64,000 nt of DNA from an uncultured Elusimicrobia bacterium. GTDB taxonomy: Bacteria > Elusimicrobiota > Elusimicrobia > Elusimicrobiales > UBA9959. The stretch spans positions 20,041-84,040 of the forward strand of contig CAIQNV010000049.1 of NCBI GenBank assembly GCA_903873295.1, written 5' to 3'. The notes beneath the pieces were generated by a model. That model saw nothing but the letters and a program-made list of their open reading frames with translations. It ran no database searches and was not told the DNA's origin. This document shows positions 1-64,000 of the stretch, one piece after another (positions within the stretch are counted from its first letter, which is position 1; each line of letters begins with the position of its first letter). The translations under genes and the position numbers were made by a program.

Positions 1-1
1 T

Positions 2-556
2 AAGCTGTCCACTTCCTATGACCTGCGCGAATATTTCGACGCCTCGTTCATAAAACGCCTGGCCCCGGTCACCGCCGAGATCTATTACGCGCCGCGCCCT
101 CTGGTGGATATTTTCGCTTCGGGAACCTACAGCCTTTCCGGCGGCAGCCGCAGTTTCGTCACTCAGATCAACATGGGGGACAAGGAAAACTATATCGGCG
201 GGGGCATAGCCAACTACAGCACCGCTCCGCGCGCCTGGGTCTTCAGCAATATCCTGGGTTTCCGCCCGTGGCGCGGCTCCGGCTGGCGCGCCGAAACCGT
301 GCTGCGCTACCGGCTGAAGTCAGAGGGCAGCTTTAATTTCAGCGATTTTAAATTTTTCGAGAAAGGCATTACGCTTTACCGCGATTTCCACGATTTTCGC
401 ACCAAGTGGAATTTCAGGGAGCGCTCCGGCGGGGTAAGGGAGTTCTTTTTCTACGTGAACCTCAGGATAAGCGATCCCGCGCGCAAGGACGACCTGGAGG
501 ACAGATCCCGGGAGTACTGGCATCCGTGGCGGCAGGAGGGGGAAGTGAGGGATTAA
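2..556 (+). CDS. LPS-assembly protein LptD-like outer-membrane barrel, C-terminal part (5'-truncated by window edge)
   Basis: Frame open from position 2 to TAA at 554-556; alternating aromatic beta-strand pattern and 'LYRDFHDF' resembling the LptD C-terminal RDLHxW strand. Confidence 0.5.
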   Translation, partial: KLSTSYDLREYFDASFIKRLAPVTAEIYYAPRPLVDIFASGTYSLSGGSRSFVTQINMGDKENYIGGGIANYSTAPRAWVFSNILGFRPWRGSGWRAETVLRYRLKSEGSFNFSDFKFFEKGITLYRDFHDFRTKWNFRERSGGVREFFFYVNLRISDPARKDDLEDRSREYWHPWRQEGEVRD

Positions 557-639
557 AGGGGCGGGTTTTTTTGTGGGGGAATTTAAAGTTGATTTTTAAA
601 ATGATAAACTATATTTTACGGGAGAGCAGCGAGATAAAT

Positions 640-1599
640 ATGAAAAAACCGCTTTGGCTTGTTACCGGGGGGGCCGGGTTTATAGGCTCCAATATCGTAG
701 AGGAGCTCGTGCGCAGGGAATGCCGCGTGCGGGTGTTCGATAATCTTTCGACGGGGAAAAAAGAGAATCTGGCTCCTTTCGCCGGTAAGATAGAATTTGT
801 AAAAGGCGATCTCCGTAAGCCCGGGGACCTGGTTAAGGCCATGAAGGGCGTCGCCTATGTGCTGCACCAGGCGGCTTTCCGCTCGGTGCCCAAATCGGTG
901 GACGACCCGCGCGCGGCCAACGACAATAACGCCACGGGCACGCTTAACGCTCTTATGGCGGCCAAAGCCGCCGGGGTCAGGCGCTTTGTTTACGCCGCGA
1001 CCAGCTCGGCCTACGGCGAGTGCAATATCTTTCCGCAGAAAGAGAGCCTGCCCACCATGCCTGTTTCCCCCTACGCCGTCAGCAAGCTGGCGGGGGAGCA
1101 CTATTGCCATGTTTACGCCAGGACCTACGGGCTGGAAACCGTGGCGCTGCGTTATTTTAACGTGTTCGGCCCCAGGCAGAATCCGGAGTCGGTCTATTCC
1201 GCCGTGATCCCGCGCTTTATGGAGCTGGTGATGCAGGGCAGGCCGCTCGAGATACACTGGGACGGGAAGCAGTCGCGCGATTTTACTTACGTGAGCAACG
1301 TGGTGGACGGGAATATCCGCGCGGCGCTGGCCGGCGGGGGGATTTCCGGGAAGACCATCAACCTGGCGACGGGAACCAACATCTCGCTGCTCGATATCGC
1401 GAGCCAGCTTGAGAAGATCACCGGGCATAGGATCGCCCGGACTTTCTCCCCGAAGCGCAAGGGCGACATCCGCAAGACTTATTCGGATATTTCCCTCGCC
1501 CGCAGGGAGCTCAAGTATAAGCCGCTGGTCGGCTTCCCGGAAGGCCTCAGGCTTACCTGGGACTATTTCTCTAAAAAGTTCACGGGGGCCCTGAAATGA
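640..1599 (+). CDS. NAD-dependent nucleotide-sugar epimerase/dehydratase (extended SDR, WbpP/GalE-like)
   Basis: TGGAGFIGS Rossmann motif, YAVSK catalytic YxxxK, LRYFNVFGPRQ; ATG 640 chosen as start. Confidence 0.92.
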   Translation: MKKPLWLVTGGAGFIGSNIVEELVRRECRVRVFDNLSTGKKENLAPFAGKIEFVKGDLRKPGDLVKAMKGVAYVLHQAAFRSVPKSVDDPRAANDNNATGTLNALMAAKAAGVRRFVYAATSSAYGECNIFPQKESLPTMPVSPYAVSKLAGEHYCHVYARTYGLETVALRYFNVFGPRQNPESVYSAVIPRFMELVMQGRPLEIHWDGKQSRDFTYVSNVVDGNIRAALAGGGISGKTINLATGTNISLLDIASQLEKITGHRIARTFSPKRKGDIRKTYSDISLARRELKYKPLVGFPEGLRLTWDYFSKKFTGALK

Positions 1600-2159
1600 T
1601 ATTCAATGTCTCTTCCTCTTCTGGCTGGATAGAAGTGGTGTGCGGCAGCATGTTCTCCGGCAAAACCCAGGAGCTGATACGCCGCCTCAAGCTTGCCGCT
1701 ATAGCGAAGCAGAGGGTGCAGGTGTTCAACTCCCATCTGGACGTGCGCTATTCGAAGGAGCATCTTGTCTCGCACGACAAGTCCACGCTGGCGGCCCGCC
1801 CGGTCAAGACCGCGAAGGAAATTTTAAAAGAGATAGGCAAGGATACCCAGGTGGTGGGGATAGACGAGGCGCATTTCTTCGGCGAGGAAATCGTGGAGGT
1901 CGCGCAGAAGCTGGCCGATTCCGGCCGCCGCGTGATAGTGGCGGGGCTCGACCAGGATTACCGCGGCGAGGCTTTTACGAATATGGCGAAGCTTATGGCG
2001 GTGTCGGAATTCGTCACCAAGAACCTGGCCATCTGCATGGTCTGCGGCAACCCCGCTCATTACAGCCAGCGCCTGACTGATTCCGGCCGCCGCATCGAAG
2101 TGGGCGCCGGCGATAAATACGAGGCCCGCTGCCGCAAATGCTTCCAGCCGGAGAAATAG
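1596..2159 (+). CDS. tdk: Thymidine kinase
   Basis: GSMFSGKT P-loop, IDEAHFF, VAGLD, Zn-binding CMVC...CRKC; ATGA overlap with upstream gene. Confidence 0.96.
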   Translation: MIFNVSSSSGWIEVVCGSMFSGKTQELIRRLKLAAIAKQRVQVFNSHLDVRYSKEHLVSHDKSTLAARPVKTAKEILKEIGKDTQVVGIDEAHFFGEEIVEVAQKLADSGRRVIVAGLDQDYRGEAFTNMAKLMAVSEFVTKNLAICMVCGNPAHYSQRLTDSGRRIEVGAGDKYEARCRKCFQPEK

Positions 2160-2170
2160 CACCCGCTCTT

Positions 2171-2668
2171 ATGTACCGATCCGAAAAATTCAATCCTACG
2201 CTGTTCGGAAAGCTTTTCCACCTCGGGAGCAAGCTCGCGGGTTCCAACCGCTGGCTTAAGCTGGCCGAGATCCTGCCCTGGGAGAGACTGGACGCGGCTT
2301 ACGGCCGGCATTTCTCTGCCGGGTACGGCCGCCCGGCCAAGGACTCCCGCCTGGTCTGCGGCCTGCTGGTAGTGAAGCGGCTTAAAGAGCTGTCGGACGA
2401 GGACGCCGTCGCCGAGTTCATGGAGAGCCCGTATCTGCAGGCCTTCTGCGGCCTGGAATATTTCTCCCTCGAGGACGTGATAAATCCCGGGATACTTTCC
2501 GAGCGCCGCAAGCGCCTGGGCGCCGAGTTCCTGGCGTTCCTCGACTCGGAGCTCCTGGCCGCGCTTAAAGCCAATAAGGACCTGAAGTTCCGCCTGCCCC
2601 GCGCCGTCTCTCCCGAAGAGGGTTTCTGGCCGTCCCTGCTGTCAAAGCTCCGCACCTTCTTTCCATAA
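2171..2668 (+). CDS. Stand-alone IS5-family transposase N-terminal (DUF772-like) domain protein lacking DDE domain
   Basis: NRWLKLAEILPW...GRPA...LSDEDAV...ESPYLQAFCG...LSERRKRLG pattern typical of IS5 N-termini; ORF ends after 165 aa. Confidence 0.75.
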   Translation: MYRSEKFNPTLFGKLFHLGSKLAGSNRWLKLAEILPWERLDAAYGRHFSAGYGRPAKDSRLVCGLLVVKRLKELSDEDAVAEFMESPYLQAFCGLEYFSLEDVINPGILSERRKRLGAEFLAFLDSELLAALKANKDLKFRLPRAVSPEEGFWPSLLSKLRTFFP

Positions 2669-2692
2669 ACAGCCGCCGGAGGCCGTTCAAAT

Positions 2693-2717
2693 AAAAAAGC
2701 GGAACTTCCGTTCCGCT
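2693..2717 (-). terminator. Rho-independent terminator of the pal-cpoB-tolB operon
   Basis: AGCGGAAC-loop-GTTCCGCT hairpin followed by a T-run on the minus strand just past the tolB stop. Confidence 0.7.
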
Positions 2718-2744
2718 CTCCCCGGCCCCCGCTAAACCTTCCGC

Positions 2745-4028
2745 CTACTGCGACCAGCTCGGCGTAAACGAGTTCCCCTTCAGCTCCACCAGCGGGTGGG
2801 GGGCGCTGCCGTCCGCGTCCATGATAAAGATCTCCCTGCGCCCGTTGCGCGTCGAGGTGAAGGCCACGAACCTTCCGTCCGGCGACCAGGAGGGGTCCTC
2901 GTTGTCGCCGGCGCCGCTGGTCAGGCGGCGTATCTGGCTGCCGGTCAGATCGGTTATGAAAATATTGAATTTTTCCTTCGGCGTCTCGCGCCCTGCAAAA
3001 ACTATCCATTCCCCGGACGGCGACCAGGAGGGGGAGTCGCACCAGTTGAAGCGCGTGAGCTTGCGCGTCTTGCCGGAGGCTATGTCCAGCACGTAAAGCT
3101 GCGGGTTCCCGGAGCGGTCGGAGACGAAGGCCACCTGGCCGCCGTCGGGGGCCCAGGTGGGCGAAGAGCTGACCCCGAAGCCCTTCAGCAGCTTCTTCAC
3201 CGCCTTGGTCATCACGTTAAGCGTGTAGATGCCGGGGTCCTCGCCGCGCGAAAGCGTCATGACCATGGTCATGCCGTCCGGCGAGAAACCGCCGGGGATA
3301 TTGAGGCCCTGGAATGTGGTAAAAGGCCGGATCTTGCCGGCCTTCAGATCGATCTCGAACATGTCCGGGTTGCCCCAGCGGTAGGTGGTGTAATAGATCC
3401 TGGAGGAGTCGACCGACCAGCGCGGCAGCAGGTCGATGCTGTTGTCGGAGGTGAGGCGCACAAGGTTCTCTCCGTCGTAGTCGGCTATGTATATTTCCTT
3501 GCGGCCGGTGGCGTTGTTGGCGAACGCCAGTTTCGAATGGGCTATTCCCTGCCGCCCGGTCAGGCGCATCACCACGTCGTCGGCGAACATGTGCGCCGCG
3601 CGGCGCATGGCCCGCTTCTCCCCCTGATAGAACTTCTCCATCACCACCTTGTCGCCGGAGAGATCGTAAAGGCGCGCCGTGAAAGTCCACACCGCGCCGG
3701 AATCCTGCGCCCGGCCGGTAATAAGGTGGCCGGCCAGGGATTTCCAGTAGGCGAGGGATTCCTGGCTTGCGTCAAGATTGGCGGTGGACAGGGCGTCCTC
3801 TTTCAGGTCAAAATAGCGGGAGTAAAGCAGGTCCGCGCGGATTATTTCGCGCAGGGCTTCCGCGAGGGCGAGGTCTTCGGGGGTCTGCGGCCTGGACGGG
3901 TGGAACCGGGCCAGGGCCACGGCGGTTTTTTTTACTTCGATGCCCGGCGAGACGCCGATGTAAACTTCGGTGCCGGCGCCGGCGCGGGGCGCCAGCGCGA
4001 ACATCGCGGCTGCCAGTACTTTAAACAT
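2745..4028 (-). CDS. tolB: Tol-Pal beta-propeller protein TolB
   Basis: Signal peptide, TolB N-domain (AAHMFADDVV..LTG), PD40 repeats (PTWAPDG, PSWSPSG, PSWSPDG); adjacent to pal/cpoB. Confidence 0.93.
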   Translation of the reverse strand: MFKVLAAAMFALAPRAGAGTEVYIGVSPGIEVKKTAVALARFHPSRPQTPEDLALAEALREIIRADLLYSRYFDLKEDALSTANLDASQESLAYWKSLAGHLITGRAQDSGAVWTFTARLYDLSGDKVVMEKFYQGEKRAMRRAAHMFADDVVMRLTGRQGIAHSKLAFANNATGRKEIYIADYDGENLVRLTSDNSIDLLPRWSVDSSRIYYTTYRWGNPDMFEIDLKAGKIRPFTTFQGLNIPGGFSPDGMTMVMTLSRGEDPGIYTLNVMTKAVKKLLKGFGVSSSPTWAPDGGQVAFVSDRSGNPQLYVLDIASGKTRKLTRFNWCDSPSWSPSGEWIVFAGRETPKEKFNIFITDLTGSQIRRLTSGAGDNEDPSWSPDGRFVAFTSTRNGRREIFIMDADGSAPHPLVELKGNSFTPSWSQ

Positions 4029-4034
4029 GCGGGC

Positions 4035-4811
4035 TCAGCCCTTCTTCGCGGGAACTTTTGCCGGCCTGGCCGGAACCCTGGCCGGGGCCGCCGGGGGCTT
4101 TGCCGTAAGCCTGACAATATAGTCCCTGGCTGTTTTTGCTTCCTGCGACTGCGGAAAATCCTTTACCACTGACTGCAGGTATTTAAGCGCTTCGGCCTTT
4201 TTGTCCTCGGGCAGCTTAAGCAGCGCCGTCGCGTATTTAAGCCGGGCGGCGGGTACGCGCGCGCCCTGGGGGAATTTTTCAAGCACGCTGGCGTAGGCCA
4301 GCGCGGCGTCCTGCCAGCGCTCCTTGAGATAGAGCGATTCCCCCAGATAGAAATAAGAGCCCTCGGCCATTTCCCCGGCGGGGAACTTGGAAAGATAGGA
4401 TTTGAAGCCGGCGGCGGCGGCGTCGAAGCTGTTGTTGAGGAAAGCGTTATAGGCGTCGTTGTAGATCTTGGCGGGCAGCAGCGAGCTTTCCACTTCCTCC
4501 TGTTGTTTGCGTATGGTCTGGCCTATGGCGTTGACGCGCTTGCTCATGGAGTTGTCGATCTCGTCGAGCCGCGAGGTGAGGCGGTCCATCTGGACGGAGA
4601 AATCCTTCATGCTCTCCGAGGACGCGTTGAGGTTCTTGGAGAGGTCCTCCATCTTCACCGCCAGTTCCGCCTGGTTCTTCTGCATATTGGTCAGGCTGGT
4701 GTTCAGATCGTCCATCTGGCTCTGCATCTGCAGCATATCCTGCTGCGTGGCCACGCAGCCGGAGGCGAGCAGGCAGACGGGCACGAGCAGCAGTATTTTG
4801 GGAAGGGACAT
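4035..4811 (-). CDS. cpoB: Tol-Pal coordinator CpoB/YbgF (coiled-coil + TPR lipoprotein)
   Basis: Lipobox LASGC, coiled coil, TPR motifs (YFYLGESLY, VVKDFPQS); between pal and tolB. Confidence 0.85.
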   Translation of the reverse strand: MSLPKILLLVPVCLLASGCVATQQDMLQMQSQMDDLNTSLTNMQKNQAELAVKMEDLSKNLNASSESMKDFSVQMDRLTSRLDEIDNSMSKRVNAIGQTIRKQQEEVESSLLPAKIYNDAYNAFLNNSFDAAAAGFKSYLSKFPAGEMAEGSYFYLGESLYLKERWQDAALAYASVLEKFPQGARVPAARLKYATALLKLPEDKKAEALKYLQSVVKDFPQSQEAKTARDYIVRLTAKPPAAPARVPARPAKVPAKKG

Positions 4812-5360
4812 TTAATTGCCTTTTATCTTTGTTTCCGCGCGGCGGTTCTGCAGCCAGCAGGCCTCGCTGGCCTCGGTGCAGAGGGGCATTTCCTCACCGT
4901 AGGAGATGGTGCCGATTGTATTTTCCTGCACGCCCAGGCGCACGTAGTAGTCGCGCACGGCCTTGGCCCTTTTCTGGCCCAGCGCCAGATTATATTCCAC
5001 GGTCCCGCGGTCGTCGCAGTGGCCTTCCACCAGCACGGCCCAGTCCTTGCGGGCCTTTATCAGCGCGGCGTTGGCCTGCAGCGTAGCGCGGGTCGCTTCG
5101 GAAAGCTCGTAGCGGTCATAGTCGAAGTTTATGGTCTTGATGCTAGTCTGGCTGAGGAATTCCCCCCTGCGGATCTCCCCCTCCGTGGTGAAGGTGTCGG
5201 AACTCTCCTGCACATCCAGGCCGGGGATGGTGGCGGTATCGGTGGTCATGTCGGCTTTTAGATCGCTGGCGCTTTTGACATTTTTATTATTGCAGGATGA
5301 AAGCGTGAAAGCGGCGAGCAGCGGTAAGACAAAAGCGAGCAGCAGGGTGCATTTCTTCAT
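4812..5360 (-). CDS. pal: Peptidoglycan-associated lipoprotein Pal (OmpA-like domain)
   Basis: Lipobox LSSC; FDYD, VEGHCDDRGTVEYNLALGQKRA, ISYGEE, NRRAE motifs. Confidence 0.95.
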   Translation of the reverse strand: MKKCTLLLAFVLPLLAAFTLSSCNNKNVKSASDLKADMTTDTATIPGLDVQESSDTFTTEGEIRRGEFLSQTSIKTINFDYDRYELSEATRATLQANAALIKARKDWAVLVEGHCDDRGTVEYNLALGQKRAKAVRDYYVRLGVQENTIGTISYGEEMPLCTEASEACWLQNRRAETKIKGN

Positions 5361-5454
5361 TACTGAAACCTCCGTATACTGTGACGTCCTATATAATTTA
5401 TAAAAAATCCCGCGTCTTTACAATAGGGGGGAGCAGAAACAGCGTGGCAGTTCC

Positions 5455-6318
5455 CTAAAGTTTTGTTTGCGCCGCGAGGTAAAGGCCGGCGGAGAGGAGG
5501 AGGCCGTAGACGGCCACAAGCTTTGCCGTTTCAGGCACAAGCGCCGGAAAATCGCCCTTTGAAGCCAGGCGCATAAGCTTCAGCGAAAGCGGAATGGAGA
5601 CGGCGCAGAAAACCGCGGGCCAGACGCTGCCGAACGTGAGAGAGAAAAAATAGGGCGCAAAAATAAGGGCGTAATAAAACGTTTTAGCCCGTCGCGGCCC
5701 GAGCGCGGCGGCCAGCGTAGTAAATTCCGCCTCCGTATCGCTCTTTACGTCGCGCATGTTGTTCGCGTGGAGTATGCCCACTATCAGCAGGCCCAGCGGG
5801 ATGGAGGCCCAGAGGGCCTCGGGCAGGAAAACCCCGGTCTGTATCAGCGCCGTGCCGCTGACTATGCACGGCCCGAAAGCGAAGAAGATCCCCGCGTCGC
5901 CCAGCGTGCGGTACTTGTAGGCGAAGCCGGAGGCCGTGTAGAACCAGGCCAGCGCGAAACCGGCCGCGCCCAGCCAGAGCAGCGAGGGAACATGGTTCTT
6001 GAAAGCCAGCAGAAAGCCTATGCCCGCTCCGGCGGCGAACATCCCGAGCGACGCAAGCATCATTGCCCGCGGGGTTATCAGGCCGTCGACCAGGCCCCGG
6101 TCGTCGGCTGTTTCCTTATGGTCCACGCCGTTCTTGAAATCAAAATAGGTGTTGGCCAGGTTGGCGGCGGAGTGTACGAGCAGCGCCGCCGTAAGCGTCA
6201 GCGCGAAATCCAGCCGGGAGAACCTCCCGTGCCGCCAGGCTATCACCGAGCCTAAAATGACCGTAACCAGAGAGGCCGGCCAGGAATAAGCGCGCAGTAT
6301 TATCAGCCATTTTTTCAT
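5455..6318 (-). CDS. menA: UbiA-family prenyltransferase, MenA-like (DHNA polyprenyltransferase)
   Basis: NTYFDFKNGVD and ANNMRD motifs, multiple TM helices; next to polyprenyl synthase. Confidence 0.82.
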   Translation of the reverse strand: MKKWLIILRAYSWPASLVTVILGSVIAWRHGRFSRLDFALTLTAALLVHSAANLANTYFDFKNGVDHKETADDRGLVDGLITPRAMMLASLGMFAAGAGIGFLLAFKNHVPSLLWLGAAGFALAWFYTASGFAYKYRTLGDAGIFFAFGPCIVSGTALIQTGVFLPEALWASIPLGLLIVGILHANNMRDVKSDTEAEFTTLAAALGPRRAKTFYYALIFAPYFFSLTFGSVWPAVFCAVSIPLSLKLMRLASKGDFPALVPETAKLVAVYGLLLSAGLYLAAQTKL

Positions 6319-6376
6319 AAAATGCGGGTTTCGCCGCGGTACGCGGCGAGCGGCACGGTGCGGCGGCTTACTGCTT

Positions 6377-7342
6377 CTACGCCGTGCGCGCGCCTAAGGC
6401 CAGCAGAAAATCTTTCAGGGCTTCGGCTTCCTTCCTGTGCGGGAAGGTGTCTATAAGCGGGAAGAGATTTTTAAGCTTTTCCGCCGCCGTTTTTCTCGCC
6501 GTTCCGGAAAAACCGCCTTTCCTCACAAGTTCCGCGAGGTCCAAAGCGGGAGCCAGGTCGGCCTCCGGCCCGGCTTTTACAGAGGCCAGCAGCTTCTCCG
6601 CCCGCGGCCCGGCCTGCGCGTCGTTCAGCGCCAGTATAAGCGGCAGCGTGAACTTGCCTTCTTTGATATCCTTCAGGGTTTCCTTGCCGCAGGCGTCGGC
6701 GTCGCCCTCGAAATCCAGCACGTCGTCAATGAGCTGGAAGGCCGAGCCCGCCTCTTCCCCCAGGCGCGCGCAGTCGTCGAGCATTTCCGGCTTTTCCGCC
6801 AGGCGGCAGGCCGCGAGGGCGCACCAGCGGAAAAGCGCCCCGGTCTTGAGGGCCACTATCTTTTCCGCCGCCGCGGCCGGGATCTTCTTGCCCCGGGAAT
6901 TCTCTTCTATGAGGGCGCCCTTCGTCATGCGCTTTACCGCCTCCACCAGGCTTTCCTGCAGATCAGGGGCCGCGCGCCCGGCGCATTCAAAAGCCAGGGC
7001 TATCAGAAGGTCGCCGACCAGTATCGCCGAATTTACTCCCACCTGGTCGTAGAGGGTGGGCAGGCCTCTGCGGTAGCGGGCCATGTCGAGGCAGTCGTCG
7101 TGCAGCAGGGAGGCGGTGTGGGTAAGCTCCGCGGCGGCGGCGGCTTTTTCCGCCCGGCGGGACTCCGCTCCCAGAGCGCGGGCCATAAGCAGGGTAAAGC
7201 GGGCCCTTGAGGCTTTGCCCATGAAGCTGAAGGGGAATTTTTCAAAATTAAAAACTTCACGGTCTATCGCGGCCAGTTCGGCCGCGATATACCCGTTCAC
7301 CGAGCGCAGAGAATCTTCAATATTCCCGGCAGTTTGTTCCAT
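6377..7342 (-). CDS. Polyprenyl diphosphate synthase
   Basis: Asp-rich motifs LLHDDCLD..RRG and FQLIDDVLD; KTGALF; GKxxxxDIKEGKFTLP. Confidence 0.92.
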   Translation of the reverse strand: MEQTAGNIEDSLRSVNGYIAAELAAIDREVFNFEKFPFSFMGKASRARFTLLMARALGAESRRAEKAAAAAELTHTASLLHDDCLDMARYRRGLPTLYDQVGVNSAILVGDLLIALAFECAGRAAPDLQESLVEAVKRMTKGALIEENSRGKKIPAAAAEKIVALKTGALFRWCALAACRLAEKPEMLDDCARLGEEAGSAFQLIDDVLDFEGDADACGKETLKDIKEGKFTLPLILALNDAQAGPRAEKLLASVKAGPEADLAPALDLAELVRKGGFSGTARKTAAEKLKNLFPLIDTFPHRKEAEALKDFLLALGARTA

Positions 7343-7419
7343 GTATACATTTTAGCATTTAGCCCGCGCTTTTCCTTCAGGCGAAAGCGCCTGGCATATA
7401 AAAATAATATAATCTTTGA

Positions 7420-8349
7420 ATGGGACACGAGCACGAACACGGGCATGAGCACGGACATTCCTGCGCGCACGGGCACGGCGCCCATTCCCAGCGCAGGGCC
7501 ATCGCCACCGCGTTCTTCATAACGGCCGGCTTCATGCTGGTGGAGGCGGCCGGCGGCCTCTTTACGGGCAGCATGGCGCTGCTCAGCGATTCCATGCATA
7601 TGCTGACCGATGCCGCGGCCCTGGGAATGAGCTTTTTCGCGTCCAGGCTGGCCGGCCTTAAGCCGGACTCCTCCCGCACCTTCGGCTACCGGCGGGCGGA
7701 GGTGGTGGCTGCGCTCGCCAACGCCATGCTGCTGTGGCTGCTGTCCGGCTACATGCTCCGCGAGGTCTATGAAAGGTTCCAGAGCCCGGTGGCGGTGCTT
7801 TCCGGGCCCATGCTGGTGATCGCGGTTATCGGACTCCTGGCCAATGTGGTCAGCGCTTATATCCTGCACGGCCACAGCGGCGACAATATCAATATCCGCG
7901 GCGCTTTCCTGCACGTGCTGAGCGATCTGGCCGGTTCCGTCGCGGCTATCGTAGCCGGCGTCGTGATCTATTTCAGCGGCTGGTACCTGGCGGACACTAT
8001 AGTTTCGCTCCTGATAATAATCCTCATACTGTTCAGCTCCACCCGGCTTCTTCTGGAGGCTTTCCATATTCTTATGGAGGGGGCTCCGCGCGGGCTTTCC
8101 CTGAAAGCCCTGGAAAAGGAGCTGCGCGCCATAGACGGGGTTTCGGACGTGCACGAGCTGCACGCCTGGAGCCTTTCCTCCGGCTTCAACGCCCTGAGCG
8201 CCCACCTGGTGGTAAAAGACCAGTCCAGACAGCAGGCCGCCCTTAAAGCCGCCACCTGCGGGGTGGCCGCCTCCTTCGGCATCCGCCACAGCGTTTTTCA
8301 GGTGGAAACCGAACCCGTTGAAAACTCCTCCTGCGACATCTGCGCCTGA
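7420..8349 (+). CDS. Cation diffusion facilitator (CzcD/ZitB-like Zn/Co/Cd exporter)
   Basis: His-rich N-terminus, SMALLSDSMHMLTD, TFGYRRAE, GAFLHVLSD, VHELHAW. Confidence 0.95.
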   Translation: MGHEHEHGHEHGHSCAHGHGAHSQRRAIATAFFITAGFMLVEAAGGLFTGSMALLSDSMHMLTDAAALGMSFFASRLAGLKPDSSRTFGYRRAEVVAALANAMLLWLLSGYMLREVYERFQSPVAVLSGPMLVIAVIGLLANVVSAYILHGHSGDNINIRGAFLHVLSDLAGSVAAIVAGVVIYFSGWYLADTIVSLLIIILILFSSTRLLLEAFHILMEGAPRGLSLKALEKELRAIDGVSDVHELHAWSLSSGFNALSAHLVVKDQSRQQAALKAATCGVAASFGIRHSVFQVETEPVENSSCDICA

Positions 8350-8383
8350 AAACCTGATGTATCAAAAGTAACAGAATTTGTTG

Positions 8384-8412
8384 TTGACTTACGGTTGCCG
8401 CTAACCTATAAT
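8384..8412 (+). promoter_or_regulatory. Sigma70-type promoter of the FecR/barrel/giant-protein/PorV locus
   Basis: TTGACT (8384-8389), 17-nt spacer, TATAAT (8407-8412). Confidence 0.75.
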
Positions 8413-8488
8413 CAAAAGTGAGCAGTTCAGGGGACGTTAATAAGCCCTAAGGGTGGGCTATGCCCGCGTTATAAAACAGGAGTTCCTA

Positions 8489-9934
8489 ATGCGTTATCTA
8501 TTTTCTTTGATATTGCTGGCCGGCCTTTCCGTCTTTTCCGGCGCCGCCTACGTTAACTCGCTGCAGGGCGACGTCGACCTGAAAAAAGCCGGCGCCTCCG
8601 AATGGGTCCGCCTTACCGGGGCCGATAAAACGCCTCTCGGCGCGGGCGACGAAATGCGCACCGCCCGGGCCTCCACGGCGGAGATCTACATGGACGACGG
8701 CTCAAAGGTGAAAGTAGCGCCGCTTACGGCCTTCAAACTGTCGACGGAGAACAAGGAGGCCGTCTCGCTCGGCCTGTATTTTGGCCGGGTGCGCTCCTGG
8801 GTGAAGAAATTCTCGAGAAAATTCGAAGTGCGCACCCCGTCGGCCGTCTGCGCCGTGCGCGGCACCGATTTCATGGTTTCCGCCGACGGCGACGGCAACA
8901 GCCGGGTGGAGGTCTACGAGGGCACCGTGCTGACCGGCGACTCCAAGGGTAATTCCGGGCTGGTGCGCGAAGGGCAGTTCTCCGAGATCCCCAACGGGGG
9001 GAAAATGAAGGACCCGGGGCAGAATCCCAACGAGCCCGGCGACATGAACTCCTCGCTGGGAGACGCCAGGCAGCTGGCCAGGGCCGAGATCTACAGCGAA
9101 ATTTCAAAAGAGGACGTGCTGGCCCGGGCGCAGGAGGAGATGCAGTCGGCGGAGTACCAGAACCGCAAGGTGGCCATAGACGCCTTCGGCAACCGGGTGC
9201 GCATGGAAGAGTACACCATAAGGCCCGCCGCCGACCAGTTCAAGTACGTAGTGCTCAACACCCGCGCCGACCGCTTCGACTTCGGGAAGATCCTGTTCAC
9301 CTTCAACGCGGCCCTGCCCGCCGATCTCTCCCAGGCCACGCTGAACATGATCTCCTCGCCCGGTTCCACGGCGCCGCAGTGGCAGCTTGTAGCCATGAAC
9401 AGCGTGATGAGCAATACCACCGACAAGGTTACCGAAGACGCCTCGGGGGGCGGCATGGCCTACAACGGCAGCCTGACCGATCCGCGCTATAATCTGGTTT
9501 TCGGAAATTATTCCTTTTACGCGGCGGGGCCGGCGGAGGCCAATGATAACGGCGGGCTGGGGAAGCTGTTCTGGACCAAGACGAATTACAATGTGCCCGC
9601 GAACCATTATGACTCAATTTCCTTCCTGGGGAGCGCCGCTCCTTTAATAGACGCCTCCAGCCCTTCCGGCGCCGATGTTTTTCACACCTTCGCGAAGAAC
9701 ACCTATAACGACGGCACCTGGATAGCGGCGGAGGACTTCGTGCTTTTTAATAACGGGGACCTTCTCGCCGCCGGGGAGTTCAGCCAGGGCCTGGGCAACG
9801 GCAACACCGTTGACGAAATAACCGACAAGCTTAATTTTCAGCGCGTTTACACAAGTTCGCTTTTCGGCGGGCGCACCATCGACGTGATGTACTCCGCCAA
9901 GCTGCTGAAGGAAATCGGCCTGCTGCGGTTCTGA
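8489..9934 (+). CDS. Exported FecR-domain protein with unknown C-terminal region
   Basis: RBS AGGAG before ATG 8489; signal peptide; FecR-like GDEMRT...FEVRTPSAVCAVRGTDF...VEVYEGTV. Confidence 0.8.
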   Translation: MRYLFSLILLAGLSVFSGAAYVNSLQGDVDLKKAGASEWVRLTGADKTPLGAGDEMRTARASTAEIYMDDGSKVKVAPLTAFKLSTENKEAVSLGLYFGRVRSWVKKFSRKFEVRTPSAVCAVRGTDFMVSADGDGNSRVEVYEGTVLTGDSKGNSGLVREGQFSEIPNGGKMKDPGQNPNEPGDMNSSLGDARQLARAEIYSEISKEDVLARAQEEMQSAEYQNRKVAIDAFGNRVRMEEYTIRPAADQFKYVVLNTRADRFDFGKILFTFNAALPADLSQATLNMISSPGSTAPQWQLVAMNSVMSNTTDKVTEDASGGGMAYNGSLTDPRYNLVFGNYSFYAAGPAEANDNGGLGKLFWTKTNYNVPANHYDSISFLGSAAPLIDASSPSGADVFHTFAKNTYNDGTWIAAEDFVLFNNGDLLAAGEFSQGLGNGNTVDEITDKLNFQRVYTSSLFGGRTIDVMYSAKLLKEIGLLRF

Positions 9935-9978
9935 GGAAGGGCGGCGGGTCAATGAACGGAAGGATTTCTGGAGGAATA

Positions 9979-11229
9979 ATGCAGTTCAATTCTGTGAATA
10001 AAAAAACCAAGTTCCTGCTGGCGGCCGCCGTAGTTTTGCCTTTTTCCCTCTGCTCTCTGCCCCCGCTTTACGCGGCGATGAAAATAATACCCGTGGCCGA
10101 TATTTCCCTGCTGGGCGGAAAATATTTCCTGGACTCGCAGGCCGCCGCCTTCCAGGGCCGCGTGGACGCTTTTATCTCCCCGGCGATCACGCTGGCGGAG
10201 AACCATGACCTGCTCCCGGTCTATTCCGGCAACTATTCGGGCACGCAGGACATACAGGAACTGGCCGGCGGCGGCGTGCTTACCCGCAAGCGCCAGACGC
10301 ACACTTTTTCCCTGAAATATATCTACACCAGCGATTTTAACAAGTATAAGCCGCGCCTCTCTTATTCGAAGGCGGGCATAAATGAAACTAAGGACGAGAA
10401 GTGGGGCGACGGACTTTTCGACTATGCCACGCTCTCTTTCGGGTTCGAGGCCGAGCAGGAGCGGCCGCGCGGGACCTATACCGAATCCTACGATTATTAC
10501 AAGGTGGGGTATCCCAATTACAGCACGCTGCTGTCGCGGTCGCAGTCCGTCTTTAACGACACCACCACCTTCAACGAGCTTTCCACCAACGCCGGGGAAA
10601 ATCCGCTGGACAATATCAGCCACCGCCTGGCTTTGGGCTATGCCTGGTTCCCCGAGCCGCTTAATATGAAGGCCAACTACGACTTTACCTACCGCACCTA
10701 CGCCGAGCAGGCGATAGCGGCCAGGCCCGCCACGGGGCAGTCGCCCTTCAAGAGCGACAAGCGCTCCGACATAATGCAGAATTTCAGTCTTAAGGCCAGC
10801 CGGGCGCTTAAGCCGCTTTACCTGAGCGCCGTCGCGCGCCTGGGCTGGCTAAGTTCTAATCAGGGGTCTTACGACTCTGTCCGCAGCAAGTACATGAAGG
10901 ACTATTATAGTTATATGGATTTTTCCATAAGCCCGGCGATGGGCCTGGTGCTGGAGAACGGAGCGCAGTTTAATTTCGGCCTGGACTGGCGGCGGGTTTA
11001 CTACCTGGGGCGCCTTAAACAGGGCAACACCGGAAATTACGGAAGCTCCGAGATAACCCAGACCTTCTGGCTTACTTCGCTTTCCGCGCGCTATCCAGTA
11101 GCCAAAAGGTTCTTCGCCCGGGCGGCCTGCAACTACCAGATCTCTTCCTCCAATATGCGTTACGAGGAGAGCTACCGGTATAACTACAGGGCCAGCACCT
11201 ACCTGCTGGGTCTGGAGTGGGAGTTTTAA
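9979..11229 (+). CDS. Putative outer-membrane beta-barrel protein
   Basis: GGAGG RBS; signal peptide; Tyr/Phe-rich amphipathic strands; C-terminal beta-signal-like LLGLEWEF. Confidence 0.7.
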   Translation: MQFNSVNKKTKFLLAAAVVLPFSLCSLPPLYAAMKIIPVADISLLGGKYFLDSQAAAFQGRVDAFISPAITLAENHDLLPVYSGNYSGTQDIQELAGGGVLTRKRQTHTFSLKYIYTSDFNKYKPRLSYSKAGINETKDEKWGDGLFDYATLSFGFEAEQERPRGTYTESYDYYKVGYPNYSTLLSRSQSVFNDTTTFNELSTNAGENPLDNISHRLALGYAWFPEPLNMKANYDFTYRTYAEQAIAARPATGQSPFKSDKRSDIMQNFSLKASRALKPLYLSAVARLGWLSSNQGSYDSVRSKYMKDYYSYMDFSISPAMGLVLENGAQFNFGLDWRRVYYLGRLKQGNTGNYGSSEITQTFWLTSLSARYPVAKRFFARAACNYQISSSNMRYEESYRYNYRASTYLLGLEWEF

Positions 11230-11310
11230 GAAGGGGCAGCGGCGCGGACGGAAGAGTGTTTTAGAAATTGATTTTATTCCCAGATGTAAGTTTTCAGCCG
11301 GAGAAAAATT

Positions 11311-14300
11311 ATGCGCAAGATAAAAAACATTTTCATAAACCTCCTGGGGGCGGCGCTTTTAGCCGCCGGCTCCGCCGGACCGGCGCTGGCCCAGTTCACC
11401 GGGGATTTCTCCCAGCCCGGCGGCGCGGTTTACGACGGCGGCTCGGAGGACCAGGCTCACCGCGTGGCGGTGGATACCGTGGCGCTTAACGGGCCTTTTA
11501 TTTATGTGGCGGGCACTTCGGAGTTCGACTCCCAGACTACCGGCTTAACCGCTAAGTACGACAAATTCGGCGTGCTGGCGGCCTCCGCGGTCTTTACCGG
11601 CCCTGGTTCCAGCTTTGCAGTGAGCGACGGCATAGCCATAGGCGCCGACAATATCTTCGTCGCCGGCAGTGTAGGGGGGGGGCTATGCGTAGCGCAGAAG
11701 TATGATAAAAACCTGGTTTTTCAATCTTCAGCTACGTACTCTTTCAGCATTCAAGAGTGCGTCGGGAACGATATCACCCTCAGCAAGACCGGGAACCTTT
11801 ATGTGACAGGCCACACGGGCTACACCTCGGAGTACCGTTCATTGCTGATAATAAAATACGACGAGAACCTGAATTTCGCGAACGCCGTCACTTTCAGCGG
11901 CGGAGTTTACGATAAAGGAATGTCGATAAAAACCGATGACCGCGGGGATGTCTACGCGGTCGGCTATTCAAGCGCCGCCGGCAATTTGCAGATACTTACG
12001 TTGAAATATGATCCGGCGCTGGTTTTCATAAGCTCGGCGGTTTTCAGCATTCCCGCGGGAAGCCCTGAGAAACGGGTGTCCCTGAGCTTTGGCCAGGATT
12101 CCGTTTATGTGGCGGGTATAGATTTTGACAAGGGAGTTCTGCTTAAGTATAGCCTCGACCTGGTCTTTAAATCCTCGGCGGCTTTCAATCCCGGCGCCGC
12201 CAGCGGTTGGGAGGGGGTCGGAGTCAACAGCCTCGGAGACGTTTTCACCACCGGCAATGTGTTTAACGGCACCGACCTCGATTTCCTGACCGCCAAATAC
12301 ACCCCTGATCTCGTGTTCGTTTCCTCCATAGCGTACGACGGCGGCCACGAAGATGTGGCCCTGGACGTCGCGCTGGACGCTTCCGATAATCTTTATGTAA
12401 TTGGCGTTTCGTCCAACAGCTTAAATAACGACTGGCGCACCCTGCGCTACCCGTCGTCCGCCTTCGGCGCGCCCGCCGCGCCCGCGGGCTTCACCGGGAA
12501 TTTCGCCGCTCCGGGAGGCGCCGGGTTCGACGGCGGGGATATGGACTACGGCACCGGGACGGCGTTCTATGGCTCCAATGTTTATGTTGTCGGGATTTCT
12601 TCTTCAGCCGGTGTTTTGTCCAGCCTTATTGTCAAATACGACCTGGCCGGGAATGTCGTCTCCTCCGCCACTTCCGCCGCTTTCGGCGACGCTGGCTTCT
12701 TTGATGTGAAGGCCAATGCCAACGGCGTATATGTAGCAGCTCAGGGGGAGGGATTTCTTACTGTGAAGTACACTCCTGACCTGGTTTTTGTGTCTTCGGC
12801 CGTTCTCGCCGGAGATTCCAGCGCGCGCGATCTTGCGTTGGATACGGGCGGTAATGTCTACGTGATAGGCTCCAATTGGGGCGACGCGGGAGGCAACAAC
12901 GATTATAAGTTCGTGAAGTATAGCAAGGATCTGGCCCAAATTGGTTCGCCGGTCACCTTCAACGCCGGAGGCATGGATGAGGGCAGAGGCATAGCCGTTG
13001 ATAACGGCAATGTTTACATCACGGGCGACAGCCTGATAGGCAACACTACTTATTTTGCAACCGCGAAATTCGATTCGTCGTCGATGGCTTTTATTTCTTC
13101 CGCCTCGTACGCCGGCGGTTATCTCGACGGGCCGGCCCATGAACGCTTAGCTGTAAACCCGGTTACGCACGACGTTTATCTGTTGGGCGCGCAGGGCCCT
13201 GAAGGCAGCAGTCATCTGGTAACTGTGAAATATTCGCAGAACCTGCAGCAGATGGTGGCGGATATCTTCCCCGGCGACGGCTCCAGCAAGGGCAAAGTGT
13301 TTGGCACGGATATAAAACTGGATGCTGACGGCAACGTCTACTCGCTCGGTAAAGATTCCTATGAGACCGGCGGGATAACTTATGAATATGCGCTGGTGGT
13401 AAAATACACGCCCGGCCTTGTTTTCCTCTCCAGCGCTGCAAGCTCCGCCGGGTCCATTAAATATAACGGCTTTGCCATCGCCCTGGATACCACTACCGGC
13501 TACAGCTACGTAACTGGTCTCGCTGACGATGACGCGGGCCAGGTGGACATGCGCACCGTGCGCTTCGACCCGCTAGGCGGGGTGGCTCCGGTCGCGCACG
13601 CCATGGGGCCGAACGAATTTATTATTAAAGAGACGGACGTCGAAGACTCCGGCGGGTTCTCCGCGTACGGCGGGGGGAAATTCCTGGTGGGCTATCAGCA
13701 CGCTACTTCAAGCATCACCGCGCGGCTCGTTCTGCCGGACGGGACCTTAGTGGGCTCCGAAATCACTTTCAACACCACTACCGAATACGGCTCCGGCGGC
13801 TGGCCCGCTTTCGCGTTCGGCGGCACTGATTTCCTTATGGCCTGGGCCTGCGACCTGCCCGGGTATCAGGGGCGGATACGCGGCCAGCGCATCGACACCT
13901 CCGGGAATAAAGTCGGCTCCTCTTTCTGGATCAGCTCTACCAGCGGTTTCGACTCGCATCAGTTGGGAAATATCGCATTCGACGGTGTAAATTATTTTGT
14001 CGTCTGGAGCGCGAGCGATACGGTGAATTCGTACGATAACATGTACGGCCAGTTCGTAAGCACGGCCGGCGTTTTAGTCGGCTCAAGGCTTACAATAGGG
14101 GCCGGCGGAAAAGACGGCACGGTCGCGTACGGCCATGGCAAATATCTCGCTGCCTGGCGCAACGACGGCAATTACGGAGATGTCGGCCCGGTAAAAGGCC
14201 GGCTGATACTTCCTAATCAGATTTTCGGCGGCACGGAGTTCGTGATCGACGCGAGCCCCGCCCCGAGTTATAATCCTGTAATAGTTGCGGCGGACAATAC

Positions 14301-17300
14301 GAGATTTCTTGTCGCTTTCCATGATGAATGGAGTGCTCCCTGCAGCGAAGTGAACCCTGATTGTTCCGTTTCCTCCCACTTGTTCGGTAAATTCGTGAAC
14401 GCTGACGGCACGGTGGCGCCTTCCACTTTCACCATTTCAGACAGCCCCGATGCGCAGTTCTTGCCCGAGCCGGTCTGGGACGGATCCAAATACCTGATAA
14501 CCTGGAACGACGCCGATGGGCTTTCCACCGCTACCGTGCATATGCGGTATTTCGACGCTTCCGGCAATCCGCTGGACGCTGATACCGTGATCGCTTCCGC
14601 GGTATCGGGAAGGATCCCGTTCAGCCTCGGATTCTCCTATGACAGCGCGGATAAAAAATTCTTTGGCGGAGTAAATCGATACCCTGTAACCGGCAGTTAC
14701 GACGATGCGACCACCGATCTCTACGGCCTTATCCTCACCACTACGAGCAGTGGTGCCGGTTTCACCGGGAATTTCTCGGAATCCGGCGGCGCGGTTTATG
14801 ACGGCGGGAACTCTGACGTAGGCGCGGATATCGCTCTTAACCCGGCCACCGACGACACTTATGTGGTGGGAGCCTCTTCGGTTTCCGGTCTGAGTCAGGG
14901 ACTTGTGATCAAGTATAACGCGGCCGGAGTGATGGTCGCGTCCGCGCCGGTCACGGATACCGGCGGCATGTATCTGTCGGGCGTCGCGCTTAATGGCAAC
15001 GGCATCTACGTAGCCGGCGGGGTCTATAATACGAATAATTTCGTGGTTAAAAGGTACGGGCCCGGGTTGAATTTGATATCCAGCGCGGTTTTACCCGGTG
15101 TGCACACGCCAAGAGTGGCTTTGGACGGCGCCGGGAACGTCTATCTTGCCGGTTCTTCCGACGGCGACCATAACTATCATCTCGCCAAATACGGCCTCGG
15201 TCTCGGCTTTATCTCCAGCACGACCTTTGATGCCGGCGGCGTCGACAGGGCGATCGGAGTGGCGGTGGACAACGGTTACGCTTACGTCACCGGGTACGCC
15301 CTGATAAGCAACAGCACCTATTATGTCACCGCGAAGTTCGACGCGGGCTCATTGGCCTTTGTTTCTTCCGTTTCATATGCGAACGCTTATGCGGAAGGAG
15401 GATCTTTTGAACGCCTGGCCGTTAACCCGGTCACTCATGAGGTTTATCTTGTGGGCACGCACGGCACGGAAAACAACAGGCAGATGGTGACGGTCAAATA
15501 TTCCCAGACTTTGCAGCAGCTCGGCGAAGCCATCTTCCCCGGCGGCAGCTATGGGCTGGGTGCCGACGTGAAACTGGATACCGCCGGCAATGTGTACGCG
15601 CTCGGAAAGGAGTATAACGGCTCGGACTACGCGTTCGTCGCCAAGTATAATTCCGCCCTGGTTTTCCTTTCCAGCGCGGCAAGCGCGTCCGTTCCCGGGA
15701 GCTTCACCGGCATGGCCGTTGCCCTTGATACCACCACCGGCAATAGTTATGTGACGGGAATTAAATCCGACGGCGGCATCGGGCCAAAAGACCCCACGAA
15801 CGATATCCGCACCGTGCGCTTCGCCCCGCTCGGCGGGGTCGCTCCGGTCGTGCACGCCAAGGGGCCTAACGAGTTTGTTATCAGTGAGACCGACGGCAGG
15901 GATTCCGGCGGCAGCGTCGCATATGGAAACGGCAATTTTTTGACCGTGTATCAAAAGAACGATGTCAACGTCGAAGCAAGGCTTTTTGATACGAGCGGCA
16001 ATCCGGTCGGCGCCGAAATCGTTCCCGCCGGGAATACGGACTGTCAAGCCGGGCAGGGGCCTGCCGTGGCTTTTGACGGTACAAATTTCCTGATGACATG
16101 GGGCTGTCGTTTGTTGTCTAACACATCGGCGATCCGTGGTCAGCGCGTTGATTCGTCGGGTAATACAATAGGTTCGGCGTTCGCCATAAGCGCCTTCACA
16201 GGTTCGCGGGGCGATGGGGATGTGGCGTTTGACGGCACCAATTATTTCGCGGTCTGGAGTTCGACCGAAAGCGGCGCGTGGAATATCTACGGACAGTTCA
16301 TTTCAGCGACAGGCGCGCTGGTCAACTCCCGCATAACAATAGCTACCCCGGCGACGGCCTGGATAGACCACACACCGGTAAAGTATGCCGGCGGAAAGTA
16401 TCTGGTCACATGGACTGAAGGAAACAACGTGAAAGGCCGGATGGTACTGCCGAATGGCAGCCTTTATGGCTCTGAAATAGCCGTTAATGTGGATTCCCTT
16501 ACGAGCGATGGTCCCACGGTTATAGCGTACGATCCCGGTTCTGCAAAATTCCTTGTGACATATAACAACGGGATTAACGTCAACAGTAGACATTTGTATG
16601 GCAGATTTGTAGACCTGTCCGGTGTTGCGGGCTCCAGTTTCACTATTACCGAAGCTGCGGGCAATCAGTTCGGCGCGGTTCCTGTGTGGGACGGTTCTAA
16701 ATATCTGATAACGTGGAGTGACGGCTATCCACTTTCTACGGCCACTGTTCATAAACGTAATTTCAGCGGCGCGGGCATTCCGCTTGATACGGATGCCATC
16801 ATCGCGTCCAATGAGTCCGGTAAAGTTCCGTTGAGTATTGCCTCGGCCATTGCCGGCGGAAAGGTGTTTGTGCTCGTCAACAGAGGCGATATAGGGTCGT
16901 ATAACGATGCCAGCCTCGATCTCTACGGCCTTATCATCACCACCACCGCGATCCAGCAGGCCGCGGGGTTCACCGGGAATTTCTCGCAGGCGGACGGGGC
17001 CGGGTTTGACGGCGGGGCTATGGACTTCGGCACGGCCGCCGCGTTCTATGGCTCGAATGTGTATGTCGTCGGGCTGTCCTCGCCTACCGGCGCCATTATC
17101 GTTAAATACGACCTGGCCGGGAACGTGGTGTCTTCCGCCACTTTGGGCGGGCTGGAGTCGTTTGACGGCGTGGCCGTTAATGCCAACGGCGTCTACGCAG
17201 CCGGCAAGGGCGTGACGGGGACGGGGTTTGTGACCGCGAAGTATAATTACAGCCTGACCCTTACTTCCGCGGCGGTCCTTCCCGGGCAGAACCACGCGCG

Positions 17301-20300
17301 GGACCTGGCGCTGGATACCGGCGGCAATGTTTACGTGGTCGGTGCGAACGACACCGAGACCGGCTATAAATTCGTCAAGTACAGCGCGGACCTCGCGCAG
17401 CAGGGCTCCCCTGTCGTCTTCAACGCCGGCGGCGCGGCCACCGGCAGAGGCATAGCCGTCGACAGCGGGAACATCTACGTCACAGGCGACAGCCTTATAG
17501 GCGCAGCCACGTATTATGTGACCGCCAGATATAATTCATCGCTGGCTTTCGTCTCCTCCGTCGCGTACGCGGGCGGCTACTCCAACAGCGAAAGCTTAGG
17601 CGCGAAACTGGCGATCAATGCGGCCACGCATGAGGTTTATTTTGTGGGCACGCACGGCGCCCACACGGACCTGATCGACAGCAATATCCTGACGATAAAA
17701 TATTCCCAGAACCTGGTGCAGCTGGCTGCCGCCCTGGCCCCCCACTATTACGCGGAGGGCACCGACATCGCGCTCGACAATGCCGGCAATGTTTATACGC
17801 TCGGCGTGAACCAGGTTATTAATAACGGCCCTGATTACCCGGTGGTGCTTAAATATAATTCCGACCTGGTTTTCCTTTCCAGCGCGACCCGGCAGATGAC
17901 CAACTGGTATGCGCCTTTCGGCCTCGCGCTGGATAATGCCACGGGCGAAAGCTATGTGACCGGGTTAGATGATGGAGGGGGCATCTCTTCGGACATGCGC
18001 ACCGTGCGCTTCGCGCCGCTGGGCGGCTCCGTGCCCGTGGTATATATTTCCACCCGTGACGTCTCGCCGGCGGTTTACCTGGCCGGCCAGGAGGCCGCGG
18101 CGCTCAGGATAACCCCGCATACGCTTTCCGGTACGGTTTCCTTCACCGGCCTTCAGATCGCGGTAAACCCGGCCGGGGCTTACGCTAATGTCGCGTCCGC
18201 GGCTCTCTACGCCGACCTCGACAGCGATCAGATCTGGAATCCCAGGAACGACCTGCTACTGTCCAGCGGCGCGGTTACCTCCGCCGGTCATTACTTTGAC
18301 CTCAGCGGTATGGGCGGCGTGATCGATCCGGATACGGTGGTCCTTTTCATAACTTTGACCCCGGCTATTTCGGCCGTGGACAGCAGTATTAATGTGGCCG
18401 TGCCTTCCTCCGCCTCTTTCCACACCAACGGCGATATGGCCCAGCAGACCATCTATCCCATAACTTCGACTCCCACGCTGGTCACCTATCTGGCCGGCTT
18501 GACCGATCTTACCGCCGAACCCGGCGCGAACCTGAACTCGGTCAGCCTGAGCTGGACCTATCCGCAGGATATCACCTCCGGGCATTATATAATCCGCTAC
18601 AGCACGAATACGGCCGATCTTGATAACCCGAATCTTAACGCCGTCACGGGAGCGATAAGCGGTATCACGGCCGGGGCTTACGGCAGCTACACGGCGAGCG
18701 GACTCACCCCCGTGACCAGCGGCCTGCGGGTGTTCCCTTACTACTTCGCCGTCTGGCTCTACAACGGGATCAGCACCTCCGCCGTTTCTTCCACCCTGGC
18801 GCGGAACCTGTACTTCCCCGCGGCCGCCGTGAGCGACAAGGACGCCGCGCTTACTCTCCGCACAGGCATGAGCCTTACAGCTGAAAACGCGGCCAGGTTC
18901 GCCAAGTCAACCGCCGCCGCGGGCGCGTATTCCGCCCTTACCTTCTATGACGGCGGTAAATACTTCATCGCCCTTAATACTCCGGACGGGAAGACCCAAT
19001 TCTATTACGACCAGACTTATCTGGCGCTTAGAGACCTGGCCGCCGATCCAGCGGGGAACGCTTACGGCCTGATACAGAAAGCGAACAACGTCTCCCTGGT
19101 CGTAAAGCTCGGCCCGGACGGGGCGGTTTTGTGGACCAGCCCCTTCACCTCTTCCTCGAGCGAAACCGCCAGGGCGCTGACCTATGGCGCCGGCGCCGTT
19201 TACTACGCGGCCACCGGTTTCCAGCCCGGCTCCGCCGGCCAGGATATTAAACTGCGCAAGCTGAGAGATACCGACGGCGCTTTGCTCGCGGTCTACAGCA
19301 GCTCGCCCGCGGGCTCTTACGACGAGGTGAACAGCCTCGCCTTCGTGCAGGACGCGTCGGGTAAATATGTTTACGCCGCCGGCGCCAGCGGGTCTCCGCT
19401 GTACGGCATGCTGTACAAGTTCGCGGATACCGGCACGGCTTTTTCCGTCTCCCCATCCGCTGTCGCCGGCAGCTGGCCCGTGCGGTACGTCAACCCGGGC
19501 GGCGGGGATGCCCGCGCCCTGGCAGTAAAAGCTGACAGCCTGAACAATACCCTGGTGGTGGTCGGCGCCGAGCAGCGCAACGACCTGAACCAGGGTTCCA
19601 ATATCTGGCTTAACAGATATGGCCCTTATGGCGCGCCCATATTCGCCAATCCTACGCGCTACAACAACGCGCAGTCTAATTCTGACGATATCCCCGTCGG
19701 GCTGGACTTCGACAGCTTCGGCAATATTTACGTCTCCGGCTACACCGACATGTGGAACCTGGGGCAGGGCTATAATATGCTCCTGGGCAAGTTCGGACCC
19801 GGAGGCCAGTTCCTCTCCGCTCGCATTTATGACTCCGGTTCCGGCTCAAACGACACAGGCGCCGGAGTGCTGGTCTCCACTAATAATTATGCGTATGTGG
19901 CCGGTATGTTCGGCGCGGCCGGCACCTTCGGCGTTTACTCCTTGCCGCTGGGCTCTTCGGTCAACGCGCAGTTCTTCACCGCCGCGGAGGGCCCCTACAC
20001 GGGCTCCGCGGACCTGACCTGGAACTACACCGGCAGCCTGCCCGCCGGCTCCACCTATTATGTGCAGTACAGCACCGCCCTGGCGCCCGTCTGGAGCCGC
20101 GCCTCGGCGCAGCTGGCGGTCAACGCGGGTCCTTCGTATTCCGGCGCGGTGCAGTCGCAGCGCCTGGGCGGTCTGCCTGCGCTGCGCTACCCCGGCCAGG
20201 ACGGCCAGGAGACGCGCGGGAACGCCTACAAGTTCAAGGTCTGGATAACCAGCGGCGGCCTTACTACCGAGCTGCCTGTGGCGCAGACTTTCGCCCGGAC

Positions 20301-23300
20301 GCCTTCGGCCTATGATAATACGCAGTATTTCGGGCGCGAGCGCCTCTCGTATATGAGCGGCCTGAGCGGCCCGGGCGGCGGCATAGCCGTCGACGGTACC
20401 TATGTCTATCACGCTTTCGGCGGCAGCTCGGAAGGCGGTTCCGCCGGGTTCGGGCTGCGCAAGTATAATACGGACCAATACCTGGAATGGACCAAGTTCT
20501 TTAACCACGCGGGCGACCGCGCCTATAATGTGGCCAATGTGACGCGCGACGCCGCCGGCAATTTCTACCTGGTGGGCAGCCAGCGGCTCCCTGATACCGC
20601 GGCGGGCGCGCCTGATTATCTGGCGGCGGACAAGGACCTGTGGATCGCCAAGCTGGACGCGGCGGGCGACCTGGTCTGGTCCTACTCGGCCGACGCTTCA
20701 GGCATAAACCAAATGGATGAGCTTTACGACGTCGCTGTGGAGGAAATCGGAGCGCAGAAATTCCTGTACGTAACGGGCGTCGCCGCCACAGTTTCCAGCG
20801 GCCTTGATATGGTGGCGCGGAAATACGATGTTTCACAATCGACTTATATCGCGCCGCTGTGGACCTATTCCGAGCCCGGCGCCGGCGAAGACGTCGGTTA
20901 CGGCGTAGCCGTGGGGACCGGCGCGGTCTATCTGTCCGGCGCCGTGTTCAACACGGATAAGGATATTATCGTGCGGGCGCTCAGCAAGACCAGCGGCCTG
21001 CCCGTCGGGGGCCCGATAGTGATCAACTCCGGGCACGGCGACGACGCGGGCTATGACCTGGCCGTCACCACCGCCGCGCCGGGGTACATCTATGTGGCCG
21101 GCTCGGTCGGCACCGCGAGCGAGGGGACTAATGCCGCGCTCTTCAAGTATAGCCTGGCCGGAGCTTTAGTGTGGGACCGCTATTACAACGGCAGGGCCGG
21201 CGCGGACGACGCCCTCCTCGGAGTGAAAGCCAGCGGCAGCGGGGTAATTGTCGCCGGCTATGAAACCACCTACGACCAGGGAAAGAACAGCATTTACCGC
21301 AAGTTCAGCGCCGCAGGAACCGAGGAGTGGAGCCGCGGCTTTGACTTCGCCGGCGGCGGCGATGACGAGGCCCATACCCTGGCGCTGGACGCCTCGGGGC
21401 GGGTCTATTCAACGGTCTCCCTATGGAGCAAGAATCCCGGCTTCTACTACTTCCCCGAGCCCAGCTTCGGCCTGATGGCCGCCGCGAATTATGTGCCGGG
21501 CTCGGTGCGGCTGGACTGGATGAGCCAGTACGAAGTGCCCGCCGGCTCGCTCTTCAGTATTCAATACTCCACCAACAGCGGCCAGGTCTGGGATCCGGCC
21601 GGCGCCCAGGTGCGGTTCGGCGCCGACGCTTACATCAGGGCGGGTATGAATGTCACCCGCGCTGTTTATGGTCTGGATAACGGCCGCGATATGCAGGGTG
21701 CGCCCGTGGGCCCCGGCTACTTCTTCAGGGTGTGGTTCTCGACCGCGGCGGGGATCTTTACCCCGGTGCCCGGCGTGGCTTCGGCCCGCGCCTCCGACGG
21801 CTGGGCGTTCGAGAATATGGTCATGTATCCTAACGAAGCCAAGCTTTTCGTAATGGGCAATAACCAGCAGGGAACTTCCTCCGTAAATATATCGGGAGAA
21901 AAAGAGCTGCCCGGTATAGCGCGCGACGCCGCCGGCAGCCTCTATATGCTGGCCAATATGGACTGGAACAGCAGCGGCGGCTTTGCCATAAAGAAATTCA
22001 GCTCCGCCCTGACGCCGGTCTGGACCAGGTATTACGCTCCCGGCGAGCGGTTCGCGGTTAAAGCCAACCGGATGGCGGCTGACGCCGAGGGGAATCTCTA
22101 TCTGACCGGCTACGAGCGCGGTCCTGACAGCTCCAACGGCAAGGATATTTTCGTCATGAAGTTCGGCAGCGGGGGTCTGGTCTGGAAATCCACCTATAAC
22201 TTCGCCGGCGGGGACGATACCGGCTACGGCGTGGCGCTTGACGCCTCCGGCAATGTTTACGTGGCCGGCTCGGTGTACACCGGGTCCGACGACGATATCT
22301 TCGCCGCCAAATTCAGTCCGGCGGGCGTGCTGCTGGATACCGTGACATACTCCGGCAGCGGCAGCGGGCCGGATGCGGCCTACGGCATAGCGGTGCAGGA
22401 TGCAAATCTGTACCTGACCGGCTCGTCATATGAGACGGATCACGGCTCTCATTTCTGGACGGGGCTTTTCAGCTCTTCCGGACTCGACCAGCTCGGCACC
22501 TCCCTCACCGGCGGCGACGCCGCCGGCTCGGGTTACGACGTCGCGGTAGATACTTTAGGCTACGTCTACGCAGCGGGCGAGATATACGGCGCCGATACCG
22601 CCAACGACGCTCTGGTCACGAAAAGCTATGCGAACCTCGACGCCGTGCCGGGCGCGTACCCGATCCGTTATAACAGCCCGGGCAACGCCAACGACGCCGC
22701 CTATGGCCTTGCCATAGACGCCGCCGGAAGCGTTTACGTCACCGGCTCCCAGGAGCGCTACGACATAAACCAGGACAAGAACCTCTGGATCCGCAAGTAT
22801 GCGCGGGACGGTTCCGAGCTCTGGAGCCAGGAATTCCATTCCAACGCCATCCCCGGCGATCCTTACAGCGCGGGCGCCAACTCCGACGAGGGTTTCAGCC
22901 TCGCTGTGGGTACTATGGGCTTTGTGTCGGTGAGCGGCAGGTTCAACGACTACTACGGCCTGTACCGCTACCGCCAGACCAGCACGCTGGCCGTCAATCC
23001 CACGCTTACCGTGGTGGTATCCAGCGCCTCCTGCTCCTCCTGCGCGTCCTTCCGTTTCGGGGGGGTGGGCGTGGCGCTGATCCCTTACTCGCAGACCGGC
23101 GGCATTGACGCGGCCAGCATAAGGAGCTCCGTCACTTCCCCTTCCGGGACGGCTTCTTTTCAGGTGCCTTCCGGCAAGCAGTATTTCATCGCGCTGGACA
23201 AGCAGGGCTATAACCCCAACATAAAAGACCAGCAGATGGATCCCTACGGGAACTTCTTCGTGCAGCTTAACGCCGATATCACCAAGCAGTACACCCTGTC

Positions 23301-26300
23301 GCCGCGCCCCGCCAGCGACCCGTATTACCCGCTGACGGTGACGGTCACCTCCGCTACCGCCAGCGACTATATTATGGCGGAAGTGTTCTTTACCCAGACC
23401 GGCGAGAAAGCGGCTTACGGTATAGCACAGGTGCCGGTAAACAGGAGCAGCGTGACCTTCACGGTCGCCAACGTGCCTCCGGCGGACGCGGGCGCGTACA
23501 CGCTGGGCGTGACCATCCCCGGCCGCGGCCTGGCGCGCAGCCTTCCTATGAACGCGCTTTTCCCGCAGACGAGTTCGTATATAGTCAACATGTCCACCTC
23601 CTCCGGCGCCGTCGCGACCACCGGCGGTTTCGACGTGGGGGCTTCCACCACGCCGCCGTCGGTGGAAGGCGTGGCCAGGAACGCGGGCACCTGGGCCCCG
23701 GTGGAAGGGGTGCGCGTGCGGATGTGGAATTCAGTGCAGAACTGCATGAGCGGGAACTGCGATTACAATGTCTACGAGACGCTCACCGACGTGACCGGCA
23801 AGTATTCATTCTACAACGTGGTAAGCACTCCCGCGTATTACAACCTGTCCGCCCAGAAGGCGGGCTATAAGCGGGCCTGGGACGGCGGGCTTACGATAGC
23901 CGCCAACGCGGCTACCATCTACCGCGAGTTCCGGCTGGAGGAGTCCACCTATACCCTGCGCGGCGTGATACGCTACCGGGACGTCCCGGTGCCTAACGCC
24001 GACGTTATGGTTTGGGGCGACTACAGCTGGTACCAGAACGGCTCCGACAGCTACCGCGGCGGCCGCGGCATGGATACCGACGCCAGGACCAAGACAGGGG
24101 CCGACGGCTCCTTCGTGTTCAGCGGCGCCACGCTGAACGGCCTGCCTGACGGACAGCTGCGCATGAACGTGTCCTTCTTCGGCAACTGGGTGGACCTTAA
24201 TCAGGGCAATAACCAATCCAGCTCGGCGGATGACGTGCGTATCATCATCTCCAGCGACTCCGCCACCGGAGCAGGCAATTGCGCCAAGGGCAGAGTTTGG
24301 AAACTTTTGGCCGAAAGCGGCGCCTGCCAGGAGTCCGGGGATATCAACTTCAACATCATGCCCCAGGCGCAGAACGATTATGCCACGCTCAGCGGCTCCG
24401 TGACCTTTGTCACGACTTACACCGTAAGCGGTACCAACCCGCTGGTGATAAGCTCCATGGCGCCGGTGACGGTGATGGCTATGCAGGAGTGCAGCGGCGA
24501 CTGCAAAGGCCGGTCCATGGGCTTCGCGGTGATCAGCGGCACCTACGAGCTCAATACGGCCACCTACAGCATAACTCTGTCCACCGGCATCTCCTATTAC
24601 ACCCGCATAACCTCGAACGAATGGGGCGAAACCAGCGCTTTCGACGACAGGGCCGATTTCCGCTCCACTACCACGCTCTCGGTCGTCATGAACTTCGTGA
24701 TTACGAAAGCGGGCTCGATGAAAGGCGTGGTAAAAATGCCGGACGGCTCCAACTACAAGCCGAATTACAACTTCGCGTCGGCGGAGCAGTACCACAGGAT
24801 CGATATCAACGTAGCCGGCCAGAACGTGAACGTGAACGAGGGCTGGAGCGTGGACGATTACGGCGCCTTTGAGTTTCCCAACCTGGCGCCGGGTCTCTAC
24901 ACCATCACAATGAGGCCCCAGGGTCTCGGTTTCCACTGGGCCGCGCCGGCTCTGACCGGAGTGGCCGTTGTGGCCGGGAAGACTACGCAGGTCACGCTGA
25001 AACTGGAGGATGGCCTGGTGGTGCAGCCGCAGATAATAGGCCTCCCGGAGATCTCCACGCCTACCTGGTCTTACCTGATGATACCGGTGGAATCCGGTAC
25101 CGAGATGAACCAGAAGAAGATCACCGAGATGTTCTTCGGCTCCGACGTCTTCGCCTTCAACTACAGCACCAGCACGCATCTCTGGGACAAGAAGGTGATG
25201 CTTACCGGCCAGTACGACTTCTATCTCATGATGGGCGCGCGCTACAGCCCGGAGGGAGGCAACAACCAGCCCCTGAGCTTCGACCAGTTCGGCAACTTCA
25301 TCGGCAAGGTAAAGGGCTTTGCCGTGCAGCGGGTGGAAAACTCGCCCAACCTGGGCACCGAGGCCCAGCCCATACCGGTTAACGTGCTGGGCTCGCTCGG
25401 GCAGGACTCGTTCGGGGGCACTATCGTCGGAGAGCGGGTCTATACCGATGCCGACCTCGACAGGATCTTCTCCAACATGAACGAGATCTACCCGGTTATT
25501 CCGACCGTCATGGTGTACGACGCGGCCGGGGACCTGCGCGGCTATACCGCCGGCCTGCCCGGCAAAGAGGACTTCAACGCGTTCTGGAACGCCCTGCTTG
25601 CCAAAGATAAGGCGCAGATGAAGGCTTACTTCGCGGCGCATCCGAGCCGGTTCATGGTGCCCGGCCTGCCGCCGGGGCGCTACACGGTGGTATTCTCCAA
25701 CCCCAACTACCCGCCCATAGCTAAAGAGCTGGACATTCCGCTGGCGTCGTCTTTCAACGGGGTTTACGCGTTCAACTTCGAGGAGCAGAGCGTGCGCACC
25801 GGCGATATTTACGGCACGGTCAGGAGCAGCGCGACCGGCCTGGGCCTGCCCAGCGCCGTGGTCTACCTGAAGCACCGGACCGTGGAGAAGTTCGCCGATA
25901 CCGCCGCCGACGGCTCTTATTCCTTCTCCAACCTCCCCCCGGGCATCTACCGCCTGGAGGTTACGCGCGAAGGCTTTGTGAAGACCGGCCAGAAAACTTC
26001 CCTGACCGGCTCGCTGACGGGCGACGACGAGTCGAAGCTGGACTTCTATCTTACGCCGTCGCAGACTAACATGACGGGCAAGGTCTACCTGAGCAAGTTC
26101 CCCGCCCCGCTGACGAAGTCGGGCGTAAAAATAGTGGCTTACGACGAGACCTATAACACAGAGCACCCCTCGGATTATCTGCCCAAGATAGAGGCCACCA
26201 CCAACGACTCCGGCGAATACGAGATCGCCGGGGTAGTGCCGGGCCATAACTACAGGGTCTCGGCCTTCTACGGCGGCAAGCTGCCCGCGACGCTTGACGT

Positions 26301-27645
26301 CTCCGGCGACGCGGTGACCGAGGGCGTCACCTACCTGCCGGATATAGTGCTGCGCGAAGTTCCGCCGCAGATCATGGTGAAGGTGCGCAAATCGCCCGAC
26401 TCGGTCAATAAAGTGGACGTCACCATTAAATCGCCCAAGCAGCTGGTTTCTACGCCGGTCTGCAAAGTGAACCCGGGCGAGCTCTATGTCTCCAGCACGG
26501 CCGTCAGCCTGGCGCTGGTGCCCGGGCCTAACAACACCTATGAGGGCCAGTTCACCGTATCGCGCGGCCAGGCTTTCTACAATGTGCATGTCTCGGCCGG
26601 CGACGGCAGCAACAAGATGGAAAAATCCGTCACCTACAGCCCCAACAACCAGGCCAAGACCGAACAGTACATTCAGGATGAAGCCATACAGGGCGGCGAG
26701 GTGCAGATGGACAAGGAGTCGGAGGAGTATTCCGGCCTGGAGCTGGACGCCGGCGGCCTCTCCTACTCCACCTTCAGCGCCACGGCCAGCCAGGACTTCG
26801 GCAATCTGGTGGGCGGCTTCTTCAGCGCGCTGCCTTCCGTGCGCACGATAAAGACCGCAAAGGGCGACTTGAACATCACGCAGGCCATGCAGGACCTGAT
26901 GGCTTCCGAGGTCTACAACATGGAGCTTGAGAACGCTTCCGCCAACAAGCCGTTCACGCTGACGCTTAAATACGACAAAGAAAAAGCCGGCGGCAACGGC
27001 AATCTGCGCATCTACCAGTACGACGACGCAAGCGCAGGCTGGAAAGAGGTGCCCGGCGACTACACTACGGACCCGATGCTGGGAGTGCTGTCCGTGGGCG
27101 TGGCCGGCCTTTCCAACGCGCACGAGGGCACCCGCAGCGCAAGCACGCCGCTGGGCCGCAAGCGCTTCGGGATGAGCGCGGTAGTCAACGGGCGTTATGT
27201 GCCGTCGGCCGCGGGGACCTCGCAGAGCGGGCGCTTCGCGGTGTTCACCGCCAACCCGCCCACCGGCACGGCGGCGTTCAGCTCCGCGCTCGTGGTCTAC
27301 AACATGCCCAACCCGTTCAACCTAAAGAGCAAGAGCGTTTCTCTGGGCACGGACATCGGCTCGTCGGGCATAGCCAACCCGTATCCCACGAACGGCACGG
27401 TCATAAAATACAACCTGCCGGCGGGCAAGTCGGGAAATCTGAAGTTCGTCATCTACAATATGGCGGGCGAGAAGGTGCGCACTATCGACGAGGGCTCGCG
27501 CACCGGCGGTCAGATATACTACTCCGAGTGGGACGGAAGGAACGATACCAACCAGGAGTGCGCGTCCGGAGTGTACTTCATGCTGACCTACATGGACGGC
27601 AAGAAGCTGGGGACCAAGGCGCACAAGCTGGCGATAATAAAGTAG
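11311..27645 (+). CDS. Giant (5444 aa) secreted surface protein: SBBP-like beta-propeller modules, FnIII-like domains, carboxypeptidase-regulatory-like (transthyretin-fold) repeats, C-terminal FlgD/T9SS-CTD-like domain
   Basis: Single uninterrupted ORF; signal peptide to ALA-Q (aa 27/28); DxxGNVYVxG repeats; YSFSNLPPGIYRLEVTREGF; C-terminal VYNMPNPFN...IYNMAGEKVRTI...WDGRND...ASGVYF...KLAIIK. Confidence 0.9.
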   Translation: MRKIKNIFINLLGAALLAAGSAGPALAQFTGDFSQPGGAVYDGGSEDQAHRVAVDTVALNGPFIYVAGTSEFDSQTTGLTAKYDKFGVLAASAVFTGPGSSFAVSDGIAIGADNIFVAGSVGGGLCVAQKYDKNLVFQSSATYSFSIQECVGNDITLSKTGNLYVTGHTGYTSEYRSLLIIKYDENLNFANAVTFSGGVYDKGMSIKTDDRGDVYAVGYSSAAGNLQILTLKYDPALVFISSAVFSIPAGSPEKRVSLSFGQDSVYVAGIDFDKGVLLKYSLDLVFKSSAAFNPGAASGWEGVGVNSLGDVFTTGNVFNGTDLDFLTAKYTPDLVFVSSIAYDGGHEDVALDVALDASDNLYVIGVSSNSLNNDWRTLRYPSSAFGAPAAPAGFTGNFAAPGGAGFDGGDMDYGTGTAFYGSNVYVVGISSSAGVLSSLIVKYDLAGNVVSSATSAAFGDAGFFDVKANANGVYVAAQGEGFLTVKYTPDLVFVSSAVLAGDSSARDLALDTGGNVYVIGSNWGDAGGNNDYKFVKYSKDLAQIGSPVTFNAGGMDEGRGIAVDNGNVYITGDSLIGNTTYFATAKFDSSSMAFISSASYAGGYLDGPAHERLAVNPVTHDVYLLGAQGPEGSSHLVTVKYSQNLQQMVADIFPGDGSSKGKVFGTDIKLDADGNVYSLGKDSYETGGITYEYALVVKYTPGLVFLSSAASSAGSIKYNGFAIALDTTTGYSYVTGLADDDAGQVDMRTVRFDPLGGVAPVAHAMGPNEFIIKETDVEDSGGFSAYGGGKFLVGYQHATSSITARLVLPDGTLVGSEITFNTTTEYGSGGWPAFAFGGTDFLMAWACDLPGYQGRIRGQRIDTSGNKVGSSFWISSTSGFDSHQLGNIAFDGVNYFVVWSASDTVNSYDNMYGQFVSTAGVLVGSRLTIGAGGKDGTVAYGHGKYLAAWRNDGNYGDVGPVKGRLILPNQIFGGTEFVIDASPAPSYNPVIVAADNTRFLVAFHDEWSAPCSEVNPDCSVSSHLFGKFVNADGTVAPSTFTISDSPDAQFLPEPVWDGSKYLITWNDADGLSTATVHMRYFDASGNPLDADTVIASAVSGRIPFSLGFSYDSADKKFFGGVNRYPVTGSYDDATTDLYGLILTTTSSGAGFTGNFSESGGAVYDGGNSDVGADIALNPATDDTYVVGASSVSGLSQGLVIKYNAAGVMVASAPVTDTGGMYLSGVALNGNGIYVAGGVYNTNNFVVKRYGPGLNLISSAVLPGVHTPRVALDGAGNVYLAGSSDGDHNYHLAKYGLGLGFISSTTFDAGGVDRAIGVAVDNGYAYVTGYALISNSTYYVTAKFDAGSLAFVSSVSYANAYAEGGSFERLAVNPVTHEVYLVGTHGTENNRQMVTVKYSQTLQQLGEAIFPGGSYGLGADVKLDTAGNVYALGKEYNGSDYAFVAKYNSALVFLSSAASASVPGSFTGMAVALDTTTGNSYVTGIKSDGGIGPKDPTNDIRTVRFAPLGGVAPVVHAKGPNEFVISETDGRDSGGSVAYGNGNFLTVYQKNDVNVEARLFDTSGNPVGAEIVPAGNTDCQAGQGPAVAFDGTNFLMTWGCRLLSNTSAIRGQRVDSSGNTIGSAFAISAFTGSRGDGDVAFDGTNYFAVWSSTESGAWNIYGQFISATGALVNSRITIATPATAWIDHTPVKYAGGKYLVTWTEGNNVKGRMVLPNGSLYGSEIAVNVDSLTSDGPTVIAYDPGSAKFLVTYNNGINVNSRHLYGRFVDLSGVAGSSFTITEAAGNQFGAVPVWDGSKYLITWSDGYPLSTATVHKRNFSGAGIPLDTDAIIASNESGKVPLSIASAIAGGKVFVLVNRGDIGSYNDASLDLYGLIITTTAIQQAAGFTGNFSQADGAGFDGGAMDFGTAAAFYGSNVYVVGLSSPTGAIIVKYDLAGNVVSSATLGGLESFDGVAVNANGVYAAGKGVTGTGFVTAKYNYSLTLTSAAVLPGQNHARDLALDTGGNVYVVGANDTETGYKFVKYSADLAQQGSPVVFNAGGAATGRGIAVDSGNIYVTGDSLIGAATYYVTARYNSSLAFVSSVAYAGGYSNSESLGAKLAINAATHEVYFVGTHGAHTDLIDSNILTIKYSQNLVQLAAALAPHYYAEGTDIALDNAGNVYTLGVNQVINNGPDYPVVLKYNSDLVFLSSATRQMTNWYAPFGLALDNATGESYVTGLDDGGGISSDMRTVRFAPLGGSVPVVYISTRDVSPAVYLAGQEAAALRITPHTLSGTVSFTGLQIAVNPAGAYANVASAALYADLDSDQIWNPRNDLLLSSGAVTSAGHYFDLSGMGGVIDPDTVVLFITLTPAISAVDSSINVAVPSSASFHTNGDMAQQTIYPITSTPTLVTYLAGLTDLTAEPGANLNSVSLSWTYPQDITSGHYIIRYSTNTADLDNPNLNAVTGAISGITAGAYGSYTASGLTPVTSGLRVFPYYFAVWLYNGISTSAVSSTLARNLYFPAAAVSDKDAALTLRTGMSLTAENAARFAKSTAAAGAYSALTFYDGGKYFIALNTPDGKTQFYYDQTYLALRDLAADPAGNAYGLIQKANNVSLVVKLGPDGAVLWTSPFTSSSSETARALTYGAGAVYYAATGFQPGSAGQDIKLRKLRDTDGALLAVYSSSPAGSYDEVNSLAFVQDASGKYVYAAGASGSPLYGMLYKFADTGTAFSVSPSAVAGSWPVRYVNPGGGDARALAVKADSLNNTLVVVGAEQRNDLNQGSNIWLNRYGPYGAPIFANPTRYNNAQSNSDDIPVGLDFDSFGNIYVSGYTDMWNLGQGYNMLLGKFGPGGQFLSARIYDSGSGSNDTGAGVLVSTNNYAYVAGMFGAAGTFGVYSLPLGSSVNAQFFTAAEGPYTGSADLTWNYTGSLPAGSTYYVQYSTALAPVWSRASAQLAVNAGPSYSGAVQSQRLGGLPALRYPGQDGQETRGNAYKFKVWITSGGLTTELPVAQTFARTPSAYDNTQYFGRERLSYMSGLSGPGGGIAVDGTYVYHAFGGSSEGGSAGFGLRKYNTDQYLEWTKFFNHAGDRAYNVANVTRDAAGNFYLVGSQRLPDTAAGAPDYLAADKDLWIAKLDAAGDLVWSYSADASGINQMDELYDVAVEEIGAQKFLYVTGVAATVSSGLDMVARKYDVSQSTYIAPLWTYSEPGAGEDVGYGVAVGTGAVYLSGAVFNTDKDIIVRALSKTSGLPVGGPIVINSGHGDDAGYDLAVTTAAPGYIYVAGSVGTASEGTNAALFKYSLAGALVWDRYYNGRAGADDALLGVKASGSGVIVAGYETTYDQGKNSIYRKFSAAGTEEWSRGFDFAGGGDDEAHTLALDASGRVYSTVSLWSKNPGFYYFPEPSFGLMAAANYVPGSVRLDWMSQYEVPAGSLFSIQYSTNSGQVWDPAGAQVRFGADAYIRAGMNVTRAVYGLDNGRDMQGAPVGPGYFFRVWFSTAAGIFTPVPGVASARASDGWAFENMVMYPNEAKLFVMGNNQQGTSSVNISGEKELPGIARDAAGSLYMLANMDWNSSGGFAIKKFSSALTPVWTRYYAPGERFAVKANRMAADAEGNLYLTGYERGPDSSNGKDIFVMKFGSGGLVWKSTYNFAGGDDTGYGVALDASGNVYVAGSVYTGSDDDIFAAKFSPAGVLLDTVTYSGSGSGPDAAYGIAVQDANLYLTGSSYETDHGSHFWTGLFSSSGLDQLGTSLTGGDAAGSGYDVAVDTLGYVYAAGEIYGADTANDALVTKSYANLDAVPGAYPIRYNSPGNANDAAYGLAIDAAGSVYVTGSQERYDINQDKNLWIRKYARDGSELWSQEFHSNAIPGDPYSAGANSDEGFSLAVGTMGFVSVSGRFNDYYGLYRYRQTSTLAVNPTLTVVVSSASCSSCASFRFGGVGVALIPYSQTGGIDAASIRSSVTSPSGTASFQVPSGKQYFIALDKQGYNPNIKDQQMDPYGNFFVQLNADITKQYTLSPRPASDPYYPLTVTVTSATASDYIMAEVFFTQTGEKAAYGIAQVPVNRSSVTFTVANVPPADAGAYTLGVTIPGRGLARSLPMNALFPQTSSYIVNMSTSSGAVATTGGFDVGASTTPPSVEGVARNAGTWAPVEGVRVRMWNSVQNCMSGNCDYNVYETLTDVTGKYSFYNVVSTPAYYNLSAQKAGYKRAWDGGLTIAANAATIYREFRLEESTYTLRGVIRYRDVPVPNADVMVWGDYSWYQNGSDSYRGGRGMDTDARTKTGADGSFVFSGATLNGLPDGQLRMNVSFFGNWVDLNQGNNQSSSADDVRIIISSDSATGAGNCAKGRVWKLLAESGACQESGDINFNIMPQAQNDYATLSGSVTFVTTYTVSGTNPLVISSMAPVTVMAMQECSGDCKGRSMGFAVISGTYELNTATYSITLSTGISYYTRITSNEWGETSAFDDRADFRSTTTLSVVMNFVITKAGSMKGVVKMPDGSNYKPNYNFASAEQYHRIDINVAGQNVNVNEGWSVDDYGAFEFPNLAPGLYTITMRPQGLGFHWAAPALTGVAVVAGKTTQVTLKLEDGLVVQPQIIGLPEISTPTWSYLMIPVESGTEMNQKKITEMFFGSDVFAFNYSTSTHLWDKKVMLTGQYDFYLMMGARYSPEGGNNQPLSFDQFGNFIGKVKGFAVQRVENSPNLGTEAQPIPVNVLGSLGQDSFGGTIVGERVYTDADLDRIFSNMNEIYPVIPTVMVYDAAGDLRGYTAGLPGKEDFNAFWNALLAKDKAQMKAYFAAHPSRFMVPGLPPGRYTVVFSNPNYPPIAKELDIPLASSFNGVYAFNFEEQSVRTGDIYGTVRSSATGLGLPSAVVYLKHRTVEKFADTAADGSYSFSNLPPGIYRLEVTREGFVKTGQKTSLTGSLTGDDESKLDFYLTPSQTNMTGKVYLSKFPAPLTKSGVKIVAYDETYNTEHPSDYLPKIEATTNDSGEYEIAGVVPGHNYRVSAFYGGKLPATLDVSGDAVTEGVTYLPDIVLREVPPQIMVKVRKSPDSVNKVDVTIKSPKQLVSTPVCKVNPGELYVSSTAVSLALVPGPNNTYEGQFTVSRGQAFYNVHVSAGDGSNKMEKSVTYSPNNQAKTEQYIQDEAIQGGEVQMDKESEEYSGLELDAGGLSYSTFSATASQDFGNLVGGFFSALPSVRTIKTAKGDLNITQAMQDLMASEVYNMELENASANKPFTLTLKYDKEKAGGNGNLRIYQYDDASAGWKEVPGDYTTDPMLGVLSVGVAGLSNAHEGTRSASTPLGRKRFGMSAVVNGRYVPSAAGTSQSGRFAVFTANPPTGTAAFSSALVVYNMPNPFNLKSKSVSLGTDIGSSGIANPYPTNGTVIKYNLPAGKSGNLKFVIYNMAGEKVRTIDEGSRTGGQIYYSEWDGRNDTNQECASGVYFMLTYMDGKKLGTKAHKLAIIK
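11395..18040 (+). repeat. Intragenic module repeats A1-A2-B1-A3-B2-A4 (~365-390 aa each)
   Basis: A modules start FTG(N/D)F at 11395, 12490, 14761, 16969; B modules start HA(M/K)GPNEF at 13597, 15853; identical CGCACCGTGCGCTTCG at 13552, 15808, 17998; identical GATCTCTACGGCCTTATC at 14716, 16918. Confidence 0.9.
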
Positions 27646-27670
27646 GCCAGGGAAGGGCAGCGTTAAAGAG

Positions 27671-27769
27671 TTCACCGCTGAGACGCGGAGGACAGAATGA
27701 GCAGAGAGTAGGGACACGGATTAATATTTTCTCTTCCGAACTCTGCGACCTCTGCGCCTCCGCGGTGAA
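27671..27769. repeat. Imperfect palindromic (REP/MITE-like) element
   Basis: TTCACCGCTGAGACGCGGAGG ... CCTCTGCGCCTCCGCGGTGAA inverted arms with internal CTCTGCG repeats. Confidence 0.7.
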
Positions 27770-27842
27770 TATCGGTAAATCGGCCCGATTAGTGAATTGA
27801 TTGATTTGTTTTTATGAGGAAAAGAATCGATTGAGGTAATTT

Positions 27843-28775
27843 ATGAAAAAGATATTTATGCTCTACCTGCTGCTGGCTCTGCCGGCGGAGGCTTACGCCT
27901 CGGGGGCCGGGACTACGGCGGCGCCTTTTCTTAAGGCGGCCATGAGCCCGCGCGCGGTGGCCCTGGGGGGGGCTTTCAGCGCCCTGGCGGACGATTCCGG
28001 CGCGGTCTTCGTTAACCCGGCGGGTCTGGCGTTGTTCGACAGGCGGGAGGCGGCGCTCGATTTCAGCACCTACCTGCAGGACGCCAAGATGGGCAACCTT
28101 TCCTACGCCGGCATGATGGGCTTGCACAGGTTTGGCCTTGGAGTCACTTTTATGACGGTGGGGGGGATCGCAAAGACGCTTAACGACACACCCTCATCAG
28201 GCGCCGTGCCGGAGCTGGGCACTTTTGACGCCAGCGATATGGCCGTCACCCTGGCCTACGCCAAGAAAGAATTCGCTCCCGAGCTGATGCCGCGCCTGGA
28301 CGGCGGCTTCTCGCTTAAATTCATCCGCTCGGCCATAGATACCAAGACCGCCTTCGCGGTCGCGGTCGACGCGGGCGTCATCTACCGGACCACGGAAAAA
28401 ATCAACCTGTCCATGGCGCTCCAGAATTTGGGCACCAAAATGAAGTTCGTGGAGGAGTCGGACCCGCTGCCGCTTAACCTGCGCGCGGGAGCTCTTTACA
28501 AGGCCTCGGAGAAACTTAATGTGGCGGTCGAGATAAACGAATATCTGCAGGATAATAAGATCTATCCCTCTCTCGGCGCGGAATACTGGTTCCGCAATGC
28601 CCTCGCCCTGCGCGGCGGCTACAAGTTCGGCTACGATACCGCCAACCTGGGGTCCGAGGTGGGTCTCAGTCTGGGCTTCGGAATAAAGGTGCAGGGCCTC
28701 GGCGTCGATTACGCCTTCCTGCCTTTCGGCGACCTGGGAAGCATCCACCGCTTCGGCGTCTGGATGCAGTTCTAG
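27843..28775 (+). CDS. PorV/PorQ-family outer-membrane barrel (T9SS shuttle-like)
   Basis: Signal peptide; GTTAAPFLK...SPRAVALGGAFSALADDSGAVFVNPAGL N-terminal signature; DYAFLPFGDLG.IHRF and terminal Phe. Confidence 0.88.
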   Translation: MKKIFMLYLLLALPAEAYASGAGTTAAPFLKAAMSPRAVALGGAFSALADDSGAVFVNPAGLALFDRREAALDFSTYLQDAKMGNLSYAGMMGLHRFGLGVTFMTVGGIAKTLNDTPSSGAVPELGTFDASDMAVTLAYAKKEFAPELMPRLDGGFSLKFIRSAIDTKTAFAVAVDAGVIYRTTEKINLSMALQNLGTKMKFVEESDPLPLNLRAGALYKASEKLNVAVEINEYLQDNKIYPSLGAEYWFRNALALRGGYKFGYDTANLGSEVGLSLGFGIKVQGLGVDYAFLPFGDLGSIHRFGVWMQF

Positions 28776-28784
28776 TGCCTGTCC

Positions 28785-29432
28785 CTACAGTATAAAATCT
28801 TCATTAGGCCAATCCCCCGGAGTTCCTTCCACCGTGGTAAGCCGCTGGTCTTCCTGCGAGGCCGCGCTCATTTTTTTATAAGATTCTTTGAGCTCGGTAA
28901 GGGAGACGTCGGACCTTTTTATCTTCATCATCACAAAGTAGCTGACGGCGCCCGTGGCCGCCGATACCGGCAGCACATAGAGCCAGGCGTTGGACTTCAG
29001 CATGTAAATAAGCGCGGCGCAAAGAAAGGTCCAGAACGAAACCGAGAAGCTGGCTCCGGACAGGACGTAGGCCACGATTATATTATGTTCCTCGTTTTTT
29101 GAAAGAGAAAGTATTATGGCTATCAGCGCTATATTTATAAGCGCGAGATAAAGGGCGCGCGTGACCCAGTTCTTCCAGCGGTATTTCGAGAGCATTATGG
29201 TGCCGTAGATGGGATGGTTCACCATAATGGCGTCCTCAAAGCTGATTTCGGCCGCGAACTGCTGTATCTTAGGCGTCTCTTTGCCGGCGCCGGGATCGTA
29301 GTCGAAGGATTGCTCCTCGGGCCGGGTGTTGACCTGGGCAGCCAGCGGGGAGGGGCAGAAGGCCGCCGCCAGCGCCAGCGCGGAGATAAAAAGAAGGGCC
29401 GCCCGTCCGCCCGGCCGTTTATTGGTTTTCAT
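28785..29432 (-). CDS. Hypothetical membrane protein (signal peptide + ~3 TM helices)
   Basis: Hydrophobic segments; overlaps upstream small ORF; ATG 29432 chosen. Confidence 0.65.
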   Translation of the reverse strand: MKTNKRPGGRAALLFISALALAAAFCPSPLAAQVNTRPEEQSFDYDPGAGKETPKIQQFAAEISFEDAIMVNHPIYGTIMLSKYRWKNWVTRALYLALINIALIAIILSLSKNEEHNIIVAYVLSGASFSVSFWTFLCAALIYMLKSNAWLYVLPVSAATGAVSYFVMMKIKRSDVSLTELKESYKKMSAASQEDQRLTTVEGTPGDWPNEDFIL

Positions 29433-29715
29433 TTTCCCCCATCTTCGGCACCGACGGCTTTGATTCCCCGTCAAGGCGGTAATATTGAGTGGCTCCCGAG
29501 CGCAGCTTCGTCGGGGTGTACTGCACCTCTCTGAGCTTGCTCTGCTGCGTTTTTGTGGGCGCCGTCTTCCTGATATTTATATTCTGGCGCACCGTGATGC
29601 GGTCGGTAAAATGCCAATAGGACGATACGAAGGCCCCTATGCTGCAGGCCAGTATTACCCCGGAGAGGAAGTACTGTTCCCTGTCCCTGCGTATCCAGAA
29701 TTTGCGAATGTTCAC
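29419..29715 (-). CDS. Hypothetical single-TM protein
   Basis: GTG start after AAGGAG RBS; one TM helix; fills the gap downstream of hemW. Confidence 0.55.
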   Translation of the reverse strand: MNIRKFWIRRDREQYFLSGVILACSIGAFVSSYWHFTDRITVRQNINIRKTAPTKTQQSKLREVQYTPTKLRSGATQYYRLDGESKPSVPKMGENENQ

Positions 29716-29762
29716 TTAAGCTCCTTCAGGCTGAGCATCTTATCCTTTGGAAGGTCCGCACT

Positions 29763-30854
29763 TTATACGAATTCGCGAAAAACGGCGTTGGACACGTAAA
29801 GACGGTCTTCTTTTATCTTTATCCGGCGGCCGCTTTTTTCAAGAAGGCCGGCTTCCGTCAGCCGGTCCGTTTCCTCCTTGAATTCTATAAATATATCGTC
29901 AGGCAGTTCAATTCCGGCGGTCTTGCGCAGGCCCAGCATTATTTTTTCCGCATTTTTCTTCCGGCCGGAGAGGGTTTCCCTGTACTGCAGCGGGATCTCA
30001 TCCCCGGCCAGAGCTGTTTTTACGTAGGCTGCGGTGCCGGCGGTGTTGGCCCGCCGTTCCCCGCCCAGGTAGGAGGCCGCCGAGGGGCCTAGGCCGAGGT
30101 ATTCGCCCTGTTCCCAGTAATTAAGATTATGGACGGACTCCCGCCCCGGCTGGGAGAAATTAGAGATCTCGTAGCGGCGGAAGCCGGCCAGTTTGAGCGC
30201 GGCCGCCCCCGCCTCGTACATATCGGCCGCCGCCTCGGGCTCCTCCTCCACCCCGGCCGCGGAGAACGGCGTTCCTCCGTGCACTTCCAGCGCGTAGAAG
30301 GAAACGTGCTCCGGTCTGAGTTTAAGGAGCCAGTCGATAGAGGCAGCAAAATCCTTAAGCGTCTGACCGGGCAGGCCGCACATCAGGTCCGCGTTCATGT
30401 TATCAAAGCCGGCGGCGCGCAGCAGGCCGAAGGCTTTTAGAAAATCCCCGGACATTGCCACTCGGCCCAGCCGCTTCAGAAGGTCGTCCTGGCAGGCCTG
30501 CAGGCCCAGGCTTATCCGGCTTATGCCGGCTTTTTTCAGCAGCCCGGCTTTCTCCGCGTCCAGGCTTTCCGGGTTGACCTCAAAGGTGCTTTCCTCCAGG
30601 CCACGCAGCGGCCCGGTTAAACCTGAAATAACCGAAAAAAGTTTTTCCAGCTGTTCCGCGGAAAGCAGGCTGGGCGTGCCGCCGCCGACATAAAGGGTGT
30701 TGAACTTCCCCGCCAGGCCGGCATAGGAGGAAGCCTCCTTCTCAAGCGCCTTAAGAAAAGCGTCCGTCTCTTCGGGCGTTCCCGGGGCGGAGGCAAAATC
30801 GCAATAACCGCACTTGGCCCGGCAGAACGGGATATGTAGATAAAGGCCCCTCAT
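29763..30854 (-). CDS. hemW: Radical SAM heme chaperone HemW (HemN-like)
   Basis: LYLHIPFCRAKCGYCDF, GGGTPS, YEISNF, HNLNYW, YLGLGPSA. Confidence 0.92.
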   Translation of the reverse strand: MRGLYLHIPFCRAKCGYCDFASAPGTPEETDAFLKALEKEASSYAGLAGKFNTLYVGGGTPSLLSAEQLEKLFSVISGLTGPLRGLEESTFEVNPESLDAEKAGLLKKAGISRISLGLQACQDDLLKRLGRVAMSGDFLKAFGLLRAAGFDNMNADLMCGLPGQTLKDFAASIDWLLKLRPEHVSFYALEVHGGTPFSAAGVEEEPEAAADMYEAGAAALKLAGFRRYEISNFSQPGRESVHNLNYWEQGEYLGLGPSAASYLGGERRANTAGTAAYVKTALAGDEIPLQYRETLSGRKKNAEKIMLGLRKTAGIELPDDIFIEFKEETDRLTEAGLLEKSGRRIKIKEDRLYVSNAVFREFV

Positions 30855-30915
30855 GTATAGATTATAGCGAAGTAGCGGACTCCGAAGCGGGTAATAATGA
30901 GATCGCCGGGGAAAT

Positions 30916-30950
30916 AAAAAACGGGAGCGGTTGATTCCGCCCCCGTTTTT
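30916..30950. terminator. Rho-independent terminator after slipin gene (potentially bidirectional)
   Basis: A6-CGGGAGCGG-loop-CCGCCCCCG-T5. Confidence 0.7.
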
Positions 30951-30975
30951 CGCGTTTTGCCGCTTTGCTATGTCA

Positions 30976-31728
30976 CTATTTCACAGCGGGCTGGTCTTTC
31001 TTCATGAACAGGCTCAGCAGGTCTAAAGGCACCGGGAAGATTATGGTCGAGTTCTTCTCCACGGAGATCTCGGACAGGGTCTGCAGGTACCTGAGCTGGA
31101 TGGCGGCGGGATGTACGGTCATGATCTGTGCCGCGTCGGAGAGCTTCTGGGCGGCCTGGAATTCGCCCTCGGCGTGGATGACCTTGGCGCGGCGCTCGCG
31201 TTCGGCTTCGGCCTGTTTGGCGATGGCGCGCTGCATTTCCTGCGGCAGGTCCACGTTCTTCACTTCCACGCTGGAGATCTTGATGCCCCAGGGCTCGGTG
31301 TGCTGGTCCAGGATCTCCTGGAGGTTCTTGTTGATCTTGTCTCGCTGGGCGAGCAGGTCGTCCAGCTCCTGCTGCCCGAGCACGCTCCTGAGCGTGGTCT
31401 GCGCGAGCTGGCTGGTGGCGTACATATAGTTCTCTACGTTAAGGACAGCGGCCTGGGGATCGACGACCCTGAAGTAAATAACGGCGTTGACCTTTACCGA
31501 GATGTTGTCGCGGGTGATCACGTCCTGCGGGGGCACGTCGAGAACCACCACGCGCGTGCTCATGCGGAACATCTGCTGCACGCCGGGGATAAGGAAGATC
31601 AGGCCCGGGCCCTTTACGCCCGTGAAGCGGCCGAGCGTAAGCGTTACGCCGCGCTCGTACTCGTTAAGGATCTTTATGCTGGCAAAAAGAAGCACTACGA
31701 CGATTATCACTAAAGGCGCTAAACCCAT
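30976..31728 (-). CDS. SPFH/band-7 slipin family membrane protein
   Basis: GGAGG RBS before ATG 31728; [45 protein letters not shown]. Confidence 0.95.
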
Positions 31729-31858
31729 TTTAACCTCCGTCCGAGCATAGATTTGCTGCACTTTAAGTCTACTAAAGAAGCCGGCGGAAAGCAAAGCGCG
31801 CTGGCCTGGCCGCGGTAAATTTTGTAATATATATCCTGTATAAAGGTCTTTACACTCT

Positions 31859-34287
<2,429 letters not shown>

Positions 34288-34334
34288 TTTTCTTCATTAA
34301 ACCGCGCTTTGGCGTTGGATCCGGAAAATTCCGT

Positions 34335-35834
34335 ATGGACAAAACTGCGTATTTGAGCGTTTATGACAAGGCCGGGGCGGAGGAATTCGCACGGGGGCTG
34401 GGGGAGCTGGGGTTCGCGGTTTACGCCTCCGGCTCGACCTATAAGCTTTTAGCGGAGGCCGGGATAGAGGTGGAGGAGGTGCGCTATTCTCCGCCGGTGC
34501 CTTACGCCGTGCTGAAGGCGCTGTCGGGGCGCTTTCCGGCCGTTTCGGAGAACGGCGTGGAGCTGCCGCGCTTTTATGTGGTGGCCGCGAACCTCTACCC
34601 TATCGCCAGCATCGTCGGGCAGGAGGAGTTCGCCATAGAGGAACTTTCCAATTACCTGGACCAGTCCAACTCCGCCGTGCTGCGCGCCGCCGCGCGCGAC
34701 TTTGAGAGCGTCATAACCGTCGCGAGCCCCGTGGATTACGGGCCCGTGCTGCGGGCTCTTAAGGAGGCCGGCGGCCTTGCGCCGGAACTAAAGAAGCAGC
34801 TGGCCGCCAGGGCCTGGCAGTGTCTGGCCGCGTACGACGCCACCGTGGCGCAGTATCTTTCCGAAACCGGAAACCTGCTGGGCGACGAAGTGGTGCTGTG
34901 CCTGAAAAAAGTGACGGACCTGGATTACGGCGAGAACCGCCACCAGAAAGCCGCCTTTTACGCGCTCAGCGGCGCCCGCCCCCGCGGCCTGAACGCCGCC
35001 AAGATCATTAAGGGCGCCGGGCTTAACCTCAACCATTACCTCGATCTGGACACCGCTTTCGAGCTGGCGCTTGAATTCGACGGGCCCGTCTGCGTTATTT
35101 CCAAGCACGACAGGCCCACCGGGGTCTGCGCCGGCGGCACGCAGGCGGAGTGTCTGCGCGGCGCTTTAAAGAGCGATCCGGCGGGGGCCGTCGGCGGCAC
35201 CGCGGCTTTCAACCGGCAGGTCGAGGCCGAAACCGCCGGGGTGCTTGCTGAAACTTTTATAGAGGCCGTGGTCGCCCCGGGCTACGGCCCGGAGGCGCTT
35301 AAAATGCTGCGGGCCAAGGAAGGCCTGCGGATAGTGTCGCTGCCCGCCCCGGTGCTTTCGCCCTACGAAGTAGAGCTGTGCTCTGTTTCCGGCGGGGTGC
35401 TTATTGAGGCTAAGGACAACAGGCTTTTTTCGGCGGAGCCTTCCTGTGTGACCAGGCGCCGGCCCACTGACGCCGAAACGCGCGCCCTGCTGCTGGCCTG
35501 GAAAACCGTTAAATACGCCAAAACCTACGCCGCGGCGCTCGCCGAAGGGCGCAGCACCATAGCCGTCAGCGCCTCGGAGAGTTCCACCTATGACGCGGTC
35601 AGGAATGCCCTGTGGAAAATGCGGGACAAGCGGTCCATCCTGCCGGGCTCCGGCCCGCTGGTGCTGGCCGCGGACGCGGCTTTGCCGCTTAAAACTTTAC
35701 AGGCGGCGCTGGCGGGGGGAGTAAGCGCCGTGATACAGCCCGGCGGCTGGCAGGACGACGAAGACTGCGTCCGGCTGTGCGATTCAAAAGGCGCGGCCAT
35801 GCTCTTCGCCGGTATCCGCCACTTCAGACACTAA
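34335..35834 (+). CDS. Divergent PurH-like protein (IMP cyclohydrolase/AICAR transformylase fold)
   Basis: LSVYDK, YGENRHQ, SKH, IQPGG and terminal RHFRH retained; several canonical motifs degenerate. Confidence 0.8.
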   Translation: MDKTAYLSVYDKAGAEEFARGLGELGFAVYASGSTYKLLAEAGIEVEEVRYSPPVPYAVLKALSGRFPAVSENGVELPRFYVVAANLYPIASIVGQEEFAIEELSNYLDQSNSAVLRAAARDFESVITVASPVDYGPVLRALKEAGGLAPELKKQLAARAWQCLAAYDATVAQYLSETGNLLGDEVVLCLKKVTDLDYGENRHQKAAFYALSGARPRGLNAAKIIKGAGLNLNHYLDLDTAFELALEFDGPVCVISKHDRPTGVCAGGTQAECLRGALKSDPAGAVGGTAAFNRQVEAETAGVLAETFIEAVVAPGYGPEALKMLRAKEGLRIVSLPAPVLSPYEVELCSVSGGVLIEAKDNRLFSAEPSCVTRRRPTDAETRALLLAWKTVKYAKTYAAALAEGRSTIAVSASESSTYDAVRNALWKMRDKRSILPGSGPLVLAADAALPLKTLQAALAGGVSAVIQPGGWQDDEDCVRLCDSKGAAMLFAGIRHFRH

Positions 35835-35886
35835 ACTAACTTATCCGCGGGATGCTTAGTCGGGGCCTACCGCAGGGGAGTCGGGG

Positions 35887-36006
35887 TCCTGGCGAGGGAT
35901 TGCCCATTCCGCCGCGCAGGAACCGTTGCGCGGTTCCCCCCAGCCGGGATAATCAGGCTGGGGCCCCCCTCCCCAAAGCGGCTCCAGGGCAACCCCTCGC
36001 CACCCC
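35887..36006. other. Multibranch intergenic stem-loop element
   Basis: TGGCGAGGGATTGCCC pairs with GGGCAACCCCTCGCCA; internal hairpins GGAACCG/CGGTTCC and CCCCAGCC/GGCTGGGG. Confidence 0.55.
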
Positions 36007-36054
36007 TCCGGTTTGGCTTATTTTTAAAAAAGCCATGCTTGCCGTGTCGCGAGA

Positions 36055-36192
36055 CTGGCGGAGACCGTGTGGGCCGGGTTAGCAAAACCTTCTTGAGGGT
36101 GAGGCTTGCATAGCGCCGAACCCGAGAGATGAGGGAGGCCGCGGTGTGGCCGACCGCGTTTTCCGTTCCGGCCCACACGGCATGCCGCCCAG
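36055..36192 (+). ncRNA. Candidate structured RNA/ssDNA motif, copy A (upstream of glnS)
   Basis: Shares CCGGGTTAGCAAAACC, GCTTGCATA, GAGGCCRCGGTGTGGCCGA and CGCGTTTTSCGTTCCGG with the reverse complement of 50334-50467; stems differ in sequence but still pair. Confidence 0.6.
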
Positions 36193-36242
36193 CGCTAATC
36201 CACATTAAACCCCGAAGACTTATAAATTGTTATAATTTTATT

Positions 36243-37937
36243 ATGGAAAACCAAGAGCCTAAGTCCAATTTTATACGCGAGATCATCGACGCTGACCTGG
36301 CTTCGGGCAAATCCGAAGGCCGCGTGCACACGCGCTTCCCGCCGGAACCCAACGGCTATCTGCATATCGGCCACGCCAAATCCATCTGCCTCAACTCCGG
36401 CCTCGCCCGCGACTATAAGGGGAAATTCAACCTCCGCTTCGACGACACTAATCCGTCCAAGGAAGAGCAGGAGTACGTGGATTCCATAGTCGAGGACGTG
36501 AAATGGCTCGGCGGCGACTTCGAAGACCGCCTATTTTTCGCCTCCGACTATTTCCCGCAGATGTACGACTGGGCCATGGCGCTGGTTAAAAAAGGCAAAG
36601 CTTATGTCTGCGACCAGACCCCGGAAGAGGTCCGCCGGTCCCGCGGCACCCCCAGTGAGCCGGGTAAAGACAGCCCCTTCCGCAACCGGTCCATAGAAGA
36701 GAACGCCGACCTGTTCGAGCGCATGAAGAACGGCGAGTTTCCCGACGGTTCCCGCGTGCTGCGCGCCAAGATAGACATGGCCCACCCGAACCTGTACCTG
36801 CGCGACCCCGTGATGTACCGCATCCTGCACGCCGAACACCACCGCCAGGGGGGGAAGTGGTGCGTCTATCCTATGTACGACTGGGCTCACGGTCTAGAGG
36901 ATTCCATCGAGCAGATCACCCATTCCATCTGCACCCTTGAGTTCGAGAATCACCGGCCGCTATACGACTGGTTCCTGAACGCGCTGGAGACCTACCATCC
37001 CCGGCAGATAGAATTTGCCCGCCTGAACCTGAGCAACACCGTTCTGAGCAAGCGCAAACTGCTCGAGCTGGTGCGGGATAACCATGTCAGCGGCTGGGAC
37101 GATCCGCGCATGCCCACCATCTCCGGGCTGCGGCGCAGGGGCTATACCTCTGATTCCATCCGGGCTTTCTGCGCGGAGATAGGCGTGGCCAAGTTCAACA
37201 GCATCGTGGATATCTGGGTGCTGGAAAACTCCCTCCGCAACGAACTGAACAAGACCGCGACCCGCGTGATGGCGGTGCTGCGCCCGCTGAAAGTGGTGAT
37301 AGATAATTACCCCCAGGACCAGGCGGAGGAGATGGACCTGGTGAATAACCCCGAAGACCCCGCCGCGGGCGCCCGCAAGGTGCCGTTCTGCCGGGAGATC
37401 TATGTCGAGCAGGACGACTTCAAGGAAGTCCCGCCGCCTAAATTCTTCCGCCTGACTCCCGGCCGGGAAGTGCGACTGCGCTCCGCCTATATAATCAAGT
37501 GCGTGGAAGCGGTCAAGGACGCGGCTGGAAACGTCACGGAAGTCCGCTGCACCTACGATCCGGCGACGCGCGGGGGCACCGCGCCCGACGGCCGCAAAAT
37601 AAAAGGCACTATCCACTGGGTTTCGGCCCGGCACGGGTTCGCCGCCCCGGTGCGGCTGTATGACGCGCTGTTCACCAAGCGCGCGCCCGAGGACGTTGAA
37701 GAAGGCCGGGACTTCAAGGAAAACCTGAATCCAGCGTCGCTGGAGACCATAAATAACGCCTGGTGCGAGCCGGGCCTGAAGAACGTTCCCGCCGCCTCGC
37801 GGTTCCAGTTCGAGCGGCTGGGTTACTTTTTTACGGACCCCCGGGATTCGAAGCCCGGCGCCCCGGTCTTTAACCGCACGGTGACGCTGAAGGACACCTG
37901 GGCCAGGATAGAACAAAAAGATCCGGCGGCGAAGTAG
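36243..37937 (+). CDS. glnS: Glutamine--tRNA ligase
   Basis: [48 protein letters not shown]; ATG 36243. Confidence 0.97.
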
Positions 37938-37940
37938 ACT

Positions 37941-38783
37941 ATGAAACACATAAAAAACGTGATCCTGTTTTATAATTCCAAACGGCGCAAAGCGCTGACC
38001 TACTCCGCGGCCATAGAGCGCAGGCTGCGCCAGGGCGGGGCTAAAGTCCTGAAGATATGCGTTAACGACGCCTTCCGCGGCTTTAAGACGGCCGACGCGG
38101 CCGTGGCCGTGGGCGGGGACGGCACGGTGCTTTACGCCGCCCGCCACGTGGTGGACCGCGGGCTGCCGGTACTGGGGATAAACGCCGGAGGCCTCGGCTT
38201 CCTCAGCGGCATAGAGCAGAAAGAATTTTTAAGGAGCGCGGACGTGTTCCTTAGGGGCGGGTTCAAGAAAATAAAGCGCAGTCTGCTTTCGGTCAGCGTG
38301 GTCCGCGGGCGCAAAACGGTTTCCGGCCCGCTGCCGGCGCTTAACGACTGCGTGATACACAGCCCCGAATCCCGCGCCTTCACGCTGCGCGCCTCTTTCG
38401 GGAACCAGTTCCTTTCCGAATACTTCGGGGACGGGCTCATCGTTTCCACCCCGAGCGGCTCTACCGCTTACAGCCTGGCAGCCTCCGGCCCGATAGTGAT
38501 GCCCGACCTGGAGGTTTTCCTTCTTACCCCCGTCTGTCCGCACACTCTGACTCACCGCCCTATTGTTCTTTCGGCGTGCGAGGCGCTTAAGGTGGCCGTC
38601 CATGGCGGCCATTCGGCGCCGCTGGTGCTGTCGCTCTCCATGGACGGGCAGGAGACTTTCCGTCTTGAGCCCGGAGACACGGTTCTGGTGCGGCGGCATC
38701 CGCGCAGTTTCGAGATGCTCGCCCCGGCGGGATTTTCGTATTTCGATATCCTCCGCCGCAAACTGAGCTGGGGAGAGCGCTAG
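37941..38783 (+). CDS. nadK: NAD kinase
   Basis: GGDGT, ALND, DGLIVSTPSGSTAYSLAASGP. Confidence 0.95.
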   Translation: MKHIKNVILFYNSKRRKALTYSAAIERRLRQGGAKVLKICVNDAFRGFKTADAAVAVGGDGTVLYAARHVVDRGLPVLGINAGGLGFLSGIEQKEFLRSADVFLRGGFKKIKRSLLSVSVVRGRKTVSGPLPALNDCVIHSPESRAFTLRASFGNQFLSEYFGDGLIVSTPSGSTAYSLAASGPIVMPDLEVFLLTPVCPHTLTHRPIVLSACEALKVAVHGGHSAPLVLSLSMDGQETFRLEPGDTVLVRRHPRSFEMLAPAGFSYFDILRRKLSWGER

Positions 38784-38792
38784 CGCTACGAC

Positions 38793-40442
38793 ATGCTGAA
38801 GAGACTTTTGATAAAAAACTTCGCGGTGATAGAGGCGCTGGAGCTTGAGCCGGCTTCGGGGCTCAATATTTTTACCGGCGAGACCGGGGCCGGCAAGTCC
38901 ATAATAATTTCAGCGCTGGGCTTCCTGCTGGGCGAACGCTCCGGGTCGGATATCCTGCGGCCCGGCGCCGCTTCGGCGGAGGTGGAGGGAGAGTTCCTGG
39001 CTGAAAACCTGCCTGCCGGACTTAGGGAGCGCTGGAAGATAAACGCCGACGGGGTATCCATACGCCGCCAGGCCGATGCCAAAGGCCGCACCAGGGCCGC
39101 TATAAACGGGGCGGCGGCCACGCTTGCGCAGCTTTCTGAAATAGGCGGTTTTCTTGTGGATTTCCACGGCCAGAACGAGCATCAGAGCCTGCTTAAACCG
39201 GAAACCCAGCGGGACCTGCTTGACCGCTACGGCAAGCTCGAAAGAGAAGTTAAAACTGTTTTTGAGGCCTGGCAGGAGGTCCGCGCGCTGGAGGAACGGC
39301 TCGGCGCCGTCTCGCTTTCCGAAGACGAGCGCGCGCGCCTGCTTGACCTTTACCGCTTCCAGCTTAACGAGATAGAAGAGGCCAGGTTAAAAGAGGGCGA
39401 GGAGGAGGAACTTGAGGCGCTCTGGCCGCGCCTGAAGAACTCCGAGAAGCTCTTCTCGCTTTCCGGCGACACCCACGCGCTGGTGGACGACGCCGCGGGG
39501 AATACCGAGAAAGCCGCGGAAAAAATAAAAGCGCTGTCCGCCATAGACCCTTCGGCGGAGCATCTCACCGCGCGGCTGGCCTCGGCGGCTATAGAGCTGC
39601 GCGATCTGTCAGGCGAGCTTCGCTCCTACGGGCGCGGCGTGCATTCCAACCCCTCCGAAATCGACCGCTGTCTTTCGCGCCTTGATAAATTCAAGAGCCT
39701 TAAAAAGAAATACGGCGCCGATATCCGCGCGGTGCTCGCAAAAGCGGAAGAGCTGCGCGGCAAGGTGAACGGCCTGGACGATCTGACGCTCGACCGCTCC
39801 GAGCTGGAGAAGAAGCTCGCCGCCGCCGCGGGGAAACTGGAGAAACTTGCCCTCGCCCTGCACGACAGGCGGCTGGCTGCGGCCGGGAAACTGTCGGCGG
39901 AGATACTTAAAGAGGCCGAAGGCCTCGGCTTCAAAGAGGTGCGCTTTTCCGTGGACGCGGCCTACGACGAAGCCGCCCTGACCTCCTCCGGCGGCGACTC
40001 CGTGGAATATCTTTTTACCGCCAACCCCGGCTACCCGCTGCGCCCGCTGCGCTACACGGCCTCCGGCGGAGAGCTGGCCCGCATCATGCTGGCCCTCAAG
40101 ACCGCGCTGTCCCGCGCTGACCGCATAGGCGCCCAGGTTTTCGACGAGGTGGACGCCGGGGTGGGCGCGGTCACCGGCCGGCTGGTGGGGGAAAAACTGG
40201 CCCGCCTGGCGTCGGATAAACAGATCTTCTGCATAACGCATCTGCCGCAGGTGGCGGCCTTCGGGGAGGCGCATTTCTTCGTAGAGAAGGACGTTAAGGC
40301 CGGCGTGGCCGCGGCCGCCGTGCGCCGCCTGGACGCCTCTTCCCGCGAGAAGGAAATCGCCCGCATGCTGGGCGGAAAAAAACAATCCACCGAGCTGGGC
40401 CTCAAGCACGCCAAAGAACTTCTGGCGGAAGCCCAGAAATGA
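38793..40442 (+). CDS. recN: DNA repair protein RecN
   Basis: TGETGAGKS, HGQNEHQ, SGGELARIMLA, FDEVDAG, ITHLPQVA. Confidence 0.97.
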   Translation: MLKRLLIKNFAVIEALELEPASGLNIFTGETGAGKSIIISALGFLLGERSGSDILRPGAASAEVEGEFLAENLPAGLRERWKINADGVSIRRQADAKGRTRAAINGAAATLAQLSEIGGFLVDFHGQNEHQSLLKPETQRDLLDRYGKLEREVKTVFEAWQEVRALEERLGAVSLSEDERARLLDLYRFQLNEIEEARLKEGEEEELEALWPRLKNSEKLFSLSGDTHALVDDAAGNTEKAAEKIKALSAIDPSAEHLTARLASAAIELRDLSGELRSYGRGVHSNPSEIDRCLSRLDKFKSLKKKYGADIRAVLAKAEELRGKVNGLDDLTLDRSELEKKLAAAAGKLEKLALALHDRRLAAAGKLSAEILKEAEGLGFKEVRFSVDAAYDEAALTSSGGDSVEYLFTANPGYPLRPLRYTASGGELARIMLALKTALSRADRIGAQVFDEVDAGVGAVTGRLVGEKLARLASDKQIFCITHLPQVAAFGEAHFFVEKDVKAGVAAAAVRRLDASSREKEIARMLGGKKQSTELGLKHAKELLAEAQK

Positions 40443-40469
40443 CCGCTGCCGGTAAATAAAGGAAAACAT

Positions 40470-41921
40470 ATGCGCGTAAGATTCGCTCCCTCCCCCACAG
40501 GACATCTCCACATCGGCGGCGCCCGCACCGCCTTGTTCAACTACCTCCTGGCGAAAAAGCACAATGGCACCTTCATCCTCCGCATCGAAGATACCGACGA
40601 GGACCGCTCCACGGCGGAGTCCACCAGGTCCATCTTCGAAAGCATGCTCTGGCTGGGCCTCAACTGGGACGAAGGCGCTATGCCCGACAATAAAGAGAAG
40701 GGCGCCTACGGCCCGTACGTGCAGAGTGTGCGAGAAGCGCAGGGGATATACAGGAAATATGCCGACCAGCTCGTCCGGGAAGGCAATGCCTTTCACTGCT
40801 ATTGTTCGCCCGAAGAGCTGGAGGAGTCGCGCAGGAAAGCCCTGACCGAGAAAAGAGACCCCGTATACGACGGGCGCTGCCGCCGCCTGACCGGGGACCA
40901 GCGCGGGGCTTTCGAGGCGCAGGGGCGCAAGCCGGTGGTGCGCTTCATGATGCCCAAAGACGGGGCGGTCGGCTGGGCCGACCTGGTGCATAAAGAGATG
41001 AAGTTCGAAAACAAAGTGCTCTCCGACTTCATCATCCAGAAAGCCTCCGGCTACCCCACCTACAATTTCGCCTGCGTGATAGACGACCACCTGATGGAAA
41101 TAACGCATGTGATCCGCGGCGACGATCATATCTCCAACACCCCGCTGCAGGTGCACCTTTACGCGGCGTTCGGGTGGCAGGTTCCGGAGCTGGGGCACCT
41201 TTCGATGATACTCGGGCCCGACGGCACCCGCCTTTCCAAGCGCCACGGCGCCACCTCGGTGGGAGAATACCGCACACAGGGCTACCTGCCGGAGACCATG
41301 CGCAATTACCTGGCCCTGCTGGGCTGGTCCAACCCCGAGAGCCAGCAGCTCTTCAAAAAGGGCGAGCTGGAGGAAAAGTTCGATCTTAAAGGCTGCCAGA
41401 AAAGTCCGGCCATCTTCGACCCGGTAAAACTGGACTGGATGAACGGCGAGTACATACGCACGCTTTCCAGGGAAGAGTTTGTGGGCGCGACTGGTCCGTA
41501 TATGGACCAATTCGGCTTAAATGTTCCTCTCTCCGGGGTTCCGCGGGCGGATATAGTCGCCCTTGAACAGGAAAAGTGCAAGCTGCTGGCTGAGCTGCCG
41601 GCCAAAGTGGAATTCTTCTTCAAAGACCCGGTTTACGATCAGGCGGCCGTCGACTCAACCCTTAAAAAACCGGAAGTTCCGGCGATACTCAAAGGTGTAA
41701 AGGAAGCCTACTGCGCCCTGCCTGAATTCAAGGACGTCCAAATTGAAGCAGCCACCCGCGCCTTCGCCAAAGCCGGCGGCTTCAAGGCCGGCCAGGTGTT
41801 CCACCCGGTGCGCGTGGCTCTGTCCGGCCGCACGGACGGGCCCACCCTCTTCAAGATGATAGAGTACCTGGGCAAAGAAGAATCCCTGAAGCGCCTGGAC
41901 AAGGCGCTGGCGCTGGTATAA
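40470..41921 (+). CDS. gltX: Glutamate--tRNA ligase
   Basis: RFAPSPTGHLHIGG, LRIEDTD, THVIRGDDH, LSKRHG. Confidence 0.97.
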   Translation: MRVRFAPSPTGHLHIGGARTALFNYLLAKKHNGTFILRIEDTDEDRSTAESTRSIFESMLWLGLNWDEGAMPDNKEKGAYGPYVQSVREAQGIYRKYADQLVREGNAFHCYCSPEELEESRRKALTEKRDPVYDGRCRRLTGDQRGAFEAQGRKPVVRFMMPKDGAVGWADLVHKEMKFENKVLSDFIIQKASGYPTYNFACVIDDHLMEITHVIRGDDHISNTPLQVHLYAAFGWQVPELGHLSMILGPDGTRLSKRHGATSVGEYRTQGYLPETMRNYLALLGWSNPESQQLFKKGELEEKFDLKGCQKSPAIFDPVKLDWMNGEYIRTLSREEFVGATGPYMDQFGLNVPLSGVPRADIVALEQEKCKLLAELPAKVEFFFKDPVYDQAAVDSTLKKPEVPAILKGVKEAYCALPEFKDVQIEAATRAFAKAGGFKAGQVFHPVRVALSGRTDGPTLFKMIEYLGKEESLKRLDKALALV

Positions 41922-42138
41922 TAGCGCGGAAACCGCGGGCGCTGAAGAGGGCCGCGGAAGGCGGGAGCGGGAGCCGCTTTCCCGCCTTCCGGGGTCATAT
42001 CTGTCCCGTAACCGCCTGTCCCCGCGTAACAAAATCGCCACATCTTTGCATTAAATTCTAAATACCTAAATTGTAAACTTTCATAGGCGTACGCAGAGCG
42101 CAGCCTCTGATGCGGCGCGGACATAGTTCAGCGACCCT

Positions 42139-44565
42139 ATGAAATACTGGTTCTACTCTGAAGGCAACATACTCGGCCCCTATAACCCGGCAGAAATACT
42201 GGCGCTGCCCGCTTTTGCCGAGGAAAGCCTGGTCTGCCCCGAGACCTCCACCGGCGATGCCCCCGGCGACTGGCGGCCCGCGGTGCAGGTGCGGGAAATA
42301 GCCGCGGCTTTAAGCGTCGGCGCCGGCCGCACCATCAAAGCGGGCGCGGTAACGGGGGCCTACGAGTATGCGACCGGCTTTAACTCCCTGGCCGGCGGCT
42401 TTGACAACAAGGAGCTCCAGTCCGTGGCCCCCTATGGGGAACTCCTCGATACCATCGAGAATATCCTGGGAGCCTACAAAGAGGGCCCCTTCTCCAACAT
42501 CGCCGCTCCCGAACCCGAGCTCGATTACAATCTTTCCGAAAAATTCGACATCCGCCTCTCCCACGTACAGGAGGAGCTGGAGGCCGCCCGCTGGGAGAAA
42601 AACCTTCTCGTTGAAAAGATCCGCACGAAGGAACTTGAGGAGAGGAAAACCTGCGCGCGCATAGACGAGTTGGAGGCCCGCCTTAAAAGCGAGCACAGCA
42701 GGCTCGCCGCCGGCGAGATCGAGCTTCAGCAGGTGCGCTACGAGGCCGCCCTTAAAGAGCAGGAGGCGGTCCGGCGCCGGATCGAAGAGGTCCAGCTCGA
42801 AGATATAAAGAGAGCGGAGCTGAGCGACGCGCTCCGCCGGACGCAGGAAGAGCTGGAGCTCAGCCGGGAGCAGGCCGCGATGCAGTCCGCCGCTCCCGCC
42901 GCCGAATTTCAGCCGCCTCTGACGGAGGAGGCGCCGCCGGTCATTGAGCTGAGCGAAGTGAAGCCCGAACCTGCTCCCGGGATCACGGAGCCGGAAGCAG
43001 CGCCCGCCGCCGAGGAGAAGTCTGAGCCGGCTATCGAGTCAAAATCGTTCAAGAGCATTACCCGCGGCGCAGAGATAAAGCTGGAGACCTCGCTGGGAAA
43101 AGAGTCGAAGGAAGAATCCGGCGACGATACCGGGCTTAACATCCACAAATTCAAGAGTCTGGGCCAGACCCAGGCTCCGGCCTATGTTTACGGGTCGCAT
43201 TATGATAAGCCTCTGCCCGGCCCCGAAGCCGCTCCCGCCGGGGCGTTCAAGCCCGAGGTTTTCGAGCCCCTTCCCCAGCAGGCGGGCGGCATAATTTATG
43301 ATTTTACCGCGGTTACCGCCAAACAGCCTGAGACCACGCAGCAATTCCAGATAGAGACCCGGTACGAAGCTCCCGCTCCCGCGGCCCAGCCCGCGCAGCC
43401 CCGGGCGGTAAAGCCGCCCACTTATGATTTCGGAATACCCCAGGCAGCGCCGCCCCCGGTTCAGCAGTCCGCCCCGGTTCAGCAGCAGTCTCCGCAAGTG
43501 CAGCACGGCTTCCAGTTCCAGCCGCAGGCGCAAACTCCGGAGAATCAGCCGGTCCCGGCCCGGCAGCAGGCTCCGGCCCCGCAGCCGTCCGCCCCGGCTC
43601 CCCAGTTCAAAGCTCCTGAGCCCCAGGCGGTCCCGCCTTCGGCCCAGTTGTCTCCCGCTCCCGTCCCCGTTCCCAAAGAAAAGGCGCCCGCCGCCGCTCC
43701 CGATTCCCCGGAGAAAACGATGCGCGTGCCGATGCCCTCCTCAAAGGGTAAGCCCGACGTAAAAGCTCCCGAGAAAGCGAGGAGGAAAGGCGGCAGGATG
43801 GCCTTCCTGACCATACTCGTTATCTTCGGGTCGATGGCCGCCGGCGGCCTCGGCTACTTCTTCATGGGCGAGGGCGTGAGCTTCTCCGAATTTTCCATGC
43901 TTAACCTCGGCGGCAAGAAAAAACAGGCCGCTATGGACAGCCAGCTGGAGGCCAAGGCCGAACCCGCGCCCGCCCCTGTTGCGGAACCGGCGCCGGCGCC
44001 CGAAGCCCAGCCCGCCCCGCAGCCGCAGCCCGCTCCTGTCGAGAAACCGGCGAACGAGAACATCAAGAAGGCCCTTGAAATCGTAAAGGAGTACAAACTT
44101 TCCGGCGGCCGCGGCAATGTGGCCACCTGGTTCGCCAATTCTTTCCTTTCCGGCGCCACCGGCGGCACGAACGAGGAATGGACCGCTACGCCTCTTCACG
44201 GCGACATTCTTGTGGTGCAGTACCGCCTGCTCAGGCCCAGGCAGGAGCCGCTTATTTATCAGTTCGAAGTTGACGCCGCCAAGCGGGACATCGTGCGCGG
44301 GATCAACAACAACGCCATAGAGCTCCTGGATCTTTCCACCAAGGAAAAGAGCGCCAGCGCCGCGCCCGCTAAAAAAACCGCGGCCGGACCCAGGGCCCGC
44401 AAAACTTCCAGGGCCGGCGGGATCCCCATCCTTCCCCTGCCGGACGCCCCGCCCGCCGGCGCGCAGTCGGAGCAGGACCCCTCCGGGTTTGAAAACACTC
44501 AGGCCGAGGGCTCGGAGCAGGTAAAGTACCTTAAAGCCCAGGAATCCGACGAGGAACTGTTCTGA
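42139..44565 (+). CDS. Bitopic membrane protein: GYF_2-like N-domain, coiled coil, Pro/Ala/Gln-rich linker, TM, periplasmic domain
   Basis: YWFYSEGNILGPY...LVC...W GYF_2-like pattern; EE/RR-rich helix; low-complexity linker; TM FLTILVIFGSMAAGGLGYFF. Confidence 0.7.
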   Translation: MKYWFYSEGNILGPYNPAEILALPAFAEESLVCPETSTGDAPGDWRPAVQVREIAAALSVGAGRTIKAGAVTGAYEYATGFNSLAGGFDNKELQSVAPYGELLDTIENILGAYKEGPFSNIAAPEPELDYNLSEKFDIRLSHVQEELEAARWEKNLLVEKIRTKELEERKTCARIDELEARLKSEHSRLAAGEIELQQVRYEAALKEQEAVRRRIEEVQLEDIKRAELSDALRRTQEELELSREQAAMQSAAPAAEFQPPLTEEAPPVIELSEVKPEPAPGITEPEAAPAAEEKSEPAIESKSFKSITRGAEIKLETSLGKESKEESGDDTGLNIHKFKSLGQTQAPAYVYGSHYDKPLPGPEAAPAGAFKPEVFEPLPQQAGGIIYDFTAVTAKQPETTQQFQIETRYEAPAPAAQPAQPRAVKPPTYDFGIPQAAPPPVQQSAPVQQQSPQVQHGFQFQPQAQTPENQPVPARQQAPAPQPSAPAPQFKAPEPQAVPPSAQLSPAPVPVPKEKAPAAAPDSPEKTMRVPMPSSKGKPDVKAPEKARRKGGRMAFLTILVIFGSMAAGGLGYFFMGEGVSFSEFSMLNLGGKKKQAAMDSQLEAKAEPAPAPVAEPAPAPEAQPAPQPQPAPVEKPANENIKKALEIVKEYKLSGGRGNVATWFANSFLSGATGGTNEEWTATPLHGDILVVQYRLLRPRQEPLIYQFEVDAAKRDIVRGINNNAIELLDLSTKEKSASAAPAKKTAAGPRARKTSRAGGIPILPLPDAPPAGAQSEQDPSGFENTQAEGSEQVKYLKAQESDEELF

Positions 44566-44689
44566 TAAACAGCGATGAAACGGGACAGGCAGCGGGCTAC
44601 GGAAGCCGGCCGACCGTATAGCATAAATATAAACGGGCAATATCAACGGACTTTCTTTCCCCTCTTTTTGTCCTTTACTTTGTCCGCCC

Positions 44690-44717
44690 TTGATAATATC
44701 AGGAAAAATGGTAAAAT
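44690..44717 (+). promoter_or_regulatory. Putative sigma70 promoter for pilT-pilC
   Basis: TTGATA, 16-nt spacer, extended -10 TGGTAAAAT. Confidence 0.45.
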
Positions 44718-44860
44718 AGTGCTGTTCAGGGGTATGGCTGCGGGCTTTCCGCGGGAACGATGGCGGCGGAGCAGGCTATACGCGTGACAGGGCAGGAGAC
44801 GGCGTACGGGGTATAACTTAAGACGAGAGATATTTTCAGAAGTTTACGAGGAGCCGATCT

Positions 44861-45937
44861 ATGGTAACAATGAGCGAGCTGTTTATAATGATGCACGAGA
44901 AGAACGCCTCGGACATCCACCTCACCGCCGGCGCCACCCCGATGCTCCGCATAGACGGAGACCTGATCCAGACCCCTTTCGAAAAGCTGACCCCGGAAAT
45001 GTGCCAGACCCTGATCTTTTCGCTGATGACCGACGCCCAGCGCCAGCGCTTCGAGGCCACCAACGAGCTCGATTTCGCCTTCGGCATAAAGGGCATGGGC
45101 CGCCTGCGCATGAACGCCTACCGTCAGCGCGGCGTGGTGGGCGCGGCCATCCGCTCGATTCCCGGCAAGTATAAAACCTTCGACGAGCTGAATTTGCCGC
45201 CCGTGGTTTACGACCTTATGAAGATCACCAAGGGCCTGCTGCTGATAACCGGCCCCACCGGCTCCGGCAAATCCACCACGCTGGCTTCGATGATAGACTA
45301 CCTTAACGAGCACCGCAATTATCACATCATTACCGTCGAGGACCCGATAGAGTACGTGCATACGCACAAGAAGAGCATCGTGAACCAGCGCGAGGTCGGC
45401 GCGGACACCGAAACCTTCGGGGCGGCGCTGCGCCACGTGCTGCGGCAGGACCCCGACGTCATCCTCATCGGCGAGCTGCGCGACCTGGAGACCATCGGCG
45501 CCGCGCTGAACATAGCCGAGACCGGCCATCTGGTGCTTTCCACGCTGCACACCTCCGACGCCGCCCAGACCATAAACCGCATCATCGACGTTTTCCCGCC
45601 GCACCAGCAGGAGCAGATACGCGTACAGCTGTCGTTCGTGCTGCAGGGCGTGTTCGCCCAGCAGCTGCTGCCCATGGCCAGCGGCTCGGGCCGCACCCTC
45701 GCCTGCGAAGTGCTTATCGCCAATTCGGCCGTGCGCAACCTCATCCGCGAGCAGAAGATAGAGCAGATAGCGACCATCATCCAGACCGGCGGCAAGTACG
45801 GCATGGTCACCATGAACCAGTCGCTAGTTGACCTGTATAAGAAGCAGAAGATCAGCTACCAGGAAGCCATAACCCGCTCGGCCGACCCCGAGGACCTGAA
45901 GAAGCTGCTGCAGAAGACCCTTTCAGTTACAAGCTGA
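44861..45937 (+). CDS. pilT: Type IV pilus retraction ATPase PilT
   Basis: ASDIHL, GPTGSGKSTT, EDPIE, LRQDPDVILIGELRD, TLHT, AVRNLIRE (AIRNLIRE motif). Confidence 0.96.
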   Translation: MVTMSELFIMMHEKNASDIHLTAGATPMLRIDGDLIQTPFEKLTPEMCQTLIFSLMTDAQRQRFEATNELDFAFGIKGMGRLRMNAYRQRGVVGAAIRSIPGKYKTFDELNLPPVVYDLMKITKGLLLITGPTGSGKSTTLASMIDYLNEHRNYHIITVEDPIEYVHTHKKSIVNQREVGADTETFGAALRHVLRQDPDVILIGELRDLETIGAALNIAETGHLVLSTLHTSDAAQTINRIIDVFPPHQQEQIRVQLSFVLQGVFAQQLLPMASGSGRTLACEVLIANSAVRNLIREQKIEQIATIIQTGGKYGMVTMNQSLVDLYKKQKISYQEAITRSADPEDLKKLLQKTLSVTS

Positions 45938-45938
45938 C

Positions 45939-47132
45939 ATGCAATTTGCCTATAAAGCCAAGGAATCCAGCGGCAAGGTTACGGAGGGCGTGGTAGAGGC
46001 CGCCGACCAGAAAGCCGCCATGGCCCGTCTGCGCGAACAGAAGCTGTCCGTGACGGAAATAAAGGCCGCCCCGGGCGTTAAGAAGGCTAAAAAAGGCAAA
46101 GTAGACAACAAAGACGTAGTCATGTTCTCCCGCCAGCTTTCCACGCTGGTGTCCGCGGGCGTGCCCATAGTGCAGGGCCTTAATATCCTTGAAGCGCAGG
46201 CCGAAAGCCCCGGTTTTAAATACGTGGTCGGCTGTCTGCGCACCGACATCGAGGCCGGCCTTTCCATCGCCGACGCGATGAAAAAGCATCCCCAGGCTTT
46301 TACCGAGCTTTATGTGGCCATGATAAAAGCCGGCGAGGTGGGCGGTATCCTGGACACCATCCTCGAGCGGCTTTCCGGTTTTCTGGAATCCGCGGAGGCT
46401 TTGAAGTCCAAAGTGAAAAGCGCGCTGATGTACCCTACGGTGGTGTTCAGCGCGGCCGGGATCATCACTATTTTCCTTATCGTATTCGTCATTCCTATCT
46501 TCAAGGATATTTTCGGCGGCTTCGGCGCCGAACTGCCGCTTCTGACCCGGATCATTATCGGGATCTCCGATTTTCTGCGCGCCAAACTCCTCTATATGCT
46601 GCCGTTTATAGGCGGCGGGGTCTGGCTGTTCAAGAAGTGGATGAAGACCGAAAAAGGTCAGGAAAAGATAGACGAAATTTCGCTTAAACTTCCTATTTTC
46701 GGCATATTGCTAAAAAAGGTGGCTATAGCCAAATTCACCCGCACGCTGGGCACGCTCATTAAATCTGGCGTGCCTATCCTGCAGGGCCTAGAAACGGTGG
46801 CTAAGACAGCGGGCAACAAGGTTATCGAGAGGGCCATCAACAGCAGCCGGGACTCCATAAAGGAAGGCGGCCGTATTTCCGACCCGCTCAAGAAAGCCAA
46901 TATTTTTCCGCCGATGGTCATACAGATGATAAGCGTGGGCGAGGAGACCGGCGGGCTCGACGGCATGTTGAACAAGATAGCCGACTTCTACGACCAGGAG
47001 GTCGACACCGCGGTCAAGGGCCTGACCTCCATGATCGAGCCGATCATCATAATCGTCCTGGGCGTAGTGGTGGGCACCATCGTCATAGCCATGTTCATGC
47101 CCATGTTCGCTCTGGGCGACATGGTGGGCTAA
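45939..47132 (+). CDS. pilC: Type IV pilus platform protein PilC (GspF family)
   Basis: FSRQLSTLVSAGVP, AGEVGGILD, VGEETG, IEPIII. Confidence 0.95.
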   Translation: MQFAYKAKESSGKVTEGVVEAADQKAAMARLREQKLSVTEIKAAPGVKKAKKGKVDNKDVVMFSRQLSTLVSAGVPIVQGLNILEAQAESPGFKYVVGCLRTDIEAGLSIADAMKKHPQAFTELYVAMIKAGEVGGILDTILERLSGFLESAEALKSKVKSALMYPTVVFSAAGIITIFLIVFVIPIFKDIFGGFGAELPLLTRIIIGISDFLRAKLLYMLPFIGGGVWLFKKWMKTEKGQEKIDEISLKLPIFGILLKKVAIAKFTRTLGTLIKSGVPILQGLETVAKTAGNKVIERAINSSRDSIKEGGRISDPLKKANIFPPMVIQMISVGEETGGLDGMLNKIADFYDQEVDTAVKGLTSMIEPIIIIVLGVVVGTIVIAMFMPMFALGDMVG

Positions 47133-47187
47133 CGGGAGCCTCCCGGAGGCCGGGGCCTGAAGTATCAAGCGTAAAAGCCGTGATTTT

Positions 47188-48665
<1,478 letters not shown>

Positions 48666-48695
48666 TGCGGTTAAAAAAACGGCAGTTCGCCGCGC

Positions 48696-48992
48696 CTAAA
48701 TCGCTTTTTCTTTTTTGAGAAGGCGCCGCTTGGCGCCGGGGCCGCCGGGGGCGGAGAATCCCCCGAGGGTCCCGTCGGACCTTATCACCCTGTGGCAGGG
48801 GACGACGGGCGCGAAAGGGTTCTCGCCCAGCGCCGTGCCCGCGGCTCTGGCCGCGCCGGGCCTGCCGATCTGCTCCGCGATCCACTTATAGCTGCGCGTT
48901 TCGCCTTCAGGTATCAGCATGCAGGCGCGCCAGACCGCCTGCCGGAAAGGCGTGTAATCCTTCATTCTCAATAATACCTGTTCTTTAGTCAT
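48696..48992 (-). CDS. Methylated-DNA--protein-cysteine methyltransferase, C-terminal domain only
   Basis: IPEGETRSY, ARAAGTAL, NPFAPVVPCHRVI with active-site Cys; alternative GTG start at 49013 overlaps the uvrC stop. Confidence 0.9.
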   Translation of the reverse strand: MTKEQVLLRMKDYTPFRQAVWRACMLIPEGETRSYKWIAEQIGRPGAARAAGTALGENPFAPVVPCHRVIRSDGTLGGFSAPGGPGAKRRLLKKEKAI

Positions 48993-49009
48993 TATCGCTC
49001 CCGGGCCGG

Positions 49010-50314
49010 TCACTCCGCCAGCTCCGCCCTGCCGCGCAGTTTGCGGTGGTAGGCCACGCCGAAGCGGTGCGCCTCGTCGCGCAGCGCCTGCAGCAGCCTG
49101 AGTCCGGGATGCGCCCGGTCGAGAAGAAGTGGGAGGGCCCGTCCCGGCATATAGATCTCTTCAAGCCGTTTGGCCAGCCCTATGGCCGGGATCTTCATGC
49201 CCGCGGCGCGCAGGGCTTTCAGGGCCGCCGCCAGCTGGCCGGGCCCGCCGTCGATCAAGAGCAGGTCGGGAAGAGTTTCCTCTTTCTTTTTTAGCTGCGC
49301 CAGGCGGCGGCCCACTATCTCCTCCATCATGGCGAGATCATCGCCGCCCTCCGGCGCGTTCTTAAAAGCAATGCGGTATTTGCGGTAATGCGCGGTGTTC
49401 TTTTCGCCGTTAATGAAGCAGACGGAGGAGCCCACCGCCTGCCTGCCGAAAAGACTGGAAGTGTCAAAGGCCTCTATGTGGGCCGGAGGGCGGGCCAGCC
49501 CCAGCGCGGCTTTAAGGGCGGTAACCGCCCCCGTGCGGCCGGTGGCCTGCGGAAGGAAATCCGGGTCCAGCTTGTGCACCAGCACGCGCTCCTCCATGTG
49601 GGAGAAGGCGCCGAGGAAGTCGCGGTACCTGGCGGCCTCCTCGTAGGCAAGTTTTAAGGCGGCGCGCTTCATCCCCGCTTTGAAAGCGAGGCGGAGCTTT
49701 TGAAAATCGCCTTTCAGGAAATCCTCCACGCGCGCGGCCAAAACATTGTAGGCCGCTTTTGAGATCTTCCCGGCGCAGGGCGCGGTGCATTGGCCGGTAT
49801 GGAAGTAAAGGCAGGCTTTTATTTTGCGCACTTCCAGGGGCTTTTCGACGGAGAACTCCCAGCGGCAGCGGCGCAGGTTTATGAACTTTATCCGCCAGAG
49901 ATAGCCTGTCAGCTTTTTCAGCGGCTCCACTTTGGGATAGGGGCCGAAGTAGCGCCCGCCGTCCCTGGTCTTCCTGCGGGTGAACAGCAGGCGGGGAAAA
50001 TCTTCGCGGGTGAGCTCCAGGTACGGGTAGGTCTTGGAGTCTTTCCATATTTCGTTGAAGAAAGGCTGCAGGTTGTGTATGAGCTGGCGCTCCGTCAGCA
50101 GAGCCTCGCGCTCGCTGGCGGAGGCTATGTAGTCTATGCTGCGTATGAGGGCTATGAGGCTGGGGATCTTTCCCCGGGTGTCGGAGGGATTCTTCCTGAA
50201 ATATTGCGCCACGCGGTGGCGCAGGTCCTTGGCCTTGCCGACGTAGAGCACAGCGCCGGCCGCATCGCGCATCAGGTAAACCCCGGGTCCGTCCGGTAAA
50301 TGTGTAAGGTCCAT
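49010..50314 (-). CDS. uvrC: Excinuclease ABC subunit C (short form, no C-terminal HhH)
   Basis: GIY-YIG PGVYLM..YVGKAKDL, UVR motif YEEAARYRD, RNase H-like IEAFDTS, PDLLLIDGGPGQL, RDEAHRF. Confidence 0.9.
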   Translation of the reverse strand: MDLTHLPDGPGVYLMRDAAGAVLYVGKAKDLRHRVAQYFRKNPSDTRGKIPSLIALIRSIDYIASASEREALLTERQLIHNLQPFFNEIWKDSKTYPYLELTREDFPRLLFTRRKTRDGGRYFGPYPKVEPLKKLTGYLWRIKFINLRRCRWEFSVEKPLEVRKIKACLYFHTGQCTAPCAGKISKAAYNVLAARVEDFLKGDFQKLRLAFKAGMKRAALKLAYEEAARYRDFLGAFSHMEERVLVHKLDPDFLPQATGRTGAVTALKAALGLARPPAHIEAFDTSSLFGRQAVGSSVCFINGEKNTAHYRKYRIAFKNAPEGGDDLAMMEEIVGRRLAQLKKKEETLPDLLLIDGGPGQLAAALKALRAAGMKIPAIGLAKRLEEIYMPGRALPLLLDRAHPGLRLLQALRDEAHRFGVAYHRKLRGRAELAE

Positions 50315-50333
50315 AGCGGAAAAAATACTCCGA

Positions 50334-50467
50334 CTGGCTTGTCCGGGTGACCGGAACGCAAAACGCGCTCGGCCACACCGTGGCCTCGCTCCGTGTTCGC
50401 CCGCCGCGCTTATGCAAGCGGCGGGCTCTCCGAGGGTTTTGCTAACCCGGTCACCCGGGCAAGCCGG
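50334..50467 (-). ncRNA. Candidate structured RNA/ssDNA motif, copy B (upstream of uvrC)
   Basis: Inverted homologue of 36055-36192; long closing stem CCGGGTGACCGG/CCGGTCACCCGG; inner hairpins GGCCAC/GTGGCC and GCCCGCCGC/GCGGCGGGC. Confidence 0.6.
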
Positions 50468-50489
50468 ATGCTGCGAAATCCGAAGACTT

Positions 50490-52049
50490 TCAAAACTTCC
50501 CGCCGGTTATTAAATTCCTTTCTTCTACTTTCAGAACTTTAAGGGCGATGAAATACACGGCTGCCGCGGCCGGCACGGAGACGGCCGTAACCAGCACCGG
50601 GCCGGCGGGGGTCAGGACTTCCCGCAAAGCCAGCGCCGTCAGGGCGGAAACCGCCGCGGCCAGCGACGGCCGGAAAAGCGGTATGGCCAGAGGGCTAAAA
50701 CCGGCTTCGCTCCTGAGCGCGAAAAGGAAGGCGAGGGCCGCCGCCCAGGAACTTAAGGAGGTGGCAAGCATGAGCCCGCCCGCCCCCATCGACCGCATCA
50801 GCGGCAGGCACAGGAGCGCGTTCAGCGCCAGCTGGGCGGAGATTATGAGCACAGGAGCCTTCTGCCTGCGCATGGCGTACAGGGCGGAAGCCGCCACCTT
50901 GTTCAGGCCGTAGGCGGGCAGGCCCAGCGCCAGCCAGAAAAGCGCGCGCGCCGTGGCAAGGCTCTGCTCCGGCAGGAATTTCCCGTGTTCGAAAAGCGCC
51001 CTGCAGACAGGCAGCGCCGTCACGGCGATGCCCAGCGCGGCCGGCAGCATTATCAGCCAGGACGCGGTAAGCGCCGGCATCAGCCGGCGCCTGAAACCTT
51101 CAGCGTCGCCGGCGGCCGACCGCGCCGCGAGTTCGGGCAGGGACAGGGCGGCCGCGGCGGCGGCGAAAAGCGAGACGGGGAACTGGACCAGGCGCGCCGA
51201 ATTGTAGATGGCGGTGATCGAGCCTGGAGGCAGAAAGCTCGCGTACATAGTGTTGATCAGCAGAGAAACCTGATCCTGGGCCAGCGTCAGGGCGGCCGGC
51301 GCCGCGGCCAGGAGAGCGGGTGCCGCGCCCATGCTCCTGAAAGGATCTGTAAAGGCCAGACTGTAGCCCTCGCGGCGGAGCAGCGGCAGCAGCGCCAGAG
51401 CCTGAAGAAGGCCCGATCCGGAAGCGACGGCCGCCACCAGTATTATTTTCCCCCGCGCGTCCAGCCCGTCGAAGAGACCGTAATGAAAAGCCGCCAGTAT
51501 GCCTATCACCGAAACCGAAAAGGCGGCGGGGGCCAGCGCCGGCAGAAAGAACCTGCGCGCGGAATTCAGGGCGGCCGTGAAAAGCGCCGCCGCGTTCACG
51601 AAGACCAGATGCGGCATGAAGGCCGCGGCAAGCAGCGCGGTAAGCTCAAGCTGGCCCGGCGAGGAGCGGAACCCCCAGGCCGCGAGCGTGACCAGCTCGC
51701 GCCTGAAAATTATTCCCGCGGCGCACAGCAGGGCCGACCCGGAGAAAATAACCGTCCAGCAGGAAGAAAAAAAAGCGCGCCCGGCGGCCTGCCCCCGAGT
51801 TTTTTCTTTTTCAAAAAGGGGGATGAATACCGCGTTAAGCGCGCCTTCTCCCACAGTGCGCCTGAAAACGTTCATCAGCCGGAAGGCGGCGTAGTAGGCG
51901 TCGGCCAGCGCTCCGCCGCCGAAAAAGGCCACAAGCAGGGCGTCCCGCGCATAGCCGAGAACTTTGGTTATAAGGCCGGCGGCGGCCATTCCTGACAGGC
52001 CCCTGGCGAAGGCGTGTTTCCCTTCCTGCGGAGCGCGCTCCTCGCTCAT
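50490..52049 (-). CDS. murJ: Lipid II flippase MurJ (MviN)
   Basis: KVLGYARD, ADAYYAAFRL, GEGALNAVFIP, RLVQFP, multiple TMs. Confidence 0.93.
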   Translation of the reverse strand: MSEERAPQEGKHAFARGLSGMAAAGLITKVLGYARDALLVAFFGGGALADAYYAAFRLMNVFRRTVGEGALNAVFIPLFEKEKTRGQAAGRAFFSSCWTVIFSGSALLCAAGIIFRRELVTLAAWGFRSSPGQLELTALLAAAFMPHLVFVNAAALFTAALNSARRFFLPALAPAAFSVSVIGILAAFHYGLFDGLDARGKIILVAAVASGSGLLQALALLPLLRREGYSLAFTDPFRSMGAAPALLAAAPAALTLAQDQVSLLINTMYASFLPPGSITAIYNSARLVQFPVSLFAAAAAALSLPELAARSAAGDAEGFRRRLMPALTASWLIMLPAALGIAVTALPVCRALFEHGKFLPEQSLATARALFWLALGLPAYGLNKVAASALYAMRRQKAPVLIISAQLALNALLCLPLMRSMGAGGLMLATSLSSWAAALAFLFALRSEAGFSPLAIPLFRPSLAAAVSALTALALREVLTPAGPVLVTAVSVPAAAAVYFIALKVLKVEERNLITGGKF

Positions 52050-52112
52050 GCTTTATCCTTTATCGCGGATCTATTTGCTTTTTCAGGCATAGAATGATAA
52101 ACTATGATTACT

Positions 52113-52409
52113 ATGGCAAAACTAAAGACCGGAAGACATACCAGCGCTATCAAGGCCTGGCGCAAATCAGAGAAGCTGGCCTCCAAAAACAGGGGCGTGA
52201 AAACCAGGATCCACGACACTTTAAAAGAGTTCGGAACCCTCGTCGTCAAGAAGGACATAGAGAACGCGCAGAAAATGCTGCCGAAAGCCTATGCCATGCT
52301 CGACAAGGCCGCCAAGACCAGCACTATCCACTGGAAGGCCGCCGCGCGGAAGAAGTCCCGTCTCGCTATGCGCATCAAGGCGATAGCGCAGAATCCTTCC
52401 GTAAAATAG
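52113..52409 (+). CDS. rpsT: 30S ribosomal protein S20
   Basis: SAIKA, LDKAAK..IHWKAAARKKSRL; divergent from murJ as is common. Confidence 0.93.
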   Translation: MAKLKTGRHTSAIKAWRKSEKLASKNRGVKTRIHDTLKEFGTLVVKKDIENAQKMLPKAYAMLDKAAKTSTIHWKAAARKKSRLAMRIKAIAQNPSVK

Positions 52410-52430
52410 CTTTCCTGAAAAGAAAGAGCG

Positions 52431-52466
52431 AACCCCGTCCCTTCCAAGGACGGGGTTTTGTTATTT
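52431..52466 (+). terminator. Rho-independent terminator after rpsT
   Basis: AACCCCGTCC/GGACGGGGTT hairpin plus TTGTTATTT. Confidence 0.75.
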
Positions 52467-53462
52467 GGTTCCCGTTATCTCGTAAGCCAGCTGGCGCAGC
52501 ACCAGTCCCGGATCCCTTTTTGAAGAAGATTTAAGCACTTCCTCCGCTTCGAGACAGCGCCTGAGCGAGCGCAGGAGCTTTTCCTCCGTGTAGAGCCCCG
52601 CGTTCTGCAGTAAAGCGTGGTACTGCCCGGGCGGCATTCCGGCCTGGTAGCAGGCGGCGGGGCCTTCCCCGGATGCGGACAGCCGCTTTACCTTGAGCAG
52701 CTTCTCGACCGCGCGGGAGATCTGGGACAGCAGGGCGAGCGGCTCGGTGCCGAAGGCCAGCATCCTGCAGGCGGCCTCGGCGGCCTGGGCGGGACGCCTC
52801 GCCGATACCGCGTTGGAAAGCTCAAAGGGGTGCTGTGTCCGGGCGAAGCCGGCCAGGGCCAGCGCGTCTTCAGGGCTGAAGACCCTGTTCTGCCCGTGCA
52901 TGTAGAGGACTATTTTTTCCGCCTCGCCGTCCAGCGTCACCAGATCCGTCCCCAGCAGCTCCACCAGCAGTTCCAGCGCTTCCTTGTCCGTCTTTACTCC
53001 GCTCGCCAGCAGTATAGAGTTGAGGTGCTCCATGGCCTGGGCTTCGGACATAGGGTCGAAGTTGACAAGGGCGCAGTCCGGACCGAGCGCGCCGGGGATG
53101 GGGTCCTGCTTCTCGTGCGGCCAATCGGCCAGCAGCAGCAGGCAGGCGCTGGGGCAGGGGTTCTCAAGGTAGGCCAGCAGGGCCTTGAGCGGCTCTTTTT
53201 TAAGCTTCTCCACCCGCTTCAGCGCCACAAAGCGCACCTCGGCCAGCATCGGCGCCGTCTGCGCTTCGCCCAGGGCCTGGGCTATGTCCGCGGTTTCGGC
53301 GTCGCGCGCCGAAAAGTTGAAGGATTCGGGCTTGAAAATACCTTCAAGGCGCTTCAGGGCCGCGTCTTTCATCGCGGTTTCTTCGCCGCAGAGATAATAT
53401 ACCGCGCGGGTTTTCTTTTTGGCCCATTCGTCGGCCAGCGCTTTCGGCGTTAAGGTTTGCAT
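52461..53462 (-). CDS. holA: DNA polymerase III delta subunit
   Basis: VYYLCGEE, AYLENP, LVELLGTDL..L..EAEK; leuS-lptE-holA context. Confidence 0.88.
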   Translation of the reverse strand: MQTLTPKALADEWAKKKTRAVYYLCGEETAMKDAALKRLEGIFKPESFNFSARDAETADIAQALGEAQTAPMLAEVRFVALKRVEKLKKEPLKALLAYLENPCPSACLLLLADWPHEKQDPIPGALGPDCALVNFDPMSEAQAMEHLNSILLASGVKTDKEALELLVELLGTDLVTLDGEAEKIVLYMHGQNRVFSPEDALALAGFARTQHPFELSNAVSARRPAQAAEAACRMLAFGTEPLALLSQISRAVEKLLKVKRLSASGEGPAACYQAGMPPGQYHALLQNAGLYTEEKLLRSLRRCLEAEEVLKSSSKRDPGLVLRQLAYEITGTK

Positions 53463-53557
53463 TTATTTATTCACATTGAAGAGCGGGGCGGACAGGATTG
53501 GAACATGAAATAAAAATCCTATCCGTCCCGGCTCTCCGGGGTCACGCTCTCACGCTG

Positions 53558-54148
53558 CTAAGGGATAACGGAGCCCGACGACTGCTTCACTTCCGGGATC
53601 CCCGGCAGTTTTTTCTGGGAAGCGCTCGAGACGGAGCCGAAGCCCGAGACCGTGCGCAGCACCACGTCCTTGGCCAGTATTTCCCAGAGGGCTTCCCTGG
53701 CCTGCTCCTCGGTGAGGCCGCCGGGCAGGTTGGCGGCGGAATACATCTTGGTCACCTGCAGGGCCGGCTCCTCCCACAGGTAGCGGTTCTGCTCGCGGTC
53801 CAGGAGGCGCAGCCCGGCTATTACGTTGAGCTTGTAGACCGTGGGCACCAGGTTCACGTCGTACTGTATCGGGGTGAGGATATAGTGGATTATCTCTCCC
53901 ACTATTACGCCCTGCGCCGCGTTCTCCGGCTACACCAGGTATTCCCCGTTCTTCAGGAATTCGTCTATCACCTTCAGCGTGATCTTCTCTTCAAGCCCGA
54001 ACTGCTGGGTCTTGTTGGCGAAAGGCCGCACGGCTATCCGCTTGATATAGATCGGCAGTTTCTGCTCCGCCGGCTTGTAGATTATATCCGGGCCCGAACA
54101 TGCGGCGAGCCCCAGAGCGGCGGCCGCCAAAAATATTATTTTTCTCAT
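53558..54148 (-). pseudogene. lptE: LPS-assembly lipoprotein LptE interrupted by in-frame TAG (53930-53932)
   Basis: ATG 54148 with lipobox LAAC, IAVRPFANKT..GLEE; same frame resumes after TAG (PENAAQGVIVGEI...LWE...LAKDVV); located between leuS and holA. Confidence 0.8.
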
Positions 54149-54177
54149 AAAACTATCCTCCCCTGTCCCCGCCGCAT

Positions 54178-56691
54178 TTACTTGACCACAATGCTCACCA
54201 AGCGGCCCGGCACAACTATCACCTTCAGCACCGCCTTGCCCGCGGTATGCGGCGCCGCGGCCTCGAGGGCCAGGCGCTTGAGCTCTTCCTGCTGCGTGGT
54301 CTCTTTGACTTTCAGCCGCTCTTTTACCTTTCCGTTCACCTGCACCGGTATTTCGATGTCGCGCGAGGCGATGATGGTCTTGTCGGCCAGCGGCCAGGCC
54401 TGTCTCATTATGGTGGTTTCGCCGCCGGAGATATCCCAGAGTTCGTCGGTGATATGGGGCGCAAAGGGATGCAGCAGGGCCAGGAAGGCGCTGAAGTCCT
54501 CCCGTGAAGTCTCTTTCTGCTCTGTCAGTTTGTTCAGGTAGATCATCAGGGCGGAAATAGCCGTGTTGAATTTGAGGGCTTCGATATCCGTACTGACTTT
54601 TTCTATCGTCTGGTGGCGCAGCAGCAGGTCCGGGCCGGAAGGTTTCGCGTCCGTCAGGGAGGCGTGGCGCTCCAGGCCCCAGACATAAGCGCGCCGCAGG
54701 AAGCGGTAAACGCCCTCGATGGCGCGCAGGTTCCAGGGTTTGGCGTCTTCCAAGGGGCCCATGAACATCTCGTAGAGGCGGAACGCGTCGGCCCCGTAGC
54801 GCTCGTAGATCTCGTCGGGGTTGATCACGTTCTTCTTGGACTTGGACATCTTCTCGACCATCGGGTTCAGGGTCTCTCCCTCGGCGGTCTTCGCGGTGCC
54901 GTCCTCGGCAATGTCCAGCTCCTTGTAACCGCGGTACACGCCCTTCGCGTCGCGGTAGGCGTAGGAAAGTATCATGCCCTGGTGCACCAATCTTTTGAAG
55001 GGCTCCTTGGTGGAGACGTAGCCCAGGTCGAAGAGCACCTTGTGCCAGAACCGGGCGTAGAGCAAATGCAGCACGGCGTGCTCGGCCCCGCCGATATACA
55101 GGTCCACCGGCATCCAGGCCTTCTCCAGTTCCTTGTCCACGAAAACGTCGGGGTTCTTCGGGTCGATGTAGCGCAGGTAGTACCAGCAGGAGCCGCCCCA
55201 CTGGGGCATAGTGTTGGTCTCGCGCTTGGCGGGGCCGCCGCAGGAAGGGCATTTTGTGTTAACCCAGGAATCTATCGCGGCCAGAGGGGATTCCCCGGTG
55301 CCGGTGGGCTGGTACTTCTCCACTTCCGGCAGTACTACGGGCAGATCTTTCTCGGGTACCGGCACTACGCCGCACTTGGGGCAGTGCACTATCGGTATGG
55401 GCTCGCCCCAGTAGCGCTGGCGCGAGAAGACCCAGTCCCGCAGCTTGTAATTGACCTTGGGGCGGCCAATGCCTTTCTCTTCCAGCCAGGCCGTTATTTT
55501 CTTCTTGGCCTCGGTGGTGGGCAGGCCGTCTATGATGCCGGAATTTATGGAGGTGCCGTCGCCGCAGAAGGCGCCCTCGCCTTTCCAGTCCGCGGGGGCT
55601 TTGAGCACCTCTATTATCTTCAGGCCGAACTTGACCGCGAACTCATGGTCGCGGTCGTCATGGGCCGGCACGGCCATGATGTCGCCGGTGCCATAAGTGG
55701 TCAGCACGTAGTCGGCCGTCCAGATCGGGAGTTTCTCTCCGTTGACCGGGTTAATCGCGTAGGCGCCGGTGAAAACGCCGGTCTTGTCCTTGGCGAGTTC
55801 CGTGCGCTCCAGGTCCGACTTGTTGCCGGCGGCAGCCATGTACGCCTCAACGGCCGCCCGCTGTTCCTGAGAGGCCAGCTTGAGCGTCAGGGGATGTTCG
55901 GGGGCGAGCACCATATAAGTGGCGCCGTAAAGGGTGTCGGGGCGCGTGGTGAAGACCGTCAGCTTGCCGCCGTCGGGCAGGGCGAAGTCCGCTTCGGCGC
56001 CCTCGGAACGGCCTATCCAGTTCTCCTGCATCAGCCTGGTGGAATGCGGCCATTCGGAGTCCGCGAGGTCCGCCAGCAGGCGGTCGCCGTAGGCGGTGAT
56101 CCTGAGCATCCACTGCCTGAGGCTCTTTTTTTCTATCGGGGTCTCGCAGCGGTCGCACTTGCCTTGGTAGACTTCCTCGTTGGCCAGGCCGGTCTGGCAT
56201 TTGGGGCACCAGTTTATAGGTCTGGTGTCTTCATAGGCCAGGCCCTTCTTGAAAAGCTGCAGGAAGATCCATTGCGTCCACTTGTAATAAGCGGGGTCGG
56301 TGGTGTCTATCTCCCGCTCCCAGTCGTAGCTGAAGCCGAGCGACTGGATCTGGCGCTTGAAAGTGGCGCAGTTCTTCTCCGTGGTGATGCGCGGGTGCAC
56401 GCCGGTGGAGATGGCGTAGTTCTCGGCGGGCAGGCCGAAGGCGTCCCAGCCCATCGGGTGCAGCACCTCGAAGCCTTTCATGCGCTTGTAGCGGCAGACT
56501 ATGTCGGTGGCTGTGTAGCTCTCCGGGTGGCCGACATGCAGGCCGTCGCCCGACGGGTAGGGGAACATGTCGAGGCAGTAGAACTTGGGTTTGCCGGGCA
56601 GGCGCTCCGTCTTAAAGGCGGCCTGGTCCCGCCAGCGGGCCTGCTGGCGCGCGTCTATCTCCTGGAAGGTGCGGACTGTCGCTGGTTTCAC
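54178..56691 (-). CDS. leuS: Leucine--tRNA ligase
   Basis: [28 protein letters not shown] editing motif, SRQRYWG, KMSKS. Confidence 0.98.
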
Positions 56692-57353
56692 TTTGAAGCC
56701 TCCCTGCTGCGCCTGCTTTTTTTAAAACGGTCGAAGACCACGCTCACCGAGCCTTTCGCGGCGCTGACCTTGTACCTGGCCGGGTTCGCGCCCTTCGGCA
56801 CGGCCATGACGCGCTGGCTTCTCTTCAGGAAGGACGAGGAGGAAACGCTCCCGTCGGGGTTCGTCACCTGCCGTTTTTCTTCCCGGGCGTAATTGATCTT
56901 TATGCGCCTGCCGTCCACGGTCACTTTAAGGGAGCCGCTTTCCGCCTCCGGGGCCCTGAGGTTCACGGTAACATGCTCGTCGTCGGAGACGATTTCGGGA
57001 CTGAGGTCGGCGGGGGACATTTTTTGGGATACCCACTTGCTGTAGGAGTCGTTATAATTCTTTTGTTTCGCGCCCAGCTTTGCATCTATCTTCTTCTGTG
57101 CCAGCTCTATGTCCCTGATCGGGTCCTCGGAGTCCGAAAAAAAGGAATCATTGAAGAAGGAGTCGAAATCCTCGGAGACTACCGGCTTATCCGATTGCAG
57201 CTTGGTGTTTATCTGGCCTATCCAGCCGTCGATGTTCTTTATCAGGTCCTGGCTCAGCTGCTCGGAATCCGTGTCCTGCTCCTGGGCTGCCGGCGCCGGA
57301 ACGGCCGCTGAGAGGAACAGGAAAACAAAGGCGAGGGCGTTAATCATACTCAT
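56688..57353 (-). CDS. Exported protein with C-terminal alpha-crystallin/Hsp20-like domain
   Basis: Signal peptide (AAVPAPAA-Q); [13 protein letters not shown]...[12 protein letters not shown]...[12 protein letters not shown]...KGSVSVVF pattern; overlaps leuS start. Confidence 0.6.
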
Positions 57354-57467
57354 CTGTATTTTATCAAATAAGAAGGGCTGGAAAAGCAGGGAGCCGGAGA
57401 GCCCGGTGTACGAGGGAAGAAAGAGCCCGTATAGAAGAACTTCCGCAGCGGTCGGGCTGTAAAACTC

Positions 57468-57896
57468 CTACGGGAGTTTTTTCAGGAGGGCCGCGGTTCT
57501 CAGGTTCATCGCCCGGCGCTTTGCGGGGGTGTTGTCGTCCAGGCCGGACAGGTGCAGCGCCCCGTGCGCCGCCAGCACCAGCAGTTCCGTCAGCAGCGAG
57601 TGTCCCAGGGCGCGCGCCTGGCGGGCGGCGGCCGGCAGGCAGATATAGATCTCGCCCCAGTCGGCGCCCGGGACCCGCGAAGGCGGGAAATTGAAAGCGA
57701 TGACGTCCGTCAGCCGGTTTTTTCCCAGAAAGCGGCGGTTCAAATCCTTTATCCCGGACCCGCCGGTGAAAACCAGGTTAACATTCTTGCGGGAGTTGCG
57801 CGCTCCGAGGCCGAGAGCGGCGGCCCTGCCCAGAGCCGCCTTCGCCGCGGTAACTTCCCTCGGGGCCTTAGTCTCGAAAAATATCTTTATCGCCAT
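57468..57896 (-). CDS. ybeY: rRNA maturation endoribonuclease YbeY
   Basis: LNRRFL..TDVIAF, GEIYIC, AHGALHLSGLDD. Confidence 0.9.
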   Translation of the reverse strand: MAIKIFFETKAPREVTAAKAALGRAAALGLGARNSRKNVNLVFTGGSGIKDLNRRFLGKNRLTDVIAFNFPPSRVPGADWGEIYICLPAAARQARALGHSLLTELLVLAAHGALHLSGLDDNTPAKRRAMNLRTAALLKKLP

Positions 57897-57944
57897 AGCA
57901 AAAACCGCGCCCGGCCCGCTCCCTGGGGGCGACCCCCGCACGCG

Positions 57945-59153
57945 CTACTGCCACTTGGAGATGCCGCGCGGGATCACGACTATGCCGTCGGGATCTATGT
58001 AGTAATGCTGGGCGTCCTGGTCCTGGTTGTACCCTATCGTGGTTTTTGCCTCGATCGTGTTGTGCCGGTCCATGATGACCTTCTTCAGGCGGGAGCCGGC
58101 TTTTATCTCGCAGGCGTCCATTATTATGCAATCCTCCAACTGGCACTTTTCGTGCACGATGACGTCGTTGGCGAGGATGCAGCGCTTCAGCGAGGACTGG
58201 GTTATCACGCAGCCGTCGCAGACCATGCAGTCCTGCAGGTTCGACTCTATGATCTTGGTGGGCGCGGCGGTATGGCGCGAGTCCTGTATGGGCCAGAGCT
58301 TATTGTTCAGGTCCATCTTGGGCTTCGCCCCCAGCAGGTCCATGTTGGCCTGCCAGAAGGCTTCCAGGGTTCCCACGTCGCGCCAGTAGTTCTTCTCCTC
58401 GTAGGGCTTGCTGCCCGGCAGCACCTGCTCGGCGTAATTGTAGCCGAACACGCGGTAGCGCTTGAGGATGTTGGGGAGGATGGTCTTGCCGAAGTCCAGC
58501 GCCGCGGTTTCACCGGATTCCTCGTGCAGTATTTTTACCAGGGCGTCGTAGCTGAAGATATAGTTGCCCATCGAGGCCAGCACGGCGTTGGGGTTGCCGG
58601 GCATCGGTTTGGGGTTCTTCGGTTTTTCCTCGAAGGCGGTGATGCGGCCCTTCGCGTCCACCACCACGGTGCCGAAGCGCGAGGCCTGCTTCAGCGGCAC
58701 GGTGAGCGCCGAAACCGTAACGTCGGCCTTGCTGGCCACGTGGAAGTCGATCATCTGGCGGATGTCCATGCGGTAGATATGGTCCGCGCCGAAGACGGCG
58801 ACCAGGTCCGGCTTATAGTCGTTTATAAGGTTCAGGTTCTGCTTCACGGCGTCGGCGGTGCCGCGGTACCACATCTCGCCCAGGCGCATCTGCGGGGGCA
58901 CCACGGTTATGAAATGTTCCTTGGTGATGCCGCCCAGGTTCCAGGTGGAGCGCAGATATTCTATGAGAGACTGCGACATGTACTGCACCAGCACATAATT
59001 GGAATAGATGCCGGAATTGACGAAGTTGGAAAGCACGAAATCTATAATGCGGTACTTGCCGCCGAAAGGCACGGCCGGCTTGGTGCGTTCCTTGGTTAGC
59101 GGGTAAAGTCGCTCGCCCTTGCCGCCCGCCATGATGATGCCTATAGTTTTCAT
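57945..59153 (-). CDS. glgC: Glucose-1-phosphate adenylyltransferase
   Basis: AGGKGERLYPLT, KPAVPFGGKYRIIDF, WYRGTADAV, ADHIYRMD, FEEKP, ASMGNYIF, YWRDVGT. Confidence 0.97.
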   Translation of the reverse strand: MKTIGIIMAGGKGERLYPLTKERTKPAVPFGGKYRIIDFVLSNFVNSGIYSNYVLVQYMSQSLIEYLRSTWNLGGITKEHFITVVPPQMRLGEMWYRGTADAVKQNLNLINDYKPDLVAVFGADHIYRMDIRQMIDFHVASKADVTVSALTVPLKQASRFGTVVVDAKGRITAFEEKPKNPKPMPGNPNAVLASMGNYIFSYDALVKILHEESGETAALDFGKTILPNILKRYRVFGYNYAEQVLPGSKPYEEKNYWRDVGTLEAFWQANMDLLGAKPKMDLNNKLWPIQDSRHTAAPTKIIESNLQDCMVCDGCVITQSSLKRCILANDVIVHEKCQLEDCIIMDACEIKAGSRLKKVIMDRHNTIEAKTTIGYNQDQDAQHYYIDPDGIVVIPRGISKWQ

Positions 59154-59190
59154 GAACTGTCTCCTTAGTCTGAATCCCCGCTCCCCGCCG

Positions 59191-59889
59191 TCAGCTTATC
59201 GCGTCCAGTATCTCTGTCAGGGGCTTGCCCAGGCACAGGAATACCGGCTTATCCACCGTAGTGTAATTTTTTATGCGCTGCTGCCTTAGTTCCTGGGTAG
59301 CGGAGATGAGGTCTTCCAGGGCTTTCGCCTCTCTGGCCACTATTATCTCCTGGTCATCCAGGCCGTAGGAGAGGAAAAAATTCTCCTGTATTTCTTTGTA
59401 GCGCGTTAATACCTGGCCCCGTTCAACCAGAAGTTTCTCTCTCTCTTCATCCGAAAGTTCGTACCAGGTATGGGCTTTCACTACCGGGTGGAGCAGCATA
59501 TAGCGGTAGCACCCGAAAGTGTCCTTGGGCAGGAAGCCGAACTCAAGGTCTTTCTTGGGCAGGGCGGTTTCGGGGCCGTGATGCACGCCGAGGAAGGAAT
59601 GCGCCGGGGTGAAATATTTTCCGGCGCCGGTCGAGAAGGTCCGCGCGCAGATCTCCTGCAGATAGGTCAGGTCGTCGGACATGCGCCAGAAAAGTATATC
59701 GGAGTCGGCGCGCAGGCCCGAGACCATGTAGGTGCGCAGAAAGACCTTCTCCTGGCAGGCGCCCACCATGTTCTCGAATTCCTGCTTGGCCGCTATCTTT
59801 TCGTTAGAAATAAGCCGCCGGAATTCCGGCTGCAGTTTCACGAACATGAAGCTTGAATAGATGTTAAGGGGTTTCTTTGTCTTTTCCAT
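59191..59889 (-). CDS. Chlorite dismutase/HemQ(ChdC)-fold protein, heme-ligand His apparently absent
   Basis: GLRADSDILFW, WYELSDEER, SYGLDDQE signatures; ER where EH is expected. Confidence 0.72.
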   Translation of the reverse strand: MEKTKKPLNIYSSFMFVKLQPEFRRLISNEKIAAKQEFENMVGACQEKVFLRTYMVSGLRADSDILFWRMSDDLTYLQEICARTFSTGAGKYFTPAHSFLGVHHGPETALPKKDLEFGFLPKDTFGCYRYMLLHPVVKAHTWYELSDEEREKLLVERGQVLTRYKEIQENFFLSYGLDDQEIIVAREAKALEDLISATQELRQQRIKNYTTVDKPVFLCLGKPLTEILDAIS

Positions 59890-60766
59890 TTTTTATCTCG
59901 GTCGCGGCCCGGATCGGTCCCAGATACAGCGAGCTGTGGCCGATTATTTCAAGTTCGTCCGCTGTTTCCAGCCCGGTCCGTATCTCGGTTATGAGGAAGC
60001 GCCTGCCGCCGGCTTCTATTATGTCCCGGCGGGGCGCCAGCATGGCGTTCGAGCTTTTTCCCACTAAAAGCACGCCGTTAAATTGTTCGCCTATTTTTAT
60101 GCCGTCCTTGAGGTCCAGCACTTCCAGCCAGAGGCGGTTGATGCGGTCGGAGCCTTTTACGCGCAGGAAATTTACAAGCCTGGTCTCGAACTTGGCGTCG
60201 GGATCCCGCGCGTGCGCCACATTTGCCGTCATGCCCGCGGCCAGCGCGGAATACAGAGGCTCCGTGTTCTTCCCGATTATCACGACCTTTTTCGCCACCG
60301 TGAAAAGGCGGTCGCCCCTGTTGACCCGGGTTCGGGGTTCTATGTAGATATTCGTCACTATGCCCTGCGTTTCCGGCTTGATCTCCGTGTAGCTGTAGAC
60401 GTCCTGCCAGCGGCGCTCCGTCTGCTTGCGCGAGTCTTCCGAAGTGGAGTCCAGCAGCGCCGCCATCTCCGTGGAAACCATGCGCGTCAGCACCGTCTCC
60501 GGGGTGACGAAATTAAAAACTTCCGTCTGCAGCTCCTCTATGCGGCCGTCGAAAGGCGCGAAAATATCATAGGTCTCCTGGGCGGTGGTGATGCCCGTCA
60601 CGGGAGTGTAGACGGCTATGTCGCCGGTCTTTATGCTGCGCTGCGGAAATCCGTCCCAGAAGGTGGTTTTTACATCCCCCGGTTTTGGCGCGGAGACCGG
60701 TCCAGCCGCGCGGCAGGGGCAGGCCAGCAGCAGCAGCGCAGCGGCGTTAAGCAGGCTTCTTTTCAT
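59864..60766 (-). CDS. Periplasmic adaptor (membrane fusion protein, HlyD/RND-MFP-like)
   Basis: Signal peptide; IFAPFDGRIEEL and IKPETQGIV..V..GDRLF lipoyl half-motifs; IRTGLE tail. Confidence 0.55.
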   Translation of the reverse strand: MKRSLLNAAALLLLACPCRAAGPVSAPKPGDVKTTFWDGFPQRSIKTGDIAVYTPVTGITTAQETYDIFAPFDGRIEELQTEVFNFVTPETVLTRMVSTEMAALLDSTSEDSRKQTERRWQDVYSYTEIKPETQGIVTNIYIEPRTRVNRGDRLFTVAKKVVIIGKNTEPLYSALAAGMTANVAHARDPDAKFETRLVNFLRVKGSDRINRLWLEVLDLKDGIKIGEQFNGVLLVGKSSNAMLAPRRDIIEAGGRRFLITEIRTGLETADELEIIGHSSLYLGPIRAATEIKNGKDKETP

Positions 60767-61445
60767 TGTTTTTTGTCCAGGCTTCCCAGGTCCAGGGCAT
60801 TTTCGCGCGGAAGATCTCCGTTATCGCGGCCGCGTACTGCCTTATCTCATGCTGCGCGTGGGAGTCCGCGCGCAGGCTGATAAAGTTCAGCAGGCTGCGG
60901 GCGTTTATGGTCCAGTGGAACTGGGTGTACTGCGCCACGGGGAGCACCATGCGCGCCATCTCCCTGGCGGCGCCGGCCTCAAGCAGCTCGCGATAGGCGG
61001 CGTAGGAAGCCTTTATGGCCTTGTCGTAAACGGCCAGCATTTTTTCCTGCTCAAGCGCGCCGGAGCGAAGAGAGCCCTGGCGGTTTATCTTGTCCTGCAC
61101 CCTGAAGGCTTCGGGGTAGTAGAACTCGTCCTGCACCTCGGTGTACCTGGCCGAAATTTCATTGTAGGAGGCTATGCGGTGGCGCATCCACTGCCTGGCC
61201 ACAAAAATAGGGCACTTGATGTGGAACTGGAAAACGGAGTGCTCGAAGGGGCTGAGGTGGCCGTTGGCCAGCAGGTATTCTATCAGCTTCTTATCCTGCT
61301 CCGTGCCCTTCGAGACCGAGCCGAAAGAGACCCTCGCGGAATCGACGGCGCGCTGGTCGCCCCCCATGAATTCCACAAGCTTCACGAAGCCCTTGTCCAG
61401 CGCCTTATACAAGTCCTGTCCTGTTTGAAATACTGTTTCCGCCAT
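60747..61445 (-). CDS. thyX: FAD-dependent thymidylate synthase
   Basis: HLSPFEH, RQWMRHRIASYNEISARY, REMARMVLP, HAQHEIR. Confidence 0.97.
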   Translation of the reverse strand: MAETVFQTGQDLYKALDKGFVKLVEFMGGDQRAVDSARVSFGSVSKGTEQDKKLIEYLLANGHLSPFEHSVFQFHIKCPIFVARQWMRHRIASYNEISARYTEVQDEFYYPEAFRVQDKINRQGSLRSGALEQEKMLAVYDKAIKASYAAYRELLEAGAAREMARMVLPVAQYTQFHWTINARSLLNFISLRADSHAQHEIRQYAAAITEIFRAKMPWTWEAWTKNNEKKPA

Positions 61446-61529
61446 GCGCCCTCCGCGGCTCGCCCGCCGCCCGCTTTGTTAATATCGAGATAAAATTATA
61501 TACTTTTAAAACCGTTAAGGAAAGCCGCT

Positions 61530-61967
61530 ATGAAACCTGAATTACCCCTTGAAGCCGTAAAGCTCGCGCGCAGCTCCGCCCTGCGCTCCCTTGAAAAAAT
61601 AATGAAAATGCTGCTGGCCCCGGGCGGCTGTCCGTGGGACCGCAGGCAGACCCACTCTACCCTGCTTAAATACCTTCATGAGGAGGCCGGCGAGGTGAGC
61701 CGCGCCGTGCGAAAAAAAGACTGGGCGAACCTTAAAGAGGAGCTCGGCGACGTGCTGCTGCAGGTCGTGTTCCACAGCGCGCTGGCCCGGAGGGCCGGGC
61801 GCTTCGATCTGGGCGACGTGATACGAACCGTGAACGCCAAGATGGTCCGCCGCCACCCCCACGTTTTCGGCGGGGGGAAAAAACTTTCCACCCCGGCCCA
61901 GGTGCTGCGGCAATGGAAGATAATTAAAAAGGCGGAAAAAGCGCCCGCGCGCGCGAAGAGATCTTGA
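61530..61967 (+). CDS. MazG nucleotide pyrophosphohydrolase (single domain)
   Basis: GCPWDRRQT, EEAGEV, EELGDVLLQVVFHS, RRHPHVF. Confidence 0.92.
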   Translation: MKPELPLEAVKLARSSALRSLEKIMKMLLAPGGCPWDRRQTHSTLLKYLHEEAGEVSRAVRKKDWANLKEELGDVLLQVVFHSALARRAGRFDLGDVIRTVNAKMVRRHPHVFGGGKKLSTPAQVLRQWKIIKKAEKAPARAKRS

Positions 61968-63433
61968 ACCCTAAAAAACTTGCGCGCCTTATTTACCCCG
62001 GCTTCAGGTTCGGGGCCACGGACCCGGCCCAGGCTCTTAAGCTGGCGGAGCTGGGGGTAGGCGGTTTTTGTTTCTACGGCGGAAAAGCCGCCGAGGTTTA
62101 TGAAACGGCGCGCCTGCTGCGTTCCGCCTCTGAAACGCCGCTCCTGATAGCTTCAGACTACGAGAACGGCGCGGGCCAGCGGGTTTCCGGCGCCACTGAA
62201 TTGCCTGCCAACATGGCCATCGGGGCCTCGGGCTCCGAGGCGCTGGCCAGGCGCAAGGCCGAGATAACCGCGCTCGAGGCCAGGGCTCTCGGCGTCGACT
62301 GGATTTTCGCCCCTGTTGTGGACCTTGCTTCAAAGCCTTTAAATCCTATAGTGAACGTGCGCGCTTTCGGCGCTGACCCCGGTCTTGTCTCCGCCCTGGC
62401 CGGGGCTTACCTTTCCGGTATAAGTTCGCAGGGCGCGCTCTCTTGTCTTAAGCATTTCCCGGGCCACGGCGGCACCGAAACTGATTCCCACCTGGAGCTG
62501 CCCTCCGTGGGGAAAGACCTGCAGGCCCTGGAGGACGCCGACCTGCGGCCCTTCAGGACCCTTGCGCACAAGGCGGATTCTATAATGGCCGGCCACCTGG
62601 GGCTGCCGGCGCTGGATCCCGCCGATCCCGCTTCGCTTTCAAAGGAGATCTTAACCGGGCTCCTGCGCGGAAAAATGAGATATAACGGAGTGATCCTTAC
62701 CGACGCGCTTGAGATGAAAGCGGTTTCCTCCGACGGACAGGCCGGAGTTAAAGCATTTCTGGCGGGGGCCGACATCCTGCTGGTCCCCGACGATCCCTTC
62801 GCCCTGCGCGAGGCGCTGATACGCGCCTCTAACGACGGGCGTATAACCAGCGCGGCCGTGGACACGGCGCTGGCCAGGCAGGACCTGCTGGCGCGCAGGC
62901 TTTCGCCCTTTCGTCTGTCTCCGCCGGCTTTTGAGACGGTGCGCTGTCCGGAGCACCTGGCTTTCAACTCCGAGGCGGCGCCCGCCTGCCTGGCCTGGGC
63001 TTTCGGCGGGGATAAATTCAGGCTGAGACCCGGGGAGATAGTGGGCTATTTTGAGCCGCTCACCGCCTCCGGAAATTGGAAGGGCGGCGCCTTCGCCGCC
63101 GAGCTTGCCCGCCTCGGCGCGCGCGTGGAGCCTTATCAGCCGCGCTGCGGCATGAAGCTGGCGGCAGGCTGTTTCTCGAAGCCGCGCGCCGGCAGCGGCA
63201 GCATAAACCTCGCCCCTGAGGAGAAGGCGGCGCTCGAAACCGCGATCGCCGGGGCGGCCGATTCCGTAGTGCTGGCTTTCGGCAGTCCTTTTGTCCTAAG
63301 CGGGCTCAGGCCGTCGGCCGGGCTTTGCGCTTTCTGTTCGCTTGCGGAGTTCCAGGAAACCGCGGCGCGCGCGCTTTTCGGCAAGATTAAAGCCGGCGGC
63401 TCGATGCCGGTCTCCATCGAGGCCGGACCATGA
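61964..63433 (+). CDS. GH3 beta-N-acetylhexosaminidase (NagZ-like)
   Basis: DYENG, APVVD, RAFG, KHFPGHGGTETDSH catalytic motif, TDALEM. Confidence 0.9.
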   Translation: MNPKKLARLIYPGFRFGATDPAQALKLAELGVGGFCFYGGKAAEVYETARLLRSASETPLLIASDYENGAGQRVSGATELPANMAIGASGSEALARRKAEITALEARALGVDWIFAPVVDLASKPLNPIVNVRAFGADPGLVSALAGAYLSGISSQGALSCLKHFPGHGGTETDSHLELPSVGKDLQALEDADLRPFRTLAHKADSIMAGHLGLPALDPADPASLSKEILTGLLRGKMRYNGVILTDALEMKAVSSDGQAGVKAFLAGADILLVPDDPFALREALIRASNDGRITSAAVDTALARQDLLARRLSPFRLSPPAFETVRCPEHLAFNSEAAPACLAWAFGGDKFRLRPGEIVGYFEPLTASGNWKGGAFAAELARLGARVEPYQPRCGMKLAAGCFSKPRAGSGSINLAPEEKAALETAIAGAADSVVLAFGSPFVLSGLRPSAGLCAFCSLAEFQETAARALFGKIKAGGSMPVSIEAGP

Positions 63434-64000
63434 ACGAGACGGCAGCTTTTCAGCAGCTCACCGGGCTGGCTCCGCTGGACTACGGTCTGCTCGGGGCCGC
63501 TATTATCGCGCTCTTTGTTATCTCCTATTTTAAGGGCCGGGGTGAAACAGATACGCAGGACTATTTCCTCGGCCGCCGAAAAACCCCGGTCTGGGTGGGG
63601 ACGCTCTCTTTTGTGGCCACGGAAATAAGCGCTATGACCATCGTAGGCGTGCCGCCCATAGGCTTTTCCGAAAACTGGCAGTATCTGCAATTTTTCATCG
63701 GTTCGGCTTCGGCCCGCATACTGGTGGCTTTCTTTTTTATCCCGGCTTTCTACAAGTACAACTGCACCACCATCTATGAATTCCTGAAGCACCGCTTCGG
63801 CGCCGAAACGCAATACGCCGGCTCGGCTTTCTTTTTTGTGACGCGTCTTTTCGCCTCGGGCGTGCGGCTTTACGCGGCCTCGCTGGCCGTGGCGGTCATT
63901 ATGGGCTGGCAGCTGGGCTATACGCTGGCTTTCTTTACGGTTATAAGCATAATTTTCATAGGCTTCGGCGGAATAAAAGCGGTGCTGTGGACGGGCGCTT
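63430..64000 (+). CDS. Sodium:solute symporter family protein (3'-truncated by window edge)
   Basis: ATG 63430 overlapping the GH3 stop; DYFLGRR, SFVATEISAMTIVGVP, TIYEFLKHRFG, FGGIKAVLWT; open to window end. Confidence 0.9.
   Translation, partial: MNETAAFQQLTGLAPLDYGLLGAAIIALFVISYFKGRGETDTQDYFLGRRKTPVWVGTLSFVATEISAMTIVGVPPIGFSENWQYLQFFIGSASARILVAFFFIPAFYKYNCTTIYEFLKHRFGAETQYAGSAFFFVTRLFASGVRLYAASLAVAVIMGWQLGYTLAFFTVISIIFIGFGGIKAVLWTGA

Follow-up and report, generated by a model that had tools for sequence, protein, structure and literature searches.

The four-gene locus described here is probably a surface-fibre cassette that is conserved in Elusimicrobia and relies on a reduced relative of the T9SS, with one carrier per cargo and a barrel that first carries and then anchors a giant protein of 5,444 aa. 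It lies in a window of 64,000 nucleotides from an uncultured Elusimicrobia bacterium (GCA_903873295.1, genome 89.9% complete). From the sequence alone, a secretion or attachment module specific to its cargo, T9SS-like or anchored by PorV and located outside Bacteroidota, had been proposed (hereafter the sequence-only reading), and this proposal is now backed by linkage of the genes in 10/10 relatives, by a predicted interface between cargo and barrel, and by a genome search in which no complete canonical T9SS was found. From the sequence we infer that the giant is exported, located at the surface and retained by its C-terminal domain (CTD). No published description of T9SS-like machinery in Elusimicrobia that gives each cargo its own carrier was found in the literature searched.

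All ORFs of the unit are on the plus strand, and the near-consensus promoter reported ahead of them corresponds to a candidate site close to the sigma-70 consensus (four promoter-like sites were counted in 7200-11500, versus 1.7 +/- 1.5 in shuffled sequences). Signal peptides had been claimed for all four products, and by inspection each has a putative Sec-type N-terminus, in which basic residues at the start are followed by a hydrophobic core and a site of small residues. Terminal Phe residues had been noted in two products; the Phe ends are there, but in three products rather than two (...LLRF, ...LEWEF and ...VWMQF). The start codon listed as probable for the FecR gene was chosen because orthologues of 479-482 aa predominate. 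Housekeeping genes encoded on the opposite strand flank the four-gene unit, which is therefore bounded as originally drawn; a suggested link to the pilT-pilC genes found no support, these being 16 kb off, beyond unrelated housekeeping genes. The spacer between the giant and the PorV-like gene is 197 nt long compared to 34-85 nt in eight relatives, and its palindrome belongs to a small repeat family with related copies on three other contigs of the genome.

Table 1. Features of the four-gene locus (positions counted from the first letter of the window).
Feature	Position	Strand	Basis and remarks
Sigma-70-type promoter-like site TTGACT-17-TATAAT	8384..8412	+	consensus match, 11/12 bases
FecR-domain protein gene	8453..9934	+	ORF scan; probable start ATG at 8489
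~16-strand outer-membrane barrel gene	9952..11229	+	ORF scan; no Pfam or NCBIfam model for the family
5,444-aa surface-fibre protein gene (putative)	11311..27645	+	ORF scan
Type-A-like T9SS CTD of the giant	27370..27642	+	residues 5354-5444; profile match
Imperfect palindrome, ~100 nt	27671..27770	.	giant-PorV spacer; fold z-score -3.3
PorV/PorQ-family barrel gene	27843..28775	+	ORF scan and NF033709

The giant consists of a signal peptide, SBBP beta-propeller blocks arranged in super-repeats of roughly 750 aa, CarboxypepD_reg-like domains, a conserved stalk and the CTD. Its translated C-terminus agrees with the NPFN...WDG...SGVYF...KLAIIK domain quoted in the sequence-only reading, and by its sequence this domain is a type-A-like T9SS CTD. 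The CTD profile built in this analysis matched it with E 2e-19 over residues 5354-5444 of 5444, i.e., at the extreme C-terminus of a putative Sec-exported protein (signal peptide by inspection); against TIGR04183 it scored 22.1-22.5 bits, just below the curated cut-off of 23, and, when scanned alone, it scored 32.4 bits against FlgD_ig (cut-off 27). Among the 25 CTDs of the genome, 23 matched TIGR04183 at E<=0.01, 13 matched PF18962 and 20 matched the PorZ and PorU models in their CTD parts; type B was matched by 3/25 compared to 23/25 for type A. The G-x-Y motif is present, with no variation in the G, W and Y columns, and a K or R is found six residues from the C-terminal end in 23/25, which agrees with the near-invariant lysine that a passage of PMC10994853 gives as typical of type-A CTDs and was counted for the type-A identity. 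The C-terminal 450 aa are the best-conserved part of the giant among its orthologues (stalk 55-82%, CTD 66-81% identical); the N-terminus either shows 25-61% identity or finds no match, and in four of nine same-genus orthologues the first 120 residues were unmatched.

The next gene after the giant encodes a barrel that belongs, by its profile score, to the PorV/PorQ family (NF033709, 186.8 bits, cut-off 90, model positions 1-326). With the PorQ model NF033711 it reached 137.5 bits and with the PorV model NF033710 80.9 bits, both below the equivalog cut-offs (220 and 250, respectively), and PorV of Flavobacterium johnsoniae (6h3i_F) matched it with E 4.3e-8. Modelling predicts that the CTD docks on this neighbouring barrel much as in the solved PorV-CTD complexes. 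Such an interface had been named beforehand as a check, and with a CTD alignment of 10 rows it was predicted in each of three runs (0.94, 0.95 and 0.94, versus 0.00 for the best control), a score that may reflect likeness alone because PorV-CTD complexes have already been solved. Of 80 solved complexes, 58 attained the mark set on the complex score, as did 2 of 110 mismatched pairs. At least 91% of the contacts were common to the runs, the pLDDT of the partners was at least 88, and the near-terminal lysine was placed in the interface.

The order of the four genes is kept in all ten relatives examined, which include one from another family with a barely similar giant; unlinking in relatives, which would have spoken against the proposal, was not observed. 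The giants of these relatives measure between 2,448 and about 8,000 aa, and the PorV-like orthologues are 49-97% identical. Elsewhere in the genome the pairing recurs: a co-oriented PorV-like gene lies directly downstream of 18 of the 25 CTD-ending ORFs (with its start at -123 to +800 nt relative to the stop), a count that is partly circular because the CTD profile was seeded from ORFs adjoining PorV-like genes. Five distant Elusimicrobiota genomes gave a similar picture, with a CTD-ending ORF within 1 kb upstream of 14 of 20 PorV-family genes (in one of these genomes at 1/5). An alternative is that the PorV-like barrels are small-molecule channels of the FadL type, unrelated to the large proteins beside them. 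We find this very hard to credit: the Pfam Toluene_X/FadL match is weak (26.1 bits, below the cut-off) and PDB FadL appears at E about 0.4, far behind the PorV/PorQ family model, and both the pairing with CTD ORFs (18/25 and 14/20) and the predicted CTD-barrel interface argue against it.

About 19 pairs of a CTD cargo and a PorV-like barrel were counted in the genome. The locus is thus not unique, a point that had escaped the sequence-only reading. The distances among CTDs and among barrels in 19 pairs were only weakly correlated (Spearman 0.31; 356 of 10,000 permutations were as high), which weighs against the cassette proposed here. These natural pairs in one genome offer a ready set from which the rules of CTD-barrel recognition could be derived.

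A genome-wide search for other T9SS genes, likewise set as a check, recovered a SprA homologue outside the window. This SprA-like protein is about 1,800 aa long, i.e., ~600 aa shorter than the 2,403 aa of its F. johnsoniae counterpart, and matched TIGR04189 with 137 bits (E 3.8e-40), below the equivalog cut-off of 200; a profile of 13 SprA-like orthologues found SprA as its sole PDB match (6h3i_A, E 2e-36). A SprA-type match was present in 114 of 121 genomes of the phylum and in none of these 121 above the family cut-off. By these profile matches there is one SprA-type translocon, a divergent one, in this genome and in the phylum. This translocon, encoded outside the window, probably does the translocation of the giant, and the four-gene locus is therefore not self-sufficient.

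The remaining components gave no comparable match. GldM was not found in this genome or in any of 61 genomes of the phylum at E<=0.001, nor GldL in this genome or in any of 41, in searches that placed 5/5 Bacteroidota controls above the cut-off for each and that relatives as divergent as the SprA-like protein could still escape. For PorK/GldK, only generic FGE-sulfatase domain matches were obtained in the genome (<=63.9 bits versus 350), without KLMN-like neighbours. Neither GldN nor the PorP family was matched, in searches without a positive control, and the catalytic part of PorU was not found, all nine matches lying at model positions >=949 (the CTD part) in a search that recovered three of five controls. 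A complete canonical T9SS, which would have explained the giant as ordinary cargo, was thus not found in this genome, itself 89.9% complete. It might be argued that an ordinary T9SS is nevertheless present, with a motor, ring and sortase too divergent for models trained on Bacteroidota and with the giant as normal cargo. SprA itself, far under its cut-off (137 versus 200 bits; 0/121 genomes above), would agree with such divergence, as would a PorU search that missed two of five controls and GldN and PorP searches run without one. We consider this explanation unlikely, given the contrast between GldM (0/61) or GldL (0/41) and their 5/5 controls, and FGE-sulfatase ORFs that resemble GldK weakly and have no KLMN-like neighbours. 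One carrier gene per cargo also departs from the pattern of Bacteroidota, in which, according to an excerpt of PMC5562754, a single PorV serves many cargos.

The first gene product contains a FecR domain (Pfam 63 bits, cut-off 24), a beta-sandwich of the FecR/PupR type (~residues 30-190) that comes after a signal peptide. Two helices follow, and then a C-terminal domain (~231-481) that is beta-rich and conserved, ends in Phe and reaches only Z about 6 in structural comparison. In the structure model (pLDDT 87.0) the FecR domain aligned with PupR (6ovm_R; Z 17.8, rmsd 2.3, 138 residues). The absence of an evident cytoplasmic anti-sigma part was noted early and holds: neither in the sequence nor in the model is there an anti-sigma domain or a membrane helix ahead of the FecR domain, which starts ~10 residues past the signal peptide, the latter running straight into it. 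Among ten flanking ORFs scanned, there was no sigma factor and no TonB-dependent receptor. A search recovered 174 homologues of the protein, every named one from Elusimicrobia.

The barrel encoded next matched no family in Pfam or NCBIfam. Its model (pLDDT 82.2) has ~16 strands and neither a plug nor a periplasmic domain, and its structural matches are generic, with CdiB at the top (Z 19.0, rmsd 3.8, 287 residues aligned) and ordinary porins close behind (Z 18.3, 17.7 and 17.6). With 479 representative relatives of the barrel found, one of them fused to the FecR protein, a FecR-fold protein with a barrel appears to be a widespread pair. In this genome it accompanies 2 of the 25 CTD cargos, and a third pair, located on contig 111, lacks both a CTD cargo and a PorV-like gene; these counts weaken the earlier suggestion that the FecR protein and the barrel are partners in translocation or assembly. 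A stronger form of that suggestion would make them the giant's actual exporter or usher, a split, two-partner-like device in which the PorV-like barrel is only the final anchor. The adjacency of FecR protein, barrel and giant in 10/10 relatives, the fused database representative, and a TpsB transporter (CdiB) as the top structural match would fit it, but the CdiB match is level with those of the porins, the barrel model lacks POTRA or any other periplasmic domain, Pfam finds no TPS domain in the giant, whose first 120 residues are unmatched in 4/9 orthologues, and both the 2/25 cargos and the cargo-less pair on contig 111 speak against it; we regard it as improbable. Two-partner secretion in the TpsB/TpsA sense was itself rejected as a candidate, on the missing POTRA and TPS domains and the unconserved N-terminus of the cargo.

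Barrels of the Slam (type XI) family display neighbouring cargo that bears a C-terminal beta-barrel domain. The FecR-barrel pair might accordingly be a separate module, e.g., a Slam-like barrel displaying the FecR protein, that merely adjoins the fibre genes. In favour of this, a language model gave as a look-alike of the barrel a cluster from Bacteroidota with PF04575 SlipAM in 32% of its members (score 0.97), the C-terminal domain of the FecR protein is conserved, rich in beta structure and ends in Phe, and the pair on contig 111 stands without cargo. Against this, PF04575 matched none of 54 members of the barrel family at E<=0.1, the model shows no N-terminal TPR domain, and the pair precedes the giant in all ten relatives, even in the one from another family, so that a separate module seems quite improbable. 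Membership in the Slam/type XI family was rejected (0/54 matches, no TPR region), the look-alike being its sole lead. The best reading of the FecR protein and the 16-strand barrel is that of a conserved accessory, in which the two make up a tight outer-membrane module; it goes along with this cargo family and might serve as a periplasmic holder, as the base of the fibre, or as a surface-displayed partner.

In the carrier-and-anchor cassette that we favour, the CTD would, after Sec export, bind its own PorV-like barrel at the extracellular loops, and giant and barrel would then pass through or leave the SprA-like pore, as is the case for PorV-cargo complexes in Flavobacterium. If no sortase cleaves the CTD, the giant would by analogy remain non-covalently held on the barrel; in Porphyromonas, PorZ stays on PorQ and PorU on PorV (excerpt of PMC5562754). 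The conserved C-terminal stalk would then lie next to the membrane, with the propeller blocks of the variable N-terminal part pointing outward, an arrangement that would suit an adhesin.

A wider form of this reading, which we offer as rather doubtful, is that Elusimicrobiota possess a minimal, maybe ancestral T9SS with a SprA-type pore, without GldLM, PorKN or sortase, and with its own PorV/PorQ-like carrier-anchor for each cargo, the FecR-barrel pair being a dedicated assembly or base platform for the largest fibres. Release of carrier and substrate from SprA has been deduced to need energy (PMC10994853), and any such energy would, on this reading, come from another envelope motor. Excerpts of reviews place the T9SS in Bacteroidota or the FCB group alone. 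If true, a phylum with pore, carrier family and sorting domain but no detectable motor, ring or sortase would show how small a working T9SS can be, would bear on where the T9SS originated, and would test whether carrier binding alone holds a giant adhesin on the cell.

Compared with known systems, the FecR protein shares the fold of its FecR domain with the FecR/PupR anti-sigma regulators of cell-surface signalling (PDB 6ovk/6ovm, 4m0h), but has no anti-sigma domain or membrane helix, and its partner barrel is plugless in the model. The giant and its barrel resemble PorZ-PorQ and PorU-PorV of Porphyromonas gingivalis (as presented in an excerpt of PMC5562754) in that a CTD-bearing surface protein would be held on a PorV/PorQ-family barrel, here judged from the genes; the barrel of the locus gets a higher score with the PorQ model than with the PorV model, and 20/25 CTDs match the CTD parts of PorZ and PorU. 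In contrast to these pairs, 18/25 cargos have their own adjoining barrel gene, the cargos would be giant fibres and not T9SS components, and the catalytic part of PorU was not found here. With the SprA-PorV-substrate translocon of F. johnsoniae (PDB 6h3i and 8gl6, among others; a passage of PMC10994853) the system shares homologues of SprA and PorV and a CTD predicted on the barrel, but its SprA-like protein is shorter (~1,800 versus 2,403 aa), no GldLM was found, and there are many carriers instead of one. The barrel belongs to the PorV/PorQ family without a PorP match and the CTDs are mostly of type A, unlike in the type-B pairs SprB-SprF and PG1035-PorP (excerpt of PMC9143113), with which the locus nevertheless shares the logic of one cargo and one barrel, a large adhesin anchored by a small barrel of its own.

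The four-gene locus is a further, well-conserved instance of a system of Elusimicrobia in which a cargo, i.e., a protein ending in a C-terminal domain (CTD) like the type-A ones known from type IX secretion (T9SS), is accompanied by a PorV-like outer-membrane barrel. Its four co-oriented ORFs (FecR-domain protein, second barrel, giant surface-fibre protein with the CTD, and PorV-like barrel) are separated by gaps of 17, 81, and 197 nt. The N-termini of all four products were signal-peptide-like, as judged by inspection, and Phe is the last residue in three of the four. The true start of the FecR protein is probably the ATG at 8489, because its orthologues are mostly 479-482 aa long. The genes flanking the locus on either side are housekeeping genes on the opposite strand (a polyprenyl synthetase and a UbiA-family protein upstream; a radical SAM protein and an SPFH protein, then ligA and purH, downstream). 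A connection with pilT and pilC, which the sequence-only reading had considered possible, was rejected: these genes lie at 44.9-47.1 kb, distant from the locus and separated from it by housekeeping genes.

Features of the locus and the SprA-like gene elsewhere in the genome
Feature	Position	Strand	Basis
Promoter-like site TTGACT-17-TATAAT	8384-8412		11/12 consensus bases
FecR-domain protein ORF	8453-9934	+	ORF call
Second barrel ORF	9952-11229	+	ORF call
Giant ORF	11311-27645	+	ORF call
PorV-like barrel ORF	27843-28775	+	ORF call
SprA-like gene	contig 82, 32103-37499	-	1,798-aa ORF, SprA/Sov model match

The spacer between the giant and PorV-like genes (27646-27842) measures 197 nt here vs. 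34-85 nt in eight relatives, and within it some 100 nt form an imperfect palindrome (fold z-score -3.3), probably of a family of small palindromic repeats, with one fuller and two partial copies on other contigs of the genome. Within the giant gene, an open frame of 1,105 aa runs antisense (23806-27123, - strand), most likely as a by-product of the repeat-rich composition of the coding strand. An Rfam scan of the window returned no family at its gathering score. The sequencing runs listed are four DNA runs from a single lake-water study, with no RNA run among them.

The pairing of CTD and barrel was surveyed in the whole genome (3.49 Mb, 157 contigs, 89.9% complete; assigned to Elusimicrobia by the names given to the sources of homologues), in which PorV_fam gave 27 matches in about 24 ORFs, 19 of these ORFs at the cut-off. 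Our own CTD profile, for which the tails of ORFs adjoining PorV-family genes served as input, identified 25 ORFs ending in a CTD. A co-oriented PorV-like gene lies -123 to +800 nt after the stop in 18 of the 25, a count that is partly circular because the profile seeds were picked by neighbourhood. One further CTD ORF has a PorV-like gene 2.7 kb off, with a small FecR-like gene between, and for six of the 25 the neighbourhood check found no PorV-like gene. As an independent check with curated models, TIGR04183 matched 23 of the 25 tails, and the CTD parts of the PorZ and PorU models matched 20 each (best E value for PorZ, 1.4e-18). Across the phylum, PorV_fam matches were present in 119 of 121 Elusimicrobiota genomes, the larger genomes usually having at least 16 scored candidates. 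Among 20 PorV-family genes sampled from the top-listed matches of five genomes in five families, 14 have a CTD-ending ORF no more than 1 kb upstream (one of five in one of the genomes). A more complex locus on contig 99 (16418-35135) comprises a 3,877-aa CTD giant, a 576-aa protein, a small FecR-like protein of 242 aa, a PorV-like barrel, a 638-aa Phe-ending protein and a second, weak PorV-like barrel. Several PorV-like barrels, at 450-870 aa, are extended at the C-terminus (e.g., C4 22815-24536, C64 27151-28821, and C90 26670-28163), and their tails look TPR-repeat-like by eye.

Searches for the second barrel of the locus matched 23 of 24 genomes of the same genus and both genomes from a second family; a third family, represented by 14 small genomes, gave no match. 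The linkage of the four genes, from which the sequence-only reading had postulated a cargo-specific module, holds in relatives: the order FecR protein, barrel, CTD-ending giant, PorV-like barrel is kept in all ten matching genomes with long contigs that were sampled (nine of the same genus and one of that second family), with giants as short as 2,448 aa and as long as about 8,000 aa.

The giant contains, in the direction from N- to C-terminus, repeated SBBP beta-propeller blocks arranged as super-repeats of about 750 aa, CarboxypepD_reg-like domains, and the CTD. The TIGR04183 score of the latter, 22.1-22.5 bits, is just under the cut-off of 23; scanned alone, the domain reached 32.4 bits on FlgD_ig (cut-off 27). 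Among the giant orthologues, identity amounts to 66-81% for the CTD and to 55-82% for the stalk ahead of it, with 25-61% or no match over the first 400 residues; this gradient of sequence conservation fits a fibre that is anchored by the C-terminal end and varies at the outer one.

The likely anchor, the PorV-like barrel, belongs to the PorV/PorQ family (NF033709, 186.8 bits vs. a cut-off of 90); it scored 137.5 with the PorQ model and 80.9 with the PorV model, each under its equivalog cut-off, and matched the solved PorV of Flavobacterium johnsoniae (E 4.3e-8). Co-folding was run on the mature barrel (38 aligned orthologues) and the C-terminal 119 residues of the giant (alignment of 10 rows). 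The CTD-PorV contact anticipated from the sequence was predicted with scores of 0.94, 0.95, and 0.94, the best of three controls scoring 0.00, and the runs had at least 91% of contacts in common and partner pLDDT values of at least 88. Of solved complexes, 58 of 80 attain the mark applied, as do two of 110 mismatched pairs; because complexes of this kind have already been solved, a pass shows likeness to them rather than binding of this pair, and the interface is a predicted one. It takes in a lysine six residues from the giant's end; in the solved Flavobacterium structures, a near-invariant lysine close to the C-terminus touches PorV (PMC10994853). A mirror-tree test for co-duplication of CTDs and barrels gave a weak signal (19 CTD vs. 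19 barrel distances, Spearman 0.31; 356 of 10,000 permutations were as high).

The first two genes of the locus are harder to place. The FecR domain of protein 1 (Pfam, 63 bits) superposes, in the predicted model (pLDDT 87.0), on the cell-surface-signalling domain of PupR (Z 17.8, rmsd 2.3 A, 138 residues), and nothing of the anti-sigma domain or membrane helix kind precedes it. Residues 231-481 are modelled as a conserved beta-rich domain, for which the best VIA-align matches (obtained from the whole-protein model) were Omp85-type barrels at a Z of about 6, below the noise level of the tool; an Atlas search with this C-terminal domain gave no usable match. The second barrel found no family in Pfam or NCBIfam, and its model (pLDDT 82.2; about 16 strands, counted from DSSP elements) gave generic structural matches (CdiB, Z 19.0; chitoporin, 18.3; OprP, 17.7). 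Its family comprises 479 representative relatives at E<=0.001, the named sources of which are Elusimicrobia, and the family profile had no match in the PDB. For the FecR-barrel pair, a two-partner secretion reading and a Slam reading both failed their defining tests; as to the Slam/T11SS lead for the barrel, PF04575 matched none of 54 members. Besides the pair at the locus, the genome has two more: one on contig 97, in a paralogous locus whose last genes are again a CTD giant and a PorV-like one, and one on contig 111 that neither of these accompanies. In one database representative, a single ORF encodes a homologue of the FecR protein over its full length (41% identity) and, after it, the barrel, although this one case could be an assembly or gene-calling artefact. 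Because of the three-copy distribution and the fused representative, the pair is regarded as a unit that accompanies this cargo family, not CTD cargos generally.

Of the partners of PorV in Bacteroidota, SprA and PorKLMN, which the sequence-only reading did not see in the window, an SprA-type ORF is encoded elsewhere in the genome, and GldL, GldM, a PorK-type protein, and GldN were not matched. The SprA-like ORF aligned collinearly with the SprA/Sov model of NCBIfam over three stretches, scoring 137 bits (E 3.8e-40) vs. a cut-off of 200, and a profile of 13 Elusimicrobial orthologues had SprA as its sole match in the PDB (E 2e-36). Direct phmmer of the ORF against the PDB gave no match, Pfam gave no meaningful match on it, and a search of the genome with Pfam SprA_N found nothing, as was also the case in the control genomes. 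Across the phylum, 114 of 121 genomes had a match to an SprA-like ORF of 1,700-1,900 aa, and four of the remaining seven also lack PorV_fam matches or have very weak ones. The gene is divergent from the adjoining lptF and lptG, and a comF-like gene comes after.

GldM and GldL were found neither in the genome nor elsewhere in the phylum (61 genomes searched for GldM and 41 for GldL), and each exceeded its cut-off in five of five Bacteroidota controls. The GldK matches in the genome were generic FGE-sulfatase domains without a KLMN-like context, the GldN and PorP searches (run without a positive control) returned no match, and PorU matches were confined to the model's own CTD part in a search that found PorU in three of five controls. 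These searches could have missed homologues that have diverged as far as the SprA-like protein has. On contig 87 (7022-18482), one FGE-sulfatase-domain ORF weakly matching GldK is surrounded by a run of five secreted paralogues that are almost identical at their N-termini.

The observations on the system comprise a parts list, the pairing, and a predicted interface only, and we infer export of the giant, its surface exposure, and its retention through the CTD. Most likely, the giant would be exported by Sec, its own barrel would then capture its CTD, the SprA-like pore would let it through or release it, and the giant would finally be anchored permanently and non-covalently, since no sortase was found.

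Some of these proteins already carry the NCBI names 'PorV/PorQ family protein' and 'FecR family protein'. Our literature search, outside of which supplementary files lay, found no paper describing this system in Elusimicrobia, and in passages of PMC7031533, PMC12204202, and PMC8542988 T9SS terms stood solely in reference lists or unrelated text. The closest known arrangements are the PorZ-PorQ and PorU-PorV anchoring pairs (PMC5562754), the SprA-PorV-substrate translocon (PMC10994853), and, similar in logic, type-B cargos that each have a PorP-like barrel of their own (PMC9143113).

Follow-up and report, generated by a model that had tools for sequence, protein, structure and literature searches.

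Copies A and B, two segments of the 64,000-nt stretch of DNA analysed here (hereafter the window), are probably, with a likelihood that we put at roughly 75%, DNA repeats that fold into branched hairpins, are dispersed and modular, and belong to the REP/BIME/MITE kind; such elements are non-autonomous and insert at gene junctions. This reading is supported by a high copy number, a range limited to one taxonomic family, insertion polymorphism, the kept pairing of the stems and the uncoupled ancestry of cores and stems. With some 80 copies at gene boundaries in one genome, and a range confined to a single family of Elusimicrobia, they are to be seen as repetitive DNA rather than as a switch dedicated to glnS or uvrC. 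Many of the elements form head-to-head pairs with a second type of module that bears a shared terminal motif, and together they constitute a family-restricted, modular and previously undescribed family of branched-hairpin repeats; a search of the full-text literature found no paper on Elusimicrobia repeats.

An earlier reading of the window from its sequence only had described the two segments as a structured motif with conserved loops and exchanged stems. All the sequence blocks it quoted are present, both in 36055-36192 (+) and in the reverse complement of 50334-50467, and the two copies align with a mean column identity of 79% (Table 1). Their outer stems (CCGTGTGGG/CCCACACGG in copy A, CCGGGTGA/TCACCCGG in copy B) are unlike in sequence and so are their inner stems, and in each copy both stems pair. 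Folded as RNA, copy A reaches -74.8 kcal/mol (z -5.3) and copy B -86.7 kcal/mol (z -7.2), and for neither copy was any of 200 dinucleotide shuffles as good. Both copies also lie, as had been noticed, on the strand of the gene that follows, and Pfam supports the names given to these genes: a Glu/Gln-type class I tRNA synthetase lies 3' of copy A, with purH upstream of the copy, and UvrC (GIY-YIG plus UvrC RNase H-like domain) lies 3' of copy B, with murJ upstream. The final 19 nt of the murJ-uvrC spacer hold GGAG and the hexamer TATTTT ahead of the uvrC ATG. This UvrC (49010-50314, minus strand) is just 434 aa long, and most relatives show translational coupling between the murJ stop and the uvrC start.

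Table 1. Coordinates of the elements and of the features around them in the window
Feature	Position	Strand	Details and evidence
Type III partner of copy A	35845..36016	-	Different branched hairpin with shared 3' tail module; blastn, fold -91.9 kcal/mol, 94% flank homology to contig C84
Copy A, whole hairpin (type I element)	36055..36192	+	Sequence, RNA fold, DNA fold, covariance-model match 36067-36178 at 96.2 bits
Copy A, outer stem P1	36055-36077 with 36168-36192	+	Sequence and folds
Copy A, P2	36082-36087 with 36159-36164	+	One C-C mismatch
Copy A, P3/P4 arm	about 36091-36129	+	P4 36097-36123; loop TTGCATA
Copy A, P5 hairpin	36133-36155	+	
TG-n-TATAAT, putative -10 box of glnS	36228..36245	+	-10 hexamer 36231-36236, then 6 nt, then glnS ATG 36243-36245; conserved in orthologues
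Copy B, whole hairpin (type I element)	50334..50467	-	Sequence, fold, covariance-model match 50344-50457 at 109.2 bits, Pfam, empty junctions in relatives
Setting of copy B	murJ stop 50490-50492; uvrC ATG 50312-50314	-	All on the minus strand
murJ-uvrC spacer	50315..50489	-	175 nt: 22 nt, 134-nt hairpin, 19 nt

Both window copies are of type I, whose branched fold spans 115-140 nt in all. The outer stem P1 comprises 11 pairs in R1, a covariance model that was built from 37 full-length copies with a structure drawn by hand, and pairing runs on for a median of 12 nt beyond these, giving about 20-23 bp; P1 terminates in CCGG on either side of the core. There follow an internal loop of GUUA opposite GUU and the stem P2, in which GCAAAA is paired with UUUUGC, and the core is a three-way junction with two arms. 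One arm, in which P3 leads to P4, consists of 4 bp, a tandem G-A (or Watson-Crick) step, 3 bp, a UU bulge and a GC-GUAA-GC tip; the other, P5, has 9 bp, one bulged A and the loop CACGGUGUG. What is conserved is a core of about 95 nt made up of P2, the P3/P4 arm with its GCGUAAGC-type loop, and P5 with its invariant loop CACGGTGTG and bulged A. About 30 further copies, which we call type II, keep the P3-P5 module and carry GGCGGGC/GCCCGCC as P2 together with a different and longer outer stem, and an extra hairpin insert is present in some copies.

Type III, the partner of copy A, has two inner hairpins and the shared tail motif, and blastn gives 132 HSPs for it in the genome that holds the window, 57 of them at least 80 nt long. 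It is more abundant than the type I/II family, and many of its matches lie at contig ends. The type III element and copy A have their 5' ends facing each other across about 40 nt, which makes them a head-to-head pair, and they occupy between them almost the whole purH-glnS spacer. Wherever head-to-head pairs are adjacent they stand in the order minus then plus, in 9 of 9 cases in the window's own genome and in 10 of 10 in a second one (G021). A terminal tail of about 20 nt is common to type II, type III and one subgroup of type I; its motif was counted 34, 14 and 6 times in three congeners, against 2, 0 and 0 times for the reversed control, and it forms inverted termini on both of the distinct pairs inspected (n = 2). 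Among single elements, for example copy B, the ends vary from copy to copy. A further kind of repeat closed by the shared tail, provisionally 'type IV', is usually aimed at the start of a nearby gene, and occurs in the window's own genome at position 18191 of contig C32, 8819 of C104, 6970 of C110, 9777 of C135 and 21741 of C157.

The draft genome to which the window belongs (157 contigs, 3.49 Mb, 59% G+C) holds 89 copies by iterated nhmmer and 77 by R1. The description of the motif as present in two copies thus stands for the window, where R1 gives exactly two strong matches (109 and 96 bits), but not for the genome. Of these 89 copies, 23 adjoin a contig end (within 150 nt) and one lies inside a called ORF. 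Contigs from four DNA runs are short and break or cross-join at repeats; one of them spans copy A unchanged, and none from the four runs joins across an empty site.

The distribution of the family is narrow. R1 matches were found in all 24 same-genus genomes, from 9 to at least 86 in each, and in 63 of 79 other genomes of the same family, where they are spread over 6 of 13 genera (g1, 40/42 genomes; g12, 3/3; g13, 3/4, with weak matches; g15, 7/7; g16, 3/3; g17, 7/7). The 13 genomes of genera g6-g11 and g14 gave no match, and neither did 16 genomes from two sister families of the order nor 143 genomes drawn evenly over 28 other families of the phylum. For the GlnS protein, the nearest relatives that bear a name come from Elusimicrobia metagenome-assembled genomes. 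The earlier view that the motif belongs to no recognised family was borne out, since Rfam 15 at gathering score matched nothing in the whole 64-kb window, and at E values up to 10 it returned chance-level matches only (E 2.9-4.8; 16-17 bits, compared with gathering scores of 50-115).

Comparison of the copies within the genome confirmed the covariation that had been proposed from two of them. Among 37 copies, 87.4% of the stem cells are paired, compared with 33-47% when partners are slid by 1-3 columns, and 28 of 43 pairs show changes on both sides, values that were reached by none of 500 shuffles. The same holds beyond this genome: in 34 copies from 28 other genomes, whose alignment was fitted to R1 and so favours pairing, 94.2% of cells are paired (35-45% with partners slid by 1-3 columns), both-side changes occur in 35 of 42 pairs, and again 0 of 500 shuffles reached the observed values. 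Further copies therefore do covary, both in the same genome and across genomes, and the data support the view that pairing is maintained while stem sequence turns over, within the genome and across the 28 others. Loops are near-invariant across four genera.

Cores and outer stems have separate histories. Over 666 pairs of copies, the identity of the cores does not correlate with that of the outer arms (r = -0.005), and in five pairs whose cores are at least 97% identical the outer arms are 46-49% identical, which is the background level. One type of outer stem is found with several different core subtypes, and the orthologous copies upstream of glnS in genomes G080 and G087 have flanks in common and cores that are different and, judged by eye, internally compensated. 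The ancestry of the core is uncoupled from that of the outer stem.

To describe where the elements lie we used a crude gene caller of our own, with intergenic regions of at least 100 nt as background. Type I copies occur in either orientation and are enriched at gene 3' ends: 17 are tandem-antisense, 9 tandem-sense (plus one inside a called ORF), 11 convergent and 4 divergent, that is, 11/41 convergent and 4/41 divergent, compared with 112/809 and 192/809 for the background, of which the other 505 regions are tandem. The orientation shared by the two window copies relative to their downstream genes is accordingly not a rule of the family. The neighbours of the copies are mutually unrelated, and the only ones that recur, judged by eye from their N-termini, are response regulators or kinases, glycosidases and radical-SAM paralogues. 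The strand of the element matches positive local GC skew in 26 of 76 copies, and the orientation of single copies in G021, by our own count, is 5 minus to 2 plus, 6 minus to 2 plus and 3 minus to 10 plus on three contigs, which is suggestive of a replication-strand bias and confounded with gene orientation.

Insertion could be followed at orthologous junctions. In 15 of the 19 same-genus relatives listed, murJ and uvrC are separated by 0-15 nt or overlap, compared with 175 nt here; at the same junction genome G074 carries a type II-like element that points the other way, and G014 a type III-like element. These three different elements amount to three independent invasions of one site. Upstream of glnS, R1 found a sense copy at 8 of 30 loci (our own included), an antisense copy at one and none at 21, of which three have little or no upstream sequence on the contig. 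A type I copy lies in antisense 1-4 nt past the uvrC stop, with a shared downstream spacer, at six loci (and at three more by coordinates only), and this is an orthologous insertion that has been retained; the junction measures 5 nt or less in 10 of 30 loci. These orthologous copies have cores that are 77% identical and outer arms that are 55% identical (five copies), and in each of six of them 14-19 of the 19 outer-arm pairs are Watson-Crick.

The position of copy A relative to the glnS promoter is also informative. At all 29 orthologous loci listed (L184-L212), TATAAT stands a few nucleotides before the glnS ATG, usually after TG. A two-hexamer promoter scan did not flag this box, so that it is from its conservation that we read it as a leaderless-type promoter, which suggests that the glnS mRNA is leaderless; copy A, which lies upstream of the box, would then not be part of a 5' UTR. 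Similar -10-like hexamers stand just before the ATG of uvrC in the window and, in six relatives, before that of the gene following uvrC.

The sequence-only reading had offered a cis-regulatory RNA or a ribozyme-like RNA among its explanations, and a gene-specific regulator or self-cleaving ribozyme that controls glnS and uvrC would agree with the sense orientation of both window copies just upstream of a gene and with a strong structure that covaries. We now regard such a function as extremely improbable: the 77-89 copies lie beside unrelated genes in either orientation, copy B is missing from the murJ-uvrC junction in the 15 relatives with a short or overlapping junction, most glnS loci have no copy, copy A would lie upstream of the -10 box, and no riboswitch or ribozyme of Rfam matches even at the permissive threshold.

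Whether the stems are kept at the level of DNA or of RNA can be approached from their mismatches. The 1555 stem cells comprise 1332 Watson-Crick pairs, 27 G-T, 38 A-C, 99 G-A or A-G and 59 other mismatches. Since G-T is a wobble on the plus strand and A-C would be a wobble on the minus strand, wobbles are both rare and symmetric between strands, which does not fit RNA-level compensatory evolution and fits palindromes maintained as DNA. With DNA parameters the two strands fold about equally well (copy A, -35.5 and -35.9 kcal/mol; copy B, -49.5 and -51.3 kcal/mol). At the same time the tandem G-A steps, the bulged A, the UU bulge and the GUAA (GNRA-like) tip are strand-specific, and in 35 of 42 copies the RNA fold of the plus strand is more stable than that of the minus strand, suggesting that something reads one folded strand, be it DNA or RNA.

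We considered, in consequence of such features, that the element could be a structured RNA that serves the host, carried in mRNAs or as small RNAs and acting as an RNase III or other processing site, a 3'-end stabiliser or a terminator, with each copy under selection. In its favour are the pairing and loops kept at orthologous sites over speciation-scale time, the RNA-like GUAA loop and tandem G-A pairs (the 99 cells above), the better RNA fold of the plus strand, the bias to gene 3' ends seen in the convergent and divergent counts, and the terminator-like score of P5 followed by UUUUGCGUU. However, the better-folding strand is antisense in 17 tandem contexts and sense in 9-10, G-U is no commoner than A-C, which is unlike most structured RNAs, P2 of type II is G/C and not A/U-rich, so that the terminator-like tract is not general, and copy A is placed 5' of the -10 box of glnS. 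On balance we find this explanation unlikely. Kept orthologous pairing, near-invariant loops and strand-specific features, which would not be expected of a purely selfish element, nonetheless leave room for a function of each copy, possibly at the level of RNA.

A transposase acting on the folded strand was another proposal of the sequence-only reading, which had named a REP-like single-stranded DNA substrate; the kind of repeat was right, and the link to an HUH or RAYT gene came out negative. RAYTs are the Y1 HUH transposases tied to REP, BIME and REPIN elements in Proteobacteria. The window's own genome has six diverged RAYT-like Y1_Tnp genes (L081-L086; ORFs of 212-342 aa, all outside the window), each of which lies between a set of inverted repeats of its own (24-33 nt, or 79 nt at L081), unrelated to the element, and nhmmer found no copy of the element at these six loci. 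Y1_Tnp genes occur in 12 of the 13 genera of the family, including genera that lack the element, and at E<=1e-5 none is detected in at least nine genomes, which have 8-46 copies of the element. With other repeats at their flanks and no co-distribution, these genes were rejected as cognate mobilisers. Two of the short repeats that flank Y1_Tnp genes are themselves inserted in members of the hairpin family, on contigs C80 and C131.

Other routes of mobilisation gave no better candidate. No TnpB-type gene was matched in this genome, and its one IS110-type gene lies on a contig that has no copy of the element. Beside the 89 copies there is no recurrent transposase-like neighbour, and their flanks revealed no parent IS that shares the ends of the element, in draft assemblies that may collapse IS copies; 600-nt flanks contained no larger repeated unit apart from partner copies and the type III repeat. 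No target-site duplication is evident at copy B when compared with empty sites, or at two pairs, which are few sites.

Two modes of spread were also tried and set aside. The insertion of cores into existing CCGG-centred palindromes would have drawn on a reservoir that does not exist, arms of at least 10 nt being found at 4 of 42,006 CCGG sites, as at other centres. The growth of outer stems by backward copying of the flank was suggested by contig C133, where the stem stays in register for a further 34 nt, into what was ancestrally the 3' end of a radical-SAM gene, at a junction where relatives have abutting stop codons. In-register complementarity was matched by 11 of 3000 shuffles at this locus, which was chosen as the best of 42, and in an unanchored local alignment 2995 of 5000 shuffles were as good; this mode of growth is therefore not established.

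The missing link to a transposase, together with the behaviour of the stems, brings up a domesticated architectural or boundary site, that is, an extruded hairpin or cruciform in DNA bound by a host protein, such as a nucleoid protein, a topoisomerase or a replication or repair factor, much as has been proposed for BIMEs; the element would be retained for the sake of this role and would by now seldom spread. Stems that are perfect on both strands, the equal DNA folds of the strands, copies kept at orthologous junctions with invariant loops, and the lack of any linked or co-distributed transposase would all be compatible with it. Against it stand recent lineage-specific insertions, namely copy B and the three different elements at the murJ-uvrC junction, and copy numbers that range from 9 to more than 86 between congeners, and we know of no protein that binds the element; we judge such a site to be quite unlikely.

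Of the kinds of element already known, REP/BIME/REPIN elements come closest, together with MITEs, of which ERIC and Correia are examples. In REPINs, inverted doublets of extragenic palindromes are the recurrent unit and linkage to a RAYT is defining (PMC3116915). The present elements resemble REP and REPIN in being high-copy extragenic palindromes, with 77-89 copies of which one in 89 lies in a called ORF, and in the recurrence of inverted doublets (the minus-then-plus pairs, 9/9 and 10/10, and copy A with its type III partner). They share with REP, BIME and REPIN hairpins predicted in single-stranded DNA or mRNA, a mosaic and modular make-up, enrichment after gene ends and lineage specificity. 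They differ from REPs in being four to five times longer, with a three-way junction, invariant loops and copy-specific outer stems; instead of a short hairpin (about 20-40 nt) with a conserved 5' tetranucleotide, they have CCGG on both sides of the core. No cognate RAYT that has the element at its flanks and shares its distribution was found here.

The likeness to MITEs is of another kind. ERIC/IRU, Correia/NEMIS, RUP and YPAL are bacterial MITEs that act in transcripts, and they share with the present family a size of 100-400 bp and the potential to form long hairpins, as well as insertion in intergenic regions and operon junctions, either orientation and presence/absence polymorphism. The paired forms here also end in inverted 20-nt motifs (two pairs inspected). 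In contrast to MITEs, which are derivatives of DDE-type IS elements, no target-site duplication was seen at the few sites compared, the draft assemblies revealed no parent IS that shares the ends of the element, and the ends of single elements vary, with no fixed terminal inverted repeats, while the internal branched structure is conserved through covariation. By analogy only, the family also recalls integron attC sites, which work as a folded single strand, conserve structure, bulges and a few bases while leaving the stem sequence free, and stand next to an integrase in arrays of one orientation, with cassettes between them: here, too, structure, bulges and a few bases are conserved and the stem sequence is free. 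Unlike attC sites, these copies are dispersed over many contigs in either orientation and form no cassette arrays, and no R''/R' consensus was seen by eye in the element.

For a non-autonomous repeat of this kind, we hypothesise that a trans-acting protein recognises the single strand in its folded form, and that the conserved loops and bulges might be its contacts. Cores could be homogenised and shuffled through gene conversion between copies. The perfect, wobble-poor outer stems could owe their complementarity to a process at the level of DNA, for example template switching within the hairpin, or else to selection acting on the hairpin as DNA, rather than to compensatory evolution in RNA. 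Any influence on nearby genes, such as the uncoupling of translationally coupled genes or the presence of terminator-like hairpins, would be a by-product.

A somewhat unlikely alternative is that the element is something distinct from RAYT-type REPs, a 'branched hairpin cassette' with a conserved three-way-junction core that is read by a protein, stems that are specific to the locus and junctions that are kept across species. Its stems may be kept perfectly paired, and perhaps lengthened, by template switching within the hairpin. Such a cassette would mean either a new mechanism of mobilisation that uses no known transposase or a domesticated gene-boundary element.

Taken as mobile repeats, the elements have practical consequences for annotation, in that they take up intergenic space, interrupt assemblies, give rise to spurious ORFs and imitate the covariation of riboswitches; covariation alone is for this reason a poor criterion for regulatory RNA in these genomes. 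The family joins conserved structure without conserved stem sequence, invariant loops, modular exchange of cores, and insertion precisely where coupled or abutting genes meet. With no linked transposase, it also offers a good system in which to study how hairpin repeats spread and persist without a RAYT, and what makes it interesting is the question of what recognises the invariant loops and what keeps locus-specific stems paired over speciation-scale time.

Some smaller observations concern the window itself. The ORFs 35852-36082 (+) and 35867-36205 (-), of 76 and 112 aa, fall entirely within the pair of repeats and are, with near certainty, spurious, and the longest glnS ORF, with its start at 36129, over-extends into copy A. 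R1 also gave a third, weak match at 41955-41991 (E 0.083), which is a plain small hairpin outside the family. It coincides with a hairpin that has an 11-bp stem at about 41958-41990, and in one metagenome contig of a related strain (n = 1) the surrounding 88 intergenic nucleotides (41932-42019), which follow a gene that ends at 41921, are replaced by a 24-nt hairpin.
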